From IMG/VR virus record IMGVR_UViG_3300031251_000001, positions 150,230 through 214,229 of that record: 64,000 bases of DNA. One strand, 5' to 3'. The notes under the pieces are model-generated. The model ran no database searches. It worked only from the letters and a program-made list of their open reading frames with translations, and was not told where the DNA came from. A program made the position numbers and the translations under genes. Below are positions 1 through 64,000 of the stretch, one piece after another; within the stretch, counting starts at the first letter, position 1; the number at the start of each line of letters is the position of its first letter.

Positions 1-415
1 TCGCTGGCAGCGGCGTGGTGTTGCTGATCTCGATGGTGATCTTGCCTTCCCACTCCGGCTCGAGCGGGGTGACATTGACGATCAGGCCGCAGCGAGCATA
101 GGTACTCTTGCCGACACAGATCGCCAGGATGTCGCGAGGAATCTTGAACACCTCGAACGTCTCCCCCAGCACGAAGCTGTTGGGCGGGATGACGCAGGTG
201 TCACCCTCCATGCTCACGAACGACTTGGGGCTGAAGTTCTTCGGATCTACGATCTCGCCGTGGACGTTGGTGAAGACCTTGAACTTGTTACCCAACCTGG
301 CGTCGTAGCCATAGCTGGTTACACCGTACGAGATGACACCTTTTGACATCTGCTCTTTGATGAACGGTGTAATGCTGATCTCTTTCTCAATTTGCCAATC
401 TGCTAAGACGCCGAT
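1..415 (-). CDS. dcd: dCTP deaminase (3' end outside window; apparent ATC start)
   Basis: Manual translation: (I)[17 protein letters not shown]...[15 protein letters not shown]...IPPNSFVLG...[37 protein letters not shown]. These are canonical Dcd motifs. Absent from the ORF track. Confidence 0.95.
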
Positions 416-582
416 GGGGCACCTCCTTGGTGTTAAATTGTGGTACTCAAACTACGGACCGTGAAAATCGTTCTGGGTCATGCTATGAAACCAGGAAGCC
501 AGCCAGATGCTGAACAGGTAAAAAGCAATCCCAATCACGGTGAAAAGAATATCCAGTTTGCGTGAGATCATAAAGCCCTCTG

Positions 583-903
583 TTAGACATTGATTCCGCA
601 GCCCACGTCCTTCCGGCAGACAGCACACTTCTTCACGTGCTTGCGGACACACTTCTTACAGAACGATCCGCAGTAGGTGGACTGCACGTCCTTGGTGCTG
701 CTGCACTCTGAACAGGTCGGCTCCTCTTTCACGATATAGCACAGTGCTCCACACGCGGGGCACTCCCCCGCCGGTACCTCGCCGCCGACATCAACCCGTT
801 GTGACAAGTCCTGGATGTCTTTGAGCTTGGCACCGGTATGGATCTTGCCGCAGTTGTCGCACTGGTACTTCTTGCCTGGTTCGACATCTTTTGGTGTTGT
901 CAT
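583..903 (-). CDS. small Cys-rich Zn-binding protein
   Basis: Multiple CxxC pairs; GGAG RBS. Confidence 0.65.
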   Translation of the reverse strand: MTTPKDVEPGKKYQCDNCGKIHTGAKLKDIQDLSQRVDVGGEVPAGECPACGALCYIVKEEPTCSECSSTKDVQSTYCGSFCKKCVRKHVKKCAVCRKDVGCGINV

Positions 904-911
904 GATGCTCC

Positions 912-1397
912 CTAGATGTAGTGGTTACCACGCAGGTGGTCACAGAGTTTCTCGACCACAGCGTCATACCACTCCTCGCGGGTGTCGTAGTCGGCTTCGT
1001 CGGTGTTGAGACCGCTGAGGTCATCGCCATAGCGGTAGTAGAGGTGCTTGGCCTCCAGGATCTCCTGACGGGCGTCGACTGATCGCACGTGCTGGTAGAC
1101 CACTGAATCTGCATCCGTGGTTCCCTCGTACTCCTGGAAGAGCCTGTCCTGCTGCTCAGGGTCAAGGTCATGGCCCTGTTCAGTGAGGAAGAGCGTGGTG
1201 TAGAGGTAGTTGAGTTCGTACGAGGGAGTGACCTCAGCGCAGTTCACGTGGCGGTTGTAGTCATAGACATACACCGCCACGACCTTCTCGATGAAGGGCT
1301 TATCCACGCTGGGGAAACTGTAGTATTCGGTTTGATCCAGCCCGATCACGCGGAAGTCGGGACGGACTTCGACCGTTGGTCGCGTCGCGTCGTTCAT
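912..1397 (-). CDS. hypothetical acidic protein
   Basis: GGAGAGAGG upstream; tiles with neighbouring ORFs. Confidence 0.65.
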   Translation of the reverse strand: MNDATRPTVEVRPDFRVIGLDQTEYYSFPSVDKPFIEKVVAVYVYDYNRHVNCAEVTPSYELNYLYTTLFLTEQGHDLDPEQQDRLFQEYEGTTDADSVVYQHVRSVDARQEILEAKHLYYRYGDDLSGLNTDEADYDTREEWYDAVVEKLCDHLRGNHYI

Positions 1398-1696
1398 AGC
1401 CTCTCTCCGTGATGATGTGAGTTTTCGAGATGTGAGCGTAGTAAGAAGGCCAGTCGACGAAGATGCCGACGCTGGCCAGCTTGTCTGCCGGCATCATGAG
1501 CATGTCGCCGGTGTTGGTGTGATAGCCAGGGAAGATGTGCTCTCGGTGCAGCTCGCCGACTTGTTCCCATTCGGCCCGCTCACCGCGGATGCGGGTGATG
1601 CGGATCACCTGGAAGATGTGCGATTTGGCCGTGCTGGGTGTCGGGTCGTGGTTCATGCTGACGTTGTCAACAAAGAGGATCTGGCCGACGACCAGG

Positions 1697-2116
1697 TCAG
1701 GCTTCGTTGGTGTAGGAGGCAGCGTCAATACGCTGCCCGTAGGCCTCCTCGAACTTTTCTCGTTGGTTGATATCGAAAAGTTTTTCATCGAAGTCCCAGT
1801 CCTCGCAAGGGGCGGAGAAGGTGTCAACGCTCAGGTTGTGTATGTCCGCTTTCCGTAGCAGCTCTCTAAAATCGTGACCGACCTGCATCCCGCATTCGGC
1901 TAAGTTGCCGAGGTCGCCGAGGTTGAATTGCTCATTGGATTCCATGTAGCAATCGTAGCCCTCTTCCGTGAGAAACCACTCGTTGAAGATCTCGATCAGC
2001 GTAACCTTGAGAACGTCACCTGCGGTGATCTTATCGGAATCCCAAGTGACGGTAGCGTACGCCATGTCACCAGCTTCCGAGTTCTTGCTGGTGACGTTGA
2101 TGGTGTGTCGTTTCAT
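1697..2116 (-). CDS. hypothetical protein
   Basis: Minus-strand tiling; ATGA overlap with the upstream ORF. Confidence 0.6.
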   Translation of the reverse strand: MKRHTINVTSKNSEAGDMAYATVTWDSDKITAGDVLKVTLIEIFNEWFLTEEGYDCYMESNEQFNLGDLGNLAECGMQVGHDFRELLRKADIHNLSVDTFSAPCEDWDFDEKLFDINQREKFEEAYGQRIDAASYTNEA

Positions 2117-2629
2117 GGTTTAGCCTTTTGCTGGAGATAGCCACATTTACAGTGGCCATTGAACAGATCGATGCTAGGGCAAGTACACGTCGTCTTGGGT
2201 AGCGACTTGATTGTGATGCCCGGCAACGGTATTGGCTGCAGTGGGGTAGGTGTCAGATTGATAGACACGTTGAGTTGCGGTGCGGCGGGCGGGTTGGCCG
2301 GTGGTGCTTTTGTTGAGTTGGGGTTCTTCTTCACCAGGGTGCAATTCTTGACTGGTGCACAGCGAGAAATCACAACCGTTTTAGCTCCGCCCCCGAATGT
2401 GGATTGGCTGGTCGAAGCGTCGTACCAGATGACATCATCGCAGCTGATACTTCCTTGGTTGAGAAATCCCTTAAAATCCTTAGTCATCCCGGTGACGATG
2501 ATCGAGTGACCGACCGCAGGAGTAGCTACCTCATCACCAATCTCGACATCTTCTAAAAGCATTTCAGTCTCCTTAAACGAAAGCAGGGAGTGGTATATCC
2601 ACTCCCTGGGCAAGACACAAGAGTCGATG

Positions 2630-2941
2630 CTAGGCCATCAAGCTGGGCAAAATCTTCAGAGTGCGAATGAGGCCACGTCGCATGACTGCTCCACCGCCGT
2701 CCCGGATCTCCAGTTGGATCTTGTAGTCTCCCGGAGTCGGGAAGGGGTTGTAGATGGTGAGGAAGTCAGCGGAACTGACCGAACCGGACACCTGGAGGCC
2801 ATTGATCACCACGATATCGACGTTAACGTCCGGTGACACAACGACCAGCTTGGCTGAGTAACCAGGCGTCACCCAGTCCAGCTTGATCCTGACGAAGCGG
2901 ATTCGACGACCACGTTCACCAGCGTAAATCGGTTGTGCCAT
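2630..2941 (-). CDS. putative virion structural protein (small beta-rich)
   Basis: Last gene of the structural cluster; AAGGAG RBS. Confidence 0.5.
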   Translation of the reverse strand: MAQPIYAGERGRRIRFVRIKLDWVTPGYSAKLVVVSPDVNVDIVVINGLQVSGSVSSADFLTIYNPFPTPGDYKIQLEIRDGGGAVMRRGLIRTLKILPSLMA

Positions 2942-2951
2942 CGCTCACTCC

Positions 2952-4145
2952 TTACTCGTCCACCAGGGTGTAAAGCTCATCCATGCCGGCGTCGAGTATG
3001 GTGATCTCTTTGTCTTGATCGCTACCCATCCCGGCGTCCATTTCGTACATCTCGTCCATGTAATAATTACTGATGTAGTACCCCCATTCGATGGGTTCTT
3101 CTATCTCCACTGTATCATCGTCCACCCGCACGGTGACCCAGTTAACACTGGTGCCGGCAAGCTGAACGTGCGAAGTACCCAAGAAGAGCACCTTCGTGTG
3201 CAGGAGCCCGATGGCCTCTCCCTGCAGCTGTACCGCGCCGACGGCTGCTACCAGGTGACGATGGAACAGAAGGCTAGCCGGCTGTCCAGCAGCCAAAGTT
3301 GATGACACGCCGGCATAGAGTTGCCGTTGAAACAGTAACGTCGCCGCGTGTCCTGTGGCCGATACCGAGGACGCACTCAGTGAGAAGACGCGTACCTTAC
3401 CCAGCCACACTGGTAGGCCAGCAGCGATGACCTGAGAAGCACCCATGTGCAACTGGCGCGAGATGCGCATCCCCAGCGTGCCGCCGTGCAGCACAACGGA
3501 AGAGGCACCCAAACGTAGGACCTTGAGATCGACAAAGGCGAGGTCCTCACCTGCCAGAACCGTATTCTCTCCAGCCAGGTGGAAATAGCGGGTGTAGGGC
3601 ATGCGCAGCCCTTGCCCCTGAGCTGTCAGCGACGAGACACCACAATGCAGCACGCGACTATGGAAGAGGTTAGCACCCTGCCCGGTGAGTGACACAGCGC
3701 CAATACCGGCGTACAGTCGACGGCGATGGAAGAGGCCGGCACTGACGCCACTGACGGTCGCTTGACCGGTGGCCACCTTCAGTAATCGATTGTGCTTGAG
3801 GAATGCTCCTATGCCGGCCAGCGTAGTGGCGGAGACCCCCAGGGTGAGGCGTCGGTCATGGAAGAGTGAGACAGACTGGCCTGTCAGGCTGACGCTGCCA
3901 GCGGCCATCTGTAGCCGCCTGGTCAACGTGAGCGTGGTGCCGAGGCCTGCGAGCGTGACTGCGCCGGTACCGGCTAGGATCTTACGTGTGACGCTGGCGG
4001 TGACACCCTGTCCAGCGAGCTGGACGGCTCCTGTTCCGGCATAGAGATGTGACTGTTTGAGCAGATTCACGCCGTTGCCGGCAGTGACCACGCTGCCGCC
4101 TTGCAGCGGCGTGGTCTCACCAGCTAAAGCTAAAAGAAGGCCCAT
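2952..4145 (-). CDS. repetitive beta-strand structural protein (about 30-aa repeats)
   Basis: Recurring L.AG.GAV.L.GQ...L...R.L units; probable start MGLLLALAG after AAGGAG. Confidence 0.7.
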   Translation of the reverse strand: MGLLLALAGETTPLQGGSVVTAGNGVNLLKQSHLYAGTGAVQLAGQGVTASVTRKILAGTGAVTLAGLGTTLTLTRRLQMAAGSVSLTGQSVSLFHDRRLTLGVSATTLAGIGAFLKHNRLLKVATGQATVSGVSAGLFHRRRLYAGIGAVSLTGQGANLFHSRVLHCGVSSLTAQGQGLRMPYTRYFHLAGENTVLAGEDLAFVDLKVLRLGASSVVLHGGTLGMRISRQLHMGASQVIAAGLPVWLGKVRVFSLSASSVSATGHAATLLFQRQLYAGVSSTLAAGQPASLLFHRHLVAAVGAVQLQGEAIGLLHTKVLFLGTSHVQLAGTSVNWVTVRVDDDTVEIEEPIEWGYYISNYYMDEMYEMDAGMGSDQDKEITILDAGMDELYTLVDE

Positions 4146-4155
4146 GCCGGCTCCT

Positions 4156-5655
4156 TTACATGAAGAAGCCGCGAACCGCCACTGAACCTTGGATGACCTG
4201 TGAGGCAGTAGCGGTGCCAACCGGCATACGCAGGATGACCGCGAAGTTCTTACCGGCGAAGGTGGGTATGGGGGTCTCGAAGGAGACGTTGATGTCAGGA
4301 GCATTGGCACCGATAGCGGCACCGACAGGAAGCTGGTGCGTGCCGAATGCAGTACGCAGGTGAGCACCCGTCGACAAATTGGCCGAGGCACCGTTATGGC
4401 CCAGGCCCCAGAACAGAAGGCTGGGTGTGGTGGCCACGATGGCACCGGTATTCCAGCAGGTGGCATAAACGCCGGTACACATGAAGGTGTAGGGCGAGGG
4501 CACGGTGAAGCCAAAGAGCACGTAATCGGTGGCGGCACCGGCAACCGCAGCGAAGGAGTAGAGACCGTCCTTGGTGGTGTAACCGGCGACGGTGTTGGAC
4601 AGGGTCGCATTGGCGGGAGCGGCGGAATTGGCGAAGGTCGACGTCTGGGTGTAAGCGGTCGGGCTCATGTGCCCACCCTGACCCAGGAGCGGCATGTGGT
4701 AGGCCAACGGCATGTTGATGGCCCAGTCCTTGCAGCTGACGACCACGTCACCGATGACTGTCTGCTGTGCTGTCAGGGTTGCTGAGGCATTGCAGTTGCG
4801 GAAGAAGACCGGGATGTGGGTGACGGCGTTGAACTTGGCGGCAGTGTAAGGTACACGATAAGTAGCGTAGGCAATGATTGCCCCGGTGGTGGCATCCTGA
4901 ATCTGGAAGTCAGCCCGGTCGTCGCTCATGATGATGTCAAAGACATAGAAGCGACCGTTCACCAGCAAGTTGCCGGCGGCACCTGAGCTGTTATCCGCTG
5001 GACCATTGAGAGTAAGAGCGATTTCTGTTTCACCGACTGAATTGAAATTAACGACGGCGACCACTGTCTGATTGCTCTTCTCGCGGAAGTAAGCACCGTT
5101 GGGAATGGCACCCGTGCTGATGGCCGTCGCCGGGATACCAAAGCCAAAGTCGGTCTGACCGTTGGCGTAACTGGTGATCTGCAGACGAGCACGGAAATGC
5201 AGTGGCCCGAAAGCGATCTTGGAAAACATCTGCTGACTGACGATCATGGCACCCGTGGCGGTGGTCAGCGTCGAGTTGGCGTTCAGCGTGATGCCGGTAG
5301 CAGCCTGCGTGACAGTCTGCGTTGTAACCGTGTTGGTCCAGATCTGGGAGTTCTGGGTAGCGCCTTCGATGTTGTCACGGAAGACGATGTTCTCCAGGGC
5401 CTGCCTGGAATTACCCAGGCGATCGACGCGGAGCGAAGCCAACCATGACTCGTCGGCATAACCGCCGATGGGAATCGCGATCGGCCCGCTGGCTCCGACC
5501 GGGGAGCGACTGACACGGGGAATAGGCCGACCCAGGTGGTCTACCAGGATGGAGTCGAGCAGGCCGTACGTGCTGCTCTGCTGGAAGTCAGCCCCGGCGT
5601 TGTTGGGGCGTCCTGCCATCTGCAGATTACCGGCACCGACTTGTACTCCGAACAT
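4156..5655 (-). CDS. putative tail/tail-fibre-associated protein
   Basis: 499 aa, Thr/Ala/Gly- and beta-rich; AGGAG RBS; structural-gene context. Confidence 0.6.
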   Translation of the reverse strand: MFGVQVGAGNLQMAGRPNNAGADFQQSSTYGLLDSILVDHLGRPIPRVSRSPVGASGPIAIPIGGYADESWLASLRVDRLGNSRQALENIVFRDNIEGATQNSQIWTNTVTTQTVTQAATGITLNANSTLTTATGAMIVSQQMFSKIAFGPLHFRARLQITSYANGQTDFGFGIPATAISTGAIPNGAYFREKSNQTVVAVVNFNSVGETEIALTLNGPADNSSGAAGNLLVNGRFYVFDIIMSDDRADFQIQDATTGAIIAYATYRVPYTAAKFNAVTHIPVFFRNCNASATLTAQQTVIGDVVVSCKDWAINMPLAYHMPLLGQGGHMSPTAYTQTSTFANSAAPANATLSNTVAGYTTKDGLYSFAAVAGAATDYVLFGFTVPSPYTFMCTGVYATCWNTGAIVATTPSLLFWGLGHNGASANLSTGAHLRTAFGTHQLPVGAAIGANAPDINVSFETPIPTFAGKNFAVILRMPVGTATASQVIQGSVAVRGFFM

Positions 5656-5664
5656 GCGTGACTC

Positions 5665-5955
5665 CTATGCCCAGGCCCAGGCGACGTTCCACACTCCCGT
5701 CAGAGGAATCGTCGAAATTGCTTGAATGGTGAAGCCGTTGTTGGCGATCACCGAGGATCGGGGTACCCAGACGGTCAGGGCACCTTCCGATTTGAGGACA
5801 GCATGCCCGTCCTCGGTATTGTTGCTTGTTGCCTTGGGGGCGATCCAGCAGTCCACACGGCTGTCAGCCGCGATGTTCTGACCGGTGATGGCCAGGCTCG
5901 CGGCCTGCGTGGGGGATGACCCAAAATCGATAAGTGCTTCACCGCTGGCGGCCAT
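5665..5955 (-). CDS. putative virion structural protein
   Basis: Within the structural cluster. Confidence 0.55.
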   Translation of the reverse strand: MAASGEALIDFGSSPTQAASLAITGQNIAADSRVDCWIAPKATSNNTEDGHAVLKSEGALTVWVPRSSVIANNGFTIQAISTIPLTGVWNVAWAWA

Positions 5956-5963
5956 AAGGTCCC

Positions 5964-6401
5964 TTAGCTGGCGGTGACAGTGAGAACGCCATTGGTATCG
6001 TCAAAATCGAGGGAGAGGTTTTCCCCGTCGTTGAGGGTCTGTGACGATCCATAATCCCAGAAGCCGCACAAGATCTTGTTGGTCGAGGTGTCGTCGTAGA
6101 GGACAGCGTACCGAAACGGTCCGATAGCTCCGCCCGACGCGGTCAGCAGGTAATCGGCCAGCTTGGTGGTCCAGACGTTGGACGCCAGAGCTGCAGCCGA
6201 AATGGTCATCGCCGGCCCACCAGCGGAGTAACCAAACCCGGCCGAGATGTCGGTGAGATCCGATTTCTGGGTATGCGTAGCAGGGTTGGGTGCTGAGTTC
6301 GTCAGCATTACCTTGAAGGTATCAGCGCTCAGATCGAGCTGCTTGGTTGCCAGAGCCTGGGCGTAGTAGTTGAACTTCTGGAACGACTTGGGGGTGGGCA
6401 T
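5964..6401 (-). CDS. conserved phage tail-associated protein
   Basis: DLSADTFKVML...GYSAGG...GPFRYAVLYDDT...DYGSS pattern typical of phage tail-region proteins. Confidence 0.7.
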   Translation of the reverse strand: MPTPKSFQKFNYYAQALATKQLDLSADTFKVMLTNSAPNPATHTQKSDLTDISAGFGYSAGGPAMTISAAALASNVWTTKLADYLLTASGGAIGPFRYAVLYDDTSTNKILCGFWDYGSSQTLNDGENLSLDFDDTNGVLTVTAS

Positions 6402-6625
6402 GCTGGCTTCCTGCCGTATTAGGTGGTCTTGTCAGCAGGGACAAACTCACCCGCGTACACAGCCTGGTGACCAGACCTGATGTAGCGGCTTCCTGGATGA
6501 TCCTTATCCAGGATTGCACCTTCGGGGGACACGATGATGTCAGCGGTATCCGCAGGCCATTCGACCTGAAGACCGCCATGTGTTCCACCTGACAGCACAA
6601 TAGTCATAACCTGCCTCCAGTTCTG

Positions 6626-6634
6626 ATAGTAACA
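6626..6634 (-). promoter_or_regulatory. extended -10 element TGTTACTAT
   Basis: TGnTAnnnT just upstream of a GGAGG RBS. Confidence 0.4.
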
Positions 6635-6960
6635 CAAACGGCAGGCTAGTTGTCTAGCCTGCCGCACTTACCTGACCCTGCTCTTTATTTTGTGACGATC
6701 TGCTTATCGCCATCGAGCTTCTTTTTGATGGCGTCGGTGAGACTGGCCACCTTGCCGTTGGCCCACAACGCGATCGACTTGAGGGTGCTCTCAGCATCTT
6801 CCAGGGACATGCCGACAATGTGATTCTCGGTCGAGGTGACCACAGAATCAACGGCCCGATGCGATAACTCTTTGTTGGCTTCCGACACGTTCGCGAGCGG
6901 AGCCTTGTGCGATGGTTCCATTACTGGGACCTCCTTGGTTAGGTGATGGCGATTGTAGCG

Positions 6961-7290
6961 TTAGACGAGAGCGGAGTCGAGATGCTTGTCACGGTAACCG
7001 GCTGGGTCTTTGACGAACGCCATGGCCCAGTGATAAGTAAAGTTCACCAGCCAATCGCGGCCGGCGAACCTCGTAGTCTCGAACTTGATCCGCATCTCAG
7101 GTTGATTGGCGTGGACCCATCTGGCCCGCTTGTCACAGTGGGCCTGGAACCAACGGATGTCACGCATGCAGAGCGTAGCTTGGTCATTTGGCCCGAGCGC
7201 TTTTCTGACGCGAGCCAGGGCGCCGACGGCGATCACCTTGGGGAGGAGATTGGTCTTTTCCCGGAACTCCCGACTTGGTGTTGGTTTCAT
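6961..7290 (-). CDS. hypothetical protein
   Basis: GGAGG RBS. Confidence 0.6.
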   Translation of the reverse strand: MKPTPSREFREKTNLLPKVIAVGALARVRKALGPNDQATLCMRDIRWFQAHCDKRARWVHANQPEMRIKFETTRFAGRDWLVNFTYHWAMAFVKDPAGYRDKHLDSALV

Positions 7291-7315
7291 GAAGTTCCTC
7301 CAGTTCGTACAATGG

Positions 7316-7350
7316 CGAAAGCCAAGGCGGTTCTAGTCGCCCTGGCTTTC
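7316..7350. terminator. hairpin between divergent genes
   Basis: GAAAGCCA.GGCG / CGCC.TGGCTTTC inverted repeat. Confidence 0.4.
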
Positions 7351-7379
7351 TAACTCAGCACCCTTTAGGAGAGGATGCC

Positions 7380-7910
7380 ATGTCTGCTAGACGTTATCCG
7401 TCTGCTCGTTATCTTCGTCAATGCTTCAAATACAAAAATGGAAAACTCTTCTGGCGGGAACGTCCGTTAGCCCACTTCACTAAGCAGAATCTGCACCGAA
7501 GATGGAACAGTAGATACGCTGGTAAAGAAGCCGGATCCTTGAGCACGATAGGCAGATACGTGATCGGCTTAGACGGTCGACGCTACTATCGTTACCGTTT
7601 GGTATGGGCTTTGTTTCGAGATGAATGGCCACCTAGACTTGATCACAAAAACAGAAACTCTTACAGCGACAGTCTCAGCAATTTAAGAGTAGCCACCCAC
7701 AAGCAAAACCTTTGCAACCGAGGAAAAAGTAAAAACAACACCTCCGGATACAAAGGCGTCTGCTGGGACAAAGAAAACGATAAGTGGATAGCTCAGATCA
7801 GAAGCGACGGTCGAAACTTCAATCTGGGAAGATTCTCCACGATCACTGCTGCGCGCGATGCCTACGTGAAAGCAGCAAAACACATGCACGGTAAGTTTGC
7901 GTGTGTCTAG
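7380..7910 (+). CDS. HNH homing endonuclease with C-terminal AP2 domain
   Basis: LDHKNRNSYSDSLSNLR (HNH_3-like) plus NNTSGYKGVCW...KWIAQI...LGRF...AA..Y (AP2). Opposite strand and more AT-rich than the flanks. Confidence 0.9.
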   Translation: MSARRYPSARYLRQCFKYKNGKLFWRERPLAHFTKQNLHRRWNSRYAGKEAGSLSTIGRYVIGLDGRRYYRYRLVWALFRDEWPPRLDHKNRNSYSDSLSNLRVATHKQNLCNRGKSKNNTSGYKGVCWDKENDKWIAQIRSDGRNFNLGRFSTITAARDAYVKAAKHMHGKFACV

Positions 7911-7915
7911 GTCGG

Positions 7916-8230
7916 CTACAGACTATAAAAGGCCATCCATCGCCTGGTGACGTCGGATGGTCGATCGCGGTGCATCTCCTGGACGTAGGTGGCACCGTGG
8001 GTGGTCAGCGGGTTCTCGAAGAACTTGCCGACCCACCAGGGCTTCTTGGTCTCACTCCAGTTCTCGCGGTCCTTGCAGCTGTCACCGCAACCGCAGTGGC
8101 TGGGACTATCAGATTCCTGGTCAGAGTAGGGGCCGGCTGGAGCGATCAGTTTGTTACGTTTGGCCATGGCGTTTGCACACTTGGTGCAGTAGACATCACC
8201 GTCGATGATCCACGTGTCCGGACTGTTCAT
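7916..8230 (-). CDS. Cys-containing hypothetical protein
   Basis: Start MNSPDTW after GGAGG; CxxC motif. Confidence 0.6.
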   Translation of the reverse strand: MNSPDTWIIDGDVYCTKCANAMAKRNKLIAPAGPYSDQESDSPSHCGCGDSCKDRENWSETKKPWWVGKFFENPLTTHGATYVQEMHRDRPSDVTRRWMAFYSL

Positions 8231-8243
8231 GTTGCCTCCAACC

Positions 8244-8259
8244 CAAAATACGTATTTTG
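8244..8259. promoter_or_regulatory. 16-bp palindrome CAAAATACGTATTTTG, copy 1
   Basis: Exact, intergenic. Confidence 0.85.
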
Positions 8260-8261
8260 GA

Positions 8262-8783
8262 TTACTTGGTTTTCTTGGGACGGCCCCGCTTGGGTGACTC
8301 GACGAGCGACTTACGGACACCGTTGAGATAATTGGTGTTGAGTAGCTCATAGAGATCATGAGCAAGGCGGTCACTGGCAGCCACGCAGATCTTCTGCAGG
8401 ACACGACCGCCGTCATAGACGACTTCACCGGTCAGGGTGAGTTTATTGTCATTACCGTCGATCTTGAAGTCGTGCAGGTCGGCAAGACCGGGATTGAGCT
8501 GGTTCTCTTTCTCTGCGGCGAGAAGTACCACTCTGGATGCCGTGGCACAGCCGTCATGCCGAAAAGATTCGACGATGATCGCGGCAGCGTGCTCCTGCAG
8601 AGAGTTGAAATTGAAGTAGCGGTTCTTCTCTCGCTGTACCTTCCACTGAGCGATCAGCTCGACAGCCACTTCATCGACCACCGCAGAGATCAGATCAATC
8701 TTGTCGATGACCTCGGAGAATGTGGGAGCATTGGCCACCAACATACCGAGGCGAGCCGCGAGAGCAGAATGGGTAACTCGCAT
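8262..8783 (-). CDS. hypothetical protein
   Basis: Start MRVTHS after AAGGA. Confidence 0.6.
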   Translation of the reverse strand: MRVTHSALAARLGMLVANAPTFSEVIDKIDLISAVVDEVAVELIAQWKVQREKNRYFNFNSLQEHAAAIIVESFRHDGCATASRVVLLAAEKENQLNPGLADLHDFKIDGNDNKLTLTGEVVYDGGRVLQKICVAASDRLAHDLYELLNTNYLNGVRKSLVESPKRGRPKKTK

Positions 8784-8791
8784 AGTAGTCC

Positions 8792-9991
8792 TTATTCGTG
8801 AGCCAGGCGGAAGGCCTTGGCTTGGGGCATCTTGGGAACACCCTTGCGGGTGAGGCAGAAGTATTTCACGGTCAGCATCTGACCGATCCACTTCTTGCCT
8901 TCCTTGAGGTAGCGACGCTTGTCTTCGTTGTCACCAGGTGCAGTGACCGTGAAAGTTTTCTTTGGGTCGCCGGGCATCATGCACATGAAGATCGCTTTAT
9001 CAGCAAAGGTCGACTTACCGGGGCTGACGCCGATAACCTCGAACTCCTTCTCGATCCAGACCTTGCACTTGTAGAGACCTTTCGATCTCTTGCTGGGATG
9101 GTAAGGCAGATCGAGACGGAGCATACAGCCTTCCTGGTGGTCGGCGATACACTCGTCACGGAACTTGATCAGATCCTCGTGACTATTACACACGAAGGTC
9201 GGCGTGAACTTGATGGCTTCATTCGGGAACAGGTCCGTCAATCGGGCCAACTCGCTGAGACGCTTCTCAAGCGGCAGTTGCGGCAGACTGGGCGTATACA
9301 AGTCGTAGACGTGGTAGACCATTTTGGCCTGGAGGTCGGCCCGTTCCTGATTCTTGGCCTCGCCGCGAATGGTGCCCGAGAGTTCCTCGAAATCGGCATC
9401 GGGATCGAACAGCTCACCATCGACGAGGATGAGCTCCTCAAACCGCACGTTGCTCGACTTGCGGTAGGGCTGGAGGGCCTCGACGATGTGTGGCATGGTA
9501 GGAATAGGTTTACTACCGCGACTGAACAGCTTCACGCCATCCTTGGTGATGTGAGCCACACAGCGGTGACCGTCCCACTTGGGCTGCGTCCACTTCTTAC
9601 CGGGAGTGGCAAAGATCACCTCGGGTTTGAAGTCCTCATAGGTCTCAGCCAGCATGGGTTGCAGATCACGCTTCTCGGCGGACTCCTTCCCGGTAGCGTC
9701 CTGGCTGTAGCCCTTGCTGTCGAGCTTCTTCTGCCACTTGGACTGGGCCTCCGCCAGGGCCTGCTCGACTGCCGTCGTAGCGTTGGCCTTGCCCAGGTTC
9801 TTGCCTTCCTTGATGACGTTGCGCTCTTCACGCATCTTCCCGCCCTCACGCCCATACCGGGTCGTGATGACGCCGTAGTCACCCTCCTGGGTGACCGTCA
9901 GGGTCCAGATTACCGGGTCCCCCACCGAGGCCGCTTTGGTCAGCGGGGGCAGCTGGTGTGGGAGCTTGATCTTGGGAGCCGTCGTCGCCAT
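8792..9991 (-). CDS. ATP-dependent DNA ligase with N-terminal WGR-like domain
   Basis: QPKWDGHRC (motif I), LVDGELF (III), YHVYDL (IIIa), EGCMLR (IV), LYKCK (V), C-terminal OB fold; N-terminal W...TRYGREGGK. Confidence 0.93.
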   Translation of the reverse strand: MATTAPKIKLPHQLPPLTKAASVGDPVIWTLTVTQEGDYGVITTRYGREGGKMREERNVIKEGKNLGKANATTAVEQALAEAQSKWQKKLDSKGYSQDATGKESAEKRDLQPMLAETYEDFKPEVIFATPGKKWTQPKWDGHRCVAHITKDGVKLFSRGSKPIPTMPHIVEALQPYRKSSNVRFEELILVDGELFDPDADFEELSGTIRGEAKNQERADLQAKMVYHVYDLYTPSLPQLPLEKRLSELARLTDLFPNEAIKFTPTFVCNSHEDLIKFRDECIADHQEGCMLRLDLPYHPSKRSKGLYKCKVWIEKEFEVIGVSPGKSTFADKAIFMCMMPGDPKKTFTVTAPGDNEDKRRYLKEGKKWIGQMLTVKYFCLTRKGVPKMPQAKAFRLAHE

Positions 9992-10276
9992 GTGCCATGC
10001 CTCTGAAATCGAACAACTGGCCCAGGATAGGATGACTCATCATCATGGGGGCCAGCTTGCCCTTACGTGGTTTAACGTCCTGGAACCGGAGCTCGGCCAG
10101 GCGTGAGAGTTCGTTGACGACACTCAGGATGAGCGTCGACATCATGTCGGGATCACTCGCAATGGAGGGATCAATGGTTAAGTCGAGAAGGCTGAACGGG
10201 GCGACCGCCGCCTTACCACTGACAAGCCCGGTGGGGTGTTTGTATTCCACCGGGCCGATGACGGACGACATAGGGT

Positions 10277-10864
10277 CTACTTTCCTTCGAGCGCTGCCGC
10301 CAGCTTGGCCAGCTCGGCGGGAACGTCCTCGAACTTTTCGGGGGCGGGGCAGAGAGCGAAACACTTAATGTTCTCGACGGAATAGAGACGGAAGTTGACA
10401 TCGGCCAGTTCACCCGTCTTCTTCTTGCTGCTGAGGATGAGCTCGGCCTCGGCGGTAGGGATCTCGGTTCCCTCGCTGTCGTAGTAGGTGGCCTTCTCCG
10501 GCCCCTTCATCTGATCGAGGCAGATGTAGAGCTTTTCGGGTGTCTTGATGTTCTGGTGGATGGGGGTAGGGCCACCGTCTGAAGCATTCTTGACCATCTG
10601 GTGGTAAGGAGCCCGCGCAGGCTTGAGGGGTGCTACCGTGTCGGCCGCGATGGCAGCGTTGACCTTTTCTTTAGCCTCACGCTCGCGGGCGATCGACTTA
10701 TCGAAGATGAGCTGACCCACGACGACGGATCGCTTGAACACCTCAGCAGCGGTAACCGTATCCTCGGGCTTGAGGACGACCATGGCGATCAGAGTTGGCT
10801 TGTTGGGCAGGTTGGTGCAGATGGCAGCAATTGGTTGATTCTCGACGAACAGATCCATAATCAA
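10277..10864 (-). CDS. hypothetical protein
   Basis: 195-aa ORF tiling the minus strand. Confidence 0.6.
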   Translation of the reverse strand: MIMDLFVENQPIAAICTNLPNKPTLIAMVVLKPEDTVTAAEVFKRSVVVGQLIFDKSIAREREAKEKVNAAIAADTVAPLKPARAPYHQMVKNASDGGPTPIHQNIKTPEKLYICLDQMKGPEKATYYDSEGTEIPTAEAELILSSKKKTGELADVNFRLYSVENIKCFALCPAPEKFEDVPAELAKLAAALEGK

Positions 10865-11203
10865 TTCCTAGATAAAGAAGAGGGAAGCCAGGCCGCTTTC
10901 GCGGCCCGCTCCGCCTTCGGGTTAGATGATGCCCAGGAGCTTCAGCCCCTGGACGATATAGGGTAGGGCCAGAGTGAGAGCAGCCGTGGTCAGGAAATAA
11001 CCACAGCAGTAGCCGGCTGTGTAGATCAGCAGGCGACGCCATTTGGCTTTGATCAGAGCAGCTTGTTGTTCCTTGCGGACAACGCTGACTTCGTGCAGGA
11101 TGCGGGTAACATTCAGAGTGAACTCAGCAGACATGGTCAACCCCTTGTAGGTAAGTGTGCGTTAGGTGCCGTTCATCAGTTATGACGCATAACGCCTCCC
11201 AGT

Positions 11204-11575
11204 TTAGTTGGGGTTTTCGTCCTCCACCCGTTCCGATTCTCTGGCTCCCTCCAGGGTGAAGGCTCGTACGTTCTCGGCGTTGATGTCCATCGCCAAGCGG
11301 ATCCAGAGGCTACCCTCATAGAACTCAAAGTAGGCAGGGGAGCCGTAACCCTCAACCGCGGTCTTCTCACCGTAACCGTTGAAATAGAGTTCCAGGAATT
11401 GATCGTTGTTGAGAACGGCCTTACCGGTCACGTGCCCATCACAGTCGGGCGAGTGGTCGATGAGCTTGAAGAAGAAGGTCCGCTTCAGCCGGCGGAACTC
11501 GCGATCGCGGACGTAGATGTCCACGATGATGGCAATCAGGATGGCAAAGAGCAGGATGCCGATAACAATGACCAT
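11204..11575 (-). CDS. membrane-anchored hypothetical protein
   Basis: N-terminal hydrophobic helix. Confidence 0.6.
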   Translation of the reverse strand: MVIVIGILLFAILIAIIVDIYVRDREFRRLKRTFFFKLIDHSPDCDGHVTGKAVLNNDQFLELYFNGYGEKTAVEGYGSPAYFEFYEGSLWIRLAMDINAENVRAFTLEGARESERVEDENPN

Positions 11576-12039
11576 GTGGGCCTCATGGAGTTAAGTGAAG
11601 TTTCAGAACAGGGGTACCAGGGATGCAGTAACCGGTGTCGGGGTCTTCGGTGATGTGCGAGACCACGGCCAGCGGCGTCTTGTCTTCGTACTCCTGGTTG
11701 TAGAGCTCCTGGGACATCCCAGGATGCCACTCGGCGATTTGGTAGTGCATCTCGCGCATCTTCTGGGCGAGCTGCATGGCGTTGACGACGGCACAGGTGT
11801 TGGTAGCGATGAAACCGCTGTGCAGCATCTTGTGCCAGTTCTGCTTGTTACGAACCTGGAAGTAGATGAAGTAGCGGGTGTGTGGCTTCCACACCCCGAC
11901 GAGGGGCTCGTAGACCCAGCGGGTTTCCCCTTCCAGGTGGATCGCCTTCTTGCGGTCCCATTCGATCTTGCCGCCGTAGAACTCCACCCGAACCGGGCAC
12001 TCCAGGGCGTGTTCCAGGGGAGGAACGATCCGCTGACAA

Positions 12040-12618
12040 TTACATTGAGACATGGTGTCCTTCGGTTCGTAGTTGATTGACGATTTCGATCAGCTCTCGA
12101 TTGGTGACCTCGGCTTCCGGATCCACCTCGACTCTCTGCCTGAGCGTGAGGATGAAGTCCGCCATCATCTCCAGCTCCCAACGATGGCTGTACTGGGGAC
12201 CGAGCTTCTTGAGCCTTTGGATCGCCCGCAAGTAAAGCAGGATGGACATGCGCGGCGTAACACCCTTGCGTCGACTGAGCAGGTACTCACGGGTCGAAGC
12301 CATGATCTCGCGGACCTTCTCGACTGGCACCGTAGTCACCAGTTCCAGTCGAACAGGGTGGACGATCCAGCGTTCGCCGGTGATGATGGCGTCCCAGGTG
12401 CCCTTGGGTTTGACAGCCCGGCACGGCTGGGCGGTACGGTAGCAGTAGGTGTGGTGCCAGAAGAACCTGGCGGCGAAGCAGGCAGCGACGGATGGGCCGA
12501 CGCACAGGCGGGGCGTGGTCGGCTCGATGTGGCCTTTGTTGGGTGGCGTGAGCAGCTTCGAGGTGAACGATGGTCCGTGGTTCACCTCGGTGCAGTGCCA
12601 CCAGTGTCTGGGTTTCAT
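12040..12618 (-). CDS. hypothetical protein
   Basis: Overlapping start/stop tiling. Confidence 0.55.
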   Translation of the reverse strand: MKPRHWWHCTEVNHGPSFTSKLLTPPNKGHIEPTTPRLCVGPSVAACFAARFFWHHTYCYRTAQPCRAVKPKGTWDAIITGERWIVHPVRLELVTTVPVEKVREIMASTREYLLSRRKGVTPRMSILLYLRAIQRLKKLGPQYSHRWELEMMADFILTLRQRVEVDPEAEVTNRELIEIVNQLRTEGHHVSM

Positions 12619-13778
12619 GGCTTGCCCATCTGATCCATCACGGTTTCGACTGTCTCACGCAAGGCGGAGATGATGAAGCTGGCGTTACCGTGAGCAAACA
12701 GCTTCCGCTTGTGGGCGGCACGAGCGAAGGCCAGGAGAGTGGCCTCGAAGATGTCCAGGCCGGCGTTGAACTGATCGACCTCCGCCTGGTTTTGCCGATG
12801 CTCATGAAGAGCGATCGGGTCAGCTGTCGTCCGCTGGAAGTTGGTCTGGATCTCCCCCGTGCTGTCCTCATTCAGGTTGAAGATCACCTTGTGCGTGCCC
12901 GTCTCCAGCACGATTGTCCTGATCAGTTGCTTCAGTTGTTCCGTCTTCATCGGTGTCCTCGCAGGTACGGTAGTCCAGGGCGGTGATATTTTCCAGGCCA
13001 CACTCGCCACACTCAGAATCGCAAGCCGACTCGTAGATCTCCTGCCACTCGTACCCACAGCGTGGGCAGCAGTAGTCGATCTCGTAGAGCGGCTCGCGAC
13101 TGGCCTGGCGTGCCCGCATGACGCTAAGCTCCGCCATCTTCTTCCTCCTCCTCTTCTTCCTCTTCTTCCTCGATAGGTTCGTAATGATCGGGCTCATTGA
13201 GTGTCTCGACGGAGATGGTCTCGACCCACTGATCGTTCTCGGTCTCCTCCTTCTCGTCATAGGAGACCTCGCCGGCCCGGCACAGCCGTTCCGCTTCTTC
13301 AGCGGTCTCGGCCTGAACCGTGTAAGACGTCTTGTAACCGAAGAGCTCGTAAGCCTCGACGATGAACGTCTTCTTATTGTCGGGCTTCACCTTCACTTTG
13401 CTTGGCATGGTTGTTCTCCGGTAGTTTCTTTGGCTCGCGATTAGCGAGGATGGTTTCAAGGACTTCGAGACGTTGTTTGACAAGGACTAGCTCGGCGAGC
13501 AACAGCTTGATCGTTGCGGCTGATAATTCCTTATGCTCAAAAAGAGTTACCGGGTCTTTAAGCAGATTCTCCAGGTGCTCGTTGGGAAGGATGGCAGCAT
13601 AGTCAGGATCAGCTTTGAGCTTCTCTGCCGCCTCCTGTGCACCCTGGAGGATACTAGTGGCCAGCTGATCAGCGGTAGATGGCCGCTTATAAGGAGTGAA
13701 CCCAGCATTGATCTGATCGATATGACTTGAGTGTTCCTTGTACAGATCAAGAAAGCGTTGCAGCGTCATCATGGCTCC

Positions 13779-13810
13779 AAAACGAAAACACCCCTCCACG
13801 AGGAGGGGTG
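13779..13810 (-). terminator. intrinsic terminator
   Basis: CACCCCTCC-TCGT-GGAGGGGTG followed by TTTTCGTTTT. Confidence 0.8.
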
Positions 13811-14043
13811 AGGGACTCGGGGTGAGGGTAGATTACTTGGCAGTCGTGGTGGCCGCAACGGTGGGTTTGCCGTGCACCGGGTCACCGACCGCCATCTTCT
13901 TGATCGCGATCACGCCGACCACGACCATCAGACAGATGAGACCGCCACCCACGAAGAACTTGTTCATTGAGCTCTTCGTCGCCGGATCCATCGGGATACT
14001 GTTATCCTGCTGCATGTCACTCTCCACTGGGTTAGATAACTCC

Positions 14044-14052
14044 AGTGTAGCA
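14044..14052 (-). promoter_or_regulatory. extended -10 element TGCTACACT
   Basis: Intergenic TGnTAnnnT. Confidence 0.4.
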
Positions 14053-14054
14053 CT

Positions 14055-14933
14055 TCAGTCGAGCAAGTTGACCTGAGTCAGCATGGTACGCAGGACTTCT
14101 TCACTGAGGTCACCAAACCCGGTCATGCGACTTAATGCTCGCAGGCCAGCCGCCCTGGCCAGCAGCGTCTCAGCGTGTTTCTCGCAGCCCTCAGCTGCAG
14201 AAATGATCAACTGGCCCAACGGAATCCGTTTGGCTTCGGCCGGGAGGGAAGCGTTCATCTTCTCCTGGGCGTTCGCCTGCAGCTTACTGATCTCCTCGGC
14301 TTCCTCAGCCATTGACTGTTGCTGCTCTTCCCAGGTCATCGGCGTCGACGGCTCGCTCAGCACGACAGGTCGCGTACCACACCAGTCGACTTCCTTGCTG
14401 CTGCCGTCGGTTTCAGGACGAGGGTTGTTGCCGTAGATGTGTGCCAGCACTGGAGTGAGTTGGCAGTCACTGGCAATGTCGACAATATACCAGTGCTTGT
14501 CGGCCAGATCAAACTCCGTGAACTTGCCTTGAGTGATGGGCCGATTGGTAGTCCAACGAACCATCTGTACAGCGAGTGGTCGATGGATGTCGATCCTGTG
14601 GTAGGGCAGGTACTGAAGAGCCTTGTTCAGCATCTCGCGGGTGAGGATGATCTCCAACTCAGCTTTGGTGGGATCAGGTGCAATCTCGTGCAACGAATAC
14701 TTGGCCTTGGGGCAGTATTCGCAGTGCTCTGGAACATCAGTCACGTAGATCGACTTCTTGAGGAACTCAAACCGAGGCGGTGTGGCAGAGATATCGATTT
14801 CTCTACCGATCCACAGCATGTTGTAAAGCACCCTGGCTATGGGAGGACACACCATGACGGCGGGGCCAGAAAAACTATTGATGATGAGCTTGGCTTCTCT
14901 GGTCGTGATGGATGGTAGATCAGTGCCTGGCAT
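14055..14933 (-). CDS. hypothetical protein
   Basis: Start MPGTDL after AAGGA. Confidence 0.6.
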   Translation of the reverse strand: MPGTDLPSITTREAKLIINSFSGPAVMVCPPIARVLYNMLWIGREIDISATPPRFEFLKKSIYVTDVPEHCEYCPKAKYSLHEIAPDPTKAELEIILTREMLNKALQYLPYHRIDIHRPLAVQMVRWTTNRPITQGKFTEFDLADKHWYIVDIASDCQLTPVLAHIYGNNPRPETDGSSKEVDWCGTRPVVLSEPSTPMTWEEQQQSMAEEAEEISKLQANAQEKMNASLPAEAKRIPLGQLIISAAEGCEKHAETLLARAAGLRALSRMTGFGDLSEEVLRTMLTQVNLLD

Positions 14934-14955
14934 GTTGGATTCCTTGAAAGAGGGG

Positions 14956-14990
14956 AAAACGAAAGACCCCACGATGCAGGCCGTGGGGTC
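14956..14990 (-). terminator. intrinsic terminator
   Basis: GACCCCACG-loop-CGTGGGGTC followed by TTTCGTTTT. Confidence 0.75.
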
Positions 14991-15005
14991 AAAATACGTA
15001 TTTTG
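14990..15005. promoter_or_regulatory. 16-bp palindrome, copy 2
   Basis: Exact; abuts the terminator. Confidence 0.85.
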
Positions 15006-15295
15006 GATTCAGCGTGTCACTTAGGCTTGCCTGTTTGCGTACGAAAGAGGAAGCCGTCGTCCATTGAGACAGCGTCCGGGTATTCGTAGTCAAGGTTGGG
15101 CCAGTAGGTGACCGCCCAGCAGCGAAGCGACTTGTCACGGTAGATGCAATACTGCGGGAAGTCCTCATCGGCCATCTGGATAGAAAAGCCGATGTGGTCC
15201 GGACTGTCCTTGAACCATGTCAGGCGAAGCTGCGGTCGGGACAGCAAGAAGAGCAGCAAGGCAAAGACCAAGGCTTGGCGGATGATGATCATTGG

Positions 15296-15796
15296 TTACC
15301 TGCAGAACAGGTGCATGTACCGGCGACCGTCCGATCCCATCACCCACGCAGCTCCGCAGTAGGTGTAGTTATCGTACGTGCAGCACGCACCCCAACCCCA
15401 ATCTGGTGTCCAGGCAGCACAACCACCGGTGGTGGCGTGAGCATCAGGAGGGAGATAAGCGAAGTCACCATGCTGACCGCCACAATGTCCAGCGTTGTGG
15501 GACTGTGCCCGTACTCGAGCGCACGCCAAGGCACCCTGGGCGAGAAGCGGATCGTTGATATATGGCTTCAGCCCACGCTGTGCTCGGGTGGCGTTCACCT
15601 CGGCCAGGGCATCGGCACATTCGGCTGCTGATCCGTTGTAGGGAACCGGGGCTGACGGGATACCGCCACCACTGCTTCCACCACTGACTGGCTGCCAACC
15701 ACCGGAGTTACGGACACGACGACCGCTGGCGTCCAGGCCACCAACCAGCACCAACGCGACCAACAGACTTAAAGCGATTCTCATCACTGACTCCAA
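15296..15796 (-). CDS. secreted CAP/SCP-domain protein
   Basis: Signal peptide; ALAEVNATRAQRGLKPY..DPLLAQGA...GH and YTYCGAAWV...YMHLF. Confidence 0.75.
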   Translation of the reverse strand: MESVMRIALSLLVALVLVGGLDASGRRVRNSGGWQPVSGGSSGGGIPSAPVPYNGSAAECADALAEVNATRAQRGLKPYINDPLLAQGALACARVRAQSHNAGHCGGQHGDFAYLPPDAHATTGGCAAWTPDWGWGACCTYDNYTYCGAAWVMGSDGRRYMHLFCR

Positions 15797-15831
15797 CAGG
15801 ACACGGGACGGGTTTTAAGCGAGGCGGGATG

Positions 15832-17157
15832 TTACTTGCCCTGATCTACGGCGTCAACCGAGATCGGGCTGTCCGGGGCCAAGGCGGCAGCCGCTTGGCC
15901 ATCCGCGATGCCTTTCTTTCTGACGTTATCGACCATGTGGGCGAAAGGGCTGCTACTTTCAGCTCTGGGCTTAATCTTAGCTTCATCAGCCCATTTTGAC
16001 ATTTCAGCCGCGAACGTACTTTTCATGCCCCACCCTGCATCAAACATCCGCATATCTTCCATCATCCGACAGAAGCTCCGACGCGAGTCGTAGGCAATGG
16101 CTTCCGGCATTTTGAGAAGAGACTTGCACTGGCAGCACTGATAGATCTCACAGAGGAACATCGTCGGTACGGCGACCAGGGTCTCGATCTTCTCGCACTT
16201 ACTGCAGGCGTAAGTGAAGAGCAACGTATAGGCTGGATGCGACTTCAGCTTTGACAGCTGGTAGGCAATGCTGATCGGCTTATGAAGCTCCCAGTCGAGC
16301 AGCTGAGCCAGCTTGCCATTCACCAGGAACTTCGCCCTGGGATCGAGCGATCCTTTTGTCATGGCAGCGTGCGCGGCTTCCCAGTCACGGTAGCCACTGT
16401 TGCCGTACCCAGCGTAACGTGCAGCGTCCTCTGCCCGATGAAAGACTTCCATGTTGGGTTTATGCTCTTTCTTGATCGCTGCCTCGGCGACACTTTCTGT
16501 ACCTTGCATTGCCCACGACCAGGTACCGAACGGGTCATGGAACTTGTACCTGGGGGATTCCAACTTCCGTGTCGCGAGACCATGAGCGACTGGATGGTAG
16601 CTCTTGAGCCTCTTCATCGCGTCGATACGTTCCGACACGCTGAGACAAAGAACGAGGTTGGTGATGGCGTCAACCCACCTATCGAACTCTGCGGGGTTGG
16701 AAGGGACAGCACCAAAGTAAGCGGCATCCGGGTCGACCGCTTTGAAGAACTCTGATTCACGGATCTTCGATCGGATGAGCTCCGTCTTGCCACACTGCCT
16801 GGCCTGGTGACGGATTGTTTGCTCGATGCACTTGTTAGCAGCGAACGGTACCGAGGGAGGTTCGAGGAACTCTTTCTCTATCTTCTTCGCGAGTTTGTCG
16901 CTTGCTTCGTCAATGACAGCACGCAACTCCTGAGAGTCCTTGATCTCTTCGTCGACGATCACCACGTCGGCTTTGAGCCCGCTCTCCGGCATCTTAATAG
17001 GCCAGAAGGCAATCTTCTTTGGCCTATCGAACATGATCATCGTCTGCACGCCAACGATCTTGTCGGGTGCGCTGGGCATGATGTCATCGTTGCTGGCGAG
17101 GATGACTGGCTCAGGCATATCATCCGCCTGGCTGATGATTGGGTCGTTGTTCGACAT
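15832..17157 (-). CDS. hypothetical protein
   Basis: 441-aa ORF; AAGGAAG upstream; CxxC pairs. Confidence 0.65.
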   Translation of the reverse strand: MSNNDPIISQADDMPEPVILASNDDIMPSAPDKIVGVQTMIMFDRPKKIAFWPIKMPESGLKADVVIVDEEIKDSQELRAVIDEASDKLAKKIEKEFLEPPSVPFAANKCIEQTIRHQARQCGKTELIRSKIRESEFFKAVDPDAAYFGAVPSNPAEFDRWVDAITNLVLCLSVSERIDAMKRLKSYHPVAHGLATRKLESPRYKFHDPFGTWSWAMQGTESVAEAAIKKEHKPNMEVFHRAEDAARYAGYGNSGYRDWEAAHAAMTKGSLDPRAKFLVNGKLAQLLDWELHKPISIAYQLSKLKSHPAYTLLFTYACSKCEKIETLVAVPTMFLCEIYQCCQCKSLLKMPEAIAYDSRRSFCRMMEDMRMFDAGWGMKSTFAAEMSKWADEAKIKPRAESSSPFAHMVDNVRKKGIADGQAAAALAPDSPISVDAVDQGK

Positions 17158-17740
17158 CGTCTTCCTTTCTTACGCCGGCAACACAGCCGTGCGTGTCTTT
17201 GGTATAAAGCGCGGCCATGAAGCCAGAACCATCCACTGCGGCCATCGGGCCTTCAAAGCCCGATGCGATGCTGTATGTATTAGTCACGTGTCTTGCCTTC
17301 AGGCATCGACCCACGCTGAGATCGACAGGATCCCATGCGTCAGTGCCCGCTTGAGCGTTGCCGGCAGTCTCGGCGTACTCTTTCACCGGTGACTGGTCCC
17401 AGAACTTGCACTCAACACAGTGAACGATATCGAGTGGTGGCAACCGACCTGTGCGACCAGGTAGCCTGCCCTGAGTAATCTGCGTCTGCCAGCCCAACGA
17501 CTGTAACTTACTATGGACAAACGTCAGGATGTCGACGTTCGTGACCTCGATGGCCTTCTTCCACTCGTTGGCCACGTCCAGCATATCGCGGGTGAGCTGC
17601 CGATCGGAGTCAGCACGCTGGGCCTTGATGTGATAGTTGGGCGTACGATCCTGGATTTGTTCCAGCTTACTACCCAGGAAGAACTCTACGTGCTGAATAG
17701 TCATGCGTCTCTCCTGGGCTGAGGATAGCACCCCAGAATG

Positions 17741-17766
17741 AAAAAGGCCACCCCGAAGGATGGCTT
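17741..17766 (-). terminator. intrinsic terminator
   Basis: GCCATCC-TTCG-GGGTGGC followed by CTTTTT. Confidence 0.75.
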
Positions 17767-17772
17767 GGTGAG

Positions 17773-19995
17773 TTAGGGTGTCGCCCCTGGCGGGTTACTC
17801 CACCAGTCGGGACGCAGGACGTTTTGCCTGCCCGTCATTGAATTGAAGATGATGTTCTTACCAGGCAGCTTCACCGACTGGCCCGGCACCGTAATCACCT
17901 GGGCCGGCACGGTCACTGTCACCGGCGTGGTGGGGAGGGTTGAAGACCCGGCCGGGATAGCAGTAGCGGTCGGCACGTTCACCACGATCGACTGAGCCGG
18001 GATCGTCACCTTGGTGTCGAGCACCGGGGCGTTATAGGTGGAGACGACCAGCTTGTAACCGGGAAAGGGCTGGTTCCAGAACGACGGGTCCATCGGCCAG
18101 TGGTACAAGGTAAGCCACTGCGTCTTGGACTGGGCCAGGGTCGGCTCATAGAGAGCGACCTGTTCCGAGAGCGGTGTATCATCGAAGCGAAGATCGACAC
18201 AGTTATACTGCGGACTGACGACCAGGATATTGCCAGCCGGCTGACCCTGGGTGTTAGTGCCGTGGAACTGCATCTTGTGCGTCAGCTGCGATTCCATGAT
18301 GCGGGCCAAGTTGGGAGCAGTGCCCCAGCAATTGAGCTTACCCTTGTAGAGTGCAACCTGCACCCGACTGTCCGAGGAAGCGTCAACGAAGTGCTTGAAG
18401 CCTTGATCACACCAGATCCCGGTGACGTCGATGTTCATGTCGCTGATCGTCCGGAAGATCACCCCGGAGACCGAGTCGACGTAGAAGCCATTGGACCAAG
18501 TCACGATGTTGCCGGTGTTGACGTAGACCGCTGAGCTGCGACGATCATTGGTGGCTGAGCCGAATGCCCAGCAGCGGTCGAACTGGATGTCAGCGGTCTG
18601 GTTACCTTCGAGCCAGATGCCGATGTCACCAAAGAAAGAGCAGTTGGTGTAGCGCTGCTCGGAAGCGGTGTGTCCGCCCGAGGAGGTGGAACACTTATCC
18701 CAGATCACCATACCAGCGGTACGGCCGACCGGAGTAGCCACACACGAGAAGCTGCAGTTGTTGAACTGGTTACTGAAGCCCTGCCCGCCGCTGAAGTCCG
18801 AGTAGGCTAGGCCGGCACTGGCGCCGTGGACACCCTGGACCTGGACACCCTCCCACAGTGACGCCTGGTTCTGCACCACGATCATCGGCCAGTAGGTCTC
18901 GCCGGACAGGCTCATCTGTTGAACGAGATACCAGTGACCGTTGTCGGCGGCGGCGATGCGACGACCACTCTTGCTGTTGCCGCCGCCGTACTCATCGATC
19001 ACCGGGCAGTAGCAATAGTAAGTAGAACCTGCCGGGACGATGATGCTGCCGTTAGCGTTCATGAGCTGCATCTGCAGATCATTCAACCGACTCGAAGGAG
19101 TAGCCACAGGATTCGGTTGAACCACCGTTGAAGCCAGGTGACTGAGCATCGGTTGTTCATCGTGCCACTGGAAGAGCCAATCATCAGCGATCTTCGGATC
19201 GCCAAGACAGTGCGGGGCCGGCACGCGTTGCCACGGATCAGTGGGTTGAAACCTAACATAGACGTGGTATCCGAGAGTTCCTTGGGGGTGTTGTTCGGCC
19301 ATACCAAGCAAGACGCGCATGACATCAACGGGCGTGCCGAAGTTAGGAGCAGTAAGACTGGTCGGCGGTGATAAAGCCGTCTCACCCGACTCAGTAACAC
19401 GACACCAGCATACATCGAAATTGGCACAGGGGAAGGCGTCAGGGGAGACCACAGGAGGTGGAGCAACAGCAGTATTGCGACCACCAAACCGGAGACCCTT
19501 CACGTCCAGCGACCAGAGAACGATGAGAGGTTGAATGGTTGCCGAGTCACCGGAGTACGGCGAGATCGACACCACTGGCTGATGGTTGGTCGAATAATAA
19601 TGCTCACTACCATTGGTGAAGTCGAGCGTCTCGGTGACGTTGATGCACTTCACCTTCCAGAGCAAACCACAATCATCGGTGGTGGTAGGCTGGTTGGAGC
19701 TGTCGACCCAGAACCTGCCGCCGAGCTTGGTGGTGACAGTGGCCGGCTGCGAGAACGTCCCGACTTTGCGGGAACGATCTACGATGGCATTGCTGATCTC
19801 GTAGGTGCCGGCGGGTTGACCCGATGCGGGGTTATTCCAGCCGGCGTAGCTGGAATAACTTTGGATGAAGAGAGCGTTGGTGGGAGCCGTCACCGGCGAC
19901 CAGGTAAACCCTGGGGTGACGGGGAGAACAATGGGGTCCTGACTGGGAGCCAGGAAACACAATAACCCCAGCAGCAGAATACCGGACGTGCGCAT
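17773..19995 (-). CDS. large signal-peptide protein, probable beta-helix (pectate-lyase-like) region
   Basis: MRTSGILLLGLLCFLA after GGAGG; repeated N.F.NCSF / F.RCWAF turns. Confidence 0.55.
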   Translation of the reverse strand: MRTSGILLLGLLCFLAPSQDPIVLPVTPGFTWSPVTAPTNALFIQSYSSYAGWNNPASGQPAGTYEISNAIVDRSRKVGTFSQPATVTTKLGGRFWVDSSNQPTTTDDCGLLWKVKCINVTETLDFTNGSEHYYSTNHQPVVSISPYSGDSATIQPLIVLWSLDVKGLRFGGRNTAVAPPPVVSPDAFPCANFDVCWCRVTESGETALSPPTSLTAPNFGTPVDVMRVLLGMAEQHPQGTLGYHVYVRFQPTDPWQRVPAPHCLGDPKIADDWLFQWHDEQPMLSHLASTVVQPNPVATPSSRLNDLQMQLMNANGSIIVPAGSTYYCYCPVIDEYGGGNSKSGRRIAAADNGHWYLVQQMSLSGETYWPMIVVQNQASLWEGVQVQGVHGASAGLAYSDFSGGQGFSNQFNNCSFSCVATPVGRTAGMVIWDKCSTSSGGHTASEQRYTNCSFFGDIGIWLEGNQTADIQFDRCWAFGSATNDRRSSAVYVNTGNIVTWSNGFYVDSVSGVIFRTISDMNIDVTGIWCDQGFKHFVDASSDSRVQVALYKGKLNCWGTAPNLARIMESQLTHKMQFHGTNTQGQPAGNILVVSPQYNCVDLRFDDTPLSEQVALYEPTLAQSKTQWLTLYHWPMDPSFWNQPFPGYKLVVSTYNAPVLDTKVTIPAQSIVVNVPTATAIPAGSSTLPTTPVTVTVPAQVITVPGQSVKLPGKNIIFNSMTGRQNVLRPDWWSNPPGATP

Positions 19996-20029
19996 AAACA
20001 GACCTCCATGTTTTGGGAACACAGAGGTC

Positions 20030-20038
20030 ATTCTAGCA
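20030..20038 (-). promoter_or_regulatory. extended -10 element TGCTAGAAT
   Basis: Intergenic TGnTAnnnT. Confidence 0.45.
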
Positions 20039-20043
20039 TGGGA

Positions 20044-21099
20044 TTAGGTAGTGGGGTTGGAGTCGAGATACTTGAGCCAGATCCTCACCCCTTCAGCACA
20101 ATACTCTTCCAGGGCTTCGCGGCCCTCGATGCCGGCGTTGAAATCATTGAGGACGTAGCAGCCTTTGCGGGCCGCTTCCTCAGCGTCGTCAATCGGGCAC
20201 TGCCACGACTTCGGAGCCCAATCGATGCAATCGCCCACGACACAGGGGACCTGGGCCGCGGCGGCATCAGCCGTGGTGATGTTGAAGGTTTCGGTGGCGC
20301 TGAGCTGGATACAGAGATCCATCTCCTGCACCGTCTTGCGGAATGAGCCCCAGCGCTCCCAGGGGTTCTCGACCAGGGCGGCATACTTGGAGCCACGGAA
20401 CATGTTCCGCAGGCTGTGCAGCACTGCCTTGCCGTGTTCCTCGCGGTTGACTGAGACATAGAAGTTCACATGACAGCCCAGGTTGCGGGCGATGAGCATC
20501 GCTGCAGCTGCGGCTGTCGTGTGGTTCTTCAGGAGTCGCAGAGCACCGAAGGAGGCGATGTCGATGCAGTCCCGATGATTAGGATGCTTGAACTTCTTGT
20601 GGGTGGCCCGGCAAGCGTCATAGAGATTGGGCAGGTACTTGCAGTGGCCGTCGTAGGCTGTCTGCAAGAAGTCATTGGCCCGCCGGCTGTTGGCGGACAT
20701 CGTGAAGTTGAGTTCGTGATCCTGCATCTCCATGCCTTCGCGAATCAGGTTGATCGCTCCGGGTTCGACTTGGAGGAAGCCGATCTGCGAGTGGCAACGG
20801 ACGACGAAGTGAACGTCCGGGTAGGCACGCACGATCATTTCCAGATCGTGCGTCTTGACCCAGGGTGCTTCGATGATGCAGTGCGTGCAGCCGGGGTTCT
20901 GAGCCAGTACGACGTTGATGTCCTGGTGCTTACGGACGCCATGAGCTGAAGCCTTGACGCCATTCTTACGCAGCACCTTAACGGAGTGAAGGCTGTTGAC
21001 CCCCAGACCGATGTGGCAGTAGTTCGGCCCGATGGCCATGAAATTGCGGTAGATGAAAATGACGTCGGCTCGTCGGTGGTGCGGACGATGGTAGTGCAT
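20044..21099 (-). CDS. glycosyltransferase (GT-B/GT4-like)
   Basis: YLPNLY, FGALRLLKNH, MDLCIQLSATETFNITTADAAAAQVPCV (donor-binding motif). Confidence 0.75.
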   Translation of the reverse strand: MHYHRPHHRRADVIFIYRNFMAIGPNYCHIGLGVNSLHSVKVLRKNGVKASAHGVRKHQDINVVLAQNPGCTHCIIEAPWVKTHDLEMIVRAYPDVHFVVRCHSQIGFLQVEPGAINLIREGMEMQDHELNFTMSANSRRANDFLQTAYDGHCKYLPNLYDACRATHKKFKHPNHRDCIDIASFGALRLLKNHTTAAAAAMLIARNLGCHVNFYVSVNREEHGKAVLHSLRNMFRGSKYAALVENPWERWGSFRKTVQEMDLCIQLSATETFNITTADAAAAQVPCVVGDCIDWAPKSWQCPIDDAEEAARKGCYVLNDFNAGIEGREALEEYCAEGVRIWLKYLDSNPTT

Positions 21100-21935
21100 G
21101 ACCCATCCTTGGGACTACGAGTGAGGCGGTTAGATGCTCTGTAGCATAGCGTCGGTCTCAGGTGTCGTACAGAGCAAGTGACGTGAAGGTTGGATGACAA
21201 GCTGCGTCACCGCTCGGGTGTGCTCCACCTGTAATTCTGGGCCGATCTGGGCATCCCGCCACTCATCGCCGATTCTCACAACTGGCACTAGATAAATGAA
21301 ACGATCATTAGCCTTGCGACAGCGGTAGGCGACGAGGCCCACCGCGTGGCTTTGATCATGGCCGAGCAGCACGATTTCATTCTGCCGCAAACGGCAGGCG
21401 ATAGAGTTCACGCTTTAAGTACCTCCATGACGACAACATCCCCTTTGCGGAGATACCCACGGTCAGGTAGGCCCTTGAGGTGCAGAATGCCGTTCAGCAT
21501 GTAAGTGCGGTTGATCACCGATTCAACGGACATCTCCCGGAGCGACGGAGAGAACATGAACGACCGCATCAAGAAGGTATGCCGCTCCTGGTTATAGTCG
21601 AGGATCTCGGCCGAGATGTAGTAGCTCATGAGTTCCACTGGTCTCCGTTTTCGGCCGCTGCCTTCAGCAAGCGGTCAACCGCATCGGGATAATCCTCGCA
21701 ATGCTGGCTGAAACCGACACCGTTCTCGCAGGTAGAATAGTGCCAGCGCTTGTCACCCTCATAGGAGATGGCCCGGTACTCCTTGACGCTAATGTTAACT
21801 TGAGCCTTGGTGAACTCTATCTGAACGAGTCTGGTTTTCATGGCGATCAAGCACGCTCTTCTGTCTGCCTCGACCACTCTGACTTCCAGACCACCAACAT
21901 CAATCGTCAGCGTTCGCATGTGTTCTCCTGGTGTG

Positions 21936-21951
21936 CAAAATACGTATTTTG
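21936..21951. promoter_or_regulatory. 16-bp palindrome, copy 3
   Basis: Exact, intergenic. Confidence 0.85.
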
Positions 21952-22179
21952 GAATCAGACAGCGACAGGCTTGGCGTCAACGAGCTTGCCGTCGATCCAG
22001 GCGTAGTTGACAGGGTCAGCACTCTCAGTGACGCGACGATCAGTGACCAGCACCCAACGGCACTCCAGGTCCTTGCCGTAGGCCTCAGCCTCCTCACGAG
22101 TGGCTAACCGCACAGCGTTGCTGTTCCACTCTTTACTGCGATCAGCGATGACTTCGACTTTGAAACTCATGGGTGTTCC

Positions 22180-22908
22180 TTAAACTTGCCACCAGATACC
22201 GGTCCAGTCGATCTGGTGGATGGGGTTGCGGATGTTGCGGACCTCACGGAAGTTATCAACGGCTTGTCGGCAACCCGGCACGCAGCCGTAGTCATCGACG
22301 ATCACGTAGCCGCCGGGGCTGACCTTCTCGTAGAGGGCCTTGAGGCACTGCCAGGTCGACTCGTAGAGATCACCATCGAGACGAAGCACGGCCAGCTTCT
22401 CGATCGGACCTGGTAGCGTGTCCTTAAACCAGCCTGGCAGGAACTTGACGTTAGGATGCAGGAGGCCATAACGGTTGAAGTTGGACATGACCTCTTCCCG
22501 CGAGACGGCCAGGAACTGCAGACTATGGTGGTTGTCGTTGAGATCGGCAGGGTAGAGCTCAGGGTTAGGCTTAGGGCAGCCCTGGAATGAGTCGACGACC
22601 CAGACATTGCGGACAGGCTGATACGGATGATCGCCGCTGTCCATTCGCTCCTCGACAACCGCTGCCATCATGATGGCACAGCCGCCTTTCCAGACGCCGC
22701 ATTCAGCAAAATCACCAGGAATGCTGCGAGCGTAGACATCCTGGCACAGACGAGTCAGGCTGCAAAGCCGTTCCGTGCCGACCATGGTCTCGGCATCCAT
22801 CGGCCAGTCCCTACCGTGCCTGCGGTCCTGTAGCTTCCTGGGGTCGGTCAGGAACAACTCCCGCGTCAACACTTTCTGCAGGAGATTCAAATAGCGGTTG
22901 TTGACCAT
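22180..22908 (-). CDS. TylF/MycF/NovP-family O-methyltransferase
   Basis: AETMVG..RL, IPGDFAECGVWKGG, DSFQG, GWFKDTLP, LRLDGDLYEST, GGYVIVDDY. Confidence 0.95.
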   Translation of the reverse strand: MVNNRYLNLLQKVLTRELFLTDPRKLQDRRHGRDWPMDAETMVGTERLCSLTRLCQDVYARSIPGDFAECGVWKGGCAIMMAAVVEERMDSGDHPYQPVRNVWVVDSFQGCPKPNPELYPADLNDNHHSLQFLAVSREEVMSNFNRYGLLHPNVKFLPGWFKDTLPGPIEKLAVLRLDGDLYESTWQCLKALYEKVSPGGYVIVDDYGCVPGCRQAVDNFREVRNIRNPIHQIDWTGIWWQV

Positions 22909-23325
22909 ATCACTCTCCAGCGTAGTGGCTATCGTTGCGTTTCACGACTTCCTGGGCCGCATCGAACAACTTGCCCTTGATGGACTCGAAGTAGCGACAG
23001 GCTGCCATGACCAAGTCGATGTTGTCGGCGGAGAAGTCAGTCATCTTGTCGTGGGCCTGCAGCGGTCCCCAGGTCAGGTTCTTCTCGTAGAGCGACATCG
23101 ACCAACCCTTGTTGGTGTAGTCATAGCGGGCGGTGATACTGCGCTTGCATGCCCCGGTGCCATCACGGTCGATGAAGCGGACGATGCGTGATTGCACCGT
23201 CTCTTCAAAGACCATTTCCGGCCCAGGTTCGACAATTGCAGCAGGTGCGTGACCACACCTGCCACAGGTGGTGCGCTTGGTGTTGGGTGAGCCGCACGAC
23301 GGGCACTTCCACTTGTAGGCTGCTG

Positions 23326-23967
23326 TCACAGGGTCTCCTTGTTAAGCTCAGTCACCAGCAACTGGACGAGATCGTTACGATCGGTGACTGCTTTGTAGGC
23401 CTCGTCAAGGCGTGCGTTAGCGGTGGCCAGCTCCTGGCCGGCGTCAGCGAGCTCCTGGTTCCAGAACTCCTCAGCGGTCACGGGCTGCCAATCGTTGGGA
23501 TCGGTCTTCAGGGCTTGATCGATACCCTGGCAATCCCAGGCGATAGCCACGTTGATCTCGTTGAGCAGGCGACCACGGAAGTTCCGGAACGCCTCGCTGT
23601 CGATTGCGGGCTTCCAGTTGTTAATCTTGTCGATCATGCCGTCGTAGCGGGCTCGCAGCTCCTTCTTGTATTGAAGCCGCTTCTCTGGTTCTTTCCGCCA
23701 CTCCAAGAGCTTCTTATTGTGGGCCTCCGCTGCCGCTTCCTTGTCAGCCTGGGTCATGGTCGAGATCTTCGTGAACTTGGCCTTAGCCAACTCCACGTTG
23801 ACCCCGTAGTGCCCCGGCTCCCAACCGGTGAACTCGCCGGCGATCACACCGCGAGGGACAGCCAGGTCGGTGCGAAGCATGTTCTCGCTCTTAGCGACCC
23901 TGACCGCGAACTCCTTGAGGGTGAGTTCTCGACCTGCCATAAGTTCATTAGTGAGACCGTTAGCCAT
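23326..23967 (-). CDS. helical hypothetical protein
   Basis: 213-aa ORF, tiles with neighbours. Confidence 0.55.
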   Translation of the reverse strand: MANGLTNELMAGRELTLKEFAVRVAKSENMLRTDLAVPRGVIAGEFTGWEPGHYGVNVELAKAKFTKISTMTQADKEAAAEAHNKKLLEWRKEPEKRLQYKKELRARYDGMIDKINNWKPAIDSEAFRNFRGRLLNEINVAIAWDCQGIDQALKTDPNDWQPVTAEEFWNQELADAGQELATANARLDEAYKAVTDRNDLVQLLVTELNKETL

Positions 23968-24416
23968 GTGAGTCTTTCGTTAATTGCCAGTCTGCGATCA
24001 GCAGCCAGGCGGGCCAGATGAGCAAGATAAGCAACGGGAGGATGGTGAACACCATCCACCAGGGGTAACACATGTGGTGACGACTGAGCTTGTGTCGTTT
24101 CTCCATCGTCATGATGGCGACGGAATAGACGACAACGTAAGAACCGAGGTGCAAGTACCACCACCAAAAGTCATGATCGCTCATGCTTGATTTCCTCTCA
24201 GAAACGCCTGGGCGATCTGCACGGCCGCTTGGTGCGTATAGCCATCCGGGTTGTCGTCAGGCTGAGGCTGCAGTTCTTTGTTGACATAACAGAACACCTG
24301 CCACTGAGCGTGACAGGTATCATAGCGGAGGATCTCCACCTTCTTGTCGCCCAGCTTGGCAACCGTCCCGTGCATGTAGCCACGGGACGTCGGTTTGAAC
24401 TCGGCCGCGATCATGG

Positions 24417-25607
24417 TTACTTCCCTTTGTTGAGGATGACCATCACCGTCTTAATCGTCGTCCCCGACTCTTTGAACGCCGCGACAGGGAGTTCCTTAAT
24501 CTTGCCGTTCTTCTTGATCAGTTCGACCAGCTCGTTGTGCAGCGCTGTGCCACGGAACTGAACAGAGCCAGAGGCGATCGACACCAGCCTGCCGCCCGGT
24601 TTAAGCATCTTCCAGGCGTGCAGGATGTGCTTGATGTCCTGCATCTTAGTGAACGGCGGATTCATGACGATACGGTCGTACTGGGTGACCAGCGAGGGAC
24701 TGTTGAAGGTGAGGAAGTCTTGCTGCCAGACCGCGTAACTCTTCTCCACCAGGGCGTCGGCATCGTGCTTATCCAGCTCCACACAATGCACATCGCAACC
24801 CAGGTCTTTCAGCCTCTTGGCGATGCGACCATCGCCGGCTGACGGTTCCAGGCACAAGTGATACTTGCGTACCTGGGCCTCCTTCATCATCAAGTCGACG
24901 ATCTCGGGCGGTGTGTAGAACGATTGCTTGGTCTGCTGGATATTGATCGCCTTGCCGGTCTTAATCCCTTCCCGGAGCAAGTCGATGGCTTGGCGGTTGG
25001 GGAAGACGTGGGTGCCGAGGTTGGACTTCCATTTACCGTCATAACCCAGCAGGACCTTCTTGAAAGCAGCGTAGACCTTGGGGGCGAGTTGACCTTCCGG
25101 AAGCGTGACGGTCAGAGCGTCATCGTCGATAGTGCAATTGTTCAAGATCTCTTTGATCTCGTCGGGAATCGTGCCGCGTGCTGCTATGGCCATTGCTTCC
25201 TTTCTCTTTTGTTCTTTGACCTTGTCTATTGCTTCTGGAAGATACTCCTCCAACCGACAGCCCTCGTTGTGCTTGGTGCGGTAGTGCCGAAGGATGTCTA
25301 TCCAGTAGAGGTAAGACTTGTAATAACGAGTCTTGGTGTCGAGCAGTTTCTGCAACCTCGACTTCATGTACATCTCGGTGTTGTCGTCACCATATCGCTT
25401 GGCGGCAAACGTCGGACCCCGGTAGTCGCTGTAGATGTGTGAACGCAGCCTGACTGCGGCTTCCTTCTCGAACAGCTCCAACGTCCCGCGTACGTGCTGC
25501 AGGACGTTAGCCAGGCTGTGTGGGTTGTTGTCGATATAAAGCAACAACATATCAGTGTCGTGGCTCGGTCGCCACTCAGTGTTAATATCCAGTAGCTCAG
25601 GAAGCAT
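24417..25607 (-). CDS. class I SAM-dependent (N6-adenine DNA-type) methyltransferase
   Basis: QSFYTP, LEPSAGDG (motif I), YDRIVMNPPF (motif IV), FKESGT; start MLPELL after AGGAGA. Confidence 0.85.
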   Translation of the reverse strand: MLPELLDINTEWRPSHDTDMLLLYIDNNPHSLANVLQHVRGTLELFEKEAAVRLRSHIYSDYRGPTFAAKRYGDDNTEMYMKSRLQKLLDTKTRYYKSYLYWIDILRHYRTKHNEGCRLEEYLPEAIDKVKEQKRKEAMAIAARGTIPDEIKEILNNCTIDDDALTVTLPEGQLAPKVYAAFKKVLLGYDGKWKSNLGTHVFPNRQAIDLLREGIKTGKAINIQQTKQSFYTPPEIVDLMMKEAQVRKYHLCLEPSAGDGRIAKRLKDLGCDVHCVELDKHDADALVEKSYAVWQQDFLTFNSPSLVTQYDRIVMNPPFTKMQDIKHILHAWKMLKPGGRLVSIASGSVQFRGTALHNELVELIKKNGKIKELPVAAFKESGTTIKTVMVILNKGK

Positions 25608-26432
25608 GTGTCTCCTATCGGCGGTTGCTGTTGCGGCCGCTATAGCCGTTGGTTGGTACGGGGTGACCCTCCAGTGCACGAATCCTCGCTCTGCAATGAG
25701 TGATACTCCACATGAACTTATCCATGCGACGGCGGGCGCTGGCGGTGTAAATCTGAAACGTGCCGGGAGGGTTACGGTTCTTGGGGTCGTCCTCAATCTT
25801 CTTGACCTTGATCAGCAGCTGTCGCATCTCCTCACGCAACTGCGGTATGGTCTCTTCCGTGTCGGCGCTCATAGCTCGTCCTCGGTTAACACACCCTGGA
25901 ACATGAAGTAGATAACGCCCTTGCAGGTAGTCGAAGCAATGAACGTGGCGTCGGCTGGCAGGCAATCTGTCTCACCCGCCACGATGATGATCTTGAATCG
26001 CTTCTCGTTCAGGGCTTCCTTGGTGGGTTGAGCGTAGCGCCAGAAGAGAGTAGGGACATAACGATAGTGCTTGGTGCCACTGTCGTAGTATTTCTCCTTT
26101 CGCATCGTGAACCCCAGCAGCTGAGAGTCAGGAGGAATGCGAATGAAGCTCGTAGTGACCCATTGCCGTTCGATGGAGTGCAGCTCCGCAGAGCCGATTC
26201 GATGCGTGTCCATGGTCACTTGCCTTTCCGTTTCTTTTTGTTCTCGCTGAGGATGTCGTTCAACATGCACACCAGATCCATGTTGTCGGGGAATCGCTGA
26301 GTCATCTTGGTGTACTCGACGATTCGCCCACCCATCGTCGTCTCGATGAAGTCGTAATAGTAGGCCCCGTCCGTGACGTCAGGCTCCACGAACTTGTTGG
26401 TACGCATCCAGTTGTCGATCACCAGGGCCATG

Positions 26433-27278
26433 TCATGGATTTTCTCCACGATGTCGGCGTGCGACTGATTCCGGTAGACCTCGTTCCATACCTTCAATCG
26501 AGACAGAGGGTGAATAACACCCTCGGTCAGATAGTAGGTAGTGAGAGCGACGTCGCGCAGCTTGTTGGCGTCGTACAGCCGAGGTATGCCGTTTGGGTGC
26601 GTAGGTGGGCGGGAGGGGACGTTTGAGTTTGCGGACATATTTGGGCTTCTCTCGGTTACAGAGGATGGAAATGGCGAGCTTGAGAGTATGGTACTCCTCA
26701 CGATCAATGTAGAGCGTGAGCAGGTGTTGATTGCCGAAACCGATGTCATGCGTGCGTTCGTGCTTGATGACTCGCACCAGCTTGAGACCGGGTTCCTTGT
26801 TAAGCACATCCATCGTGTCGTCCAGGAACTTGTCGGGTACGGTGAGTCTCACCTCGACCAGGCCCTCACGCTGCAGGCCTATCAGGATGTTTGGTTGGCG
26901 TGCCTTGATCAGGCCGAGACGAAACTTGAACTGCTGAAAGGCAGCGCCGGCTGTATTGGCCTGATGGGCGGCCTCCATGTGCATGTTCCACTTGCCGCTG
27001 TGCGGATTGACGTCTGGAAGTTGAGCAGTGACAGCCCGCTCGGGTTCCTCGAACTTGAAGAACACTGTGTAGATAGTGTCTTCGGAGAACCACAAGCCAC
27101 CTGAGACATTGACCAGGCCGCAGTCGGAATACAGGGTGACCTGGAACCGATCGAGCCAGGGTTCCTTCGTGTTGTTGCCGTCCAACGCCACCATGCCCAG
27201 CGTGAGCAGGTGCTCGTAGACCAGCTTGTCGAAGCGTTTGATGCGTTCTTGAATCTCTTTGGGGACGCGACGTGCCAT
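26433..27278 (-). CDS. hypothetical protein
   Basis: 281-aa ORF. Confidence 0.55.
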   Translation of the reverse strand: MARRVPKEIQERIKRFDKLVYEHLLTLGMVALDGNNTKEPWLDRFQVTLYSDCGLVNVSGGLWFSEDTIYTVFFKFEEPERAVTAQLPDVNPHSGKWNMHMEAAHQANTAGAAFQQFKFRLGLIKARQPNILIGLQREGLVEVRLTVPDKFLDDTMDVLNKEPGLKLVRVIKHERTHDIGFGNQHLLTLYIDREEYHTLKLAISILCNREKPKYVRKLKRPLPPTYAPKRHTSAVRRQQAARRRSHYLLSDRGCYSPSVSIEGMERGLPESVARRHRGENP

Positions 27279-27490
27279 GAGTTATCCAATCTGAAGTTGA
27301 CCACGCTTGTTGGTGGTGATGCCTTTGGAGCAAGGGAAAGAGCGACGACCATCTGGCCATGTCACAGATACACGTACTCCGTTACAACCCTCCAGGCTGC
27401 AAGGACGTATATTTCCAGAACACACGCCCTTCTGCTTGCCGTCGCGATCCAAGATGATGGTGCCTTTCTTGAACATAGTGTCTCCTGATT

Positions 27491-27523
27491 AAACGAAAAC
27501 ACCCAGGCGGGATGCCTGGGTGT
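27491..27523 (-). terminator. intrinsic terminator
   Basis: ACACCCAGGC-ATCCC-GCCTGGGTGT followed by TTTCGTTT. Confidence 0.8.
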
Positions 27524-27549
27524 CGTGGTATTTCTCAGCTGTCTGTCCG

Positions 27550-27786
27550 TTATGGGAAAATCGGGCTGGTCAAGACGATCCAAAGCCGCAGTAATACATC
27601 CCAAGCTACGGTTCCTCCGCCTGGTGGCATGGTAGGAGGAGGTGTGGGATCGCCCGGAAAGGCAGGATCCCAGACCATCACCACATAACCATCGCTGTTG
27701 ACATAATATACCCAGTCGGCTTTGACTGTCTGCGTTGTGCAGAGCAGCACCAAGCAGGCCACCAGGGCCAAAACAGATCGCTTCAT
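27550..27786 (-). CDS. small secreted Pro-rich protein
   Basis: Signal peptide ending VKA; AGGAG RBS. Confidence 0.6.
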   Translation of the reverse strand: MKRSVLALVACLVLLCTTQTVKADWVYYVNSDGYVVMVWDPAFPGDPTPPPTMPPGGGTVAWDVLLRLWIVLTSPIFP

Positions 27787-27850
27787 TGCGGACTCCTAAC
27801 GCACGTCCATCGTAGGCGTCATGCCGGTGACTGGCGTGCGATATAGTCCA

Positions 27851-27859
27851 ATTATAACA
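27851..27859 (-). promoter_or_regulatory. consensus extended -10 TGTTATAAT
   Basis: Perfect TGnTATAAT in an intergenic gap. Confidence 0.6.
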
Positions 27860-28423
27860 CGACTGGAAGGAGGCCCGACGTGGTAGAGGCTTGGCTAGTA
27901 CTCCTCGACTCACCCACGTCAGGCCATGGATCTATTTAGCGGTGGCATCCGCCAGGGCTTGGAGGACTTGATTGACGAAGTCAGGGGAGCTGGTATTGAA
28001 GTCGAGAGCCAAGAGCTGACAGCGTGGATCACGCAGCAGCGAGGCCAGGGCAACGAGGTCAGACAGGTCTATAGTGACGTTGGCTTTCATGGGATAACAA
28101 CGTCCTCGGGGCAACTGCCGGCACCGCAGCTATCCTCACCACTTGCCGGGTTGGGAACCACGGCGGCGTGAACGTAAGGCTCGGAGAACGACTGCGTCTC
28201 CAGAGCCTTGGTGAGCATGTCACGAATGGCTACAAGACCCTCACGGGTGGTAGCCAAGCGGAACCTGTGCTGAAGGTTGCCGAAAGAGCTGGTCTCGATC
28301 TCTAGCGTTGGGCCGTAGGCATCGAAGACGCGAATGGTGGCACCACTATTACCCACGTGCAGGTAGATCTCGGTGGCGGGCGTTTCGACTTTTTTACTGT
28401 CTTGGGACATGGTGACCTCTAAG

Positions 28424-28495
28424 AGCCGGGGGCAAGATTTGAACTTACGACCTCGTGGTTATGAGCCACGCGAGCTACCACTGCTCCACCCCGGT
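28424..28495 (-). tRNA. tRNA-Met(CAT), initiator-like, no encoded CCA
   Basis: ACCGGGG TG GAGC AGTGGTA GCTC G CGTGG CTCATAA CCACG AGGTC GTAAG TTCAAAT CTTGC CCCCGGC T folds as a cloverleaf. Confidence 0.93.
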
Positions 28496-28587
28496 ATGGC
28501 GGGAAGACGCCAGACAGACGGGTACCAGACCGACCTGCCTAACGCCCTCCCATGTCTGCATGTTGTACATGACCCACCGTGCCGTGT

Positions 28588-29118
28588 CTAGTTCACCTTG
28601 GCCCTCGTTCCAAATAGCCAGTCACACCCCAGGAAGATGATGTTGTAGTTGGTGCCCGGCTGCACGTGATGCAGCTCATGGTGATCGTGCAGGGCCTTCC
28701 AGAATGGCAGGTAGGGTACCCACCAGTGGGAACCGGGGATGTGCATCTCACTGTGGATGTAACCCCAGAGGGCGTGGTGGACGTACACCAACACGAAGAA
28801 GGCGATGGATCCGGCAGGGCTCACTAACCACATCAACCCGCAGACGAGGATCATGGGGATCCACTGCAAGTCGAGGGTCAGGTTGAAGAGGTTGCACGGG
28901 AGCTTGTCATCGTGATGGAAGTCCTCACGGAAGCACTGACCGTGGTGGAAGTGCCGGTGGGCTTCCAGGGTGTAGTTGAGCGTGGGGAACCAGCGATACA
29001 TGAACGCTGGAAAGGATTTGCGGTGCATGAGGTAGCGGTGAATCGTCCACTCGAACACGCTCATGAACGGGTAGAACAGAGCCAGGACGGCGATCAAGAC
29101 TGCGATGTTGGTCGTCAT
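28588..29118 (-). CDS. fatty acid hydroxylase / sterol desaturase family membrane enzyme
   Basis: His boxes HRYLMH, HRHFHH, HSEMH, HHELHH; NYNIIFLGCDWLFGT; TM segments. Confidence 0.85.
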   Translation of the reverse strand: MTTNIAVLIAVLALFYPFMSVFEWTIHRYLMHRKSFPAFMYRWFPTLNYTLEAHRHFHHGQCFREDFHHDDKLPCNLFNLTLDLQWIPMILVCGLMWLVSPAGSIAFFVLVYVHHALWGYIHSEMHIPGSHWWVPYLPFWKALHDHHELHHVQPGTNYNIIFLGCDWLFGTRAKVN

Positions 29119-29124
29119 GTCCTG

Positions 29125-29133
29125 ATTGTAACA
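29125..29133 (-). promoter_or_regulatory. extended -10 TGTTACAAT, 6 nt before ATG (possibly leaderless)
   Basis: Spacing to ATG at 29118. Confidence 0.5.
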
Positions 29134-29489
29134 TGCTAGGGTGTGCGACCGATAATCACGACGTAGAGGCGACCAGGCGAGTTCTCGTGGACCACCTGGA
29201 CCTTATCCCCGACGTGCAGGTTGGTGTAGAACTCATCACCGACGCCGACAGCCAGCCAGACATAGCCCAGATCGTCTTCGACCTCCAGGTTGTACTCAGT
29301 TGGGCCACTGGGATCCTCGCTATCACCTGTGGTGCGGATGAGGGGTTGCTGACTGATGCTCAGCACGGTGCAGGGGTAACCAGGCATCGGCTGGGGCTGA
29401 GGCTGGTTTTCGTTGATGGCGATGATGGCGGCACAGAGGACCAGGAGTACAGAGTAGAACGAGAGACGACGCATGGTGTACCTCAAGTG

Positions 29490-29514
29490 AAAAACCCAGG
29501 CGGTAGGCCTGGGT
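29490..29514 (-). terminator. intrinsic terminator
   Basis: ACCCAGGC-CTACC-GCCTGGGT followed by TTTTC. Confidence 0.7.
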
Positions 29515-29520
29515 ATTGGT

Positions 29521-30204
29521 TTAGAGATCGTCCTGCTGAGGGTCAGCATCGTTGACGTGGCGGATGAAGCCACGATGCAGCCAACCGTGAAAGCCGGGAC
29601 GAGACGGAGCAATGAAGATAGAGGGTTTGACGGTAACTCGTGGCACGGTGCCCTTGCGTGACCAGGCCGGGTTGCTGCCTGAGCTGATCGATGGCCCGTC
29701 GATAAACCAGTCTGAAATGTCGGGGCCTTCGCCACTGGGGTCAGACGGGCAGCGAACATAGAGACAGATGCCATCAGCACCCGTGAACTTATCCTTCTTA
29801 CCGTCCGAGCCGCGCCACCAGGAAGCATCCCACATGGCTCCTGCTGGTGCTCTGACCGGCCCACCAGGCAGCTCGCTCAGGTGCAAGTGATACTCACCGC
29901 CCTTATCGTCCTGGTAGATCACCTCCCAGAACAGCTCACGATCCTTCTTCTCGAACGCCAAACCACAGCTGCACTGAGCCGGCCAGCGTGTGTCTTCGGC
30001 AAAGGGCGTCATGTCGCCATGCCCGCCCAGGATGCCGCGTGCCTTATCCTCGGCACTGATGACACCATCCTCGACTCGATTCAAAGCAGAGTGATAACTG
30101 TAGTCACCGCCCATCGAAGGACACGGCCCGCTACGGCTGCACCGCAGCCACTGATAGCTGCGGTCACTCGGTTTGATGAAGAAGCAAAGGATAGGTTTCA
30201 TCAT
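29521..30204 (-). CDS. hypothetical protein with DUF6527-like C-terminus
   Basis: W.R.G..P..TVKPSI......FHGWLHRG motif. Confidence 0.55.
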   Translation of the reverse strand: MMKPILCFFIKPSDRSYQWLRCSRSGPCPSMGGDYSYHSALNRVEDGVISAEDKARGILGGHGDMTPFAEDTRWPAQCSCGLAFEKKDRELFWEVIYQDDKGGEYHLHLSELPGGPVRAPAGAMWDASWWRGSDGKKDKFTGADGICLYVRCPSDPSGEGPDISDWFIDGPSISSGSNPAWSRKGTVPRVTVKPSIFIAPSRPGFHGWLHRGFIRHVNDADPQQDDL

Positions 30205-30446
30205 GGGTGATTCACCTTCAGGTTGTTGAACCAGGTCACGATGAGGACGAGCAGCCCCCACACGCCGATGACAAACAAGGTGATCCAGAGTGGACTCATG
30301 ACCCAGAGCCAAGACCAGTCGATGGCCTTGAACAGCTTGAGAGCGATGAACACCAGCTGTACGATGCCGATGATGATGGCAATGACCATGATCACGAGCG
30401 ATTCAAAGATTGCTTCACCGAAGGAGTTGAAGTCCATTCCATCCTC

Positions 30447-30462
30447 CAAAATACGTATTTTG
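30447..30462. promoter_or_regulatory. 16-bp palindrome, copy 4
   Basis: Exact; adjacent to the GGAGG RBS of the gene starting at 30437. Confidence 0.85.
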
Positions 30463-31295
30463 AAACCTACTTGGCCATCACCAGCAGCATGAACGGCCAG
30501 GAGACCATCCACAGAGTGAACCAGTAGGGCAACGTGAACCCAGGAGCACCTTTAGCGACCAGGATGATCAAGGCCAGGACGAATCCGATAGTCAGATAGC
30601 CCAGCACGATGCCGGCCAGCAACCTGCCGGCGCCTTTACAGATCTTCCAAAGTGTTCGCATGCGGTACTCCGGAGTTCCTTACTCCAGTGTACCCTGTCG
30701 GCGTCTCCGCACACTGCGGAGCGAACCCCGTGGCGGGAAGTACCCGATGTCCTTGACTTGACCGTTATGGAACACCACGCGGATGTTCTCAGGGCTGATG
30801 TGAGTGATGATCCCTTCGCGGCCGAGGAGTGACTTACCGCCGGCCAGGGTCTCACCAGTGACTTTAACTTTGGTTTGAGGTCGCATCGTGCTCTCGCTGT
30901 TTGTCCAATACTGTTGAGATATCGAGCAGGTACAGGCCGAACCAGATGGGCAGGCACACCGCCACTGCTATCGACAGGACAACAATAACACCTGCGAGAA
31001 CGGACATCAACCATTTACCGGCTGCTGACCAGGCAACGAGCCCAGCAGGGCTGCACAGCCAGAAGATCAAGATGGCGACCGGGGCGATGATGAAGCCGTA
31101 AGCGGTTGCCCGCGTAAGGTGAACGAGGAAGCGCATCACGAGGCCATCCTTTCCCGGAGAGCAGCCTCCTTGGAGCGAGGCCGCGGCCAACCATGACGGT
31201 AGAAATAATTGCAACACTTCCGGCAGTAGTAGCCCTGATGCTTACCTTTGTCATTGACGACAACCAGGACCCTGCTGTAGGGAGTCTCGCAGTCC

Positions 31296-32003
31296 TTATT
31301 TTGACACTTTTGCTTTGGTACTCGGCGGTGACGAGGCATTGACATCTCCAATGACGAGCCAGTTGATGGACAGGGCGGAGCAGAAGAAGCCCAGGAGCCA
31401 ACCACCGATGCAGTCGGTCGGGTAGTGGACGCCGAGCATGACGCGACTGGTGCAGACCAAGGCGATACCAAAGAAGGTAAGGCTGACGATGGTCCTGAAC
31501 ACGGCGTAGTTGATGTCGTACTCACTCCGACCTCGGGCCTTGAGCACCCTGTCGGCACGGATGTAGGCGACACGCAGAACGGTCCACCAGAAGGCAACAG
31601 CAGCGGAAGCATGGCTACTGGGGAAGGAGTAACCGCCCTCCTCGGTCAGGTGTGAGACGATGCTAGGTCGATCGCGTTGAACGATGAGCTTCCAGGCCAA
31701 GTCGAAGATGAACGCCAGTGCGACAGCGATGAAGGCAGGTCTGGGGTCAGGCCGATCGTTGCTATTGGTGGGATCGACTGCGCAATAGAGCATGTAGATC
31801 AGCATGGCAAAACAGACCGTGGCGGCCGAGGCCCAGGAGGTGATATCCCGAGCCACGCTGGCCAGCGTGCTGTTGGTAATAGGGTGCAGCCAGGTGAGGA
31901 TGGCGTCATCGAATCCCTGCGTCCAGCCACTCTTGACAGCGATGGCCAAGAAACCGAAGAGGAAGGCAAGTACCCAGAGCTGCGTCGTGTGTTTGTTGTT
32001 CAT
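31296..32003 (-). CDS. PAP2-family membrane phosphatase
   Basis: KLIVQRDRP, SFPSSH, SRVMLGVHYPTD motifs; TM helices. Confidence 0.93.
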   Translation of the reverse strand: MNNKHTTQLWVLAFLFGFLAIAVKSGWTQGFDDAILTWLHPITNSTLASVARDITSWASAATVCFAMLIYMLYCAVDPTNSNDRPDPRPAFIAVALAFIFDLAWKLIVQRDRPSIVSHLTEEGGYSFPSSHASAAVAFWWTVLRVAYIRADRVLKARGRSEYDINYAVFRTIVSLTFFGIALVCTSRVMLGVHYPTDCIGGWLLGFFCSALSINWLVIGDVNASSPPSTKAKVSK

Positions 32004-32084
32004 GTTTGTCCTTGGGATGATCCCGTTTGACTTGGCCAGGAGTAACCCCGGCCGTCGACCACATACCAGTACCCGGTCGTGGTG
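32004..32084 (-). CRISPR. putative minimal-repeat array A (ACGRCCGGG, 25-nt period)
   Basis: ACGACCGGG and ACGGCCGGG 25 nt apart, plus a degenerate AAACGGG about 25 nt further. Confidence 0.45.
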
Positions 32085-32150
32085 CGTTGTGCCGCCGAGT
32101 ACCCACCAGGAGCACCCTAAGCAGCGGTAGGCCTACCGGTGGCCCCGTGA
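32085..32150 (-). ncRNA. 66-nt structured scaffold element, copy A
   Basis: TCACGGGGCCACCGGTAGGCCTACCGCTGCTTAGGGTGCTCCTGGTGGGTACTCGGCGGCACAACG. Confidence 0.8.
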
Positions 32151-32421
32151 ACTGACTACTTGCTCTGGATGTTACAGCGGGCATCCCAGAACAGCAAGAT
32201 GACGATGGTGACGACCAGGCCAATGATGCCGGCCGTGCCCCAGTAATAGTCGAAGCTGGAGTCAAACCAGATCGCTGTCATGCAGAGCATGCAGGCTAGC
32301 ATGGAGAGCGTGAACGCTGCGTATTTGGCTGGTGGATCTGAAGGAATTGGCTTGTTAAAAGCATCGCCCAGCAACCTGCGTAGCTGGGCGTCCTTGTCGA
32401 AGTGAGGCATCGATAGCTCCG

Positions 32422-32874
32422 TCATGCGGTATTATTTTCGGGTGCGAGCCCCAGCGGAACGAAAGAGTGATCGTCAGGCGGCGGTGCAGCAACAGGGGCT
32501 GGTGCCGGCGGCTTGACGGGGGCTGCGGGTTGATTACTGAGTTTGAGTGGTGGGGTAGTCGATTGGCCTGATCGTCGGCTACCCAGGATGCCGATGCCGA
32601 CAGCTCCACCCATCGCTGCGGCCGGGCCAAAGAGCTTGAGCCCCCGCGAGAGAAGACCAGCCGTCTTGCCCAGTCCCATGCCGGTGTTGAGCAAGGCCCT
32701 GCGAAGCTGCCAGCCGGTGTAGAGTTGCTCCACGACGTCGGTGGCTTCCTTCTTCTCTTCGCCTACCTTGTCGGGCAGGGTGATGTCCTTGGGTGTGTGT
32801 TCCTGCCATCGCTTAGCCATCTCGGGCTTCTGAGAATACATCCATCTGCGCTGGGCCTTCGACTTAAACGGCAT
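32422..32874 (-). CDS. conserved phage protein
   Basis: N-terminal MPFKSKAQRRWMY...AKRWQEHTP...LPDKV motif; Gly/Pro-rich tail. Confidence 0.65.
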   Translation of the reverse strand: MPFKSKAQRRWMYSQKPEMAKRWQEHTPKDITLPDKVGEEKKEATDVVEQLYTGWQLRRALLNTGMGLGKTAGLLSRGLKLFGPAAAMGGAVGIGILGSRRSGQSTTPPLKLSNQPAAPVKPPAPAPVAAPPPDDHSFVPLGLAPENNTA

Positions 32875-32996
32875 GACATATCTCCATTTGACCCGGTACG
32901 CTTATCCTAACCCCGGCTCGTGTTGCTTAGCCATATCTAGGTCCCCCGGTGCGGCAATTCCTTCCTTCCGGATCCAATGCAAGCCCGGCGGCGATG
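32875..32996 (-). repeat. irregular CCGG(G) array B
   Basis: CCGG at 32893, 32913, 32946, 32968, 32985; spacing irregular. Confidence 0.3.
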
Positions 32997-33062
32997 CGTT
33001 GTGCCGGCGAGCGTCCACCAGGGACGCCCTAACCAGCTGTGGGCCTACCGGTGGCCCCGTGA
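32997..33062 (-). ncRNA. 66-nt scaffold element, copy B
   Basis: TCACGGGGCCACCGGTAGGCCCACAGCTGGTTAGGGCGTCCCTGGTGGACGCTCGCCGGCACAACG. Confidence 0.8.
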
Positions 33063-33466
33063 CTTCAGTCTAACAAACGGGCGGCTGCCCATGCGGTGCT
33101 GAATGAAGAATCATGTCCTCCAGTCGGAGGTTGACGTCGTCGAGGTAGACCGGGCTAAAGCGGATGCGAGCTTCCTCTTTGGTGCCGTAGCTCGACTGGA
33201 CAGGCGGGTGCTGAGAGAGTTGCTGCTCCTGAACTCGCACCCAAGGCAAACCTCGCAGCTCATCGGGGAGCTTCTCGTAGTAAAGCCGGGAAGACCACTT
33301 CACCGGCGTCAACCACACTAGCTTGCCGTTCTCCTTCGACTCAAAGGTGGCGCCCTCGTAGACCATAAAGGTGCCACTTCGGAAGGCCATGATGGCGGTC
33401 ACCGGTCCCACGCCACATCTGATCTCGGTGGCCAACCGCATGGTGGCCACCGTACGACGGTGCGGG

Positions 33467-34270
33467 TTAAGCGAGATCGCCTTGGTCCTGGTCGGAAGGA
33501 ACAGGCCCGTGATCATTGCTACCAGGCTCCCCAGCAGGCTTCGGCGGTTCGACATGAGTTGCTCTCTTTTCCAAGTCAGCCAGCACGGGAGTGGCGACAG
33601 GGTTATGGGTCTTGTTCAATCTTAACTTAGACAAGGCAGCGCTGAGGTTGGAGGTGCCCTTCTCCTGGAGGCGACGAGCCATCACCTCTTCGCTGCCGGC
33701 ATTGGGGGTGACGGTGGTTTTCTCCTGGCGAATGACTTTCACCCGTGCTCGACTCTGATCATTATCGGCTTCTTTCAGGATCTCGCCAAACGCTTCATGC
33801 GTTGCTTGCTCCTCAAAGACACTCTGTTCCTTGGCGTCCTTACGACGCTGCACACTGACAGGTCCATTCAGGGTGTAGTCGAGAAGCTCGTGACTGTGGC
33901 ATCCCTGGGTGTACTCCCCTTTAGGGAGTGGGTGATCTTTACCTGTGATCTTCAGGGTGCGGAACTGGTTCTCCATCCGCGTCATCGCTGCCCTGACGTG
34001 CTCCTTAAACTCGGCAAAGGTGCCGACAAAGGCGTTGATGTGCACATCCGTCTCATTGGTCACGATGGCCACCGGTTCCTCGCCGGCAGGCACTGCAGGA
34101 AGATCAGCGACCGGTGTGATAGACGGCACCTTCACGGTAGGCAGATAAAGCGGAATGCCGGGACCGTCACCCACCCCGCAGGTAATCCCGAAGTAGAAGA
34201 TGTGCTTGATTGGACCCTTGGGTGGCTTCACCTCGCTGAATATCTCTGGATGCTCGAAGTGATTGCTCAT
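33467..34270 (-). CDS. hypothetical protein
   Basis: GGGGAG RBS, 267 aa. Confidence 0.6.
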   Translation of the reverse strand: MSNHFEHPEIFSEVKPPKGPIKHIFYFGITCGVGDGPGIPLYLPTVKVPSITPVADLPAVPAGEEPVAIVTNETDVHINAFVGTFAEFKEHVRAAMTRMENQFRTLKITGKDHPLPKGEYTQGCHSHELLDYTLNGPVSVQRRKDAKEQSVFEEQATHEAFGEILKEADNDQSRARVKVIRQEKTTVTPNAGSEEVMARRLQEKGTSNLSAALSKLRLNKTHNPVATPVLADLEKRATHVEPPKPAGEPGSNDHGPVPSDQDQGDLA

Positions 34271-35550
34271 ACTTACTCCCCTGGTTACTGGTATCTCTCG
34301 GCCCGCTCCCGACTCATCACGTAAAGCGACTCGCTCTGCTCGGTGGCACTGACTACCACCGTAAAGCTGCAGTCCTTGACGAAGCCCGAGCTGTTGAGCA
34401 GCCCTGGCCCTTTTGTATCCACTGCGTCATGGTCTGTATAGTCGATTATCTCGACGCCGTTACAGACCATGTGCGGAGAGCAGGGGGCAGCTGAGCCGTG
34501 GTGATTCCAGGTGCTGGCGTTCTGGAAGCGGATCAGGGTGCGGTTATGATCCGACAGCACCAGCATTTCTTTAGCTACGATGCTGTACGACTGACGATTG
34601 GGCAGGTTGAGCCAGGCGCGTGGGTTCGACATCGTGAGAGCGATGTTGAGATAGTTATGCCTCTTGCCGTCCTTGCTCACGTTAGCCTTGAAGGCCCCGA
34701 TGATGACCAAGAAGATCGCTACGAAGCACATGGCGAAGAACCAGAGGATGCTGACAGCGTCCATGCTTACCCCTTGAGATGGAAGACCTTGATCAACTCC
34801 TGTCGCAGTTCTGGGTTGGCCTCCAGCACCTGGAGAGTAGTCTCCTGATCGGCAACAAGCAACTCCAACAAGGTGGTAGCCCACTTGACGACATACTCCT
34901 GCTTTGACATCAGCAGGTTGTCGAACTCGGTCGCACAGATGCCACACTGGCTGCGGTGGTCGCAGGTGGCCTTTCCACCCCCGACGAACTTGAGACCGAC
35001 GTCGGAGGGGGCCGGAGTTGACCAACTGACCGGTTGCTTAAACTGTTCAACCACCTGAACCGCCTCATTCTTGCGAGCACGACAAGGCGACTTCATCTCC
35101 GCCGGGACAATGAAATCACCACAGCGCTTGCACCTGACGCACTGACCCTGGCCTGGCGGGTGCGACACAGTACACCGCTCCATGCCCGGTTCGTGCGGTA
35201 AATTGAAAGGATGTGGTTCGCTGACGCCGAGTTCAGATTTGATTTCTTTACACTCCCATGTTTTCTTGTTCGAGTTGTAGTTGTACCAGTGCTCATGCAC
35301 CGATGCCGGCTCGTCGAAGGTGAAGAGGAGCGACACCTCTTTGGGATCCTCGATGTCGAGGTGGAAAGTAGCGGAATGAGCATGGATGCCGTGGGAGACG
35401 GCAGCGTCCACGTTAATAAATGATGACGTGGAGGAATGGTCCGTAACCCTAGACAGGGTACGCACGGTGACTCGTACCTTCTTGGTGTCGGGCCAGATCG
35501 GAAAATGGAAGAAGTAACGGCTGAGTGGCATGGTGGCTCCTGTGGAGGTG

Positions 35551-35889
35551 TTACTTATGATCTTTGACCAGCTGTTCACACTGCTGGGCATAGGTCTTGC
35601 CAATGAACTGCTGCTGGCGTAGAAATCCGAGCTTGGCTCTCGATGTCATCTTCTCCCAGAGCCGGGCTATCATGGGCCTGATCTTATCCAGGCCGACGCC
35701 AGATCGGAAGCGGAAACGACCCTCGGACAGGTCCCCCGTCTCCTCCATGACTCCACCAAGCTCTTCGGGCAGCTGATCACCACCGTCACAATCGATGTCA
35801 GAGTACATATTGACGATGCGTTCAGCGGTGAACTTGCTAGGTACGTTATTAACCCCTTGTGAGGGGTAAGGCGAGGCGTAGATAGGCAT
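35551..35889 (-). CDS. hypothetical protein
   Basis: Start MPIYASPY after AGGAG. Confidence 0.6.
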   Translation of the reverse strand: MPIYASPYPSQGVNNVPSKFTAERIVNMYSDIDCDGGDQLPEELGGVMEETGDLSEGRFRFRSGVGLDKIRPMIARLWEKMTSRAKLGFLRQQQFIGKTYAQQCEQLVKDHK

Positions 35890-35903
35890 GCTTGCTCCTG
35901 GTT

Positions 35904-35919
35904 CAAAATACGTATTTTG
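35904..35919. promoter_or_regulatory. 16-bp palindrome, copy 5
   Basis: Exact; directly at the end of array C. Confidence 0.85.
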
Positions 35920-36079
35920 GGTTCGTGTCTCCGCCCCTGCTTCGTGCTGGTGGACTCCACCTGCTGTGACAAGCCCGACTTGACTCCCTGCTACGAGGTA
36001 GCCAGATCGGCTCACCTGTTGCGAGCATTGGCATCTCCGCCCCTGCCCGTGCGGGAAGAGCATCAACACCCTGCTCGCT
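35920..36079 (-). CRISPR. putative minimal-repeat array C ((RG)CAGG x6)
   Basis: Plus-strand cctg at 36070, 36042, 36015, 35987, 35960, 35936 (periods 28, 27, 28, 27, 24). Confidence 0.6.
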
Positions 36080-36145
36080 CGTTGTGCCAGCGACCCGCCA
36101 CCAGGGCGAACCTAACCAGCTGTAGGCCTAGCAGAGGCCCCGTGA
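36080..36145 (-). ncRNA. 66-nt scaffold element, copy C
   Basis: TCACGGGGCCTCTGCTAGGCCTACAGCTGGTTAGGTTCGCCCTGGTGGCGGGTCGCTGGCACAACG. Confidence 0.8.
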
Positions 36146-36150
36146 ATCGA

Positions 36151-36627
36151 TCAATGACTCGGTGTACGATGCTTCAGCTCAGCCCAGACGTTAGCCGGGG
36201 TCCAGTGGCTCTGTTCCCCTGTCTGATCGAGCGTAGCAATCAACTCGTCCAAGTCGTACCAGGCCCAGCCGTCGCACTTGTCCGGCTCCTTGTTGACCGG
36301 CTCTCCGCCGATGTACTCGGCATACACCCAGTAGGTGATGTGGTTGACTCGCGGTCGATGATCGCTGACGCCCAGGATAGCAGGACAAAACTCAATGTCC
36401 AGATCAGTGCAGACCTGGAGGCCTGTCTCTTCGAGGACCTCACGGTGAACAGCATCCATGATGGTCTCACCATTCTCGACATGCCCACCCGGCAGAGCGA
36501 TGCAGCCTGGTCCGCGTTTGCACGTCATGGAGCGACGGCCGGCCAGGAACTTGCCCTCTTTGTGAATCAAGATGCCCACCCCGGAAGTGGGTGGGCGACC
36601 AAGCAGAACGGTCTTCTCGTCGGTCAT
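36151..36627 (-). CDS. Nudix hydrolase (NUDT15/MutT-like)
   Basis: Nudix box GGHVENGETIMDAVHREVLEETGL; EPVNKEPDKCDGWAW. Confidence 0.92.
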   Translation of the reverse strand: MTDEKTVLLGRPPTSGVGILIHKEGKFLAGRRSMTCKRGPGCIALPGGHVENGETIMDAVHREVLEETGLQVCTDLDIEFCPAILGVSDHRPRVNHITYWVYAEYIGGEPVNKEPDKCDGWAWYDLDELIATLDQTGEQSHWTPANVWAELKHRTPSH

Positions 36628-37390
36628 TTTGGCTCCGGTCGGTGTAGCAGCGTGCCTTTCGGCAGCTTGGCTTTGGCGTACCACCAGCAGTTAGCGCAGG
36701 TGTTGCTGGCACGCTGAGGTTCTTTGGTAATGGGTTCGTCGATTCGCTTGGCCCCGCAGTAGGCTTTGGTGGTGTTGCCAGCGGGGAGCACATGGTAGAG
36801 GTGAGTGCGGAAGAAGCTGATGTCGGGGTTGTCGTATTCGACGGTGAAGCGACTGCGACGCTTGCACCGGCTGCATCGCCGGGGCTCACCACGAGGGCGG
36901 TTCATCGTGGCACCGCAGCTCTGACACTTCCATCGGGTCATGCTACCGCCCTCAAGTGTTTCTCGATTTGAGGCTGGAACACCTTGAAGTCGGTGTACTT
37001 GCCATCTGCGGTGAGTTGGCTGGCGGTCTCCCAGGCAGCCACCATGTCCACCTCACCGATGGTCGGGTATCGTGGCAGGCGATCACGGCCATGCCACGGC
37101 GTCCACGAACCAGAGAGCCGATGATGAACGATCTCCGGGATCGTGTAGATGAACAAGGCGGCGGGGTTACCAGTGCATTCGAGTTGATGGTTGAATGCAC
37201 CCGGTGCACCGCGATCTCGACCGCAAGCAGGATAGTAACCCTGCCAGAAGCCCTTGATCAGCAAGTAGAACGGCAGGTCACCCTTGGGTACGTCCAGCTG
37301 GGCGATGCGGAACTTCCTGGCTCGTATCTGCTTGTCGATCTCGGCACGCAGGCTTTCTGACGCCTGATAGAGCTGAAGCATGACCACTCC

Positions 37391-37933
37391 TTAGTCGCAG
37401 TTATTGTAAGTCAGCACGGCATCCCGATTCTTCCCGTTGACCTTCACATTGAGTTTGATCCAGGCCTCAGAATGATAGCCATCAGTGACCTTGATAGGCA
37501 GCTTATTGCGATCGAACACCTCTTGCATCGCTTCTTTGTCCAGTCGCGTGTCACACAGGCAAGGAGTCAAAGTATCCTGGTCGCGGGAGGAAAGGAAGTC
37601 CAGGCTGAAGGCGTAACCCTTCATGTACTCCTGGCTGCAGCTGATGCCGTTGGTCTGGTTGTGGTGCTCTGGGCCGTCGTCGTCTTCAATGATCACCGTA
37701 GGTCCCTTGGCGAAGTTGACCTTCCAGCTGGGTGTGGCACTGAAGTCGATGGGTGAGTCGTCTTTGACCTGACCGGTGGCGTGATTCACCAGCTCCCGGT
37801 CGATGATCGTCATCCACCGGTCGACGATCTCGTCTTTGGTGTCATCATCGACGCTTTCCCAGACGCCTCTACGGTCATCCAGGTCTTCCCTGATCTTGGC
37901 TGCGATTGACTGAGCTACATCGGAATAGGACAC
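37391..37933 (-). CDS. hypothetical acidic protein
   Basis: GAGGAG RBS, GTG start. Confidence 0.55.
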   Translation of the reverse strand: MSYSDVAQSIAAKIREDLDDRRGVWESVDDDTKDEIVDRWMTIIDRELVNHATGQVKDDSPIDFSATPSWKVNFAKGPTVIIEDDDGPEHHNQTNGISCSQEYMKGYAFSLDFLSSRDQDTLTPCLCDTRLDKEAMQEVFDRNKLPIKVTDGYHSEAWIKLNVKVNGKNRDAVLTYNNCD

Positions 37934-39907
37934 GGTGTCTCCTCAAAGCTATTAGCGAGGCGTTCGATCTCGTCGGCAATGCGGGTAAACTCGTAACCCC
38001 AGCTCGGTGGAGTTCGCTGCTCAAAGATCGCGCGAGCGTTCTCTGCCTTCAGATCCTCAGCTCGAATTAGCTGAGCCTGGATCAGCCCCCAGATGCGCAG
38101 GTTGTGTGGACTCATCGTCTTGCTCCAGGTAGGCAGTATGGTCGGCGTCGGCGTCGAAGTCAACTTCGTCGCCATTGAGGTGGAGAGCCACGCCGTTGTC
38201 GAGGATCATCATGGGTTTACCGCACTGCACGCAGTCACCGGAAGCGATGACATCGTGCTTTTGGATGGGCGCAAAGTTAGGCACGACCAACCCAATGGTC
38301 TCCCAGATCTCCAGGTGAATTAGTTTGTCAGATGACATAGTCCCCTCCACCGGAGAGCCGGCACTTGAGCTCATTCATCACCATGAGAGCAGTGACACCT
38401 GGTAGCTTCTGGCTCCACGCGGCCTGGAGACGGGCGAACTCCTCCTGGGTAAACATAGTGAAGTGATGAGCCCACCAGGTGCGGTTGTCCCAGCACCGAC
38501 CGCACACATCTTGCCGTCGCAACGACTGGCCCAGTGGGGCAAGCGGGCCGTAGCAGTCTTTGCAGATCATGGTTACTCCGGTCTAAGTGTTTTCCAGCCG
38601 TGGCCCATCGCCCACTTGGCGTCACGCTGAGCGTTCTCCCAGGTGTGCCAACAATCTGGGTAACTGTTGTTGGCAAAGAAGTTGAGGCCCTTTTCGGCTG
38701 CGGCCAGGAGCTTCTTAGGGTCGTTGCTGTTCCTGGCTCGCGTGAGGGCTGCCTTGAGCTTGGGGAACTCCCTCTTCATCTTCTCGTAGTCGATCGACAT
38801 TAGAGCCCTCCGGATCATTCAGATCCAAGTCGAGTAAGGTGGCAATATCGGTGACGAGGTTGGCCATGCTGTCGAATCCCTCTTTGCCCTCATCTGTGCT
38901 GCAATCCCAAGAGCCGTCACGACCCTCTCGGCAGCACTTCAGCAGGGTGTTCAGACGCGACTGGATACGCTGCACGTGGTTACGGTAGAGCTCGTTAATG
39001 GTATTACGGAAGCCAGTGACGACACCATCGCCGACTTTGGCCTTAGCCGCCTGCATGACTCCCGTCTGCCCGCTCAGGGTCAGATCCCGCTTGAGGTGGA
39101 TGAGTGTCATCAGGTACTGCAGGTTGTTTCTCATGGTTACTCCTTACCACGGGCAAGCATCTAATCGCGTGGCGTTGTTTGAGTCGAGCAGCTCGGTTTC
39201 GAGGTCGTTGAGGTGCTCTAAGATGTAATACTGCTTGGGGTGTGTCTCGTCGTATTCGCCGCCTGGCTCAGGTTTGTGGATGACACGTGATCCACCGCCC
39301 GTCGTGTACATGAACACGGAGCACAAAACAGAGTCAACCTCCCCACGCCGGTTGTAGTTGTCCTTGCCAGCTGGTGCAACAACATACTGGCTCACCCGCG
39401 GCAGTCTTTTTAACTGTGACTGCAAGATGTCGCCATAGGGAGTGTGGAGGAGAAGATCAACGGGCTCAGGCAGCGGGACGACCACGGGCCGAGGCTTCGG
39501 GACCGGCTCCGGCTCCTCCACCTTGGGTTTCTTAGGCTTCTTGGGTTTAGGTGGAGGTCGCTTCACCTCCGGAAGGGGCAGCGGGCGGTACGTGATAGCC
39601 TTCTGCTGCGGGATCATCCGATCAGGCGGCCTTCAGTGCGGCGTCTGCGTCACCTTGGTGTGTACGATCTCAGCACCGCCGGCCTGCTTGAACTTCTGGG
39701 ACAGCAGGCGGAGGTACTTCACCAGGTCGAGCTCCTCCTCGTTGAGCCCCCTGATCTTGTTGGCTTGCCCGTACCGCATAGCGTCACGCGCTGAACGGTC
39801 TGACCTACCTGTCTCCATGACGTTGGCTTTACCATTCAGTGCGTCAGCGATCAGACGGCAACCCAGACTATTCAGCTTCGTGAGTGGCATGGTATCTCCT
39901 GTTGCTG

Positions 39908-41641
39908 TTATTCCTCGGGTTGATCAGCTGCGTCCCTCTTCTCCTTGAGGATCTTCACCATCGCCTCCAGCTGCGACAGTGTATCGGCGTCACGGTCGGC
40001 CGTCCGCAGCATGCGCTTAGTGAGAGCACGTTTAGCGTAAAGCACCGTCACCGGCAGACGAGCCATAGCCTGGCCCACCGCTGCTGGACCACGAGAACGG
40101 AAGATGTCGTGGAACTTCTCGTAGAACTCCATGCTGTGCACATGCGTCCCGGTGTCAGCGTTGTCGTGACAGTGCTCATGGGCCAGCAGATGGACCAGGC
40201 TGCTGACGCCATCGACGTCGAACTGGAGCCTTCTCAGGTAGTCCCGGCCGATAGCAATGTAGCTCTCGCCGTCCGTCCAGCCCTCGGCCACCGGGGAGCG
40301 ACCGATGCAGAGCTTACGTCGCTTCTCCCAGCTGTTGCGTTCGCGTTTGATGATCAACCAGTAGGCAACATGAGCCAGCTTGAGCCAGATCCCCTCCAGG
40401 GCGGTGAGGTTCTTCTCGGCGATCAAGTCATAGCTCTCGCTGATCGACTTGATCAGCGACTGGAGACTACAGATCTTGTAGCTGGAACCCAGGTTCATCC
40501 TGTACGATTCCTTCCCTGTCCTGATCTTCCACATGACATCAAGGAACTTACTCAACGACATGTTGAACTTGCGCAGGGTCTCCTCGGCCACCACGAACGC
40601 CAGCTTCTGCTGAAACAGCTTATCAGCCCTGCGGTCACCCAGCGGAGCACTGGTGAGGCGTTCTTTGTACTGGTAGGAACATTGAAAGAACTGCTTGATG
40701 GAATAGTGACGACCTGAGCAAGCGGTGATGATCTTGAGATCAACAGCACCCGCCGGCACCTCATCCTGAGCGATCAAGTCGATGAGGCGTTGGCGTTCGT
40801 CATCGTTCATCGACTCCCTCTTGAGGAGTTCCTTCTGGGCGATCTGGTCGACGAACGGTTTGATCTTCCGCCACACCTTGCAGGACGATTGGACGTCGTT
40901 CCTGGCGAAGTTCACCTCCAGCTGCTGACGGCTGACGATGACGCCGCCTACGCCGAAGTGAGAGCCGGCCATGTCCAGTGTGTGCACGCCCAGGTTGTAA
41001 AGAGCCAGGGTGCCGGCACCACGGGTCAGGCGGATGTAGGCCTCATCGGTGACGAAGTCCCACTTTTCTTTAGCGGGGTCGACGTTGATCTTGGTGCCGT
41101 TGTAGACAACAACACACTGGGCGTACTTGGCCCAGCTGCGGATCAACCGCTCAGTCTCGGCAAAGTCCGAGGGCTTCATCCGCTCGTAGAGCTTGATCTC
41201 GATGCGGCAGCCATCCTTCTCAGGCAGGCCACTCTTGAGGTCGTAGTCCAGACCATCGTCGGCGATGTTGACGTTCATCTCGAATGGGCCGGTACGCCAG
41301 CGGTTGCGACCATAGGAGAACATCTGCCCACGGCCCATGCGGAAGGTGCCGTAGATCTTCTTCTCTTTCTCGGTGTGGGGCTGACCGAAGGTCTCAAAGA
41401 AGTCCTCGATCTGCTTGCGTTCGGCGATGCCGATACCGTTGTCGTCGATGAGGACGCTCTCAGGGGTGACGGTGATGGAGCACTTGGTGGCTTTGGCGTC
41501 CACCGAGTTCATGACCCCTTCGAGCACGGCCTTGGCCAGAGTGCCGGCCTGCCGCTTGATAACGTCCAGGAGGAGCTTCGGGTGCATCCCGAAGCGACGG
41601 CGCTCGATGTTGTCGGTACGTGCGAGTGCGGAAACGGACAT
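39908..41641 (-). CDS. GHKL (HATPase_c/Hsp90-like) ATPase protein
   Basis: EGVMNSVDA, IDDNGIG, YGTFRMGRG, GCRIEI; HEHCH near the C-terminus. Confidence 0.85.
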   Translation of the reverse strand: MSVSALARTDNIERRRFGMHPKLLLDVIKRQAGTLAKAVLEGVMNSVDAKATKCSITVTPESVLIDDNGIGIAERKQIEDFFETFGQPHTEKEKKIYGTFRMGRGQMFSYGRNRWRTGPFEMNVNIADDGLDYDLKSGLPEKDGCRIEIKLYERMKPSDFAETERLIRSWAKYAQCVVVYNGTKINVDPAKEKWDFVTDEAYIRLTRGAGTLALYNLGVHTLDMAGSHFGVGGVIVSRQQLEVNFARNDVQSSCKVWRKIKPFVDQIAQKELLKRESMNDDERQRLIDLIAQDEVPAGAVDLKIITACSGRHYSIKQFFQCSYQYKERLTSAPLGDRRADKLFQQKLAFVVAEETLRKFNMSLSKFLDVMWKIRTGKESYRMNLGSSYKICSLQSLIKSISESYDLIAEKNLTALEGIWLKLAHVAYWLIIKRERNSWEKRRKLCIGRSPVAEGWTDGESYIAIGRDYLRRLQFDVDGVSSLVHLLAHEHCHDNADTGTHVHSMEFYEKFHDIFRSRGPAAVGQAMARLPVTVLYAKRALTKRMLRTADRDADTLSQLEAMVKILKEKRDAADQPEE

Positions 41642-42000
41642 GCGTTTGAATCCTTGTCTGGTTACCAGGGTGAGTTAGAAGGTGAGGTCGTTGAGGTGGC
41701 GGAGAGCGATCTTGGCCCAGGCGTCAGTCAACCTTTGCCGGTCAAGTTCCGAAACGTGCATGGTGTCGACATGAGGGCCATCCACCAAGTCTTGCACGAT
41801 GTCTCGCCCGATCTGCTGGGCTGCCAGCTGCAGGTCGGTGTTGATGACCGCTGCCACCTTAGCGGTGAGTGGGGTAGATTTGGGTGGATCGAGCTTCTGG
41901 ATGATGTTCTTGGACAATTGCTCAACGATAGAGGCATCATCGTGTTTGACCTCGACATCGTAATCCCTGACTTTGAATCTGACCGTGATCATGGTGGCTC

Positions 42001-42627
42001 CTAGTGTTTCTTGTACCAGGCAAGTTGCTCACCGATGCCCAGGCCCTTCAGCGGGAAGATCATGGGGAGGTGAGTAACCAGCCGTTCGGTGTAGAGCTGT
42101 CCCGCGTGGGCATAGAACATGGTGTTACAGAACCGCAACTTAGATAGCTCCAGCTCCACGTTGACGGCCCACAGGCGGTTATACGAAGCGGTGAGCTTCT
42201 GGTCATAAGGTTCGATCACCTGATTCAGCTTCACCACCCCGTGCTTGGCTGACAGGATGACGTTACGACGATAGTGCCGCCTGCAGTAAGCCAGGGCCTT
42301 CTTGAACAAGTCGGACTGGTAGAGCTGGTCGGCTCGGGCAGGGTGATCGAGCTTCTCCCCGCAGCAGGCGATGAGGCCGATGCGGTGCTGGAAATGTGGG
42401 TGTTCCAGGTAGTAGGCAGCTTCCTGGGCCTGGCCTTCGTTCTGGAAGCCCAGGATGGCATGCTTCTCCTGACTGTCCCAGAGACGGTAGCAGGAGTAGG
42501 GCTGCTTCATGCGGCCGGCCCACTGGATGGCAAACCGGCCCTCATGGTCACGCCACACCCGCTCATCTTTGACGGTGGTGAGCTCCCACTGCTTGCGTGA
42601 GGGATCGGGCTGCGAGAGTGGGATCAT
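42001..42627 (-). CDS. DUF6884-like protein
   Basis: LIACCGEK...ADQLYQSDLF...ILSAKHG......IEPYD..L...GLGIGEQL. Confidence 0.75.
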   Translation of the reverse strand: MIPLSQPDPSRKQWELTTVKDERVWRDHEGRFAIQWAGRMKQPYSCYRLWDSQEKHAILGFQNEGQAQEAAYYLEHPHFQHRIGLIACCGEKLDHPARADQLYQSDLFKKALAYCRRHYRRNVILSAKHGVVKLNQVIEPYDQKLTASYNRLWAVNVELELSKLRFCNTMFYAHAGQLYTERLVTHLPMIFPLKGLGIGEQLAWYKKH

Positions 42628-44108
42628 GAAGCCACCCAGGGCATGTCCTGCAGATTGATGATCTCCAGCTCCCAGCCTCGCTCGCGTAAGCAGTCATACA
42701 CGTCACTGTCACTCCAGCCGTCGTCCTGCTTTTTGATCTTCCGGAGGGCGGTGTTGAAAGCGGTGGTGAAGTACATGTCGGGCCGGGGAGTAACCATGAT
42801 CAGGGTGTGTGAGTGATGACTGCGATCACCATCGTCATCGTGGCGGTAGAGCAGAATCTTCTTGGAGTCGATGAGTTTGCGTAGCTCGGCGGGTTTCATG
42901 TTTCTTAGTCCTTTGCTGATGGAGGAAGGTGACGGCCTCATGTTCGTGCTCGGCCAGCAGTTTGAGCCCACGGTAGATGTCTTTCCAGCCGAAGACCACC
43001 TTGCCGTTGGGACAGTGATAGAGGTGGCCACGGCCCGAGGCGAGCAGCAGGGCAGCGGTCAGGGCCTTCAGCTGCGTCTGGAAGCCCAGGCCGTTGGGAG
43101 CGATCACCATCGTTCCTTGAGGGTCGTTGAGGTAGTAGGGCCAGAGAGCGGTCGGGTGCATGCAATGCCTCACCCGCCACGTTCCGCCCTTACGGTCGGG
43201 GATCTGAATCTCGGCGGGGAAGGCCACGACTACTCCTCTTGTTCGGCTTCGTAGTGCATGACACCACGCTGCAGAATCTTCTTGAAGTCCATGCCCTCCC
43301 GATCGCACAGGTGCATCAGGTAACTGAGCAGATCACCGACCACGGTTTCTTTGTCGTGTTCCAGGTCGCCGCTGGTGTCCTGGTGTGTAAGGTGAGCGAG
43401 TGCGATCAACGCTTCATTGGCGTAGTCAGCCCGCAAATCGTTGTCCATCTCGACCGTGAGCAGCGGCAGGCGCTTGGGGCGAGGTCTCTTCTTGGCTTTA
43501 ACGGGCATAGACTCTCCTAGGCGCTAGTGACTTTAAGAACGACGTCAGGCCGGACATTATCAGCCGGTACGTTCCAGATAACGCGATAAACCGACCACCG
43601 CGCATCAGCGACGAGGATGATGTCACCCTCGCGAGGTACTTGGGGCCACTCCGCATTACACAGTAGGCACTCCTGCTCACCGCCGACGATGAAGATGGAG
43701 ACACGGATGGGCATGGTTACCTCGATTGTTTGATGGCGACAATGGTAGCGAACAGCTCAGCGAAGGCGTCGAACCACACCTGCTCTTCAGCATGAGCAGT
43801 GGGTTGTTTGTGGTAGGTGCGACGTCGTCGCCTACTCTCGTATTCCTTCCACTCTTTCTTGCCGACCAGACGCAAGGCAACACGACGCAACAGGTCCTCG
43901 CGCACCATCCTGGACTCCCTGATCTCATAGAAGACCGGATCCAGGATGGTGCGACTGAAACCACGAACAGGACGACCAGTGAACTTGTAGGTGCCATAGT
44001 CACCCCTGATCTGTGCTCGTGTCCAAGCCGTGATCCCGTCCCTGGCCGTTTTGGTAAGTGGGTCTGAGATAGGTTTTAACAGCTTGTCGAGAAAGTCCTG
44101 GGTCATGA

Positions 44109-44588
44109 TTACTCCGGGGAATAGCCGATCAGCTCGGCCAGGGACATTTGCTCTATGCCTTTTTGTTGGCAGTCGTTGCAGATGATGTAGCCCTTCATCC
44201 GTGGCTTGCCGCACTCCGGCATAACACACTTGATTGGATTGATGCTGTCGAGCAGAGCGGTGAACTCGGTGGACAAGGTGCCATCATCATTGAATACGCT
44301 CCCCACGTCATCGAACAGCAGCGGGTAGGGTTCCTTGCTGTTGTAGGCCGAGGAGAGCTTGATCACCCTCCCATGCAGCGAGCAGCGCAGGTTGCGAACG
44401 AAGAGGCAGCCATCACCCTTGTCCTGGTCGACGCGGAAGCCGGCCGAGACAGCACTGGTGAGTTGCAGCTTGAGCGGCCACTTCATGCCGGGACCGCTGT
44501 GGATGAGGAGTGCTAGTTGGCCTAAGCATTTGAGCAGCTTGGCCTCGTTGAACAAGTCGCGAGGCAGGACGCGGTCGTAGGGCATCAA
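44109..44588 (-). CDS. conserved phage hypothetical protein
   Basis: YDRVLPRDLFNEAKLLKCLGQLAL N-terminal motif. Confidence 0.6.
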   Translation of the reverse strand: MMPYDRVLPRDLFNEAKLLKCLGQLALLIHSGPGMKWPLKLQLTSAVSAGFRVDQDKGDGCLFVRNLRCSLHGRVIKLSSAYNSKEPYPLLFDDVGSVFNDDGTLSTEFTALLDSINPIKCVMPECGKPRMKGYIICNDCQQKGIEQMSLAELIGYSPE

Positions 44589-46302
44589 TTTCGCTCCCAG
44601 TAAAGCACACCTGATTGACGGAGATCTTCGTAATCGGCGTCAGACAGTTCGTCATTTCTAGCTTCTCGCAGTGCTTCACGTCTGGCGTTTGCGATGGCAG
44701 CCGCCAATCCGGTTTTAAGTTGATAGGTTCTCTTGCTAGCACCGCAGATGATGATTGGGTTCGCGGCAGTCTTCCTATCGGTGTCGCAGGATGCGACAGC
44801 TAGACGTGTGTTACCAATGACGGCGGAGAAATAGGTCTTGCCTCCTCGATTCTGTCTCTGAAAATCCACGCCATGTTTCTTGAGCAGGGTAATAGCGTTA
44901 CTCAGTTTCATGGTGCTTTCACAGTGACGACAACGGGATTGTTGCGATAGTGATTGGTCCGCACGGCCCGCGGTCCCTCATTGCCGCGTGGGCCGATCTC
45001 CAGGGAGAACAGCTCCTTGAAGCGATCGAGGATCGCCTTCTTCAGTTCTGGCTGTTCCTTATCAAAGATCTCCTGGCAACTGGAGGCTGGTCGAGAGTCG
45101 GAGCGAACGATCACTTCGACCCTGTCGCCGTCGTTGTAGAAGAAATCGATTGTCTCGCGGTTGTAACTACCCGTTGGTGGGTAGAGTGGTTCACCTTCTC
45201 GGGCCAGGGTGATCAAGGCTGGTAGTCCTTGATGAAGAATGTAATTACCAGGTGGAAGTGGTAGCGTGAGCATGGTCACTCCTTTGGGGTGAGCTCTTTG
45301 AGTTGATCAGCAGCGTAGGTCTGCAACCGCAGCCGTTCTTGTAAGTAGAGCCTGGCCTTGTGCAGTTGCTCCTCAGCGAGGGTGATATGCCTCTCTGCCT
45401 CTTTGACGGCTGCATCTGCGGTCGATTGATACCGCTGCCAGGCTTCTAGCGGAGTAAATGAGTGCATGCCGGCCAGATAGGGTCTGGATTGCATGAACCC
45501 TCCCAGAGTGGCTTCCCAGTAGGTGGTACCGTTCTCCACTCTGACGCGCTGAAAGGTGTAGGCCTTGAGCTTGTCGTCGACCACCATGTACAGTTTGTCG
45601 CCTTTGTTAGGCATGGTCATCCTTTCGGGAGTATGGTGATGGGCTGCGTGCCGACGTTTTCCCTGGCACGGGACCGCTCGATGACCTTGGTTAACTCATC
45701 AAGAGTGTCGTCACCGATGAGGATGTCCTTCTCGGTGCTGTGTTCATGACGAACGATGATGGTCACCCTGGTGTTGGATTGATCTTTGAAGCAGGGCAGG
45801 ATGCGTCTCACGATGATGGAGGCGAGTTCGACTCGCAGAGCCTGAAGGACAGGGTCCATGGTTACCTCTTCTTGTTACCACTGAGGATGAGTTCAGCTTC
45901 CAGTCGACGTGAGTTGGCATAGACCTGCTCACGGTTCTCCGGATTGAGCTTCCACATGCCGTGGAGAACTTGATTGAAAGGGCCATCTTTGTACTTCAGT
46001 TCGTCGCAGACAACGAACAGGATGGCCTCGTCGATGATGTGTTCCAGGCGTGAGGTACTGCCATACTCCAAGGGAGTGTCTGTCCTGACCATGATGACGT
46101 AGTCACCAACGCCGCGTTCGCTCTCGCTCTTGGAAACCGGTCGGCGATCGATCTTAAAGTCGGCAGCTGAGAGCTTAGTAGCGATGTTGACAACGTCGCG
46201 GGCCATGATGGGGCTGTTGAATCGATACAGTTCACGCTCGTGCATAGTTATCTTCCTTGTCGCCAACGCCGCCGGCACTCCATCTCGAAAGCCCAGGAGA
46301 GC

Positions 46303-46791
46303 TCAAAAGGAATAGGCGGGCCGTTGGCGTATCTTGGATTGTTTGACTTGCAGAGCTTGGCATACCTTGCACGTGCAGGCACCCGCAACCGTTCCAGCTC
46401 TGCTTCTTCGGCCGCGGTGAGACGGTAGCTGTCGGGCATAATGGCCATGCTGAATAAGCTCCTTATCAAGGACACAGTACACGGTGGAGACCCGGTCACC
46501 ATCCTGGTAGTCAGGGATCACGCAGCAATCGTGCTCGTTGATGAAGGCGTCGACGGCCAGGCGGCAAGTGCCGTGCGGGTAGTTAGCGACGATCTCGTCC
46601 CAGGTGTAGACCTTGGGTTCGCTGACGATAAGGGTGAACGGGCGGACATGCTCACCGAAGTAAGCTGCAGCATCAGCACAGTTGCTAAACCAAAACCCGA
46701 TGCCGCGTCCGCCCGTTAACCCTGTTCCGATCTTCCTGTCGTCGAAGTGCTCGAAGAGCGTGTCATCCCCACGATAGACGTGGTAGGTCAT
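46303..46791 (-). CDS. ADP-ribosyltransferase-fold (ART-PolyVal-like) protein
   Basis: VYRG...FEHFD...GIGFWFSN....A.YFG pattern. Confidence 0.55.
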   Translation of the reverse strand: MTYHVYRGDDTLFEHFDDRKIGTGLTGGRGIGFWFSNCADAAAYFGEHVRPFTLIVSEPKVYTWDEIVANYPHGTCRLAVDAFINEHDCCVIPDYQDGDRVSTVYCVLDKELIQHGHYARQLPSHRGRRSRAGTVAGACTCKVCQALQVKQSKIRQRPAYSF

Positions 46792-47483
46792 GCCTGCTCC
46801 TTGACTTCGACGTATTCATTACCATGGATAGGTGTCCAGTCGACCATGACCATCGGTTCGCCGACGAGTTGAAAGCCCTGGCCGGCTACATACCGCCTCA
46901 GCTTCACCACGATGGGAACGATGATGTTGTCATGCCCGCTCTCGTCCAGCCCCGGAGTGACAACATCCAGATCACCGTGCTTAGCCATGATCTTAGTCAG
47001 CTCGGTGATGGTTTCAGAGATCTTCATGTTACTCCTTGGGTGCGATCTGCCATGTAACGCTGACGACACACTCCTCGGGCTTGAAGCCAAAGGTCACCTT
47101 GAAATCACCGTTACGCTTGTTAGCGACGATCTCTTCGCGGATGATATCGACAGCCTCTTTGTGGAACTTAGCCATGTACTCTTTGTGCCGAACGGCCAGG
47201 TTCAAGTCGGAGGCGAAGCGGATGTCGTGGGCGCAGATGGTGTGAATCCATGTCGTCAGGACGGGCGACTCCACCATGGTCAAGCGGCCCTCGACATCAG
47301 TCCGCATCACCTGCAGCCGCATCTTCGGGTTTTGGTGGTTGAACATCAGCTCACGACCGGCACTGAAGACGTCTTCCCGGCTGGGGAAGGGTGGTGGGTT
47401 GAGACAGGCACTGCCGTCCTCACCCATCAAGTAAACCCTGCTGGGCTCGATGACCAGCAGGTAGTAGCGATCCTGTGCCATGG

Positions 47484-48038
47484 TTACTCCTTGGGGATGC
47501 GGTGGATCCGGCAGTAGCTGGCCAGTTCAGCCAGGGGAATACGGTCGTGGATGATGCAGCTGTACCACTTATACTTGTCAGCCCGCATCTCGTTAATCCA
47601 CTCTTCGATCTCCTGCTCGGCCTGCTCCTTGGTGTAATGCAGCGCCTCAGAGATGGGTAATAAGTCAGGCCCAAGGACCTGGAGATCACCTGGTGCTGGC
47701 ATGGGCGCTGACTCACGTTCCGGTGCCACCACAAAGGCCGACGCCGTTTTCGCGTGCGTCATAGGTACCCGTTGGTCTTCTTCCTCTTCGTAGAACCCGG
47801 GCGTGTAGGGGTGCTTCATCCAGGAGCACGGGATACCTGGCACTGGTGTCCAGGTAGTGAAGTTGTTCTGGTAGTACCAGCCCGCTCTGCGGGGGTCATT
47901 GGGAAACAGGCCCGAGAGTGAGCCAGGAACAAGGTACCGGGCGGAGAAGACCAGCTTTAGACCGAGGTCAGCGGTGCATAGCAGCACCCGCTTGTTGAGA
48001 GGGGCGTTGTCTATGCGATTCCACGACGCCATGGTCAC
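47484..48038 (-). CDS. hypothetical protein (DUF551-like)
   Basis: WNRIDNAP...VLL...SWMKHP. Confidence 0.45.
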   Translation of the reverse strand: MTMASWNRIDNAPLNKRVLLCTADLGLKLVFSARYLVPGSLSGLFPNDPRRAGWYYQNNFTTWTPVPGIPCSWMKHPYTPGFYEEEEDQRVPMTHAKTASAFVVAPERESAPMPAPGDLQVLGPDLLPISEALHYTKEQAEQEIEEWINEMRADKYKWYSCIIHDRIPLAELASYCRIHRIPKE

Positions 48039-48958
48039 TCCTTGGGTGGTTCATCAGTAGCTGTTTCATAGTCAGCGTGAGGCATCTTGCCGGGCTGCAC
48101 CTGACTGTGCTCACTCGCTGGAATGGGACAAGCCTTCTCACCGAAGTCCACCTTAGCGGCGGTCTTAGCACTGAGCGGGTGAGCGGTGCCCATCACCAGG
48201 TGCGTCGGCATGTTGGGGTGAGTGAAGACCGGCAGCTTGGGTTGCTCTGTCCAGGCCATCGGTCGACCCGGCACCAATTCATAGACGCCTGTTTGCCTGC
48301 CGGCATAGTACCAGCCATCCTGGTGGGCCGGCCACTCAGCGTCAGGACTGGCGGTGCCATCCGAGTAGTGAGCATCGTAGATGTGGCGGTTGCCGTGCTT
48401 ATCGATGGTGAGCAGGAGGATGGCACCACCTTTCTCCTTGAACTTCTTCAGACGGATATCCTCCATCGTCTTCCAGGGCCACAGCTCACCACCGTACGGG
48501 TAGTCCTTGACCTCGTTGCCGGCGTTCTTGCCGCAGTTGCTGCACACCGACTCGAACTTGCCGTTCTTGAAGGCTCTATCCTTCTCCATGAAGAACACGC
48601 CCAAACTGCGTTCACCGTCGCACGCCTTGCAGACAACATGGCGATAGAAATTGGGTTTGAGTCTGACGTAACCAGCGGCCACGGCCTCATCCTCGTCATG
48701 ACAGGCGGACAGCATGGCCTCCAAGTCGAGGGCCAGCTCGGCGAGGTGAGGGATGTGGCGGGCCGCTGCAGCGTAGGTGAATGCTGCCTTACGACAAGCG
48801 TGGATGTGCTCTGGATCACTGCCGCCACCATCCAGGCGGAGCACAAAGTAGACGGCATTACGGTCCGTGGGTGTGCCGTCAGCTTTCTGTACCACGTAGC
48901 GCTGGTGCAGGCCGGTGGGGTTCTCTTCCTGGGTCGGAATCGGGGAGTGGGAAGGCAT
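48035..48958 (-). CDS. multi-domain phage hypothetical protein
   Basis: Start MPSHSP after GGAGA; GLHQRYVVQKADG...YFVLRLD; CxxC pairs. Confidence 0.6.
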   Translation of the reverse strand: MPSHSPIPTQEENPTGLHQRYVVQKADGTPTDRNAVYFVLRLDGGGSDPEHIHACRKAAFTYAAAARHIPHLAELALDLEAMLSACHDEDEAVAAGYVRLKPNFYRHVVCKACDGERSLGVFFMEKDRAFKNGKFESVCSNCGKNAGNEVKDYPYGGELWPWKTMEDIRLKKFKEKGGAILLLTIDKHGNRHIYDAHYSDGTASPDAEWPAHQDGWYYAGRQTGVYELVPGRPMAWTEQPKLPVFTHPNMPTHLVMGTAHPLSAKTAAKVDFGEKACPIPASEHSQVQPGKMPHADYETATDEPPKE

Positions 48959-51931
48959 GGTATCTCCAATCAAATTGAGGGATTTCGTCACAGTGCTCGC
49001 AGAACAGCGAGGCATCAAAGTCACTATCCAAGTGCCACCGCTGCTCGGCGTGGCTCCAGACCACCGCATTCGTGCTGATCCAGACCTCAGCACTACCACA
49101 CTTACAGCAAACGGGATGAAGAGGAACAGAGTGACGAGCGGCGTAGCGGGTCGGGCTGGAGAACAGGTAGTAGAGGTAATCAATGATACGTTCAGGCCAG
49201 GTCAAGATCAGGAATCGGGGTGTGTTAGGTTTGAAGACGTTCCGTGGCATCGGTAGCCCTCAAGCGTTGGGAGTTGTATTGATCGATGGTTAATAGCTCA
49301 ACGAGCACACCGCAGCGGTGGCGGGCGTTGACGTTGCCGGCGACTCGGTCATACGAGTGCCCTGACCCGACGACGACCTGGAGATGATCACCGCTGCTGA
49401 TCTTCGTACCTTTGGGCAGCAACAGAGCCTTGTCATCCCACTGGAAGACCGGGGACGAAACACGATGCGAATCGGCGGGTCGGTGCGTACTGATGAGCTT
49501 AGCTTTCGGCGTGGCCATGCGGTCTCTCCGGTGCCGTGGGGACTGAGTCGATATAGCTGTTGACGAAGGTGGCCAGGTCGCCGTACTCGGCCGCGATCCG
49601 AATGCCATCGCTGGTCTGGTCACTGGTGAGGGCGTCACCCATGAGGATGAACTTGTCCGCCAGGGCACGCAGACGGGTCTTTTCTTTAGCGGTCAGTGGC
49701 GACATGGATCACCTGAAATAGTAGTAGGACAGGACGACGAACGCTGACAGCAGGGTCAGGCAAGAGAAGATGTAGCAGACGATCCCTGGCGTGGGACGTC
49801 GCTCGTTGCGCAGCACCCATCTCAGCTTGGTGTAGCTGAGTGAGTAGTAACGGGCAATGCGGTCGATGCAGTAGGACATCACGAGGATGAGGAAGACAAC
49901 GACGCCGCACACGATGACGATGTAGCCGGCGGCGAGGGCGAGTTGATCCATGGTTGGGCTCCTTAGCCCCGACCATCACGCCGGAGCCTGGTGGGTTTGC
50001 GTTTGGGTTTGGCAGGGCATGACGGTGGTATGAAACCACCGAGCTTGGCGGACAGGCCGGCTTGATATTCACCGCAAGCCTGTCGTAGTTGGTACTCGTA
50101 GTAGTCACCACGATAAGCGTTGTGTTTGCTCTCATCGTCGCCTTCGTAGCCAATCAAGCCCTCGGCGAGCAGGGTGGCGTTAATCACGGCAACGTGGTGC
50201 TTCTCGTCAAAGACGATGCCGACCATGAGGCCACGGCAGCTGGGTGTCTTGAACAGCACGACGTGGTAGGGAGCACCGTCGATGCCGTTGCGGATGTAGG
50301 TCACCTTCTTAACGGAGATCTTGATGTTTCTCATATCCCGTGTTGCTCCTTAAAGGCGGTTTTTGAAGGCGTCCACAGCGATGCTGCTTCTTGAGTAGCC
50401 ATACATACCCTGGTACAGATCGGCAGGCACGGCTATCTGTTTAAGCATCTCTTGGCGGAAGAACTCTTCCCCGCTGATGCTGTAGTCCATGGCGATCTGC
50501 TCATTGAACTGGCGGAGTTGATTGAGCATCCACAACGTGCGGAACTGCCCGGTCATCCAGGGTCTGGCGAAGTAGAACTCCATGTTGCCTTCGCACTCAA
50601 CGCGATGCTTCCAGTCCTCAATGCGGTACTTGCAGCCCAGCAGCCAGCAGTAGATGCGGTGAAACATGGTTATCCTTAGATCGGTGTTATCGCCAACAAG
50701 CGAAGAATGACACCAGCTGCTAGCTTGCCGTATTGCCGAACAGTGGTGTAGTAGGGCGATTTGCCCTCTTCTGGTCTGATGAACTCGGTGTCGAACTTGT
50801 AGATATCGAAACCGAGCTTGGTCCAGAATTGATTGATGTCGAGGTTGAAAGTGTCCTGGAACTCTTTGCGGGCCTTCACCATCTCGCGGTATCGCATCTT
50901 CTTGGTTAACGACCCAGGCAGGCGAAAGTTGCTCAACCCTGCCCACATGCGACGGTGCAGTCGGTGTAGCGCGGTGGTCTCACAGCCTTGTTTGGTTCTG
51001 GTCGCGATATAGACAGCGATGAGATCCATGTTGTTCAGGAGTCGCATGGCTGCGGCGTATCGGGCCACCTCGCACCGACCGGGAGGTTCTTTGCAAAGCA
51101 GCTTGATGGCAGCCTCGATAGACTTGCTTTGGATGGCCTTGAGCACAACCTTGACAGCGTGCTCATTGATCGAATTATCCACTTTACGCTTAGTTGCGGG
51201 CATGATTATCCTTTGTCGATGACGGCCTGCAGCTCTGCGGCTTTCGCCGTGGCCCACGCGTGTCTCTGGTTGTGGTAGGTGCAGTCATAGCCCATGGGCT
51301 CACCCATCGTGGCCTGGATGTCGTGGTAGCCGGCGATGAGCGTCCAGAACTCAGGACGCTGCACCAGGGCGGCAAGTTCCTGTTCGGAGGGCATGGGATC
51401 ACGGACCCGACTGCTGGGCGAGTCGAGATCATCGGTAGAGTTAGCCCACTCCAGTTCGTACTTATGCAGGGCGGTAGATGCCTCTTCACGGGTAACTATG
51501 CCCTGTTCGACAGCTACAGCTACGGCTTCGGAGAGCTGCTTAGGCGTACCATGCTTGGCACGCAGTTCGGATCGCTTCACACGGGGCTTGGCTGACGCCA
51601 ATGCGTCCTCACAGTAGCGCATCGCATCCTCAGAGAGGATAGGCTCGGTTGATGTCATGGCTTCTCCTCGGTGCTATAGACAGCGGACAAAGGGATGGAG
51701 GCACCGTTGTGGTCGGTCTCCTGCAGCTTGAGGAACAGGTTGGCGTACGACCGAAACCGTGGCCCGACCTGTTCCTCGTTGGGTTTGTTGAAGCTCTCAC
51801 GCAAGAGGATCTGTCGCATCTTACGATTGCCTTCCAGACGCCAGCTGGTGAACGGGTCTTTGTAGTCGGCGAGCCAGTCACGCACGAAGGCCTCGACCCA
51901 GAGGTTCCCCATCGCTTGTTGCAGCTGCATG

Positions 51932-52435
51932 TCACTCCCCTAGTTGTTCCAGTGAGTAGCCCAGGCCGCAGTAGAGCACCACGTCACCGCAGCGCTCGAG
52001 GACGCCCTCGGGGCCATGGATCTTGCCCGTCTTCTCCGACTCGCGGAGGAAGTCGATGTGCTTGTAGGCGTAGAGGCGGCAGAGCAGGATCGGGCACTCG
52101 CCGAAGTCCCGCCCGATACGGAGGAAATTGCCCAGGAACATGTGTTCCGAGGAGTAGCCCTGGCCCTTGCCGAACATGCACAGCTCAACGTAGTTGTAGA
52201 GCTCGGTGGGTTTGATGCCCTTGCGGATGGCGTACTCAGCAGCGTTGGCAGCCACCGACCACCAATGCCACGGGCCTTGCGGGCGAGTGAGTGGGTTACA
52301 ATCCCGCAGTAGCTGGAGATCAGTTCGTTCATCTCGCAAACTGTTGTGGATAAGCTCACTAGCCACATTGCCGACGAGCCGTCCGTGTACCTCGTACCTG
52401 ATGAGCTCCATCAGGGCTTTTCTGTCCTTGACCAT
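51932..52435 (-). CDS. hypothetical protein
   Basis: Start MVKDRK after AAGGA. Confidence 0.6.
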   Translation of the reverse strand: MVKDRKALMELIRYEVHGRLVGNVASELIHNSLRDERTDLQLLRDCNPLTRPQGPWHWWSVAANAAEYAIRKGIKPTELYNYVELCMFGKGQGYSSEHMFLGNFLRIGRDFGECPILLCRLYAYKHIDFLRESEKTGKIHGPEGVLERCGDVVLYCGLGYSLEQLGE

Positions 52436-52439
52436 GTGT

Positions 52440-52530
52440 GTTTCCTTCGGGGCTACGGTGTCCTGACTCGTTGATGTGCGACGAGCCTTACCTGACTCGC
52501 CGCTATTGGGAACGAACTCCCTGACAGATG
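52440..52530 (-). CRISPR. putative minimal-repeat array D (CGAGTCAGG, 29-nt period)
   Basis: Plus-strand cctgac at 52462, 52491, 52520; 20-nt spacers. Confidence 0.65.
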
Positions 52531-52596
52531 CGTTGTGCCGGCGACCACCCACCAGGAGTGCCCTGACCGGCTGTAGGCGTGTCAGACGCCCCGTGA
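52531..52596 (-). ncRNA. 66-nt scaffold element, copy D
   Basis: TCACGGGGCGTCTGACACGCCTACAGCCGGTCAGGGCACTCCTGGTGGGTGGTCGCCGGCACAACG. Confidence 0.8.
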
Positions 52597-52601
52597 ACGG
52601 A

Positions 52602-52913
52602 TTACTTGCCGTGGATCTTAGCTTCATTCATGCGAATGATCTCGTCGACGGTCATGGCACTGCGCTTGACGTTGCATTCAGCACAGGCCCAGACGAGGTT
52701 CTCACGTTCGTTGGTGCCGCCCAGGCTCAGTGGAAGGATATGTTCCACGGTTCGGCAATCGGGCGGCTGGGGGTTGGTGTTGGGCGGGTAGACCACCATG
52801 ACTTTGTCACACCAGAAGCAGAGGTCGGACTGAGGTCCTTGCTCCAGCATTTTCCGGCGTGCCTTCTGGCGTCTACCCGACTCGTTGCGCTTCCGTCTCC
52901 TCGGTGCGATCAT
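52602..52913 (-). CDS. small HNH endonuclease
   Basis: CFWC...TVEHILPLSLGGTNERENLVWACAECNVKR. Confidence 0.9.
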   Translation of the reverse strand: MIAPRRRKRNESGRRQKARRKMLEQGPQSDLCFWCDKVMVVYPPNTNPQPPDCRTVEHILPLSLGGTNERENLVWACAECNVKRSAMTVDEIIRMNEAKIHGK

Positions 52914-52938
52914 GCTTGCTTTCCGGGCGGGAGGGTTC

Positions 52939-52954
52939 CAAAATACGTATTTTG
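52939..52954. promoter_or_regulatory. 16-bp palindrome, copy 6
   Basis: Exact, intergenic. Confidence 0.85.
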
Positions 52955-53754
52955 CCGGGTGGCAGGGGACAAACTCCTGCCGTGACTATGACGTCACACC
53001 TTCGCACCAGGCAATTACCAGCCGCTGATTGAGGGTTGCATGACGAGCTTGTCGCCGATGCTGACCCTGCCTGGGCCAAACAGCTCCGGCTTGGGCTTGT
53101 CATTGATTGTGATGATGTGAGGCCAGATCTCCTCCAGGGAGACAGCCCTTTCCAGGGAATTGCGGTAGACCACATAAGCGATGTGGTTATCGCGGAGGTC
53201 ATTACGAGTGATGTAGATAGTGTTGTTCTTGGTAGCGGTGCACTCAGGTGGGGCTTCAGGTGCGATGAGGAAACCAGGTGAGCTGTTCTCAATTGATATC
53301 AGACGCAGTACGTTACTGTTGTTATCAAAGGTGTACGACTGCCCACCCGTTTTTACGATGAGCTTCCGGTCAAAACTATTCTGCTCAGTAAGTGCTTCCA
53401 GCTCCACCACAGCGTCTTGCCTCGCAATGAGGCTACCGAACGTCTCGATCCAGATCTTCATAGCTGTCTCCTTGGGTTAACCAACGCCGCCCAGCAACAC
53501 CTCGACCTCGAACAAGAACCGATCCATATCCATCTTGGGGAACATGGCCGAATCGGTGTAGGGTCCGGATCGTTTGATGCTTACACGGGGATCCTTGTTG
53601 AGTCCAGCCATGACGAACCTGGACTGGGACATCGGCCCCACCACAGTGTACCGAACGATTACCTCAGTACCAGAGGTCTTGCAGTTATCGAACTTGGGTG
53701 GGTCGTAAGCGGGGATGCGCATGTTAGTCTCCTAGTCGGGGATGTGGTGATCCG

Positions 53755-54270
53755 TTAATTCTGGGATGCAGTGAGGATCTCGCTACAGATCTGATCGATC
53801 ACCGACACCAGGGGACTGGGAGCGATGATGTCAACTTCCACGAAGATCCCATCACCAGCATCGCCTTCCTTGAGCATGCTGAGGCCGATCGTATCCAATC
53901 GCTTCGTGAACGTCCTCCAGTGTTCTCTGGGTATCTTCACTTCAACCCTGGCTAGGTCATATTCGGCCTTGACGTGCTTGAGCGGCTTCGATGCTGCCGA
54001 CTTGGATTCGATGATCGTACCAGGCGCGATTGTCAGTTTGTTACCTGTGGCCTCCGTTGCTTTGGCGAATCTGGCCATGAGATCCTTGTCGTCCATACCG
54101 GCAATGATGGTGATGGTGTGGAGTTCCCCTTGGATGCCTTGACCCCTTGCGTCAGCGTGGGGACTGAACATCTTGAAATTGCCACGTTGCATAGTGTCAC
54201 AGTCTTCACGGGTTAGACCGATGAACACCATGTAACCTTTGGCCCCGTCATCAGCGTACGCTTTAAGCAT
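53755..54270 (-). CDS. hypothetical protein
   Basis: AAGGAG RBS. Confidence 0.6.
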   Translation of the reverse strand: MLKAYADDGAKGYMVFIGLTREDCDTMQRGNFKMFSPHADARGQGIQGELHTITIIAGMDDKDLMARFAKATEATGNKLTIAPGTIIESKSAASKPLKHVKAEYDLARVEVKIPREHWRTFTKRLDTIGLSMLKEGDAGDGIFVEVDIIAPSPLVSVIDQICSEILTASQN

Positions 54271-54286
54271 GTCTTTCTCCTTGGTG

Positions 54287-54323
54287 AAAACGAAAAGGCC
54301 CGCACCAGTGAGGATGCGGGCCT
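54287..54323 (-). terminator. intrinsic terminator
   Basis: AGGCCCGCA-loop-TGCGGGCCT followed by TTTCGTTTT. Confidence 0.8.
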
Positions 54324-54344
54324 GTTAGCTCTCTTCTTTAACTA

Positions 54345-57161
54345 CTAGCGGACGGGTGCTGTCGGCTGCTGACCGGTCAGGGCCTGGTTGATCTTGGCCG
54401 GAGCTTGAGCAGCACCAGCGTTCCCGAGGAAGTTGCGGGCAGCGGTCAGGAGCCCCATGCCTGCCATGCCGGCGATGCCACCGACCATCCCGCGACCCAG
54501 GCCACGCCCGAACGAGAAGTTGGGAGCTGCGGGCCGAGTCATCGACATGTTGGTGTTGAGGTAGGAGCGGGGCCGGGGAGCGGTGGGTTGACCATCCATG
54601 AGGCCGGCACGCTTGGGGACGCCTGCAGCAGGAGCAGCAGCCTGTTGATCAGATCCACCCAGGTACGACTTCATGGCCATGCCGCCACCCAGGAGACCAG
54701 CACTGGCAGTGCCGAGGCCTGCGACATTATCCCCCACAGTCGGAGCAGTGGGCGTGGGCTGGGAACCGAAGGCACGCTGAGCCGGAGCGGGAGCACGTGG
54801 GGCACTGGGCACCGAAGCACCGACCGGCACGTGTGACATGGAGGTGGGTAGTGCCTGGGCCATCGGTGCTGCGGGTCGAGGCACGATGGTCTGCTTGCTC
54901 ATGTTCTTCATGCCACGCATCATCTGCCCTGGGGCTTTGAGGATGCCACTGAGGATGCCAGCGTGTTTGGTGACGGGCTTATCGTCTTCCTCTTCCTTCT
55001 CGTGCTTGGGCTTGCTGCTGTCGGTCAGGCGATGCAGGCCGTAACCAGCCAAACCGCCAACCAGGCCACCACCGAGCATACCTAAGCCACGGTGGTCAGA
55101 CGGCGAGGCCATCAGGCCACCCATTTCACCCAAGGTACCACCAATGCCAGTAAAGATAGCTCCGCGTGAGCCACTGTTGACCTGGCGTGAATGTTCTTTC
55201 TTGTCGCCACCTGAGTCGGTAGCACCGACCACGCCTGGATTGATGACGCCAGCTGGCCCCATCATCAAGCGACGGATGATACGTGAGCTCTTGTCTCCCT
55301 GATCAACTTCCTTCTTGTTTCGCTGCCACGAGGGCTTACCACCGACCATGTACTGGCCGAACTTGTCGCCACCACGCATACCCAGTAGCCCACCAGTGAT
55401 ACCACCGACCGAAGCACCAATGCCGGCACCGGCTTCCTCGTGACCCAGTGCACGACCAATACCAGCGCCAGTTGCAGCTCCCAACCCGAGTCCGGTGGCA
55501 CCGCCCAAGCCGGCACCGAGGAGACCGTATCCAGTACGCTGCGTACCACGCACGGCGCCTTCGTAACGGTGACCCTTGGGTGAAGTGGCAGCACCAATGA
55601 TCGCAGGTAGACTAGCGAGGCTTAACCCACCCACCCCACCAGCGATACCGCCCGCTATGGCGGGATCGATAGCCCGCTTACTCCAGCGCACCTGTCCATC
55701 CACGGCCCCCTTCTTGCCTACAGGCGGTGCGGATTCCCACGGTGCCGGCGCAATGTTAGGCTTGGGCTGAACAGGAGCAATAGGGTAGTCAGCGCCACCG
55801 CCAACCCCAGAGGGTGGCGCGAATTGCATGAGATCATTAGGGTCTTTCGGCTTGCTGAACTGTCTCTGCAGGAAGTCACCCACAGACTTCTTGGGCTGGT
55901 CCCGCACAGTGTCCTTCAGTGATTTGAAGCCACTGGGTTGTGCGGCATAGTTACCCTTGATGGTTTCAGCCGCATGATGCACACCCTCATTCACCTCAGC
56001 GTCGTTCTGTTGTTGCTTACTCGTCAAATACCTGTGCAGCAAGTAGGTAGAACCAATACCAGCAACAGCACTAAGCACAGGGAGTGAACGACGAAGCAGA
56101 CCCGGCTTCTTGGGTTGTACGTCGACGGCCAACTTGCTCCAACGCACCTGTCCATCCACGGCTACTTTGTGTGTCAACGGATTACTCCCAATGGACGAGT
56201 CGTCAGCTTCGACTTCCTCGTGGTCTTCTGGATCAGTCTTGTCTTCACTCTGATTGGCGTCATCCAGCAGCTTGTTGAGTGGATGCGTCTTGGTGTCGGG
56301 CGTCATGGTATCGAGATGTTCACCGTGCCGCAGAGGCGAAGGCGGCGGTGGTGGAGGAGGCGGCACAGGTGGTGAACCAGGAGGCGGCGGATTGCCGTCA
56401 CCAGCGAAAGGCTGAGGAGGAGGCGGGCCGGCGGGTGCTCCACCCTGCTGCGAAGGATCGGTCTGTTGCCCAGGAGGGGGCGGTTGTCCACCGGGTGCGT
56501 TCGGTGCTCCTGGGGGGCCGGCGGGGGCACCGGGGGATGGAGGAGCACCGAACGCAGGTCCAGTGGGAAGTCCAGCTGCAGCGGCCTGCTGTCCTGGGGG
56601 CAGGTCACCTGACTGCGGTGGCTGCTGAATGGGGCCGGTCGGTGAGGCAGGTTGAGCTCCGACGTCACCAGCCGGCAGCGCTGCCCTCTTGCGTCGCGAG
56701 CGTGCTTGATGTGCCTCCACCCCGATCCGCGTGATGGGAATGCCGTTCAACTGGATCGGCGTGTACCGTAAGTCTCGGGCCGTGACAACCTTTTGCACCA
56801 AGTCGGCAGCACTGTGCACCGCCTCCTGGGACGAGGCGTCAACGTCTCCTATGGAGATGGCTTGTCCCGGCTGCTCCCCGGATGTCGTGCTGTCAGGGTC
56901 AGACCCGAGCAACAGGTTGCTGGTAACCCCCGCTCGCTTGTCCCGTCTGTGGGACCAAGTCGTGCGCAGAGTGTCAATGGCTCCCGTGAGCTCGGGAGTT
57001 AACCGTGGATTAGCCATAAATGATGCTGCCTTGCTCTGGGACCGTGCGAAGCGGTTCAGCTGTTCCTTCGTGGTACGAGCGGGTTTCGCAATGGACGACA
57101 ACTGTTTGTCGGCCTCAGAGCGTACCAGGTTTGGTGCGATTTGAGCGTCTGTGGATTGCAT
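54345..57161 (-). CDS. 938-aa low-complexity Pro/Gly-rich protein with glycine-zipper segments
   Basis: Poly-Pro tract, GxxxG helices, internal repeat AVDGQVRWSK x2. Confidence 0.75.
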   Translation of the reverse strand: MQSTDAQIAPNLVRSEADKQLSSIAKPARTTKEQLNRFARSQSKAASFMANPRLTPELTGAIDTLRTTWSHRRDKRAGVTSNLLLGSDPDSTTSGEQPGQAISIGDVDASSQEAVHSAADLVQKVVTARDLRYTPIQLNGIPITRIGVEAHQARSRRKRAALPAGDVGAQPASPTGPIQQPPQSGDLPPGQQAAAAGLPTGPAFGAPPSPGAPAGPPGAPNAPGGQPPPPGQQTDPSQQGGAPAGPPPPQPFAGDGNPPPPGSPPVPPPPPPPPSPLRHGEHLDTMTPDTKTHPLNKLLDDANQSEDKTDPEDHEEVEADDSSIGSNPLTHKVAVDGQVRWSKLAVDVQPKKPGLLRRSLPVLSAVAGIGSTYLLHRYLTSKQQQNDAEVNEGVHHAAETIKGNYAAQPSGFKSLKDTVRDQPKKSVGDFLQRQFSKPKDPNDLMQFAPPSGVGGGADYPIAPVQPKPNIAPAPWESAPPVGKKGAVDGQVRWSKRAIDPAIAGGIAGGVGGLSLASLPAIIGAATSPKGHRYEGAVRGTQRTGYGLLGAGLGGATGLGLGAATGAGIGRALGHEEAGAGIGASVGGITGGLLGMRGGDKFGQYMVGGKPSWQRNKKEVDQGDKSSRIIRRLMMGPAGVINPGVVGATDSGGDKKEHSRQVNSGSRGAIFTGIGGTLGEMGGLMASPSDHRGLGMLGGGLVGGLAGYGLHRLTDSSKPKHEKEEEDDKPVTKHAGILSGILKAPGQMMRGMKNMSKQTIVPRPAAPMAQALPTSMSHVPVGASVPSAPRAPAPAQRAFGSQPTPTAPTVGDNVAGLGTASAGLLGGGMAMKSYLGGSDQQAAAPAAGVPKRAGLMDGQPTAPRPRSYLNTNMSMTRPAAPNFSFGRGLGRGMVGGIAGMAGMGLLTAARNFLGNAGAAQAPAKINQALTGQQPTAPVR

Positions 57162-57167
57162 AGTGGT

Positions 57168-57176
57168 AATGTACCA
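57168..57176 (-). promoter_or_regulatory. extended -10 TGGTACATT, 6 nt before ATG (possibly leaderless)
   Basis: No SD sequence; spacing to ATG at 57161. Confidence 0.5.
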
Positions 57177-57200
57177 CAGACGCTGGGGTTGGTGGTGGGA

Positions 57201-57512
57201 TCAAAGCGAAGGCAGGCAAGCGTGGGCGACGTCGGAGGTGAAGAGCTCTCCTGGGCCGTTGCCTTCGGTGTCACGAGAAGCGTAGAGATGGACGTCGTTG
57301 TCGAGGATGATGACCAGAGGACGATTATCCCAGCGCATGTCGGTTGCCTCCTTCTTGGTCATGTACCTGACGTGCTTGATGGTGCGATCACGCAGGAGAT
57401 CAGTAGCAACAGCGGTCCAGTAGGTTTCACGCTGCTTAGCGTTGGAGAGGTCGTATTGCTTTCTGTGGTGAGTAACGATGGATGGCATGAGGTTGTTCCT
57501 GAGAGTTGACAT
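57201..57512 (-). CDS. hypothetical protein
   Basis: ASRDTEGNGPGELF motif; follows array E. Confidence 0.6.
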   Translation of the reverse strand: MSTLRNNLMPSIVTHHRKQYDLSNAKQRETYWTAVATDLLRDRTIKHVRYMTKKEATDMRWDNRPLVIILDNDVHLYASRDTEGNGPGELFTSDVAHACLPSL

Positions 57513-57642
57513 ACTGGTATTGCGTGCCCGTCACGACAGATCTGGCAAGGTGCCCGTCCGGAGGACGATACGGTACATGCCCGCCCTTGAAAGGTCGGGG
57601 CATGGACCCGTCCTCGGAGTGACGGCCAATACCGTCCCTGTT
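57513..57642 (-). CRISPR. putative minimal-repeat array E (GRCGGGCA, 26-27-nt period)
   Basis: Plus-strand cccg at 57527, 57553, 57580, 57607 and cctg at 57637. Confidence 0.6.
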
Positions 57643-57708
57643 CGTTGTGCCGACGCGTGCCCACCAGGAGCACGCTAATCAGCTGTAGGCCTGACGGAGG
57701 CCCCGTGT
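57643..57708 (-). ncRNA. 66-nt scaffold element, copy E
   Basis: ACACGGGGCCTCCGTCAGGCCTACAGCTGATTAGCGTGCTCCTGGTGGGCACGCGTCGGCACAACG. Confidence 0.8.
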
Positions 57709-58529
57709 GCTTGATTGTTAGAACCTTGGTCTAGGCAGTTCCTTTGATTCTTCCACAGTCGGCTCAGGTGTGGGTTGGTGCCGGGCCTCCAGGGCGGAAA
57801 TGCGACTTGATAGCGACTCATTCACGATCGCTTGCTCGGAGATCTTGTTCTCGATGCGGATGTGTTGAATGGTGTGAATGACCAGGTAACCCATGGCGAA
57901 CCAGAAGATGAAATCAAACATGTGTTCCTTAGTTGATACTGGGTTTACCTGCCACACGGCGTAACACCGTGGTCAGGGCCTCATTGGTGATGTCGGCTCG
58001 GTCGGGGTCAGTCACCTCGCGGCAACCATCCTCGACGATAACGATGTCATGCTCGCAATGGTCAGCGAGGAAGCGAAAGATCGGGGCAGTCTCGCCGCCA
58101 TCGCCCATGACCGAGAACTCGGCCCCGCTGATGTGCAGCAAGTAGGCCAGAGAATCCGACTCAGCCAGTACCCGACGCAGGAACTCTTCGCTCACGCGAC
58201 TGGACTGGGGCGAGTCGAGATTGCAGGTCTTGCAGCGGTAACTCATGTCGACAGACATAGTGACTCCTCACAGTTCGCCACGTGATTGCAACAGTTTGAT
58301 CATGGCGGGATGAATCCAGAACACCTTGTTGCATTGGCAGGTGATGGCGATCCGTGTACCTACGGGCAAATGGGCCAACTCGTCGTTGCCGCCACGATCA
58401 GTCTCCGCCTTGTCGATGGTAGTCATGCGGTGATCTGCCGTGCTGAGCGTACGACATAGGGAGTGCCACTGACTGCGGACATAGCCCATGAACTTGGTGT
58501 TCGATAGTGTTTCTTTCATCGAGTCTCCT

Positions 58530-58612
58530 TAATTAGCCTGTTCGCCATTTCCCATCCAGCAATCCGGTCAACTGGTCCCATCCGGATTCAGGTTATGCCA
58601 CTCCCACCCGAT
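58530..58612 (-). CRISPR. putative minimal-repeat array G (GGRTGGGA, 26-nt period)
   Basis: Plus-strand ccca at 58551, 58577, 58603; 18-nt spacers. Confidence 0.65.
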
Positions 58613-58678
58613 CGTTGTGTCAACGCCAATCCACCAGGGATGAGCTCATTGACGGTAGGCGTGATGGACGCCCCGTAG
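58613..58678 (-). ncRNA. 66-nt scaffold element, copy G
   Basis: CTACGGGGCGTCCATCACGCCTACCGTCAATGAGCTCATCCCTGGTGGATTGGCGTTGACACAACG. Confidence 0.8.
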
Positions 58679-58738
58679 CCGTGAGGCCTCATGCGGTGTA
58701 AGCTGATCGCAGGCAATAATGCCACCAGAGGACCTCGC

Positions 58739-60325
58739 ATGCTAGATCAGAAACGAGTTGTGCTACCAGGTAGCGACCGCAAACCCTTAGAGGGTGCCAC
58801 GGTTGCAGCCGGCCACCGTCATAGTGAAAGGTTTGAGGTCACCGTGCGTCTGCGACGCAAGGCACCAATCAAACCCGAAGGAGCCCAACACGAGGATGTC
58901 CTTCCCGCTGATCGCAAGTATATGACCTGTGATCAGTATCTTGCACAGCATGGTGCCAAGCAGGAAGATGTTGATTTGGTGACAGCGTTTGCCAAGTTGT
59001 ACGGTCTGACGGTAGTCGATGTCAGCCTGGCACGCCGTAGTGTGTTCTTGTCGGGTTGTACCGAGCAGTTTGAGAAGGCCTTCAGTACCACGATCGCTGA
59101 CATGGAGCACCCTGGTGGCGGTTATCGCGGCCGAACTGGTCCACTCACAATCCCCGAGAGCCTGTCAGGCATCGTGGAAGCTGTGTTGGGCATCGACAAC
59201 CGCAAGATCGCCAAGCCCCACTTCCAGATGGCTAAGAGGCTGCAGGGTGCGACACCACACGCCAGCCACTCTTCCTACAATCCCAACGATGTCGCCAAGG
59301 CGTACAACTTCCCCACCGGGGTAGATGGTACGGGACAGTGCATTGCCTTGATCGAGCTCGGTGGCGGTTATCGTCTGCCTGACATCACCGCCTACTTCAC
59401 CAAGCTGGGACTGAAGGTGCCCACCGTGAAGACCGTGCGCGTTGATGGCGGCACCAACTCACCGACCACCGCCGATGGCGCTGACGGTGAAGTGATGCTG
59501 GATATCGAAGTAGCGGCAGCAGTGGCACCAGGTGCCACCATTGTCGTCTACTTTGCTCCCAACACCGATAAGGGCTTCCTTGACGCGATCACCATGGCCG
59601 CTCACGACACGGTCAACAAGCCTTCGGTCATCTCCATCAGCTGGGGTGGACCGGAAGCACAGTGGACCGTGCAGGCTCGCGTCGCCATGGATCAGGCGTT
59701 CATCTCAGCCTCCGTGCTGGGTCTGACCATCTGTGTGGCTGGCGGCGACAATGGTTCGACCGATGGCATGACTGACGGCAAGAACCACGTGGACTTCCCC
59801 GGCTCGAGCCCACACGCTCTTTGCTGCGGCGGAACACGACTGGGAATCGGCAGCTCCGGGCAAATCAGCTCGGAATCTGTGTGGAACGATAATCCCACAC
59901 AGAGCGCCACCGGTGGCGGTATCAGTGATGCCTTCAACGTGCCGGTCTATCAGAAGTCCGCTAACATCCCTCCCTCGGCTAATCCCAACAAGAAGTCGGG
60001 ACGCGGATGTCCGGATGTGGCCGGCAATGCTGATCCTTCCTCGGGTTACAACGTCCGCGTGGACGGTGGAAACTATGTGATTGGCGGCACCAGTGCGGTT
60101 GCTCCGCTCTATGCCGGACTGGTAGCACTCTTAAACCAGAAGCTGGGACACCGTTGCGGCTACCTCCACCCGCTGCTGTATGGCAGCGTGCAGGGCAAGG
60201 GAGCCTTCAACGACATCACGTCTGGTAACAACGGTGCTTACCACGCCCAAAAGGGCTGGGATTGCTGCACAGGGCTGGGCACACCCAACGGGCAGGCCCT
60301 CTATATTGCCCTGGGCGGCAAATAG
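58739..60325 (+). CDS. S53 family peptidase (kumamolisin/sedolisin-like) with propeptide
   Basis: Triad motifs GEVMLDIE (ExxxD) and GGTSAVAP, oxyanion GDNG, SISWG, C-terminal GWDCCTGLGTP. Confidence 0.95.
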   Translation: MLDQKRVVLPGSDRKPLEGATVAAGHRHSERFEVTVRLRRKAPIKPEGAQHEDVLPADRKYMTCDQYLAQHGAKQEDVDLVTAFAKLYGLTVVDVSLARRSVFLSGCTEQFEKAFSTTIADMEHPGGGYRGRTGPLTIPESLSGIVEAVLGIDNRKIAKPHFQMAKRLQGATPHASHSSYNPNDVAKAYNFPTGVDGTGQCIALIELGGGYRLPDITAYFTKLGLKVPTVKTVRVDGGTNSPTTADGADGEVMLDIEVAAAVAPGATIVVYFAPNTDKGFLDAITMAAHDTVNKPSVISISWGGPEAQWTVQARVAMDQAFISASVLGLTICVAGGDNGSTDGMTDGKNHVDFPGSSPHALCCGGTRLGIGSSGQISSESVWNDNPTQSATGGGISDAFNVPVYQKSANIPPSANPNKKSGRGCPDVAGNADPSSGYNVRVDGGNYVIGGTSAVAPLYAGLVALLNQKLGHRCGYLHPLLYGSVQGKGAFNDITSGNNGAYHAQKGWDCCTGLGTPNGQALYIALGGK

Positions 60326-60327
60326 TC

Positions 60328-60343
60328 CAAAATACGTATTTTG
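60328..60343. promoter_or_regulatory. 16-bp palindrome, copy 7 (20 bp perfect here)
   Basis: TCCAAAATACGTATTTTGGA between convergent stop codons. Confidence 0.85.
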
Positions 60344-60349
60344 GATGGA

Positions 60350-62200
60350 TTAACTGGAAGCCAAGGCCTTCTCGGGGGCCTTGGCTTTCTTGATGCCTAA
60401 CAGCTTATCTTCCTGATCCTGTAGCTTGGCAAGCTGCTCATTACTTATCTTGAGCAGATTCCTCATCTGTTGATGGATGAGAGTGAAATGACGAGCACCA
60501 CCCGCGACAGGGCAGTCGATGTAGACGTCCTTACCCTTCTTGCCGTCGTAGCGTCTGAGCTTCTCGTGGGCGGCGTGCAGCTTCTTATTGAACTTCTGTG
60601 CCTTAACGACCAAGTTGCGGATCTTGATCACGTTATGCAGATCGTAGAGGGTGGCTGTCTCTTCGCTCAGATCGGTGTAGGCCTTGCCAGTTAAAACACA
60701 GTCATCCTCAAACCAAGAATGCCTGTCGCCTTGATCGATGAGATCGTACCAGATCAGGTAGTGGAAGACCGGGCCTTCCTCTTTGAGGTGGACGATCAGA
60801 TCCATGGGCGTGCCGTTGATGAAAGCAGCCGAATCAGGTTCCTCCTCCCTGGCCCCCAGGTAGAACGGCAAGCGATGCCCATTCCATGTGATGCTGGAAG
60901 CAGCGAGCAGGTAGACGCTGTTACCTGGTGCTGGTTTCCCTGACGGTTCGGTCACTTGGATATCCACCAGCTCTTGAGCCTTCTTGGTGTCAAGAAAGTT
61001 TCTCATGATGGGGTGCTGCGGGCCGGCGTAGAACTCCTCGGTGGTGTCAAGGAACTCCTCCCAGTTAAGCAGCGTGTTGATGAGACCATCATCTACCACT
61101 GACTGGCCACCCTGAACGTAGAGATCCATCTCCTCTTCCCTGGATTTGATACCCTCGTCCTGGACATAGTCAAAGCTGCAGTTCTCGTAGTCCTGGGAAC
61201 TGTAATGCCTCCAACCCAGGCTGCGTACCAGGGCCACGCGATGACGATTGAGCCACTGATCCAACTCCGTCATATCTTTACGTTCGTTATGAGTGAACAG
61301 CTCCGGTAGTGTCGTCATCACGGGTCGCAACCTGGCCACGTAAGCAGACCATCGCGACTTGAAGTAGTGCAATACGTAGTCACGCAGCGCTGTGAGGATC
61401 TGCTGCATGGCTGATTTGAGTTGGGGTGAGTCGATGAGGATGGAACGATCGGGGAGCTTGGGCCGGACACCCGATTCGGGATCGACAAACCAGATGAAGT
61501 TTTTCAGTTCCTCATCGATGGGCAGAGTTTTTGCCTCTTTAAGGTACTCATCTGCCTTACCGCTGCGAAGGTAACGATAGTCCCATACCGGCTCTGGATG
61601 GTTAATGAAGTAAGGACTTGACCTTAAACCCAGCAGCACACGCCCCACCGGCGTCATGAGATCTACCAGGAGATCACCATCCATGCGTTGTGTGATCAGG
61701 TTGCCGTTAAGGGTGAGGGTGAAAGGGTACAGGGCGCGAGCAGTGCTGATGGCGTGGTCCAGCTCCTTCTTCTTGCTGGTGGACAGTATCAGCTTGAGGT
61801 AGAAACCAGGAACGCCTTCTTCCTCAATAGGTTGAATGTCTTTGTCGATCCAGTTCTTGGTGTCAAACTTGACCTTCCAGTTCTTGGAGCGGACAGTCAC
61901 CTCGGTGAACAGATCAGGGTTGAGGAGGCTGAAGAAGCCCATGCCGGCAGGAGAGGTGACCTTGGTGCGATCCCAGCCGGTCTCACCGCCCTCCACGAGT
62001 AGCTGAGGATCTTCACAGCCACGACCGTCGTCCAGGATGGTCAAGACGGTACATTCGGGATCGGTGATGACCGTGACGTTCTTGGCGCCGGCACGGTAGC
62101 AGTTCTGCAGGATCTCAGCCAGGGTGGCATCGAAGCCACCAAAGAAACGAGTCAGCTCAGGCAGGATCGCCTGGCTGACGTGAGCACGAATCGTCTTCAT
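60350..62200 (-). CDS. GHKL (HATPase_c) ATPase protein
   Basis: EILQNCYRAGA, ILDDGRG, AGMGFFSL, GFYLKL. Confidence 0.85.
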   Translation of the reverse strand: MKTIRAHVSQAILPELTRFFGGFDATLAEILQNCYRAGAKNVTVITDPECTVLTILDDGRGCEDPQLLVEGGETGWDRTKVTSPAGMGFFSLLNPDLFTEVTVRSKNWKVKFDTKNWIDKDIQPIEEEGVPGFYLKLILSTSKKKELDHAISTARALYPFTLTLNGNLITQRMDGDLLVDLMTPVGRVLLGLRSSPYFINHPEPVWDYRYLRSGKADEYLKEAKTLPIDEELKNFIWFVDPESGVRPKLPDRSILIDSPQLKSAMQQILTALRDYVLHYFKSRWSAYVARLRPVMTTLPELFTHNERKDMTELDQWLNRHRVALVRSLGWRHYSSQDYENCSFDYVQDEGIKSREEEMDLYVQGGQSVVDDGLINTLLNWEEFLDTTEEFYAGPQHPIMRNFLDTKKAQELVDIQVTEPSGKPAPGNSVYLLAASSITWNGHRLPFYLGAREEEPDSAAFINGTPMDLIVHLKEEGPVFHYLIWYDLIDQGDRHSWFEDDCVLTGKAYTDLSEETATLYDLHNVIKIRNLVVKAQKFNKKLHAAHEKLRRYDGKKGKDVYIDCPVAGGARHFTLIHQQMRNLLKISNEQLAKLQDQEDKLLGIKKAKAPEKALASS

Positions 62201-62233
62201 TCAGTTACTCCCTAGTTCGGTGTACAAGTAGTG

Positions 62234-63529
62234 TTATTCGCCTGCAATTACAGGCTCTTCGACGGCCTTGCCCATGTACAGGAACTCGACCCCGGCCTCA
62301 GTGCAATGGCGCTCAAGTTCCCCCTTGAGCTGGAACCACGGGAAGCGGGGCACGAAGTTCTGGATCGAGTCGTCGTACTTAATGGAAGAGACATCGTTCC
62401 GCAGGGCGAACTGCACGACCTGGCAGCAGGTCTGCAGGATAAAGGTTTTGATACGGTTGTTGTGCTTCCTGGCCCAAAGATCGGCGTCACGCAGGAGACG
62501 CTCCTTCTTGGCCTTGGGGATGCGCATCTCGTGTTTGAGGTCCTGGGACTGGCGGTGCTGCCGGCGTCCGTACTGATAGCACCAGTCACGCACACGGTCA
62601 GCATTAACGACCCAGGGCTCCTCACGGTCCTGGAGGATGCCATAGAGGAGCGACTCCTCAGTAGTGCTGATGTTGAAGAAGCGCTCCTTCTCCAGCTTCT
62701 CCCTGGTCTTGCGTGGGGCATTGACCACGAGCTTGCACATCAGTCGATTGACGGGTCGGGAGGGCTTATTGCCTTGCGGTATATTACTCCTGTGATCACC
62801 CTCGTTGGCTCGCATCTGGTAGAGAGCGATCTCATTGCACTCAGCCTCTCCGTCGAGCACCTGCTGCAGCACTCCGAGCTGACGCCAGTATTGCGACTTA
62901 GAACCTGACAACCGCAGCGTGGTGTGCTCCTTCTGCCCCATCAGACGCATCTTGACACCGAAGGCTTCAGGGAGCTTTTCTTTAGCGGGTAACTTCACCA
63001 GCTTGCTGTCATTGGTGGAGTAAGGCTGCGGGTAGCGGAACGACGGCAGTGATTGCTTGCCGGTCCAGATCACCTCATAGCGGGCAGCGGCATAGATCTT
63101 CTGCACCAGGTTCTCGGCGATGGCCCGCATGGCAGGGTGGATCCGGAAACTAGCCGTCTCCTGGTAGAGATAAGGCCTATCCCAGGTGGGCATTTTCGCC
63201 ATCGTGCCATCACGAACGATGTCACGGAGGAACATCTGGCGGATGAGGAAGTTCTTGAGCCTGGTCGCTTCGGCGAACGAGTCGCGAAGCAAGGGCCGCA
63301 GGTCTTCCCAAGTGATGCCGTCAGGTGCAGTGACCGGGATGGTTATCGCAAAAGTGCGATAATCCCTCTTGTAGCACTTGTTGCAGATGAGCTTATCACC
63401 CTTGAGCTTCCAACCCTTGGGTATTTTAGCAGTGCCGTCTTTGCCCGGCTTGGACTTGCCCTTGTTGACGCAGCCCTCATTGGCGCAATACGTCTCCATC
63501 AGATTCGGTTTGGTTTCGACGATTGACAT
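62234..63529 (-). CDS. Cas12f/TnpB-like protein, predicted nuclease-dead and C-terminally truncated
   Basis: Colinear Cas12f-like blocks: TGKQSLPSFRYPQP, VLQQVLDGE, RFFNISTT (at RuvC-I GIDLG), bridge helix to QVVQFALRNDVSSIKYDD (RuvC-II), FPWFQLKGELERHCTEAGVEF; then stop. AAGGAG RBS. Confidence 0.72.
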   Translation of the reverse strand: MSIVETKPNLMETYCANEGCVNKGKSKPGKDGTAKIPKGWKLKGDKLICNKCYKRDYRTFAITIPVTAPDGITWEDLRPLLRDSFAEATRLKNFLIRQMFLRDIVRDGTMAKMPTWDRPYLYQETASFRIHPAMRAIAENLVQKIYAAARYEVIWTGKQSLPSFRYPQPYSTNDSKLVKLPAKEKLPEAFGVKMRLMGQKEHTTLRLSGSKSQYWRQLGVLQQVLDGEAECNEIALYQMRANEGDHRSNIPQGNKPSRPVNRLMCKLVVNAPRKTREKLEKERFFNISTTEESLLYGILQDREEPWVVNADRVRDWCYQYGRRQHRQSQDLKHEMRIPKAKKERLLRDADLWARKHNNRIKTFILQTCCQVVQFALRNDVSSIKYDDSIQNFVPRFPWFQLKGELERHCTEAGVEFLYMGKAVEEPVIAGE

Positions 63530-63597
63530 AAAAACTCCTTATTGGGAAGCGAAGACTCACCCCATCACGAAGAAAGCCACTGCACTATGCAGCGGCT

Positions 63598-63663
63598 CGT
63601 TGTACCGGCGAGTGTCCACCAGGGACACCCTAACCAGTGGTAGGCGGGATGGACGCCCCTTAG
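63598..63663 (-). ncRNA. 66-nt scaffold element, copy F (directly upstream of the Cas12f-like gene)
   Basis: CTAAGGGGCGTCCATCCCGCCTACCACTGGTTAGGGTGTCCCTGGTGGACACTCGCCGGTACAACG. Confidence 0.8.
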
Positions 63664-63932
63664 TTGATTGGCTGACCTGTGGGACCGAGGATGCTGCCTG
63701 GTTTGCGGACTTCCAGTTCAGCGGGATCAGGTGGCAGCTCAGGGACATTATCGAACAGACACAGATAGCTGGTGGGATGCTTGCCATTGATCAAGGGCAG
63801 CTTGTCCAGGTCGGTTTGCAGCTGGGCTTCAGGGTTAGGTATCCGTGCGACGGTGATTTTCTGCGGGATGACGTAGCCACCCATGGTGCAGGCCTGCCAG
63901 ATGCGATCATCGTGGTCAAAGACTTGCTCCAC
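63660..63932 (-). CDS. hypothetical protein
   Basis: 90-aa ORF whose stop codon overlaps scaffold copy F. Confidence 0.5.
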   Translation of the reverse strand: MEQVFDHDDRIWQACTMGGYVIPQKITVARIPNPEAQLQTDLDKLPLINGKHPTSYLCLFDNVPELPPDPAELEVRKPGSILGPTGQPIN

Positions 63933-64000
63933 GGAGGAGTATTCATCGAGATCCTTCTGTCGTGCGTCGCAGAAGTAGTAAGCAACGACATCCCAGTAGA

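Follow-up and report, generated by a model that had tools for sequence, protein, structure and literature searches.

Why does a large phage genome, packed with genes that nearly all point in one direction, carry the same short palindrome over and over at fairly regular distances? Here we examine a 16-base palindrome, CAAAATACGTATTTTG, in an uncultured jumbo phage with a genome of 214,229 bp (IMG/VR record IMGVR_UViG_3300031251_000001). A first-pass annotation, made from the letters of a 64,000-nucleotide stretch of this record alone (hereafter the window), had reported seven exact intergenic copies of this AT-rich motif next to ribosome-binding sites (RBSs), next to a terminator and between convergent stop codons. 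It proposed a site for a dimeric DNA-binding protein used for genome organisation (parS/matS-like) or a roadblock stoperator, rather than a promoter. We find that the whole genome holds 22 identical copies at intervals of about 10 kb and that distant relatives carry their own, different palindromes at partly the same places, which points to an undescribed genome-wide DNA recognition system whose reader protein and purpose have not been identified.

Genome sequence and analysis procedure

The window corresponds to bases 150230-214229 of the virus record; below, the phage genome is designated G000, and the relatives and further clade members compared with it are designated G001 to G009. Exact and mismatched copies were counted by pattern scanning and compared with dinucleotide shuffles, genes were called on the window and the genome, and the flanks of the sites were examined. 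Proteins were scanned with Pfam or PHROGs profiles, and the motif was sought in IMG/VR, GTDB genomes and metagenomes. The phage encodes a cellular-type beta/beta' RNA polymerase (RNAP) and a sigma factor, and 253 of its 261 genes (about 97%) lie on one strand. A fused beta/beta' RNAP and one-strand gene order mark members of its clade, which has at least 554 members in IMG/VR.

Occurrence and genomic context of the palindrome

The reported observation is confirmed. The window contains seven exact copies and no copies with 1-3 mismatches, whereas dinucleotide shuffles gave 0.03 copies on average and never reached seven. The record as a whole contains 22 exact copies and one copy with a single mismatch. 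The motif is 25% G+C in a genome of 57.6% G+C. An assembly or adapter artefact had been named in advance as one outcome that would overturn the observation; it is excluded, since a 267-nt contig from a different sample and study (run X2) spans the first site without a difference, and relatives show analogous motifs. This comparison rested on assembled contigs, and read ends and nicks were not examined.

All seven window sites are intergenic by our gene calls (Table 1). Five of them (copies 1, 3, 4, 5 and 6) sit 9-25 nt upstream of a minus-strand start codon with a GGAG-type RBS. The core lies in a dyad of roughly 20 bp (TC-core-GA), usually squeezed between a stop codon and the next RBS, and there are seven copies of the 18-bp and three of the 20-bp perfect palindrome. 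Genome-wide, 12 of 22 sites lie within 40 nt upstream of a start codon, 4-5 lie inside coding sequence, and only 2 of 22 follow a terminator, which does not favour terminator-promoter pairing. The element itself does not have the form of an intrinsic terminator: its stem is A/T-rich, at -2.6 to -5.7 kcal/mol as DNA, and is followed by GGA and an RBS rather than a T-run. A sigma-70-type promoter is likewise not indicated, as no -35 region is conserved, only 1 of 3 sites in the stretch scanned was hit, and total hits were below the shuffle mean.

Table 1. Copies of the palindrome in the window and associated features (window coordinates unless stated otherwise)
Feature	Position	Strand	Context
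Palindrome copy 1	8244..8259	.	On the minus strand: stop of a 173-aa gene (8262-8783), 2 nt, motif, 13 nt containing GGAGG, then ATG of a 104-aa gene (7916-8230)
Palindrome copy 2	14990..15005	.	11 nt after the stop of a 91-aa gene (15017-15292); a terminator-like hairpin (14990-14965) with a T-rich tail follows directly on the minus strand
Palindrome copy 3	21936..21951	.	Between the stop of a 71-aa gene (21955-22170) and the RBS and ATG of a 97-aa gene (21626-21919), 16 nt from that ATG
Palindrome copy 4	30447..30462	.	Between the stop of a 64-aa gene (30467-30661) and the ATG of a 78-aa gene (30201-30437); the RBS GGAGGA abuts the motif
Palindrome copy 5	35904..35919	.	14 nt upstream of the ATG of a 112-aa gene (35551-35889); a copy of the 70-nt structured repeat (36078-36150) lies upstream in the same intergenic region
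Palindrome copy 6	52939..52954	.	25 nt upstream of an ATG at 52913 (ORF 52602-52913) and 60 nt after the stop of a 148-aa gene (53015-53461)
Palindrome copy 7	60328..60343	.	Between convergent stops: the plus-strand pro-kumamolisin/S8 peptidase gene (58739-60325) and the minus-strand 616-aa GHKL-ATPase-like gene (60350-62200)
Contig of run X2	8100-8366		Spans copy 1
Canonical parS	15463-15478 (genome)		Single perfect consensus copy; a different sequence from the palindrome

Palindromes in related genomes

Mapping the motif across the full genome and its relatives had been proposed as a check of the observation. Exact-pattern scans of IMG/VR, part of the GTDB genome contigs and metagenomes gave only single chance copies besides the source contig, and no close relative with the same motif was found. 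All five fully retrieved relatives examined at that stage, at about 30-35% protein identity, nevertheless have one dominant exact palindrome of their own, in 14-34 copies. Four of these five, and the motif of G000, are even-length with no free central base, and in all six genomes the base composition of the motif is opposite to that of the genome. One further relative, G008, has degenerate sites with the same half-site and a free centre. G000, G001, G003 and G008 share the half-site TTTT-R-R-R-A, and in G008 the centre of 4-6 bp is variable and occurs in both orientations, as expected for two half-sites read by a dimer. At the same alignment columns of an orthologous protein of about 500 aa, G001 has AAAAACGTTTTT (KNVF) and G003 has AAAACCGGTTTT (KTGF), a symmetric double change.

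Spacing is more even than random in all six genomes, with a CV of 0.49-0.73 against about 0.93 (combined P 3.4e-9); in G003, 33 archetype sites have gaps of 3.3-12.5 kb and a CV of 0.34. Site positions are conserved between genomes beyond chance, even inside genes, with 23 pairs within 300 bp against 10.9 expected (P about 1e-3). In G002, G004 and G005 the sites lie inside ORFs, and relative to start codons, at the random rate, whereas in G000, G001 and G003 they are strongly enriched within 40 nt upstream of start codons (p 1e-6 to 1e-12). Several sites precede DNA-metabolism genes (DNA polymerase, UvsX-like, SbcD and ThyX) or RNAP-adjacent genes, and some of these junctions are conserved across lineages with different motifs. 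Some clade members (G006, G007 and G009, the last with 160 of 226 kb examined) and the outgroups Salmonella phage Arash and Vibrio phage D69 have few or no such sites; in Arash and D69, the nearest isolates by RNAP (~30% identity), no such palindrome was found. The central hexamers are not depleted elsewhere in the genomes, which counts against restriction avoidance. String searches for the motifs and topic searches of the literature found no description of this feature.

Search for a reader protein

A ParB or HTH protein whose presence tracks the motif had been suggested as the thing to look for, and none was found. Whole-genome scans of G000 were negative for ParB_N (PF02195, no match at E<=1), HTH_3 and Phage_integrase. 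Among about 115 G000 proteins scanned with Pfam or PHROGs, no DNA-binding domain was detected apart from the sigma factor, and PDB profile searches of three candidate families found nothing. An Atlas look-up of the 143-aa protein downstream of the best-conserved site gave only noise-level hits, and the conserved ORF next to the RNAP gene looks membrane-like or structural rather than DNA-binding. Phylogenetic profiling revealed no G000 gene family that separates palindrome-rich from palindrome-poor genomes. The conserved unknown ORFs of G000 include those of the recombination module at 11.4-17.6 kb with the DUF1016 nuclease, the RNAP-adjacent genes at 107.6-111 kb and the early-region ORFs of the window.

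Insights from the genome sequence

The interpretation offered in the first-pass annotation is partly supported. A site for a two-fold symmetric, dimeric reader fits better than a promoter, by inference, since the symmetry runs through the centre and into the flanks although the genes point one way, relatives keep dyad symmetry while changing the sequence, sites in three relatives lie inside ORFs at the random rate, and spacing is over-even. Membership of any named family is not supported, and the choice between organisation and roadblock was not tested.

We tentatively favour, with slightly less than even confidence, the reading that the 16-mer is the invariant core of a two-fold symmetric recognition site of 20-24 bp (consensus AATC-CAAAATACGTATTTTG-GATT), read by an unidentified, probably phage-encoded, homodimeric sequence-specific DNA-binding protein. 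In this view the sites would act on duplex DNA as genome-wide address sites, possibly as anchoring points, topological-barrier points or loading points for a factor that works along the DNA, and they are probably not promoters. The position between a stop codon and the next RBS would then be mainly the least harmful place to park an AT-rich 20-mer in a tightly packed GC-rich genome. The sites, their symmetry, spacing, lineage-specific sequence and partly orthologous positions come directly from the sequence analysis, whereas the dimeric reader and an organisational or regulatory function, rather than transcription initiation, are deduced from them. The site between convergent genes is in keeping with this reading, and the random placement in G002, G004 and G005 implies that the function does not need an intergenic or 5'-UTR context. 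The missing reader, the palindrome-poor clade members, and the invariance of all 16 positions, unusual for transcription-factor sites, weigh against it, and an expression-linked signal would explain the enrichment upstream of start codons, and the position of several sites before DNA-metabolism genes, more directly.

A core promoter or start-proximal signal of the phage's own multisubunit RNAP for a middle- or late-type gene class, co-evolving with a polymerase specificity factor as T7-group promoters do, appears unlikely but is the strongest of the rivals. It draws on the encoded RNAP and sigma factor (in the distant relative Arash these proteins are in the virion; PMC10585845), on the position of the sites upstream of start codons and of the genes named above, and on a composition that makes chance copies rare and an information content far above need, both typical of phage-polymerase promoters. 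However, a perfectly symmetric signal would also fire antisense; only 13-25 nt separate the motif from the ATG, such that a -10-type reading of the downstream half would, by inference, start the RNA inside or after the RBS; copy 7 faces the antisense of a peptidase gene; the sigma factor of G000 has no detectable homologue in the relatives; and the placement in G002, G004 and G005 is random with respect to genes. The lack of -35-like conservation, the scarcity of preceding terminators and the even spacing, where T7 promoters are clustered, also speak against it. The sites lack the asymmetry of T7-like promoters, yet no RNA run was listed from which transcript starts could be read, and this comparison therefore stays without a decision either way.

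A target of a phage-encoded endonuclease or nickase making programmed breaks at regular intervals, for example to start recombination-dependent replication or packaging or to give T5-like nicks, is also doubtful. The invariance of all 16 contiguous positions, centre included, resembles restriction-type recognition, the spacing is even, the phage has SbcC/SbcD, a UvsX-like recombinase and a DUF1016-type PD-(D/E)XK nuclease in one module, and in G001 and G003 a site lies directly upstream of the DUF1016 gene. The centre that varies in sequence and length in G008 is nevertheless unlike cleavage-site recognition by a type II-like dimer, and contigs from two samples run through the sites. An RNA hairpin just 5' of the RBS, serving as a processing site, stabiliser or translational operator, is very unlikely. 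Most sites of G000, G001 and G003 do lie between stop codon and RBS on the transcribed strand, and a stem of 6-10 bp with an ACGU loop can form, but the stems are A-U rich and weak, and the central 4 nt are self-complementary in the motif of G000 and in four of the five relatives' (the centre in G008 is not), for which a hairpin loop has no reason. Moreover, most sites in G002, G004 and G005, and the 4-5 in G000, are inside coding sequence, and one lies between convergent genes. Least likely is a tiny selfish or mobile palindromic element (REP/MITE-like) that spread recently into gene junctions: the copies are identical with diverged flanks and look like insertions into otherwise tight junctions, but orthologous positions carry different lineage-specific palindromes in genomes only about 30-45% identical in protein, spacing is over-even, and the motif is not multi-copy in any other viral, genomic or metagenomic contig scanned.

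A more far-reaching reading, which we consider unlikely though compatible with the data, is that several lineages of a large clade of uncultured phages of ~200-230 kb, with unidirectional genomes and a cellular-type RNAP, use a previously undescribed chromosome-wide system of 15-35 evenly spaced, co-evolving palindromic sites that anchor or load a phage factor. Possible roles are topological-domain barriers for very long co-directional transcription, condensation, multiple replication origins or loading of a sliding regulator, and the site sequence would switch between lineages while the positions persist. If the address-site reading holds, very large phage genomes can carry a chromosome-scale set of address sites that are maintained for long evolutionary times, change sequence in concert and are spaced as if the distance between them matters. 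This would open the testable question of how a 200-kb, one-directional virus genome is organised, transcribed or replicated. One dominant palindrome per genome would also give a simple signature for sorting members of a large uncultured phage clade, and a natural data set for studying how a DNA reader and some twenty sites change specificity together.

Comparison with known systems

The nick sites of T5-like and phiKMV-like phages are conserved short sequences at a few to many fixed positions in virion DNA, but they are asymmetric and lie on one strand, and there is no evidence for nicks here. Promoters of phage-encoded RNAPs (T7, T3, SP6 group) share with the present sites about 10-20 nearly identical copies per genome, an information content far above need, lineage-specific sequence at syntenic positions and some copies inside genes, but they are asymmetric, co-oriented with genes and clustered.

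The chromosome-organising palindromes of the parS/ParB, matS/MatP, NBS/Noc and SBS/SlmA systems are 12-16 bp long, are read by dimers, are scattered without regard to genes, and organise DNA rather than start transcription. They are cellular systems with known readers, none of which was found here, and are not reported as evenly spaced. The motif is unrelated to the parS consensus TGTTNCACGTGAAACA, the sites are spread over the whole genome rather than clustered near an origin, and the host is unknown. Binding by MatP, Noc or SlmA was not measured, and the motif was not seen more than once per contig in the portion of GTDB genome contigs covered by the scan.

Stoperators of cluster A mycobacteriophages (L5 gp71) also comprise more than 20 near-identical sites spread over a phage genome, many in short intergenic spaces, but they are asymmetric 13-mers bound by a monomer, orientation-dependent and a feature of temperate phages (PMC9283540). 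Here the sites are perfectly symmetric, flanks included, the relatives' sites are mostly intragenic, no integrase or HTH_3 match was found in G000, and the genome is of a jumbo myovirus type with its own RNAP. With regard to the KorB (OB) and KorA (OA) operators of IncP plasmid RK2, the sequences are unrelated, KorB is a ParB-family CTPase while no ParB_N is encoded here, and the phage has about 22 evenly spaced sites over 214 kb with an unidentified reader. The likeness to KorB/OB is functional only: the RK2 operators are near-invariant short palindromes dispersed around a mobile genome, some far from promoters or inside genes, and are read by dimers, with KorB loading there and sliding along the DNA (PMC11790492).

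Occurrence of the palindrome and genome features

The palindrome CAAAATACGTATTTTG was recovered exactly at each of the seven window positions listed in the first-pass annotation, whose observation is therefore confirmed, and no relatives with 1-3 mismatches were present in the window. Shuffled sequences gave 0.03 matches on average. The window constitutes the last 64 kb of a 214,229-bp IMG/VR virus record from a rhizosphere metagenome, here designated G000, and mapping of the motif across the full record, a check proposed at the outset, yielded 22 exact copies and one 1-mismatch copy. The imperfect copy, CAAAATACGGATTTTG, lies in an AT-rich non-coding stretch after a hairpin and keeps the GGATT flank, and may be a decaying or weaker site. 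An assembly or adapter artefact had been named beforehand as grounds for rejection; however, a contig assembled from another sample and study spans one of the sites, motif included, with no difference, and the motif is therefore real sequence. The two ends of the record repeat the same ~120 bases, so that the record, although labelled linear, is most likely a circular or circularly permuted assembly.

Genes were predicted using our own hexamer-based gene caller, which placed 253 of 261 genes on the minus strand. The genome encodes a family B DNA polymerase, a DnaB-like helicase, a UvsX-like recombinase, SbcC/SbcD, a large terminase and a baseplate protein, as well as a C5 DNA methylase, ThyX, a DNA ligase and others. 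A cellular-type RNA polymerase (RNAP) is encoded in two genes, one with beta fused to the N-terminal part of beta' and one with the C-terminal part of beta', together with a sigma-70-family, ECF-like sigma factor. In several relatives the RNAP gene is interrupted by intein or LAGLIDADG domains. A 72-aa protein matches the Tad2-like anti-Thoeris domain (E 3e-13), one of the few plus-strand genes encodes a pro-kumamolisin/S8 peptidase, and two paralogous-looking ~600-aa proteins carry an N-terminal GHKL ATPase domain (HATPase_c_3), which is unusual for phages. The RNAP defines a large uncultured clade of at least 554 IMG/VR loci, many of them on 180-235-kb contigs. The nearest isolates, Salmonella phage Arash and Vibrio phages, are only about 30% identical in the RNAP; in Arash, RNAP beta, beta' and a sigma factor are abundant in virions (PMC10585845).

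Coordinates of the features in the window and in the whole record of G000
Feature	Reference	Position	Strand
Span of the contig from an independent sample	window	8100-8366	
Repeat of about 70 nt	window	57641-57713, 52529-52601, 36078-36150, 32995-33067, 32083-32155	minus
Repeat of about 70 nt, further copies	genome	147022-147094, 122619-122691, 5096-5168	
Repeat of about 70 nt, weaker copies	genome	near 213852 and 208867	
Canonical parS consensus (locus L029, outside the window)	genome	15463-15478	
Sigma-70-like unit	genome	161417 (window about 11150-11230)	minus
Sigma-70-like unit, further copies	genome	113681, 84096, 47343, 6510	
Terminator hairpins followed by a conserved string (outside the window)	genome	121501, 113258, 82985, 5171	
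Imperfect copy of the palindrome (L030:18745-18760)	genome	33745-33760	
RNAP in two genes, and sigma factor (outside the window)	genome	96994-107659 and 26732-27358	
Tad2-like protein (outside the window)	genome	1756-1974	
Pro-kumamolisin/S8 peptidase	window	58739-60325	plus
Two GHKL ATPase-domain proteins	window	39908-41641, 60350-62200	minus
Repeated ends of the record	genome	1-120 and 214110-214229	

Structure of the site and neighbouring elements

Read on the transcribed (minus) strand, the usual layout consists of the stop codon of the upstream gene, 2-6 nt, the motif, and 13-25 nt containing a GGAG-type RBS, followed by the ATG. The flanks extend the dyad to the consensus AATC-core-GATT, with seven perfect 18-mers and three perfect 20-mers. 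Four or five of the 22 sites lie inside long ORFs of conserved protein families, one window site lies between convergent genes, and only two sites follow an intrinsic terminator. As single-stranded DNA the element folds weakly, at -2.6 to -5.7 kcal/mol.

A repeat of about 70 nt sits on the transcribed strand in at least 8 copies and has a conserved two-hairpin consensus structure, in which 8 of 19 pairs show compensatory changes, an invariant CCTGGTGG loop region and a GGCACAACG tail. It has no Rfam match and may be an undescribed phage structured RNA or a regulatory cassette. Five copies of a sigma-70-like unit (CTAAAYT, 17 bp, then CATAAC) are each followed by a conserved TGAACGG and, in some cases, by a terminator hairpin within about 50 nt; these may be strong promoters or small-RNA genes. 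Strong terminator hairpins followed by the conserved string TTTTCTTTAGC may represent a terminator-promoter cassette. One perfect copy of the canonical bacterial parS consensus, TGTTTCACGTGAAACA, lies inside the 5' end of the UvsX-like gene, 61 bp from a palindrome site. None of the relatives has this sequence, and the genome encodes no ParB_N protein. It may recruit a host ParB.

Comparison with related genomes

After a scan of 80 RNAP-anchored loci of about 25 kb each, five complete or near-complete relatives (G001-G005) were retrieved, which share 40-64 reciprocal-best genes with G000 at about 30-35% identity. Each of the five has one dominant exact palindrome of its own. All six genomes have nearly all genes on one strand, although the call for the 69% G+C genome G003 is less reliable. 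The motif is AT-rich where the genome is GC-rich and GC-rich where the genome is AT-rich, which keeps chance copies rare.

Dominant palindromes of the six genomes and sites within 40 nt upstream of a start codon (random expectation 0.03-0.05)
Genome	Palindrome	Copies	Sites within 40 nt	Result
G000	CAAAATACGTATTTTG	22	12 of 22	p 1e-6 to 1e-12
G001	AAAAAACGTTTTTT	17-18	12 of 18	p 1e-6 to 1e-12
G003	AAAACCGGTTTT	25	7 of 25	p 1e-6 to 1e-12
G004	AAAGATATCTTT	14	0 of 14	no different from random
G002	GAGACGTCTC, mostly within GTGGAGACGTCTCCAC	18	2 of 18	no different from random
G005	TAGCGCGCTA	34	3 of 34	no different from random

The feature is patchy across the clade. Of the further genomes examined, G006 and G007 have 6 and 3 copies, respectively, of the G004-type motif, whereas G009 (160 of 226 kb examined), Arash and Vibrio phage D69 have none. 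Arash (OQ632216, loci L043-L052) has no palindrome family, but does have a 10-copy asymmetric repeat, TTACTTATACCA, within ACTTTACTTATACCAG, which may be its own promoter motif. Genome G008 has no exact palindrome, but about 17-25 degenerate sites of the form YYN-AAAA, then 4-6 variable bases, then TTTT-GRGAA, with none in the reversed-sequence control. G000, G001, G003 and G008 thus share a half-site, TTTT-R-R-R-A, and only the centre is fixed or free, which is the pattern of two half-sites read by a symmetric dimer.

Spacing and position of the sites

In every one of the six genomes the gaps between sites are more even than for random points, with a CV of 0.49-0.73 against about 0.93, individual P values of 0.0004-0.036 and a Fisher combined P of 3.4e-9. 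With the shared-archetype pattern, G003 has 33 sites with gaps of 3.3-12.5 kb and a CV of 0.34, and G001 has 24 sites with a CV of 0.48. Sites were mapped between genomes through orthologous gene ends, which gave 23 pairs within 300 bp against 10.9 expected, and 60 within 1 kb against 36 expected (P about 1e-3 and 2e-4, respectively), although the genome pairs are not fully independent. Shared positions include the junction upstream of thyX in G000, G003 and G005; the junction upstream of a small gene near the RNAP genes in G000, G001 and G003, and in the nearest relative, L423, where the palindrome is CATATCCGGATATG; the junction upstream of the DNA polymerase gene in G000 and G002; and the junction upstream of sbcD in G000, G003 and G005, with degenerate copies in G001 and G008. 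Inside one orthologous ~500-aa gene, G001 and G003 carry their palindromes at the same alignment columns, encoding KNVF and KTGF, respectively, and the two motifs differ by a symmetric pair of substitutions.

The relation of the sites to genes differs by lineage. In G004, G005 and G002 most sites lie inside ORFs at the random rate, and the function common to all lineages therefore cannot depend on a 5'-UTR position. For the AT-rich motifs in GC-rich genomes, the stop-to-RBS gap may simply be the cheapest place to put them, which is our inference.

Interpretation of the site

The analysis thus confirmed and extended the copies themselves, while what reads them is inferred, and the reading given in the first-pass annotation was supported in part. 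Its core idea, a site for a dimeric DNA-binding protein rather than a promoter, is the best-supported reading, but it is held tentatively and has not been shown; of the named families to which it likened the site, parS and the stoperators do not apply, and for matS no cognate reader was identified. In favour of a dimeric reader of duplex DNA, the symmetry runs through the centre and into the flanks, the motif of G000 and those of four of the five relatives are even-length with no free central base, the evolution of the motif is symmetric, G008 has a free-centre variant, the function is independent of gene context, and the spacing is even. No reader protein was found in the searches made, which included the check for an encoded ParB that had been suggested beforehand. 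A promoter of the phage polymerase would account for the position just upstream of start codons in three lineages, often before DNA-metabolism genes, and for the T7-like pattern of lineage-specific, information-rich sites at syntenic places. No RNA data were available for this comparison, and the promoter reading is opposed by the perfect symmetry in a one-directional genome, the lack of room for a 5' UTR if the downstream half were a -10 element, the site at the convergent junction, the random placement in three lineages, the absence of a -35 signal and the lack of any detectable homologue of the G000 sigma factor in the relatives.

A nuclease target is compatible with the full-length invariance and with the recombination genes, but is hard to square with the variable centre in G008. 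An RNA hairpin is unlikely, since loops need not be self-complementary, the stems are weak and many sites are intragenic. A mobile mini-element is likewise unlikely, because positions are orthologous across very distant genomes.

Comparison with known systems

Text searches found no description of this feature. The nearest functional analogues are the dispersed palindromic KorB and KorA operators of plasmid RK2, where a clamp loads at the site and slides (PMC11790492), the many stoperators of cluster A mycobacteriophages (PMC9283540), and cellular organiser sites such as parS, matS, NBS and SBS. Membership in the KorB, parS and stoperator families fails on a defining feature: no ParB-family protein is encoded, the site is symmetric rather than asymmetric, and there are no signs of a temperate life style. 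For matS, NBS and SBS no cognate reader was identified, and the host is unknown. We therefore place the system with the dispersed cognate sites on a mobile genome, with three features that have not, as far as we could find, been described for such sites, namely even spacing, persistence of positions and concerted change of sequence.

What the first reader, a model, noticed from the sequence alone, without database searches (positions are those of the whole stretch)
32004..63663. Candidate new RNA-guided system: dead Cas12f-like protein plus dispersed scaffold-led minimal-repeat arrays
Seen: (i) a Cas12f/TnpB-like ORF with no intact RuvC site; (ii) a 66-nt structured element 68 nt upstream of its ATG that recurs at six other intergenic sites; (iii) after five copies, periodic 4-9 nt repeats separated by unique 16-24 nt segments; (iv) every repeat core is YRGG (CAGG, CGGG, UGGG), which can pair with the element's invariant CCUG using G-U wobbles. 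Known: type V-F tracrRNAs and Cas12c/d scoutRNAs engage the crRNA repeat through a duplex of about 5 bp, and nuclease-dead TnpB (TldR) and Cas12f homologues act as RNA-guided transcription regulators. Inference: the phage encodes a multi-guide DNA-binding regulator. Each cassette would carry its own tracr/scout-like scaffold, with CRISPR repeats reduced to little more than the pairing core. Standard CRISPR finders would miss repeats this short.
Basis: partly seen in the sequence, partly recalled or inferred. Interest (0 to 1): 0.97.

Follow-up and report, generated by a model that had tools for sequence, protein, structure and literature searches.

The report
Dead Cas12f with dispersed mini guide-arrays
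A 214-kb soil phage carries a nuclease-dead Cas12f protein plus ten scattered copies of its helper-RNA scaffold, each followed by very short repeats that match a variable loop of that scaffold, which looks like a CRISPR-type guide system shrunk to its pairing core and spread between genes.

Summary
The 431-aa ORF (62234-63529, minus strand) has a Cas12f fold, lacks the RuvC-I aspartate and ends before the zinc finger and RuvC-III. The ~65-nt element is a covarying two-hairpin RNA on the gene strand, with 7 copies in the window and 10 in the 214-kb phage genome.

The link to the protein comes from other phages. Homologues are followed on the same strand by a weaker match to the same element, then by a normal CRISPR array (36-37-nt repeats). 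The element is therefore this clade's tracr/scout-like RNA.

The repeats pair with the variable 7-nt loop of hairpin P1, not with the invariant CCUG. Loop nt 2-5 are complementary to the 3' end of the repeat in 10 of 11 canonical loci. In all 10 jumbo-phage cassettes they are complementary to the cassette's own short repeats, spaced mostly 20-30 nt apart (0 of 20,000 permutations reach this).

I read the cassettes as natural single-guide units or mini-arrays for a DNA-binding dCas12f. Targets, TAM, expression and regulatory output are unknown: no RNA data exist and no protospacer was found. This is a new variant of a known kind.

The parts
62234..63529 (-). Nuclease-dead, C-terminally truncated Cas12f homologue (431 aa) with an N-terminal Cys4 zinc ribbon. 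It is the only copy in the genome.
   Evidence: Profile vs PDB Cas12f E=4e-16. AF2 pLDDT 93.6. Foldseek AsCas12f E=9e-17. RuvC-I Asp absent and no RuvC-III. Single copy.
63598..63662 (-). Scaffold copy (P1 loop UCCAUCC), 68 nt upstream of the dCas12f ATG.
   Evidence: CM R1, 90 bits; alignment and fold.
63530..63597 (-). Leader with a terminator-like hairpin (63576-63593) and one tag, GAUGGG (core 63562-63565), then SD and ATG.
58613..58677 (-). Scaffold copy (P1 loop UCCAUCA), in a divergent gap 3 nt from the start of a plus-strand gene.
   Evidence: CM R1, 83.5 bits.
58520..58612 (-). Mini-array with GGAUGGGA-type tags (cores 58578-58581, 58552-58555, 58545-58548).
57643..57707 (-). Scaffold copy (P1 loop UCCGUCA).
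   Evidence: CM R1, 95.5 bits.
57489..57642 (-). Mini-array with GACGGG(CAC) tags (cores 57632-57635, 57608-57611, 57554-57557, 57528-57531), plus one degenerate GGCGGG between them.
52531..52595 (-). Scaffold copy (P1 loop UCUGACA).
   Evidence: CM R1, 92.4 bits.
52436..52530 (-). Mini-array with three GUCAGG tags exactly 29 nt apart (cores 52521-52524, 52492-52495, 52463-52466).
   Evidence: The MFE fold pairs the P1 loop with the first tag.
36080..36144 (-). Scaffold copy (P1 loop UCUGCUA).
   Evidence: CM R1, 88.5 bits.
35890..36079 (-). Mini-array with five AGCAGG tags plus one ACAGG (cores 36071-36074, 36043-36046, 35988-35991, 35961-35964, 35937-35940), then the 16-bp palindrome (35904-35919), SD and ATG.
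32997..33061 (-). Scaffold copy (P1 loop ACCGGUA).
   Evidence: CM R1, 92.8 bits.
32875..32996 (-). Mini-array with five CCGG(G) tags (cores 32985-32988, 32968-32971, 32946-32949, 32913-32916, 32893-32896).
32085..32149 (-). Scaffold copy (P1 loop ACCGGUA).
   Evidence: CM R1, 92.3 bits.
32004..32084 (-). Leader with two CCGGG tags (cores 32073-32076, 32048-32051), upstream of a PAP2 phosphatase gene.

Best explanation
The phage encodes one nuclease-dead Cas12f (dCas12f) of a large, mostly phage-borne clade. In that clade the usual locus is gene, then a ~80-nt tracr/scout-like RNA, then a CRISPR array.

The RNA has a 5-bp hairpin P1 with a 7-nt loop and a long bulged hairpin P2/P3, followed by an A(N)AACG tail. 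Loop nt 2-5 (up to nt 2-7 in this phage) act as the anti-repeat. They pair with the last few nucleotides of the repeat, just 5' of the spacer.

This jumbo phage has no canonical array. Instead the scaffold has been copied to ten intergenic sites on the gene strand. Each copy is followed by units that keep only the repeat's pairing tag (4-9 nt) plus 16-24 unique nucleotides. The first tag sits 4-7 nt after the tail in 8 of 10 cassettes. Scaffold, tag and the next ~20 nt would then fold through a loop-tag pseudoknot into a natural single-guide RNA. Later tags could take turns pairing with the same loop.

Co-transcribed with neighbouring genes, these RNAs would load the dCas12f and direct it to matching DNA. 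It would bind without cutting and alter transcription.

Shown: the protein's fold and inactivation, the RNA structure, homology of the scaffold to the gene-adjacent RNAs of relatives, and the loop-tag complementarity with its covariation.

Inferred: RNP formation, guide use of the unique segments, DNA binding, and regulation.
For: Protein:
- Cas12f profile and fold, with the RuvC-I Asp absent and RuvC-III missing.
- Large family: 692 clusters at E<1e-30.

RNA:
- 10 of 19 pairs have compensatory changes.
- 10 genomic copies score 63-95 bits.

Link to the protein:
- R1 hits lie on the same strand just 3' of the homologue's stop codon. They are L031 (31 bits, E=2e-8), L033 (23 bits, followed by a 9-repeat array), L045, L044, L039, L006, L038 and L036.
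- Model R2, built from the relatives only, ranks 8 of the 10 jumbo-phage copies as its top 8 hits in the genome.

Pairing rule:
- In 10 of 11 canonical loci the complement of loop nt 2-5 sits at offset -5 or -6 from the repeat's 3' end, with five different pair types. None of 20,000 permutations reach this.
- In the jumbo-phage cassettes there are 34 own-loop 4-mer hits against 13.8 +/- 3.1 in shuffles, and 23 5-mer hits against 4.3 +/- 1.9. Cross-cassette rates are about 10-20 times lower. None of 20,000 loop permutations reach the observed total.
- The first tag is at a fixed place.
- Spacing of 20-30 nt fits a tag plus a guide of Cas12f/TnpB length.

A second phage (G005) has three scaffolds. 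One of them is followed by four UCGG tags and then a gene start.
Against: - No target was found. The unique segments have no significant match elsewhere in the phage genome. One 20-mer was absent from 185,000 species genomes, and an 18-mer hit at chance level.
- The TAM is unknown.
- No RNA-seq run holds the phage, so expression and processing are not shown.
- The units lack the ~30-nt repeat hairpin that the relatives keep. It is unknown whether the protein can hold such a minimal crRNA.
- Every cassette is a 5' leader that ends at a ribosome-binding site. This also suits a cis-regulatory role.
- Tag enrichment in the second phage is only marginal (P about 0.06).
- The complex predictor gives no verdict for RNA.
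Confidence: 0.6

Rival explanations
1. Cis-acting mRNA leaders. The scaffold, bound by dCas12f or a host factor, and its alternative loop-tag pairings remodel the 5' UTR. This would control translation, stability or read-through of the gene immediately downstream. The unique segments would be spacers in the literal sense, not guides.
For: All ten cassettes start at or near the upstream gene's stop codon in 7 of 10 cases and end at the SD/ATG of the next gene on the same strand. No targets were found for the unique segments. Each cassette has a private loop-tag code, as expected for action in cis. Thermodynamic folding already predicts the loop-tag helix.
Against: In relatives the same scaffold precedes ordinary CRISPR arrays with 35-nt spacers and is not a gene leader. 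Tags do not overlap the ribosome-binding sites. The regular spacing of roughly 20-30 nt has no obvious role in a leader.
Confidence: 0.18
2. Self-targeting switches. The guides pair with the very DNA that encodes them, with the tag's GG acting as the TAM. dCas12f would then sit just upstream of each of the ten genes, either as a roadblock (delayed shut-off) or, together with the phage's small sigma factor, as an RNA-guided promoter.
For: Each cassette lies directly upstream of a gene. No other match exists in the phage genome. A characterised dCas12f needs only a 5'-G TAM and recruits an ECF sigma factor (PMC13472631). The phage encodes a 208-aa sigma with regions 2 and 4.
Against: The sigma gene is about 27 kb from the dCas12f gene and is not operonic with it. 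Relatives' neighbourhoods show no sigma factor. The canonical arrays of relatives end in the same GG, so they would self-target as well. The TAM is unknown.
Confidence: 0.12
3. Non-functional relics. A tracr-plus-half-repeat unit spread by duplication or recombination, and the short repeats are decaying CRISPR repeats.
For: There is no canonical array and there are no adaptation genes. One cassette has a single tag and one has a degenerate first tag.
Against: Ten copies keep all helices through compensatory changes. Each keeps its own loop matched to several tags. Decay would break that matching, not preserve it.
Confidence: 0.06
4. A protein-independent structured RNA, such as a terminator, ribozyme, riboswitch, or a c4/CI-like same-transcript antisense RNA.
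For: Position after stop codons. Loop-to-downstream-site pairing resembles P1 c4 and P4 CI RNA (own knowledge).
Against: No Rfam family matches, C4 included, even at E up to 10. The homologous element is tied to dCas12f genes in more than 10 independent phage loci.
Confidence: 0.04

Closest known systems
Type V-F CRISPR-Cas12f with tracrRNA
   Same: The protein fold and profile match solved Cas12f chains best. Relatives have the order gene, non-coding RNA, CRISPR array with 36-37-nt repeats, and no adaptation genes.
   Different: The RuvC site is dead and the zinc finger and RuvC-III are missing. The helper RNA pairs with only 4-7 nt of the repeat through a hairpin loop. In this phage the array is replaced by ten dispersed scaffold-led units.
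dCas12f-sigmaE RNA-guided transcription (Hoffmann et al., Nature 2026, PMC13472631), and that paper's separate cluster of array-associated dCas12f
   Same: C-terminally truncated nuclease-dead Cas12f with a retained fold. Single guide RNAs are thought to derive from a repeat-spacer unit. An array-linked dead cluster is mentioned as a likely repressor.
   Different: There is no operonic sigma or HTH partner here or in the relatives. The setting is phage, not Bacteroidota chromosome. The multi-tag units and the loop-tag code are not described there. Whether this clade is that paper's array-linked cluster was not tested.
TldR, the TnpB-like nuclease-dead repressors (Wiegand et al., 10.1101/2023.11.30.569447)
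   Same: A small dead RuvC protein on a mobile element, presumed to bind DNA under RNA guidance and regulate transcription.
   Different: TldR descends from TnpB and has one omega-RNA-like guide 3' of the gene. This protein scores closer to Cas12f than to TnpB, and its relatives keep CRISPR arrays.
scoutRNA of Cas12c/Cas12d (own knowledge; mentioned in PMC9723637 and 10.1101/2023.12.12.571249)
   Same: A short structured helper RNA that contacts the crRNA repeat through only a few base pairs.
   Different: The protein family is unrelated. Here the contact is a hairpin-loop pairing whose sequence differs from cassette to cassette.
Array minimisation and tracr/half-repeat fusion scenario (Altae-Tran et al., PNAS 2023, PMC10691335)
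   Same: That work proposes a sequence of events: loss of RuvC-III in a Cas12f, shrinkage of the array to a half repeat next to the tracrRNA, fusion into an omega-like RNA, and duplication of that RNA to target several sites.
   Different: The scenario was proposed for the RpoE-associated clade. Here the residual repeat is 4-9 nt, several tag-plus-segment units follow one scaffold, and the copies are spread over a 214-kb phage genome rather than kept in a local array.
Virus-borne mini-arrays, solitary repeat units and RNA anti-CRISPRs (review PMC11656645)
   Same: Phage-encoded, Cas1/2-less and very short CRISPR-derived RNA elements.
   Different: Those use full-length host-type repeats and act with or against host Cas proteins. 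Here the phage supplies its own effector and helper RNA.

Membership tests
Cas12f/TnpB superfamily (fold) | WED-REC-RuvC architecture recognisable by profile and by structure | tested here: met
   hmmsearch vs PDB: Cas12f chains at E=4e-16 to 2e-5. Foldseek: AsCas12f 9e-17, dCas12f 2.5e-13, TnpB 1e-7.
Active type V effector nuclease | RuvC D-E-D catalytic triad and the zinc finger/target-nucleic-acid-binding insert | tested here: not met
   The RuvC-I column is R/K/T/S in 100 members. RuvC-II is D in 72%. The protein ends before the ZnF and RuvC-III.
CRISPR-Cas type V locus | An adjacent array of direct repeats of about 23-40 nt with unique spacers | tested here: not met
   There is no such array in the 214-kb genome. 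Relatives do have one: L033 9 repeats, L041 14, L046 8, L044 6, L008 5.
tracrRNA/scoutRNA-type helper RNA | A structured RNA encoded next to the effector or array, with a segment complementary to the repeat | tested here: met
   Homologous elements lie between gene and array in relatives. The P1 loop is complementary to the repeat's 3' end in 10 of 11 loci and covaries with it. Binding to the protein was not testable.
dCas12f-sigmaE system | Operonic rpoE (ECF sigma) next to dcas12f | tested here: not met
   No sigma Pfam hit among neighbours in 9 relatives' loci. The phage's only sigma-70-type gene is about 27 kb away.
TldR | TnpB-derived, with a single omega-RNA-like guide overlapping or following the 3' end of the gene | tested here: not met
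   The protein scores closer to Cas12f than to TnpB. In this phage only 33 nt separate the gene from the next ORF.
RNA-guided DNA-binding regulator (function) | Guide-dependent binding to DNA next to a TAM, with an effect on transcription | not testable with these tools
   No RNA data. No protospacers. The complex predictor gives no verdict for RNA.
Rfam families, including the C4 antisense RNA, ribozymes and riboswitches | Covariance-model match | tested here: not met
   Only the tRNA passes at gathering score. Nothing is found on the cassettes at E up to 10.

The most novel reading that the evidence does not exclude
A jumbo phage runs a genome-wide RNA-guided control network. Ten mRNA leaders each carry their own dCas12f scaffold and a private 4-7-nt loop-tag address, followed by one to several roughly 20-nt guides. 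This would show that CRISPR-type guide units can work with repeats reduced to the anti-repeat pairing core. Because each cassette sits directly upstream of a gene, the guides may act on their own DNA, as timed roadblocks or, with the phage sigma factor, as RNA-specified promoters.
Probability: 0.3. Interest if true: 0.92.

Novelty: new variant of a known kind. Interest (0 to 1): 0.8.

Why it matters
Nuclease-dead TnpB and Cas12f proteins have only recently been shown to act as natural RNA-guided transcription factors, and few clades have been studied.

- This work defines a large, mostly phage-borne dead-Cas12f clade (at least 692 clusters at 50% identity) together with its helper RNA.
- It gives a simple, testable anti-repeat rule: P1 loop nt 2-5 pair with the end of the repeat.
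- It identifies one phage in which the array has shrunk to 4-9-nt tags and the scaffold has multiplied tenfold.

If the units are functional:
- They set a lower bound on what a CRISPR repeat needs to be.
- They explain why standard CRISPR finders miss such systems.
- They offer a very compact multiplex guide format (scaffold plus tag-guide units of roughly 20-30 nt) with built-in orthogonal addressing.
- They would provide a natural snapshot of the array-to-single-guide transition proposed on phylogenetic grounds.

Tried and rejected
- Rfam at gathering score and at permissive thresholds gave no family.
- Ribozyme (HDV-like, pistol, twister), riboswitch, put-like antiterminator and N4-type hairpin-promoter readings were considered by eye. 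I dropped them for lack of matching architecture and because of the link to dCas12f.
- Exact-pattern scans for jumbo-type elements returned only chance hits, some of them in coding sequence, and none lay near a homologue. This covered IMG/VR and metagenome contigs. No close relative of the phage was found either.
- The single-sequence AF2 model was useless (pLDDT 35). The model built from the alignment was good.
- Target searches all failed. Cassette segments were searched against the phage's own genome. Canonical arrays of relatives were searched against GenBank phages and against their own records. Two mini-spacers were searched against 185,000 species genomes: one had no hit and the other hit at chance level.
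- RNA evidence: only DNA runs from rhizosphere metagenomes hold the phage.
- A CsrA-type reader of the GG-rich tags was considered because CsrA genes sit near two homologues, but the jumbo phage has no CsrA gene.
I rejected it as the main contact because CCUG never varies, the relatives lack it, and the variable part of each tag tracks the P1 loop instead.
- The extra scaffold hit in record G004 lies in coding sequence and was discarded.
Full report
SETTING. The window is the last 64 kb of a 214,229-bp virus record whose ends overlap, so the assembly is complete and permuted. The sample is a rhizosphere metagenome. Almost all genes lie on the minus strand. The phage encodes a multisubunit-RNAP beta-like protein. 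It has no close relative in GenBank phages or IMG/VR.

THE PROTEIN. ORF 62234-63529 (minus strand, 431 aa) has no Pfam or PHROG hit. A profile of it and five homologues (alignment A2) hits solved Cas12f chains. The best is OsCas12f 9nzq_A at E=4e-16, aligned over profile positions 105-381 and chain residues 80-368 of 433. AsCas12f, Un1-type Cas12f and a TnpB-annotated chain follow.

A full scan of 1.84 billion cluster representatives finds 692 clusters at E<1e-30, nearly all of 390-440 aa. The nearest is only 37% identical. With a 100-sequence alignment the AF2 model reaches pLDDT 93.6. Foldseek puts AsCas12f first (E=9e-17). The natural dCas12f 9n9c scores 2.5e-13 and TnpB about 1e-7.

In the HMM alignment, the Asp of the Cas12f VDMG strand (RuvC-I) faces Ser288. 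Across the family that column is R, K, T or S and never acidic. The RuvC-II Glu faces Asp386, which is D in 72% of members. The chain ends about 45 residues later, so the zinc finger and RuvC-III are absent. An N-terminal Cys4 ribbon is conserved. The genome has a single copy of the gene.

THE ELEMENT. A repeat search and a motif scan find seven copies in the window, all on the minus strand. A covariance model built from them (R1) finds ten copies in the genome at 63-95 bits and nothing else above noise. The three copies outside the window are at genome positions 5.1, 122.6 and 147.0 kb.

The consensus fold has these parts:
- P1, a 5-bp hairpin with a 7-nt loop
- a UAC linker
- P2 (6 bp), a 2-nt bulge, and P3 (8 bp) with an invariant CUGGU loop
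- an invariant ACAACG tail

Ten of the 19 pairs show compensatory double changes. The many G-U pairs fit only the minus-strand RNA. In seven cases the element begins at the stop codon of the upstream gene. Every copy is followed by 27-215 nt of non-coding sequence that ends at an SD and ATG. No Rfam family matches.

THE SHORT REPEATS AND THEIR PARTNER. In each leader the commonest 5-mers are cassette-specific: GCAGG, GUCAG, GACGG, CCGGG, GCGGG and GAUGG. They are the reverse complement of that cassette's own P1 loop. For example, loop UCUGCUA goes with AGCAGG, UCCGUCA with GACGG, UCUGACA with GUCAG, and UCCAUCA with GAUGG.

Counting strict Watson-Crick complements of loop nt 2-5 gives 34 hits in 1.16 kb. 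Dinucleotide shuffles give 13.8 +/- 3.1 (maximum 24). The rate for other cassettes' motifs is 0.32 per 100 nt against 2.93 for the own motif. For nt 2-6 the figures are 23 hits against 4.3 +/- 1.9. None of 20,000 permutations of loops among cassettes reaches the observed totals.

In eight cassettes the first tag starts 4-7 nt after the tail, which implies a loop-tail pseudoknot. Nested folding of one cassette even gives up P1 to form this helix. Successive tags are mostly 20-30 nt apart, or about twice that where an intervening tag is degenerate. The pairing partner, however, is the variable P1 loop and not the invariant CCUG of P3.

THE LINK TO THE PROTEIN. Contigs encoding homologues are mostly phage-like and carry terminase, portal and capsid genes. 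R1 hits fall on the gene strand just after the homologue's stop codon:
- L031, 31.4 bits, E=2e-8, 17 nt after the stop
- L033, 22.9 bits, overlapping the stop
- L045, 21.2 bits
- L044, 17.6 bits
- L039, 17.1 bits
- L006, 14.4 bits
- L038 and L036, 12-13 bits
- weaker matches at the same position in L040, L041, L043, L008 and L010

Ordinary CRISPR arrays follow these hits. They have 36-37-nt repeats with an internal hairpin, a 71-76-nt period, and 2 to 14 repeats.

Aligning the 14 relatives' elements gives the same P1 / P2-P3 / AACG architecture, with 12 of 15 pairs covarying. A model built from these relatives alone (R2) ranks eight of the ten jumbo-phage elements as its eight best hits in the 214-kb genome, at E from 1e-6 to 0.1. 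The element is therefore the clade's tracr/scout-like RNA.

In 10 of 11 canonical loci the complement of P1 loop nt 2-5 lies at offset -5 or -6 from the repeat's 3' end. Five different pairs are seen: CUGC/GCAG, CCGC/GCGG, CCGU/ACGG, CCGA/UCGG and CCAG/CUGG. None of 20,000 permutations reaches this. The short repeats of the jumbo phage obey the same rule, so they correspond to the 3' tag of a repeat that has lost its roughly 30-nt hairpin.

HOW UNUSUAL IS THE ARRANGEMENT? Whole viral records of relatives usually hold one scaffold. One complete 61-kb phage (G005) holds three. The first precedes two full repeats and a decayed third. The second is followed by a recurring GUCGCGUCGGGAG motif. The third is followed by four UCGG tags and then an SD and ATG. 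The enrichment there is only marginal, at P about 0.06. The jumbo phage has no canonical array and ten dispersed cassettes, making it the extreme case seen.

MECHANISM. Shown: a dead Cas12f, its cognate structured RNA in ten copies, and selection for pairing between each loop and several downstream tags. Inferred: scaffold, tag and about 20 nt form a natural single guide, and further tag-plus-segment units form a minimal array. The RNP would then bind matching DNA without cutting.

Published work agrees in outline. Nuclease-dead Cas12f and TnpB proteins act as RNA-guided activators or repressors (PMC13472631; 10.1101/2023.11.30.569447). A route from array to half-repeat-plus-tracr fusion to duplicated guide RNAs has been proposed on phylogenetic grounds (PMC10691335).

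WHAT IS MISSING. No protospacer was found for the cassette segments or for relatives' spacers. The TAM is unknown. No RNA run holds the phage. The complex predictor does not score RNA partners.

Every cassette is also an mRNA leader for an unrelated downstream gene. These include ThyX, a PAP2 phosphatase, dCas12f itself and six unknowns. A cis-regulatory role or self-targeting of the cassette DNA therefore cannot be excluded. The phage also encodes a 208-aa sigma factor with regions 2 and 4, about 27 kb from the dCas12f gene. This keeps a sigma-recruitment variant possible, but nothing supports it directly.

VERDICT. It is wrong about which loop pairs, and the function is unproven. I class it as a new variant of a known kind, of high interest.

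Noticed in passing
window 35904-35919, 52939-52954, 60328-60343, 30447, 21936, 14990, 8244 (16-mer starts); 22 copies genome-wide: The perfect 16-bp palindrome CAAAATACGTATTTTG occurs 22 times in the phage genome. Most copies lie 3-7 nt after a stop codon and 14-24 nt before the next start. One sits in a 24-nt convergent gap. It is a candidate phage-specific terminator, promoter or operator, and is a separate element class from the cassettes.
   Followed up: partly
G000:26732-27358 (-) = L024:6732-7358, outside the window: The phage encodes a 208-aa sigma-70-family protein with regions 2 and 4 and a weak ECF-type match. This is of interest because some dCas12f proteins work with ECF sigma factors, but the gene is not adjacent to the dCas12f gene.
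   Followed up: partly
L031:171-377 and L033:257-457: A CsrA-family gene overlaps the start of the closest dCas12f homologue, and another lies in the same phage contig as a second homologue. The jumbo phage has no CsrA gene.
   Followed up: partly
L008:4936-4970: One spacer of a relative's array looks like the T-arm and acceptor end of a tRNA gene (GGTTCAAATCC core), which hints at host tRNA genes as targets.
   Followed up: no
canonical loci, e.g. L033:11360-11390: Between the scaffold tail and the first repeat, relatives share a leader motif GGGGATAT followed by a small GC hairpin and GGCC. It may be part of a longer tracr-like RNA or the array promoter.
   Followed up: no
window 60350-62200 (-) and 39908-41641 (-): Two large proteins carry a GHKL/MORC-type HATPase_c_3 domain. 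One lies immediately downstream of the dCas12f gene, 33 nt away.
   Followed up: no
window 58691-60325 (+): This is one of the few plus-strand genes. It encodes a sedolisin/kumamolisin-like protease with a pro-domain. Its start codon is 3 nt from the 83-nt aligned region of a scaffold on the other strand, so transcription of that cassette must start inside or run antisense to this gene.
   Followed up: no
window 28423-28495 (-): tRNA-Met (CAU) gene.
   Followed up: no
G000:102635-107659 (-) = L028:2635-7659: A 1,674-aa protein matches phage multisubunit RNA polymerase beta-subunit families, so the phage probably transcribes part of its genome with its own polymerase.
   Followed up: no
window 36043-36030 and 35937-35925 vs G000:75808-75823: Two units of one cassette begin with the same GGCGGAGA. 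A 16-nt stretch covering the tag and this start matches the antisense strand of a structural-region gene perfectly (E=0.008 for that query, about chance level over all queries).
   Followed up: no
window 55666-55706 and 56122-56162: A 41-nt direct repeat (85% identity) lies inside the 938-aa ORF at 54345-57161, which suggests an internal protein repeat.
   Followed up: no

Follow-up and report, generated by a model that had tools for sequence, protein, structure and literature searches.

What is the 66-nt element that recurs between genes of an uncultivated 214-kb jumbo phage from a rhizosphere metagenome, and what might it do? We analyzed a 64,000-nt stretch (the window; positions 150,230 to 214,229 of IMG/VR record IMGVR_UViG_3300031251_000001) together with the rest of the 214,229-bp genome. 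The initial annotation had described seven copies of a covarying structured RNA read from the minus strand, matching no riboswitch or ribozyme known to it. All three points were supported by our analysis. However, it missed three further copies, a pseudoknot, and a set of reiterated cognate sites, and it proposed no function.

Covarying fold of the ten copies

All seven copies in the window are 66 nt long and ungapped. The pattern of invariant residues gave 7 matches in the window, as compared with 0.00 in 100 dinucleotide shuffles. The cores are as follows, with the P1 loop of each.

32085..32150, minus strand: copy 1, loop ACCGGUA, 9 nt after the stop codon of an 89-aa ORF (85.4 bits)
32997..33062, minus strand: copy 2, loop ACCGGUA, 11 nt after the stop codon of a 161-aa ORF (89.5 bits)
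36080..36145, minus strand: copy 3, loop UCUGCUA, 9 nt after the stop codon of a NUDIX hydrolase gene (81.7 bits)
52531..52596, minus strand: copy 4, loop UCUGACA, 9 nt after the stop codon of an HNH endonuclease gene (85.4 bits)
57643..57708, minus strand: copy 5, loop UCCGUCA, 13 nt after the stop codon of a 79-aa ORF (90.1 bits)
58613..58678, minus strand: copy 6, loop UCCAUCA, in a divergent gap; the plus-strand S53-peptidase-like gene starts 13 nt away at 58691, so no same-strand gene ends upstream (78.6 bits)
63598..63663, minus strand: copy 7, loop UCCAUCC, with the stop codon of a 90-aa ORF abutting G5 (83.1 bits)

Three more copies lie outside the window, at genome positions 147024, 122621, and 5098, making exactly ten in the whole genome. 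The ten scored 75-90 bits, while the next-best covariance-model hit scored only 12 bits.

The invariant blocks and the covariation in P1, P2, and P3 noted in the initial annotation hold. In total, 97.6% of 170 cells pair, 10 of 17 pairs change on both sides, and 0 of 500 shuffles reached this level, while registers slid by 1-3 columns paired in only 33-51% of cells. Nine of the ten copies folded to the consensus on their own. We made two corrections to the stems. P1 has 5 bp (6-10 with 18-22), in which G6-U22 becomes G-C or A-U, and P2 gains an invariant U31-G55 pair, leaving a 2-nt bulge, N32-A33. The core thus consists of hairpin H1 (P1, 5 bp, 7-nt loop) and a bulged hairpin H2 (P2 of 6 bp, a bulge with an invariant A, P3 of 8 bp, and an invariant CUGGU loop), followed by an invariant single-stranded ACAACG tail. 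A strain variant of copy 2 changes C57 to U and keeps the G29-U57 pair. About 40 G-U cells would be A-C mismatches on the other strand, and the minus-sense folds are 3-9 kcal/mol more stable, fixing the strand as the gene-sense RNA.

The dispersed, intergenic copies, often located just after stop codons and preceded by a short semi-conserved (U)UCAC flank, could also suggest a selfish repeat of the REP, MITE, or IS200-derived type, in which the covariation arises from hairpin-templated mutation of the DNA. The absence of the element from related phages would fit this reading. However, all ten copies are in one orientation, the fold is strand-specific, the loop covaries with unique flanking sequence at several sites per locus (see below), and the phage has no Y1 transposase, TnpB, or reverse transcriptase, although a host-encoded enzyme is not excluded. 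We consider this origin very unlikely.

Loop-complementary sites in the spacers

The element does not end at nt 66. P1-loop positions 12-16 pair with a site 4-7 nt after the tail in nine copies and 31 nt after it in the tenth, giving an H-type pseudoknot that encloses H2. Since MAFFT did not place the partner in register, the pairs were counted with our own script. We found that 49 of 50 cells pair and four of the five pairs covary, with position 15 showing G-C, C-G, A-U, U-A, and U-G, and 0 of 10,000 partner shuffles reached this. The ACAAC part of the tail may lie in the groove of the sequence-invariant H1 stem.

Five to seven nucleotides of the H1 loop differ from locus to locus, and the ten loci carry seven different loop "addresses". 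The same locus-specific site recurs 1-8 times, about every 24-30 nt, through the untranslated spacer, before the next start codon or a promoter-like palindrome. The spacers in the window are as follows.

32048..32084, minus strand: spacer of copy 1, with sites at 32073-32077 (pseudoknot partner), 32066-32070, and 32048-32052; the next gene (PAP2 phosphatase) starts at 32003
32893..32996, minus strand: spacer of copy 2, with five sites at 32985-32989 (pseudoknot partner), 32974-32978, 32946-32950, 32913-32917, and 32893-32897, all unchanged in a variant contig that carries 15 inserted bases between them
35931..36079, minus strand: spacer of copy 3, with eight sites, the first at 36071-36075 and the last at 35931-35935; it ends just before a 16-bp palindrome at 35904-35919
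52463..52530, minus strand: spacer of copy 4, with GUCAG sites at 52521-52525, 52492-52496, and 52463-52467, spaced 29 and 29 nt; the next start codon is at 52435
57528..57642, minus strand: spacer of copy 5, with five GACGG or GGCGG sites at 57632, 57608, 57581, 57554, and 57528, spaced 24, 27, 27, and 26 nt; the next start codon is at 57512
58552..58612, minus strand: spacer of copy 6, with sites GGUGG and GAUGG (twice) at 58604, 58578, and 58552, spaced 26 and 26 nt; the next start codon is at 58519
63562..63597, minus strand: spacer of copy 7, with a terminator-like hairpin with a U-run (63576-63593) between the ACAACG tail and the single cognate site GAUGG at 63562-63566

We counted 34 cognate sites in the copies' own spacers, as compared with 0.86 per non-cognate loop-spacer pair, or about 8.6 expected over the ten spacers (permutation p < 5e-5). 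The density is 2.98 per 100 nt in the spacer, against 0.75 for non-cognate loops, 0.40 in the 200 nt upstream, and 0.73 in the next coding sequence, so that the recurrence is confined to the spacer. The sites are not more accessible than other spacer sequence in folds of the spacer alone. A CsrA-sponge role was rejected, since the phage has no CsrA and GGA is not consistently present in the sites.

The sites are followed by G in 24 of 34 cases and preceded by G in 18 of 34, suggesting a defined cleavage context, and the last site lies 15-40 nt before the start codon. These features, the high information content of unpaired positions (CUGGU, ACAAC, A33, and A23-C24), and a pseudoknotted fold, as in the pistol, twister, and HDV ribozymes, raise the possibility of a small self-cleaving ribozyme or the RNA part of a ribonucleoprotein nuclease, with the H1 loop as a short guide that selects the cognate sites. 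Trimming of the spacer would then release an upstream mRNA ending in the knot and a downstream mRNA with a short leader. However, no known ribozyme model in Rfam matched the window at the gathering score or the five copies scanned at E<=10, most conserved structured RNAs are not ribozymes, and, by our reading of the strand order, the topology differs from those of pistol and HDV. In pistol, the partner strand would lie inside the P2/P3 internal loop, while here it lies 3' of the whole second hairpin, and the conserved nucleotides differ. Without biochemical evidence, this reading remains improbable.

Genomic context and the search for homologues

All ten copies are intergenic and on the coding strand, each at the head of an untranslated spacer. 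In 7 of 10, the stop codon lies 0-13 nt before G5, while the distance to the next start codon varies from 68 to 215 nt in the nine typical copies; the diverged copy at 5098 has a much shorter spacer. This copy follows an intrinsic-terminator-like hairpin and copy 6 has no same-strand gene upstream, indicating that the module is not strictly a 3'-UTR feature. In two copies, a promoter-like palindrome separates the spacer from the next gene. We detected no sigma-70-type promoter at the cores or in their spacers, and a sigma-54 or sigma-70 promoter reading of the element was rejected, as the spacing also does not fit. H2 is followed by ACAACG and G-rich sequence, and the terminator scan flagged none of the cores, only the extra hairpin of copy 7. 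With no such promoter and no other U-tract terminator in the spacers, the downstream genes must be reached by read-through.

The flanking genes are functionally unrelated (NUDIX, HNH, PAP2, ThyX, and unknowns), which fits a general mRNA-handling role better than ligand sensing. A riboswitch whose pseudoknot forms or dissolves on ligand binding would account for the conserved junctions, covarying stems, and pseudoknot. Nevertheless, this is very unlikely, given the unrelated downstream genes, the variable distance to the start codon, the absence of a recognizable expression platform, and the lack of an Rfam match over the window at the gathering score or in the five copies scanned at E<=10.

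Rfam 15 gave only tRNA-Met over the whole window at the gathering score, and five of the ten copies scanned at E<=10 gave only unrelated matches on the opposite strand. A megablast search of 12 kb against the phage collection gave no match. A 16-base pattern gave 34 hits in IMG/VR, all chance matches inside coding DNA of G+C-rich phages. A 23-base signature found only the window's own contig in JGI metagenomes and nothing in IMG/VR, and a 20-base signature found nothing in 185,579 prokaryote genomes. Searches for related loci with three single proteins were unsuccessful, but an alignment of RNA polymerase homologues yielded 80 related jumbo-phage loci. The covariance model found nothing convincing in 50 whole records. 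The single 16.8-bit hit, in record G002, lies in coding sequence, and a score of that E-value is expected by chance over 50 genomes. The contigs of the closest ThyX and polymerase relatives gave no hit, and a k-mer survey of G002 and a second record, G001, found no analogous dispersed repeat. The available DNA sequencing runs hold only low-coverage fragments of the same phage. The element is a real, new RNA family known so far from one genome, represented only by paralogues.

Possible roles in phage mRNA

The function is inferred rather than shown, and no transcript data exist. Our preferred, although tentative, interpretation is that the knot acts in cis as intercistronic punctuation of polycistronic phage mRNA, marking where the transcript is cut and/or where exonucleases stall, so that neighboring cistrons get separate fates. 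The reiterated sites would let the single loop re-dock along the ribosome-free spacer. However, one loop can hold only one site at a time, and the need for many sites is explained only by conjecture. The phage encodes no recognizable RNase III or Cas6. The RNase III processing sites of phage T7 (R0.3 to R18.5) are probably comparable, being about ten related structured elements on the coding strand between cistrons, but they appear to lack a pseudoknot and reiterated partner sites, and the 14 bp of H2, with its 2-nt bulge, is shorter than the typical site. In the exoribonuclease-resistant RNAs of plant viruses (PMC11702639), an apical loop also pairs with sequence just downstream, closing a pseudoknotted ring that can act as a mechanical block. 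Those RNAs come from eukaryotic RNA viruses and block Xrn1, show no homology to the present element, and lack the embedded H2 hairpin and the multiple alternative partners.

Alternatively, the core might be cut out as a stable small RNA that accumulates during infection and binds in trans to the cognate sites on newly made spacers of the same locus, causing premature termination or blocking expression of the downstream gene, in a delayed, locus-specific shut-off. This would resemble P4 CI RNA and P1/P7 C4 RNA, structured phage RNAs of about 70-80 nt embedded in an untranslated part of a polycistronic transcript, in which an exposed sequence is complementary to targets in the same transcription unit and regulator and targets co-vary between specificities (PMC4825925; PMC5499578). 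P4 CI RNA is processed from an untranslated transcript and pairs with the flanking seqA and seqC to terminate transcription (PMC4825925), and CI and C4 are hairpin-like RNase P substrates (PMC5499578). The locus-specific complementarity within one transcription unit agrees with this model, several sites per spacer make sense if many processed RNAs bind at once, and eight of the ten copies cluster in about 37 kb of small unknown genes, if the contig ends are joined. On the other hand, the complementarity is only 5-7 nt, the first site is so close that an intramolecular pseudoknot should win, the cognate sites lie downstream and do not recur upstream, and no Rfam family, including any C4 model it holds, matched the five copies scanned at E<=10. 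Ten orthogonal circuits for unrelated genes are also hard to rationalize, and we regard this model as unlikely.

The element might instead control elongation by the phage's own multisubunit RNA polymerase, either as a put-like RNA that binds the polymerase and carries it through the ribosome-free spacer (anti-pausing, anti-Rho, or antitermination), or as a pseudoknot-dependent pause or termination signal that re-forms as each site emerges. The phage encodes a fused beta/beta' polymerase subunit, the sites are confined to the untranslated spacer, where the polymerase has no trailing ribosome, the spacers are richer in G than in C, which is unfavorable for Rho, and a terminator-like hairpin directly follows the core of copy 7. 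HK022 put is probably comparable as a cis-acting, two-hairpin RNA of about 70 nt, although it appears to lack a pseudoknot and partner sites, to occur twice per genome just after promoters and ahead of terminators, and to act on host RNA polymerase. However, only one of ten copies is followed by such a hairpin, no U-tracts follow the sites, the 50 relatives with homologous polymerases lack the element, and the downstream genes would have no promoter if it terminated efficiently. This role is therefore doubtful.

Phage intercistronic RNA signals are known mainly from a few model phages, such as the T7 RNase III sites, P4 CI, and P1 C4, and almost nothing is known for the large uncultivated jumbo-phage groups that carry their own multisubunit RNA polymerase. 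The module described here, although known from only one metagenomic genome and without expression data, combines an invariant scaffold with a short locus-specific loop whose complement is reiterated only in the ribosome-free spacer. The structure is very well supported, and we found no described precedent for this layout. If the loop-site pairing controls processing, decay, or elongation, then it would be a compact modular way to give each cistron of a long operon its own fate. More speculatively, and with low probability, the invariant scaffold (H2, the ACAACG tail, and the H1 stem) would be a new small ribozyme or the RNA subunit of a phage or host nuclease, with the 5-7-nt H1 loop directing cleavage, or another RNA-level action, at every cognate site in the spacer. 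Each of the ten loci would then carry its own guide-target code, and the module would be a naturally programmable RNA-targeting device.

Covariation, fold and strand of the element

The seven copies reported in the initial annotation were recovered at exactly the positions assigned there, all on the minus strand, 66 nt long and without gaps. The pattern of invariant residues matches seven times in the window, whereas none of 100 dinucleotide-preserving shuffles gave any match. On the ten-copy alignment, the helices proposed in the initial annotation hold: 97.6% of 170 cells form standard pairs, and 10 of 17 pairs change on both sides. No shuffle out of 500 reaches the observed values, and registers slid by one to three columns pair only 33-51%. 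All of this covariation comes from paralogues. RNAalifold added two pairs, G6-U22, which becomes G-C in one copy and A-U in another, and U31-G55, which is invariant. The fold therefore comprises the following parts, in element positions:

6-10 with 18-22: P1, closing a 7-nt loop
26-31 with 55-60: P2
32-33: bulge N32-A33
34-41 with 47-54: P3, closing the loop CUGGU
3' end: tail ACAACG

About 40 cells are G-U pairs, which would be A-C mismatches on the other strand. Nine of ten copies fold to the consensus on their own in the minus sense, and those folds are 3-9 kcal/mol more stable than the plus-sense folds. The structure therefore belongs to the gene-sense RNA.

No Rfam 15 family matches, either at gathering score over the whole window or at E<=10 over five of the ten copies. 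The full signature occurs only in the window's own contig among 241 million metagenome records, and it is absent from IMG/VR and from 185,579 prokaryote genomes. Fifty related jumbo-phage records have no credible hit; the single 16.8-bit match lies inside a coding region, and a hit of that E-value is expected by chance over 50 genomes. This is a new RNA family, known from one metagenome-assembled genome. The phage has no recognisable RNase III or Cas6. A guide-directed ribozyme or ribonucleoprotein nuclease remains an improbable reading. The phage also has no Y1 transposase, TnpB or reverse transcriptase, and a selfish DNA repeat appears very unlikely.

Genomic context and copy number

The window forms the last 64 kb of a 214,229-bp IMG/VR virus record rated 100% complete, whose contig, Ga0265327_10000075, is from a rhizosphere metagenome. 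By our own codon-usage gene calls, which are heuristic, about 95% of the genes lie on the minus strand, and nearly all genes around the elements have no family match. Outside the window, a 1674-aa ORF (genome G000:C1:102635-107659, where G000 denotes the whole phage genome; locus L051:2635-7659 in a stretch extracted from it, minus strand) joins RNA polymerase beta (Rpb2_6) and beta' (Rpb1_2) domains. Hundreds of metagenomic homologues sit on contigs of about 170-235 kb, and the nearest cultivated relatives (Salmonella phage Arash and some Vibrio phages) are only about 30% identical. Control of elongation by this phage polymerase is a conceivable but unlikely role for the element.

A covariance model built from the alignment finds exactly ten copies in the genome, scoring 75-90 bits, while the next hit scores 12 bits. 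The three copies outside the window are at genome positions 147024, 122621 and 5098. All ten copies are intergenic and on the coding strand. In seven copies, the stop codon of the upstream gene lies 0-13 nt before G5, and the next start codon lies 68-215 nt after the tail in the nine typical copies; the diverged copy at 5098 has a much shorter spacer. Three copies depart from this arrangement. Copy 6 (58613) lies in a divergent gap, 13 nt from the start of a plus-strand S53-peptidase-like gene, the copy at 147024 lies about 90 nt after its upstream gene, and the diverged copy at 5098 follows an intrinsic-terminator-like hairpin. This hairpin is one of two upstream of that copy (genome G000:C1:5160-5290), and, by eye, a sigma-70-like TTGTCA / extended -10 TAAGAT pair also overlaps them, so that the intergenic region looks regulatory and complex.

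The flanking genes are unrelated in function, namely NUDIX, HNH endonuclease, PAP2 phosphatase, ThyX and unknowns, and a riboswitch appears highly unlikely. The phage itself has no CsrA, although a contig whose thyX is a 45%-identical homologue carries a CsrA homologue directly downstream of thyX (locus L145:1934-2128 in the stretch extracted around it). Genes of note in the window are as follows:

36151-36684 (-): NUDIX hydrolase with a weak Nudt16-like (RNA-decapping-type) match, immediately upstream of copy 3
52602-52913 (-): small HNH endonuclease, immediately upstream of copy 4
39908-41641 (-) and 60350-62200 (-): two large HATPase_c_3 proteins
58691-60325 (+): one of the few plus-strand genes, S53 (sedolisin)-like with a pro-kumamolisin activation domain; its start codon lies 13 nt from the complement of element copy 6
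28423-28495 (-): a single tRNA-Met (CAU) gene

Two other short repeats were noted. A perfect 16-bp AT-rich palindrome, CAAAATACGTATTTTG, recurs 22 times in the whole genome in intergenic gaps, including window positions 8244-8259, 14990-15005, 21936-21951, 30447-30462, 35904-35919, 52939-52954 and 60328-60343. It usually lies just after a stop codon and 8-25 nt before the next ribosome-binding site, sometimes right after a terminator-like hairpin, and one occurrence sits at the 3' end of the S53-like gene, where this gene converges with the 616-aa gene. The palindrome is probably the phage polymerase's promoter or an operator, and a related phage, G001, has an analogous palindrome, TCTAAAAAACGTTTTTTAGA, 18 times. 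The 12-mer GATCGCGGCCGA occurs 7 times in the gene sense of the whole genome (for example at 611, 36245, 43991 and 92908) and never on the other strand, which is unexplained.

Pseudoknot and reiterated cognate sites

We further identified a pseudoknot that had not been noted in the initial annotation. Positions 12-16 of the P1 loop are complementary to a stretch that starts 4-7 nt after ACAACG, or, in copy 7 (63598), 31 nt after the tail, beyond an inserted hairpin. The complementarity covers 49 of 50 cells, and the pairs vary among copies: position 13 is C-G or U-A; position 14 is G-C or A-U; position 15 is G-C, C-G, A-U, U-A or U-G; and position 16 is U-A, U-G or C-G. No shuffle of partner strands among copies, out of 10,000, reaches this. 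The inserted hairpin of copy 7 (window 63576-63593, minus strand) is terminator-like with a U-run and lies between the ACAACG tail and the only cognate site of this copy, whose pseudoknot can therefore form only in read-through transcripts.

The resulting arrangement is an H-type pseudoknot in which stem 1 is P1 and stem 2 is the loop-site helix. One-nucleotide connectors flank the loop strand, namely position 11, often U opposite G, and A17, usually opposite G, and the third loop carries the whole P2/P3 hairpin and the ACAACG tail. The P1 stem is almost invariant in sequence, and the tail is an invariant A/C-rich strand. By inference only, the tail might lie in the groove of P1, as the third loop does in many H-type pseudoknots.

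The 5-nt complement of each copy's loop also recurs in that copy's own spacer, which is likewise a new observation. There are 34 such sites in all, against 0.86 per non-cognate loop-spacer combination, or about 8.6 expected over the ten spacers (permutation p < 5e-5). The spacing is fairly regular, as represented by the following sites in element positions:

Copy 5 (57643, -): 73, 97, 124, 151 and 177
Copy 4 (52531, -): 72, 101 and 130
Copy 6 (58613, -): 71, 97 and 123

The sequence between the sites is not conserved within a spacer, while the sites themselves tend to be preceded by G (18 of 34) and followed by G (24 of 34). The enrichment is confined to the untranslated spacer.

Table. Density of loop-complementary sites by region (cognate sites per 100 nt)
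Own spacer, cognate loop: 2.98
Same spacers, non-cognate loops: 0.75
200 nt upstream of the element: 0.40
First 300 nt of the next coding sequence: 0.73

In a low-coverage strain variant of copy 2 (32997), eight substitutions and 15 inserted bases leave all five sites untouched, and the only change inside the core turns G29-C57 into G29-U57, which is weak support but consistent. The address-coded layout of loop and reiterated sites has no precedent that we could find. A P4 CI or P1 C4-like co-transcribed antisense regulator, acting in trans on the same locus, is possible but unlikely.

Possible role in polycistronic phage RNA

The element is a strand-specific folded RNA with a pseudoknot, its loop is matched to sites in the ribosome-free spacer, and it occurs between unrelated genes. 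The spacers contain no sigma-70-type promoters and, apart from copy 7, no U-tract terminators. The downstream genes must therefore be reached by read-through, so the module sits inside polycistronic RNA. In two copies, the 16-bp AT-rich palindrome separates the spacer from the next gene. Without transcript ends or biochemistry to decide among the possible readings, the function is inferred, and we only tentatively favor a role in intercistronic punctuation. In this view, the knot would define a processing point and/or a barrier to exonucleases, and the reiterated sites would allow the single loop to re-dock along the naked spacer.

What the first reader, a model, noticed from the sequence alone, without database searches (positions are those of the whole stretch)
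35920..36079. Array C: six CAGG units at 24-28 nt spacing ending at the palindrome
Segments between CAGG cores: GTGTTGATGCTCTTCCCGCACGGG, GGCGGAGATGCCAATGCTCGCAA, TGAGCCGATCTGGCTACCTCGTAG, GAGTCAAGTCGGGCTTGTCACAG, TGGAGTCCACCAGCACGAAG, GGCGGAGACACGAACC. Units 2 and 6 share GCAGGGGCGGAGA, which suggests unit duplication or a shared seed.
Basis: seen in the sequence. Interest (0 to 1): 0.75.

Follow-up and report, generated by a model that had tools for sequence, protein, structure and literature searches.

The report
Repeated partner sites for a hairpin loop
The six evenly spaced CAGG units are real: they are repeated copies of a short sequence that can base-pair with the loop of a conserved RNA hairpin just upstream, in a previously undescribed intergenic element found ten times in this uncultured giant soil phage.

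Summary
On the minus strand, six CAGG cores lie 24-28 nt apart in a 261-nt non-coding gap between a NUDIX gene and an orphan gene. The window belongs to a 214-kb rhizosphere jumbo phage.

The array is the tail of a larger element. The gap begins with a ~70-nt module (hairpin P1, long hairpin P2 with invariant loop CCUGGUGG, tail ACAACG). This module occurs ten times in the genome, always on the sense strand, and its stems covary.

Each copy is followed by 1-7 short motifs about 27 nt apart. These motifs are the reverse complement of that copy's own P1 loop. Loop UCUGCUA goes with AGCAGG here; other copies pair UCCGUCA with GACGGG and UCCAUCA with GAUGGG. Own-loop complements occur 23 times, against 4.2 when loops are permuted among copies (0 of 20,000 permutations reach 23).

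The geometry fits a classical H-type pseudoknot with several alternative closing strands. My best reading is a cis-acting structured RNA that affects the fate of the flanking mRNA; its function is inferred, not shown.

No match was found in Rfam, IMG/VR, 185,579 prokaryote genomes or distant phage relatives.

The parts
36124..36140 (-). Hairpin P1 of element M4. The 5-bp stem is 36136-36140 paired with 36124-36128, and the 7-nt loop UCUGCUA is 36129-36135. In the pseudoknot reading, loop position 1 is L1 and positions 2-7 pair with the array units.
   Evidence: RNAalifold and pair counts on 6 and 10 paralogs; coordinates checked.
36086..36120 (-). Hairpin P2: 6 bp, a 2-nt bulge, then 8 bp. The loop region CCUGGUGG (36098-36105) is invariant in all ten copies.
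   Evidence: Nine of its 14 pairs show compensatory changes, and 97% of cells are paired.
36080..36085 (-). Invariant single-stranded tail ACAACG. It would form the A-rich 3' end of pseudoknot loop L3.
   Evidence: Invariant columns in alignment A4.
36069..36075 (-). Unit 1, AGCAGGG, 4 nt after the tail. It is the proximal pseudoknot closing strand.
   Evidence: duplex with P1 5' strand plus loop, -12.9 kcal/mol.
36039..36047 (-). Unit 2, GGCAGGGGC, with 9 contiguous pairs to GCCUCUGCU of P1.
   Evidence: -18.1 kcal/mol; beyond the 1st percentile of controls.
36015..36019 (-). Unit 3, ACAGG, a weak copy with only 4 pairs.
   Evidence: -7.3 kcal/mol; average for controls.
35986..35993 (-). Unit 4, UAGCAGGG, with 8 pairs covering the whole loop.
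   Evidence: -15.1 kcal/mol.
35960..35965 (-). Unit 5, AGCAGG.
   Evidence: -10.3 kcal/mol.
35933..35941 (-). Unit 6, AGCAGGGGC, a duplicate of unit 2.
   Evidence: -18.0 kcal/mol.
35904..35919 (.). The 16-bp palindrome CAAAATACGTATTTTG, one of 22 perfect copies in the genome. It is a separate element that happens to follow this array.
35887..35900 (-). Ribosome-binding site (CAGGAG, the seventh CAGG) and ATG of the 112-aa orphan gene (35551-35889).
36151..36627 (-). Upstream NUDIX hydrolase gene. Its TGA stop lies 9 nt before the run of four G that opens P1 (first paired G at 36140).
32004..32154 (-). Paralog M2: module plus (A/G)CCGG units; loop ACCGGUA.
32875..33066 (-). Paralog M3: module plus four own-loop-complement (N)CCGG units (a fifth CCGG 4-mer is also present); loop ACCGGUA.
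52436..52600 (-). Paralog M5: module plus three GUCAGG units 29 nt apart; loop UCUGACA.
57489..57712 (-). Paralog M6: module plus five (G)ACGGG units 24-27 nt apart; loop UCCGUCA.
58520..58682 (-). Paralog M10: module plus GAUGGG units; loop UCCAUCA. It lies at the head of a minus-strand unit, next to a divergent plus-strand gene.
63530..63667 (-). Paralog M8: module, then a terminator-like hairpin, then one GAUGGG unit; loop UCCAUCC.

Best explanation
Array C is the repeated 3' pairing strand of a pseudoknot-forming intergenic RNA element. The element is read on the minus (mRNA-sense) strand and begins 9 nt after the NUDIX stop codon. Its order is: hairpin P1 (5-bp stem, 7-nt loop UCUGCUA), a 3-nt linker, long hairpin P2 with an invariant loop, an invariant ACAACG tail, and then six units about 27 nt apart. 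The unit core (U)AGCAGG(GGC) is complementary to P1 loop positions 2-7, and in units 2 and 6 also to three stem nucleotides. Pairing the loop with the first unit gives a textbook H-type pseudoknot: L1 = 1 nt, S2 = 5-6 bp stacked on P1, and an A-rich L3 that carries P2. The further units are alternative closing strands kept by selection. Shown in silico: the family of ten copies, the covarying stems, the sense-strand specificity, the copy-specific loop/repeat complementarity, and the regular spacing. Inferred: that the pairing forms in RNA, and that the element acts in cis on its polycistronic mRNA, through processing or stability of the flanking cistrons, translation of the downstream gene, or read-through by the phage polymerase. 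In that reading the invariant P2 loop and tail would be the contact for a common phage or host factor. Why several partners are needed, and why they sit about 27 nt apart, is not explained.
For: (1) The 5' part of the gap has paralogs in the same genome. A covariance model finds ten copies at E = 1e-18 to 1e-31, all on the minus strand, and nothing else below E = 0.2. (2) On the ten copies, 96% of cells pair, against 35-49% when partners are slid. Ten pairs carry compensatory changes, and 0 of 500 shuffles reach this. (3) Many conserved G.U pairs, for example U35.G59 in 10 of 10 copies, would be A.C mismatches on the other strand, so the structure belongs to the sense strand. (4) The 5-mer complementary to each copy's own P1 loop occurs 23 times in its own downstream region. 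Permuting loops among copies gives 4.2 +/- 2.8, and 0 of 20,000 permutations reach 23. The same-sense, reversed and complement-only controls each give 1. Equally long upstream stretches give 0. (5) The core letters track the loop. A loop with U at position 3 goes with CAGG (M4, M5), C at position 3 with CGGG (M1-3, 6, 7, 9), and A at position 4 with UGGG (M8, M10). (6) The first complementary unit lies 4-7 nt after ACAACG in 9 of 10 copies. (7) 16 of 21 gaps between C-R-G-G motifs fall in 20-33 nt, against 2.1 +/- 1.5 in dinucleotide shuffles (0 of 2000). (8) Spacers between units are unrelated while the cores are kept, which argues for selection on the extra units. (9) M4 units 2, 6 and 4 give duplex energies of -18.1, -18.0 and -15.1 kcal/mol with P1, against a control mean of -7.8 and a 1st percentile of -16.1. 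(10) The region has no coding potential.
Against: There are no expression data: no RNA run could be listed and the phage is uncultured. All evidence comes from paralogs within one genome, because no independent relative was found, so relatedness may inflate some statistics. The whole-gap minimum-free-energy fold is not unusually stable (z = -1.43). In local folds the units tend to be paired within small hairpins rather than displayed (unpaired probability 0.33 against 0.51). Unit 3 of Array C pairs poorly. A single cis pseudoknot does not need six partners, and nothing explains the 27-nt period. In M1 and M4 the palindrome, a possible promoter, separates the array from the downstream gene, so the element could belong to the upstream transcript there, whereas M9 and M10 look like 5' leaders.
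Confidence: 0.6

Rival explanations
1. Multivalent pairing in trans. Each transcript carries one loop and several receptors with a private code, so copies of the same mRNA, or a processed module RNA and its mRNA, link into dimers or networks. The 27-nt spacing would leave room for one bulky module per receptor.
For: There are several receptors per loop. Distal units are often stronger than the proximal one (M4 units 2, 4 and 6; M6 unit 5; M3 unit 4). Seven different loop codes occur with almost no cross-matches between copies. A spacing of about 27 nt is compatible with steric exclusion.
Against: The proximal unit sits at a fixed, pseudoknot-compatible distance and should occupy the loop in cis. 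No biological purpose can be named, and there are no data on RNA abundance or assembly.
Confidence: 0.12
2. One reading: the array is cut at or near each core into RNAs of about 27 nt that carry seeds or guides. In a tracrRNA-like version, the P1 loop marks each cut site.
For: The layout is regular and repeat-spacer-like, with one upstream segment complementary to every repeat. Unit 2 with its spacer (GGCAGGGGCGGAGAUG, 16 nt) is perfectly antisense to the mRNA of a 903-aa gene at genome 75808-75823 (BLAST E = 0.008).
Against: The repeats are 5-9 nt, far too short for known repeat-processing systems. The spacers of the other nine arrays have only chance-level matches of 14 nt or less in the genome. 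No Rfam family matches. The repeat differs between arrays, so a common protein could not read it.
Confidence: 0.1
3. A DNA-level element. The units are iterons or half-sites for a DNA-binding protein (origin, partition or regulator), or the hairpins form in single-stranded DNA of a mobile or replication element.
For: Direct repeats at regular spacing next to a hairpin recall rolling-circle and iteron origins. Ten dispersed copies suggest mobility. An HNH endonuclease gene lies just upstream of M5.
Against: The core differs between copies and covaries with a hairpin loop, which points to nucleic-acid pairing rather than one protein. G.U pairs make the structure strand-specific. Cumulative GC skew rises steadily across the window with no turn at 36 kb. 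The conserved core is only 4-6 bp. Because 264 of 276 genes are on the minus strand, sense orientation cannot be separated from replication orientation, so a single-stranded DNA structure is not excluded.
Confidence: 0.08
4. There is no function beyond the first unit. The other units are neutral leftovers of tandem duplication, or the periodicity is chance.
For: Units 2 and 6, and pairs of units in M5, M6 and M7, share up to 13 nt, so duplication did occur. The genome-wide periodicity test for Array C alone gives only P of about 0.03.
Against: Spacers have diverged beyond recognition while the cores remain complementary to the copy's own loop in all ten elements. Spacing is regular across independent arrays. 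A change of loop would have to be followed in every unit, which neutral decay does not give.
Confidence: 0.07

Closest known systems
H-type pseudoknot leaders, especially the phage T4 gene 32 translational operator (from my own knowledge)
   Same: There is a structured 5' pseudoknot, followed by a run of short repeated motifs that reaches the ribosome-binding site of the next gene. The geometry is L1 = 1 nt, stacked stems and an A-rich L3.
   Different: Here the repeated motif is the pseudoknot's own closing strand, differs between copies and sits about 27 nt apart. In T4 the repeats are A/U-rich binding sites for gp32, not partners of the hairpin loop. No binding protein is known here.
tracrRNA anti-repeat pairing with CRISPR repeats (from my own knowledge)
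   Same: One upstream RNA segment is complementary to every member of a regularly spaced repeat series separated by unique spacers.
   Different: Complementarity is 5-9 nt rather than about 24 nt or more. The period is 27 nt rather than about 60-70 nt. No repeat hairpin or cas context was seen, the spacers have no targets, and each element has its own code.
Phage HK022 put RNA and phage T7 intercistronic RNase III sites (from my own knowledge)
   Same: These are conserved stem-loop modules of about 60-70 nt within phage polycistronic transcripts. They occur in several copies per genome, often directly after a stop codon, and act in cis on transcription or mRNA processing.
   Different: There is no sequence similarity and no Rfam match. 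Neither known element has a loop-complementary repeat array. P2 has 14 bp with a bulge, which is short for an RNase III site.
Modular intergenic repeats: pneumococcal BOX elements, REP/BIME, and T4-type PeSL cassettes (from my own knowledge)
   Same: They are dispersed intergenic elements with a conserved structured module and a variable number of internal repeat units, clustered among small accessory genes.
   Different: BOX and REP units are conserved in sequence across copies. Here only a 5-7 nt core is kept, and it covaries with a hairpin loop. No homolog was found outside this one phage genome.
CsrB/RsmZ-type protein-sponge RNAs (from my own knowledge)
   Same: They have many short G-rich motifs about 20-30 nt apart along a non-coding RNA.
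   Different: The defining GGA motif is absent from most unit cores here: the core is CAGG(G/U), or CGGG and UGGG in paralogs. The motif also changes from copy to copy, which a single protein would not tolerate.

Membership tests
H-type RNA pseudoknot | A hairpin loop pairs with a downstream single strand, with a short L1, stems able to stack, and an L3 long enough to cross S1. | tested here: met
   Loop position 1 is unpaired and positions 2-7 are complementary to a unit 4-7 nt after the ACAACG tail in 9 of 10 copies. L2 = 0, and L3 contains ACA, P2 and ACAACG. This is sequence evidence only; there is no probing.
H-type RNA pseudoknot | Covariation supports both stems. | tested here: met
   For P1 and P2, 96% of cells pair and 10 pairs show compensatory change. 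For S2, own-loop complements number 23, against 4.2 in permutations and 1 in sense or reversed controls.
CRISPR array | Near-identical repeats of about 23-50 nt alternate with unique spacers. | tested here: not met
   Only 4-9 nt are shared between units, and TRF and the repeat finder report no such repeat.
CRISPR array | The spacers match foreign or target DNA. | tested here: inconclusive
   Only self-genome matches could be tested. One 16-mer stands out and the rest are at chance level. The host is unknown.
CsrB/Rsm sponge RNA | Repeated A(N)GGA motifs, mostly in hairpin loops. | tested here: not met
   In Array C only unit 4 (CAGGGA) and the ribosome-binding-site copy (CAGGAG) have GGA in the core. 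Paralogs use CGGGC, CCGGG or GAUGGG. Units tend to be paired, not in loops.
Replication-origin or partition iterons | Several near-identical direct repeats of about 17-22 bp bound by one initiator, usually next to an A+T-rich region. | tested here: not met
   The conserved core is 5-7 nt and differs between the ten loci. There is no turn in GC skew at the site.
Intrinsic (rho-independent) terminator | A G+C-rich hairpin directly followed by a U tract. | tested here: not met
   P1 and P2 are followed by ACA and ACAACG, not by U runs. The scan finds no terminator in 35890-36150. True hairpin-plus-U terminators exist elsewhere in the genome.
Any Rfam 15 family | A match to a curated covariance model. 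| tested here: not met
   At gathering thresholds the window matches only the tRNA. At E up to 10, the stretch 31900-36300, which holds three elements, gives only three unrelated chance hits.
Protein-coding repeat | An open frame with gene-like codon usage and a period divisible by 3. | tested here: not met
   The gaps of 24, 27, 28, 27 and 28 shift the frame. Codon scores are far below those of genes in all six frames.

The most novel reading that the evidence does not exclude
The ten elements could form an 'addressed' RNA-RNA interaction system that has not been described. In it, a common scaffold (P2 loop and tail, read by one factor) carries a private 6-nt loop code. The array of matching receptors about 27 nt apart would then be used for something a single pseudoknot cannot do. 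Possibilities include homotypic assembly of specific phage mRNAs, stepwise hand-over of the module along the leader toward the next start codon, a renewable roadblock that re-forms on the next unit, or loop-guided cutting into RNAs of about 27 nt.
Probability: 0.25. Interest if true: 0.85.

Novelty: new variant of a known kind. Interest (0 to 1): 0.62.

Why it matters
Structured RNAs of uncultured jumbo phages are almost unexplored. This case gives a compact, testable RNA of about 95-270 nt with three unusual properties: ten copies in one genome, a loop code that differs between copies, and several selected partners for one loop at a fixed spacing. If the pairing is real, it points to a way of controlling or organising individual phage messages that is not in current catalogues of RNA elements. 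It would also supply a natural set of orthogonal loop-receptor pairs. The case also shows that a weak-looking 4-mer periodicity can be the visible edge of a long-range RNA interaction.

Tried and rejected
- **Close relatives for comparison.** Megablast and blastn of the locus against 50,697 phage records found nothing. Back-translated searches of IMG/VR with both flanking proteins found nothing. The 112-aa protein has no homolog among 5.8 billion proteins.
- **The palindrome in IMG/VR.** It gives only single chance hits.
- **A 19-base module pattern.** It gave no hit in IMG/VR. In the metagenome collection it matched the phage's own contig plus ten unrelated stretches, mostly coding-looking, that lack the upstream part of the module. 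A 23-base invariant pattern gave 0 hits in IMG/VR and in 185,579 prokaryote genomes.
- **Distant relatives.** The covariance model found nothing in Salmonella phage Arash, Vibrio phage D181 or Rhizobium phage RHph_Y65. These were chosen because their RNA polymerase beta-like protein is 26-31% identical.
- **Read data.** Laying contigs of two rhizosphere runs showed only the identical phage, with no variants in the array. No RNA run could be listed.
- **Ideas rejected.**
  - tRNA or tmRNA.
  - Sigma-70 promoter or intrinsic terminator in the gap.
  - A series of uniform ~27-nt hairpins: local folds differ between units and between copies.
  - A sigma-54 -24/-12 promoter in the GGCAC tail: no TTGC at the right distance, by inspection.
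  - Stop-codon read-through: only 12 codons remain open after the NUDIX stop.
  - Pairing of the invariant P2 loop with the array: a 13-nt complement exists in M4 only and is not conserved.
- **Literature.** One full-text search gave nothing relevant.

Full report
**Setting.** The window is the last 64 kb of a 214,229-bp virus record. CheckV rates the record complete. It was assembled from a rhizosphere metagenome, and a second rhizosphere sample holds the same phage at low depth. My own rough gene calling puts 264 of 276 genes on the minus strand. The phage encodes a 1674-aa RNA polymerase beta-like protein. Its nearest listed relatives are only about 30% identical: Salmonella phage Arash and some Vibrio phages, with Rhizobium phages further away. 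Nothing similar at the DNA level exists in the phage collection.

**The observation.** The finding lies in a 261-nt gap (35890-36150). The gap separates a NUDIX hydrolase gene (36151-36627, minus strand) from a 112-aa orphan gene (35551-35889, minus strand; no homolog).
- On the minus strand, CAGG occurs six times with gaps of 24, 27, 28, 27 and 28 nt. A seventh copy lies inside the ribosome-binding site.
- Five of the six cores are GCAGG and four are AGCAGG.
- No frame shows coding potential, and the gaps are not multiples of three.
- I scanned all 256 four-letter words and all spacing bands from 12 to 64 nt. A run this long appeared in 3% of Markov-simulated genomes. It is the only CAGG run of its kind in the genome.

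Taken alone, then, the array is real but only modestly significant.

**What surrounds it.** Reads laid on the locus and a sensitive self-BLAST showed that the first 70 nt of the gap have paralogs in other gaps of the same genome. Six copies aligned without indels and gave a two-hairpin consensus. A covariance model built from them recovered four more divergent copies. That makes ten elements, M1 to M10, and Array C belongs to M4.
- All ten are intergenic and on the minus strand. Eight lie in the last 32 kb or the first 5 kb of the record, mostly among small genes of unknown function.
- The module consists of P1 (5-bp stem, 7-nt loop), a 3-nt linker (A-C-A/C), P2 (6 bp, a 2-nt bulge, 8 bp, with an invariant CCUGGUGG loop region) and an invariant ACAAC(G) tail.
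- On the ten copies 96% of cells pair, against 35-49% for slid partners. Ten pairs show compensatory changes, and no shuffle of 500 reaches this.
- Conserved G.U pairs place the structure on the sense strand, which points to RNA.
- Rfam has no matching family.

**The key result.** In the first six copies, the region after the module carries C-R-G-G motifs at regular spacing. Sixteen of 21 gaps fall in 20-33 nt, against 2.1 +/- 1.5 in dinucleotide shuffles (0 of 2000). CGGG and CAGG are among the three most enriched four-letter words there, together with GGGC.

The motif differs between copies, and the difference follows the P1 loop:

| Copy | P1 loop | Unit core |
|---|---|---|
| M4 | UCUGCUA | (U)AGCAGG |
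| M5 | UCUGACA | (U)GUCAGG |
| M6 | UCCGUCA | (U)GACGGG |
| M1, M9 | UCCGACA | GUCGG |
| M2, M3 | ACCGGUA | (U)ACCGG |
| M7 | ACCGCAA | UGCGG |
| M8, M10 | UCCAUC(C/A) | GAUGG |

- The 5-mer complementary to a copy's own loop occurs 23 times downstream of that copy. It occurs 4.2 +/- 2.8 times when loops are permuted among copies, and 0 of 20,000 permutations reach 23.
- Off-diagonal counts are near zero, except between copies that share a loop.
- Same-sense, reversed-only and complement-only controls each give 1. Equally long upstream stretches give 0.

So the CAGG of Array C is simply the part of the complement that is common to its units. CAGG, rather than CGGG, appears because the M4 loop has U at its third position.

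**Geometry.** The first loop nucleotide is not covered by the complementarity, while the next six are. The first complementary unit begins 4-7 nt after the ACAACG tail in nine of ten copies. In M8, a hairpin is inserted before it. This is the layout of a classical H-type pseudoknot: L1 of one nucleotide, S2 of 5-6 bp stacking on P1, no L2, and an A-rich L3, which here carries P2 as an insert. The comparison with classical pseudoknots rests on established knowledge of such folds, not on a tool result. In Array C, units 2 and 6 extend the pairing into three stem nucleotides (9 bp, about -18 kcal/mol). Unit 4 covers the whole loop (8 bp, -15.1), units 1 and 5 are intermediate, and unit 3 is weak.

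**Selection.** Some units are recent duplicates: units 2 and 6 here, and pairs in M5, M6 and M7. Even so, the spacers between units are unrelated, while the cores stay complementary to the local loop. That argues against neutral leftovers of duplication.

**What it does.** This part is inferred.
- A minus-strand gene ends 0-13 nt before P1 in seven copies. M9 follows an intrinsic terminator, and M10 heads a minus-strand unit next to a divergent gene. The module is therefore not tied to upstream translation and can act as a leader.
- Downstream genes are unrelated to one another: ThyX-like and PAP2-like by inspection of their translations, and otherwise of unknown function.
- The invariant P2 loop and tail suggest a shared trans factor.
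- I commit to a cis-acting structured RNA that modulates processing, stability, read-through or translation of the flanking cistrons through a pseudoknot with alternative closing strands.
- I cannot explain why several partners at about 27 nt are required. Local folds show no uniform hairpin series, and the units are, if anything, more paired locally than the background.

**Rivals.** Four alternatives remain.
- Trans multimerisation through the extra receptors is not excluded.
The other nine arrays have no such matches.
- DNA iterons are unlikely, because the core differs between loci and covaries with a loop. A structure in single-stranded DNA cannot be excluded, because transcription and replication orientation are confounded in this genome.
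- Chance is excluded at the family level.

**Limits.** All comparative evidence comes from paralogs within one genome. No homolog was found in IMG/VR, in the metagenome collection beyond the phage's own contig, in 185,579 prokaryote genomes, or in three distant phage relatives. No RNA data exist.

**Verdict.** The array is the repeated partner strand of a hairpin loop in a new, ten-copy intergenic RNA element. I rate it a new variant of a known kind, pseudoknotted cis-acting phage RNA, with an unexplained multi-partner architecture that could prove to be more than that.

Noticed in passing
window 35904-35919, and 21 other sites genome-wide (in the window at 8244, 14990, 21936, 30447, 52939, 60328): The 16-bp A+T-rich palindrome CAAAATACGTATTTTG occurs 22 times perfectly, plus once with one mismatch, in a 57% G+C genome. 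Most copies lie 2-6 nt after a stop codon and 9-25 nt before the next start codon, and several lie just downstream of hairpin-plus-U terminators. The symmetry often extends to (A)TC...GA(T). It could be a promoter or operator of the phage's own polymerase, or an RNA hairpin. Elsewhere in IMG/VR it gives only single chance hits.
   Followed up: partly
genome 75808-75823 (outside the window; L001:1500-1515), inside a 903-aa minus-strand gene (genome 74092-76803): A 16-nt exact copy of unit 2 plus its spacer (GGCAGGGGCGGAGATG) lies on the opposite strand, so array RNA would be perfectly antisense to that mRNA. BLAST E = 0.008. It is the only such match among the ten arrays. The protein has no PHROG match.
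   Followed up: partly
window 63572-63590 (minus strand), within element M8: In M8 the module is followed, 2 nt after the ACAACG tail, by a terminator-like hairpin with a U-rich tail. In M9 (genome about 5170-5200) a classic terminator sits just upstream of the module. This bears on whether the module acts on termination.
   Followed up: no
window 52602-52850 (minus strand): An 82-aa free-standing HNH endonuclease-like gene lies directly upstream of element M5. This is a possible link to mobility of the elements, or it may be coincidence. The call is by inspection of the translation only.
   Followed up: no
genome 102635-107659 and 96994-100695 (outside the window): There are large RNA polymerase beta/beta'-like genes. 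The 1674-aa protein is about 30% identical to a protein of Salmonella phage Arash and about 26% identical to Rhizobium phage beta' proteins. This phage lineage has no close sequenced relative.
   Followed up: partly
window about 63416-63540 (genome 213645), and genome 87827: The all-4-mer periodicity scan found two other regular runs: TTGG five times at about 30-nt spacing near the end of the window, and CTTG seven times at about 15-nt spacing at genome 87.8 kb. The second is probably a coding tandem repeat.
   Followed up: no
window 28423-28495 (minus strand): A single tRNA-Met (CAU) gene is the only Rfam or ARAGORN hit in the window.
   Followed up: no
genome 121555-122499 and window 31296-32003 (minus strand): The genes downstream of elements M1 and M2 look like a flavin-dependent thymidylate synthase (ThyX, RHR...S...R motif) and a PAP2-type membrane phosphatase. 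Both calls are by inspection of the translations and were not checked against profile libraries.
   Followed up: no
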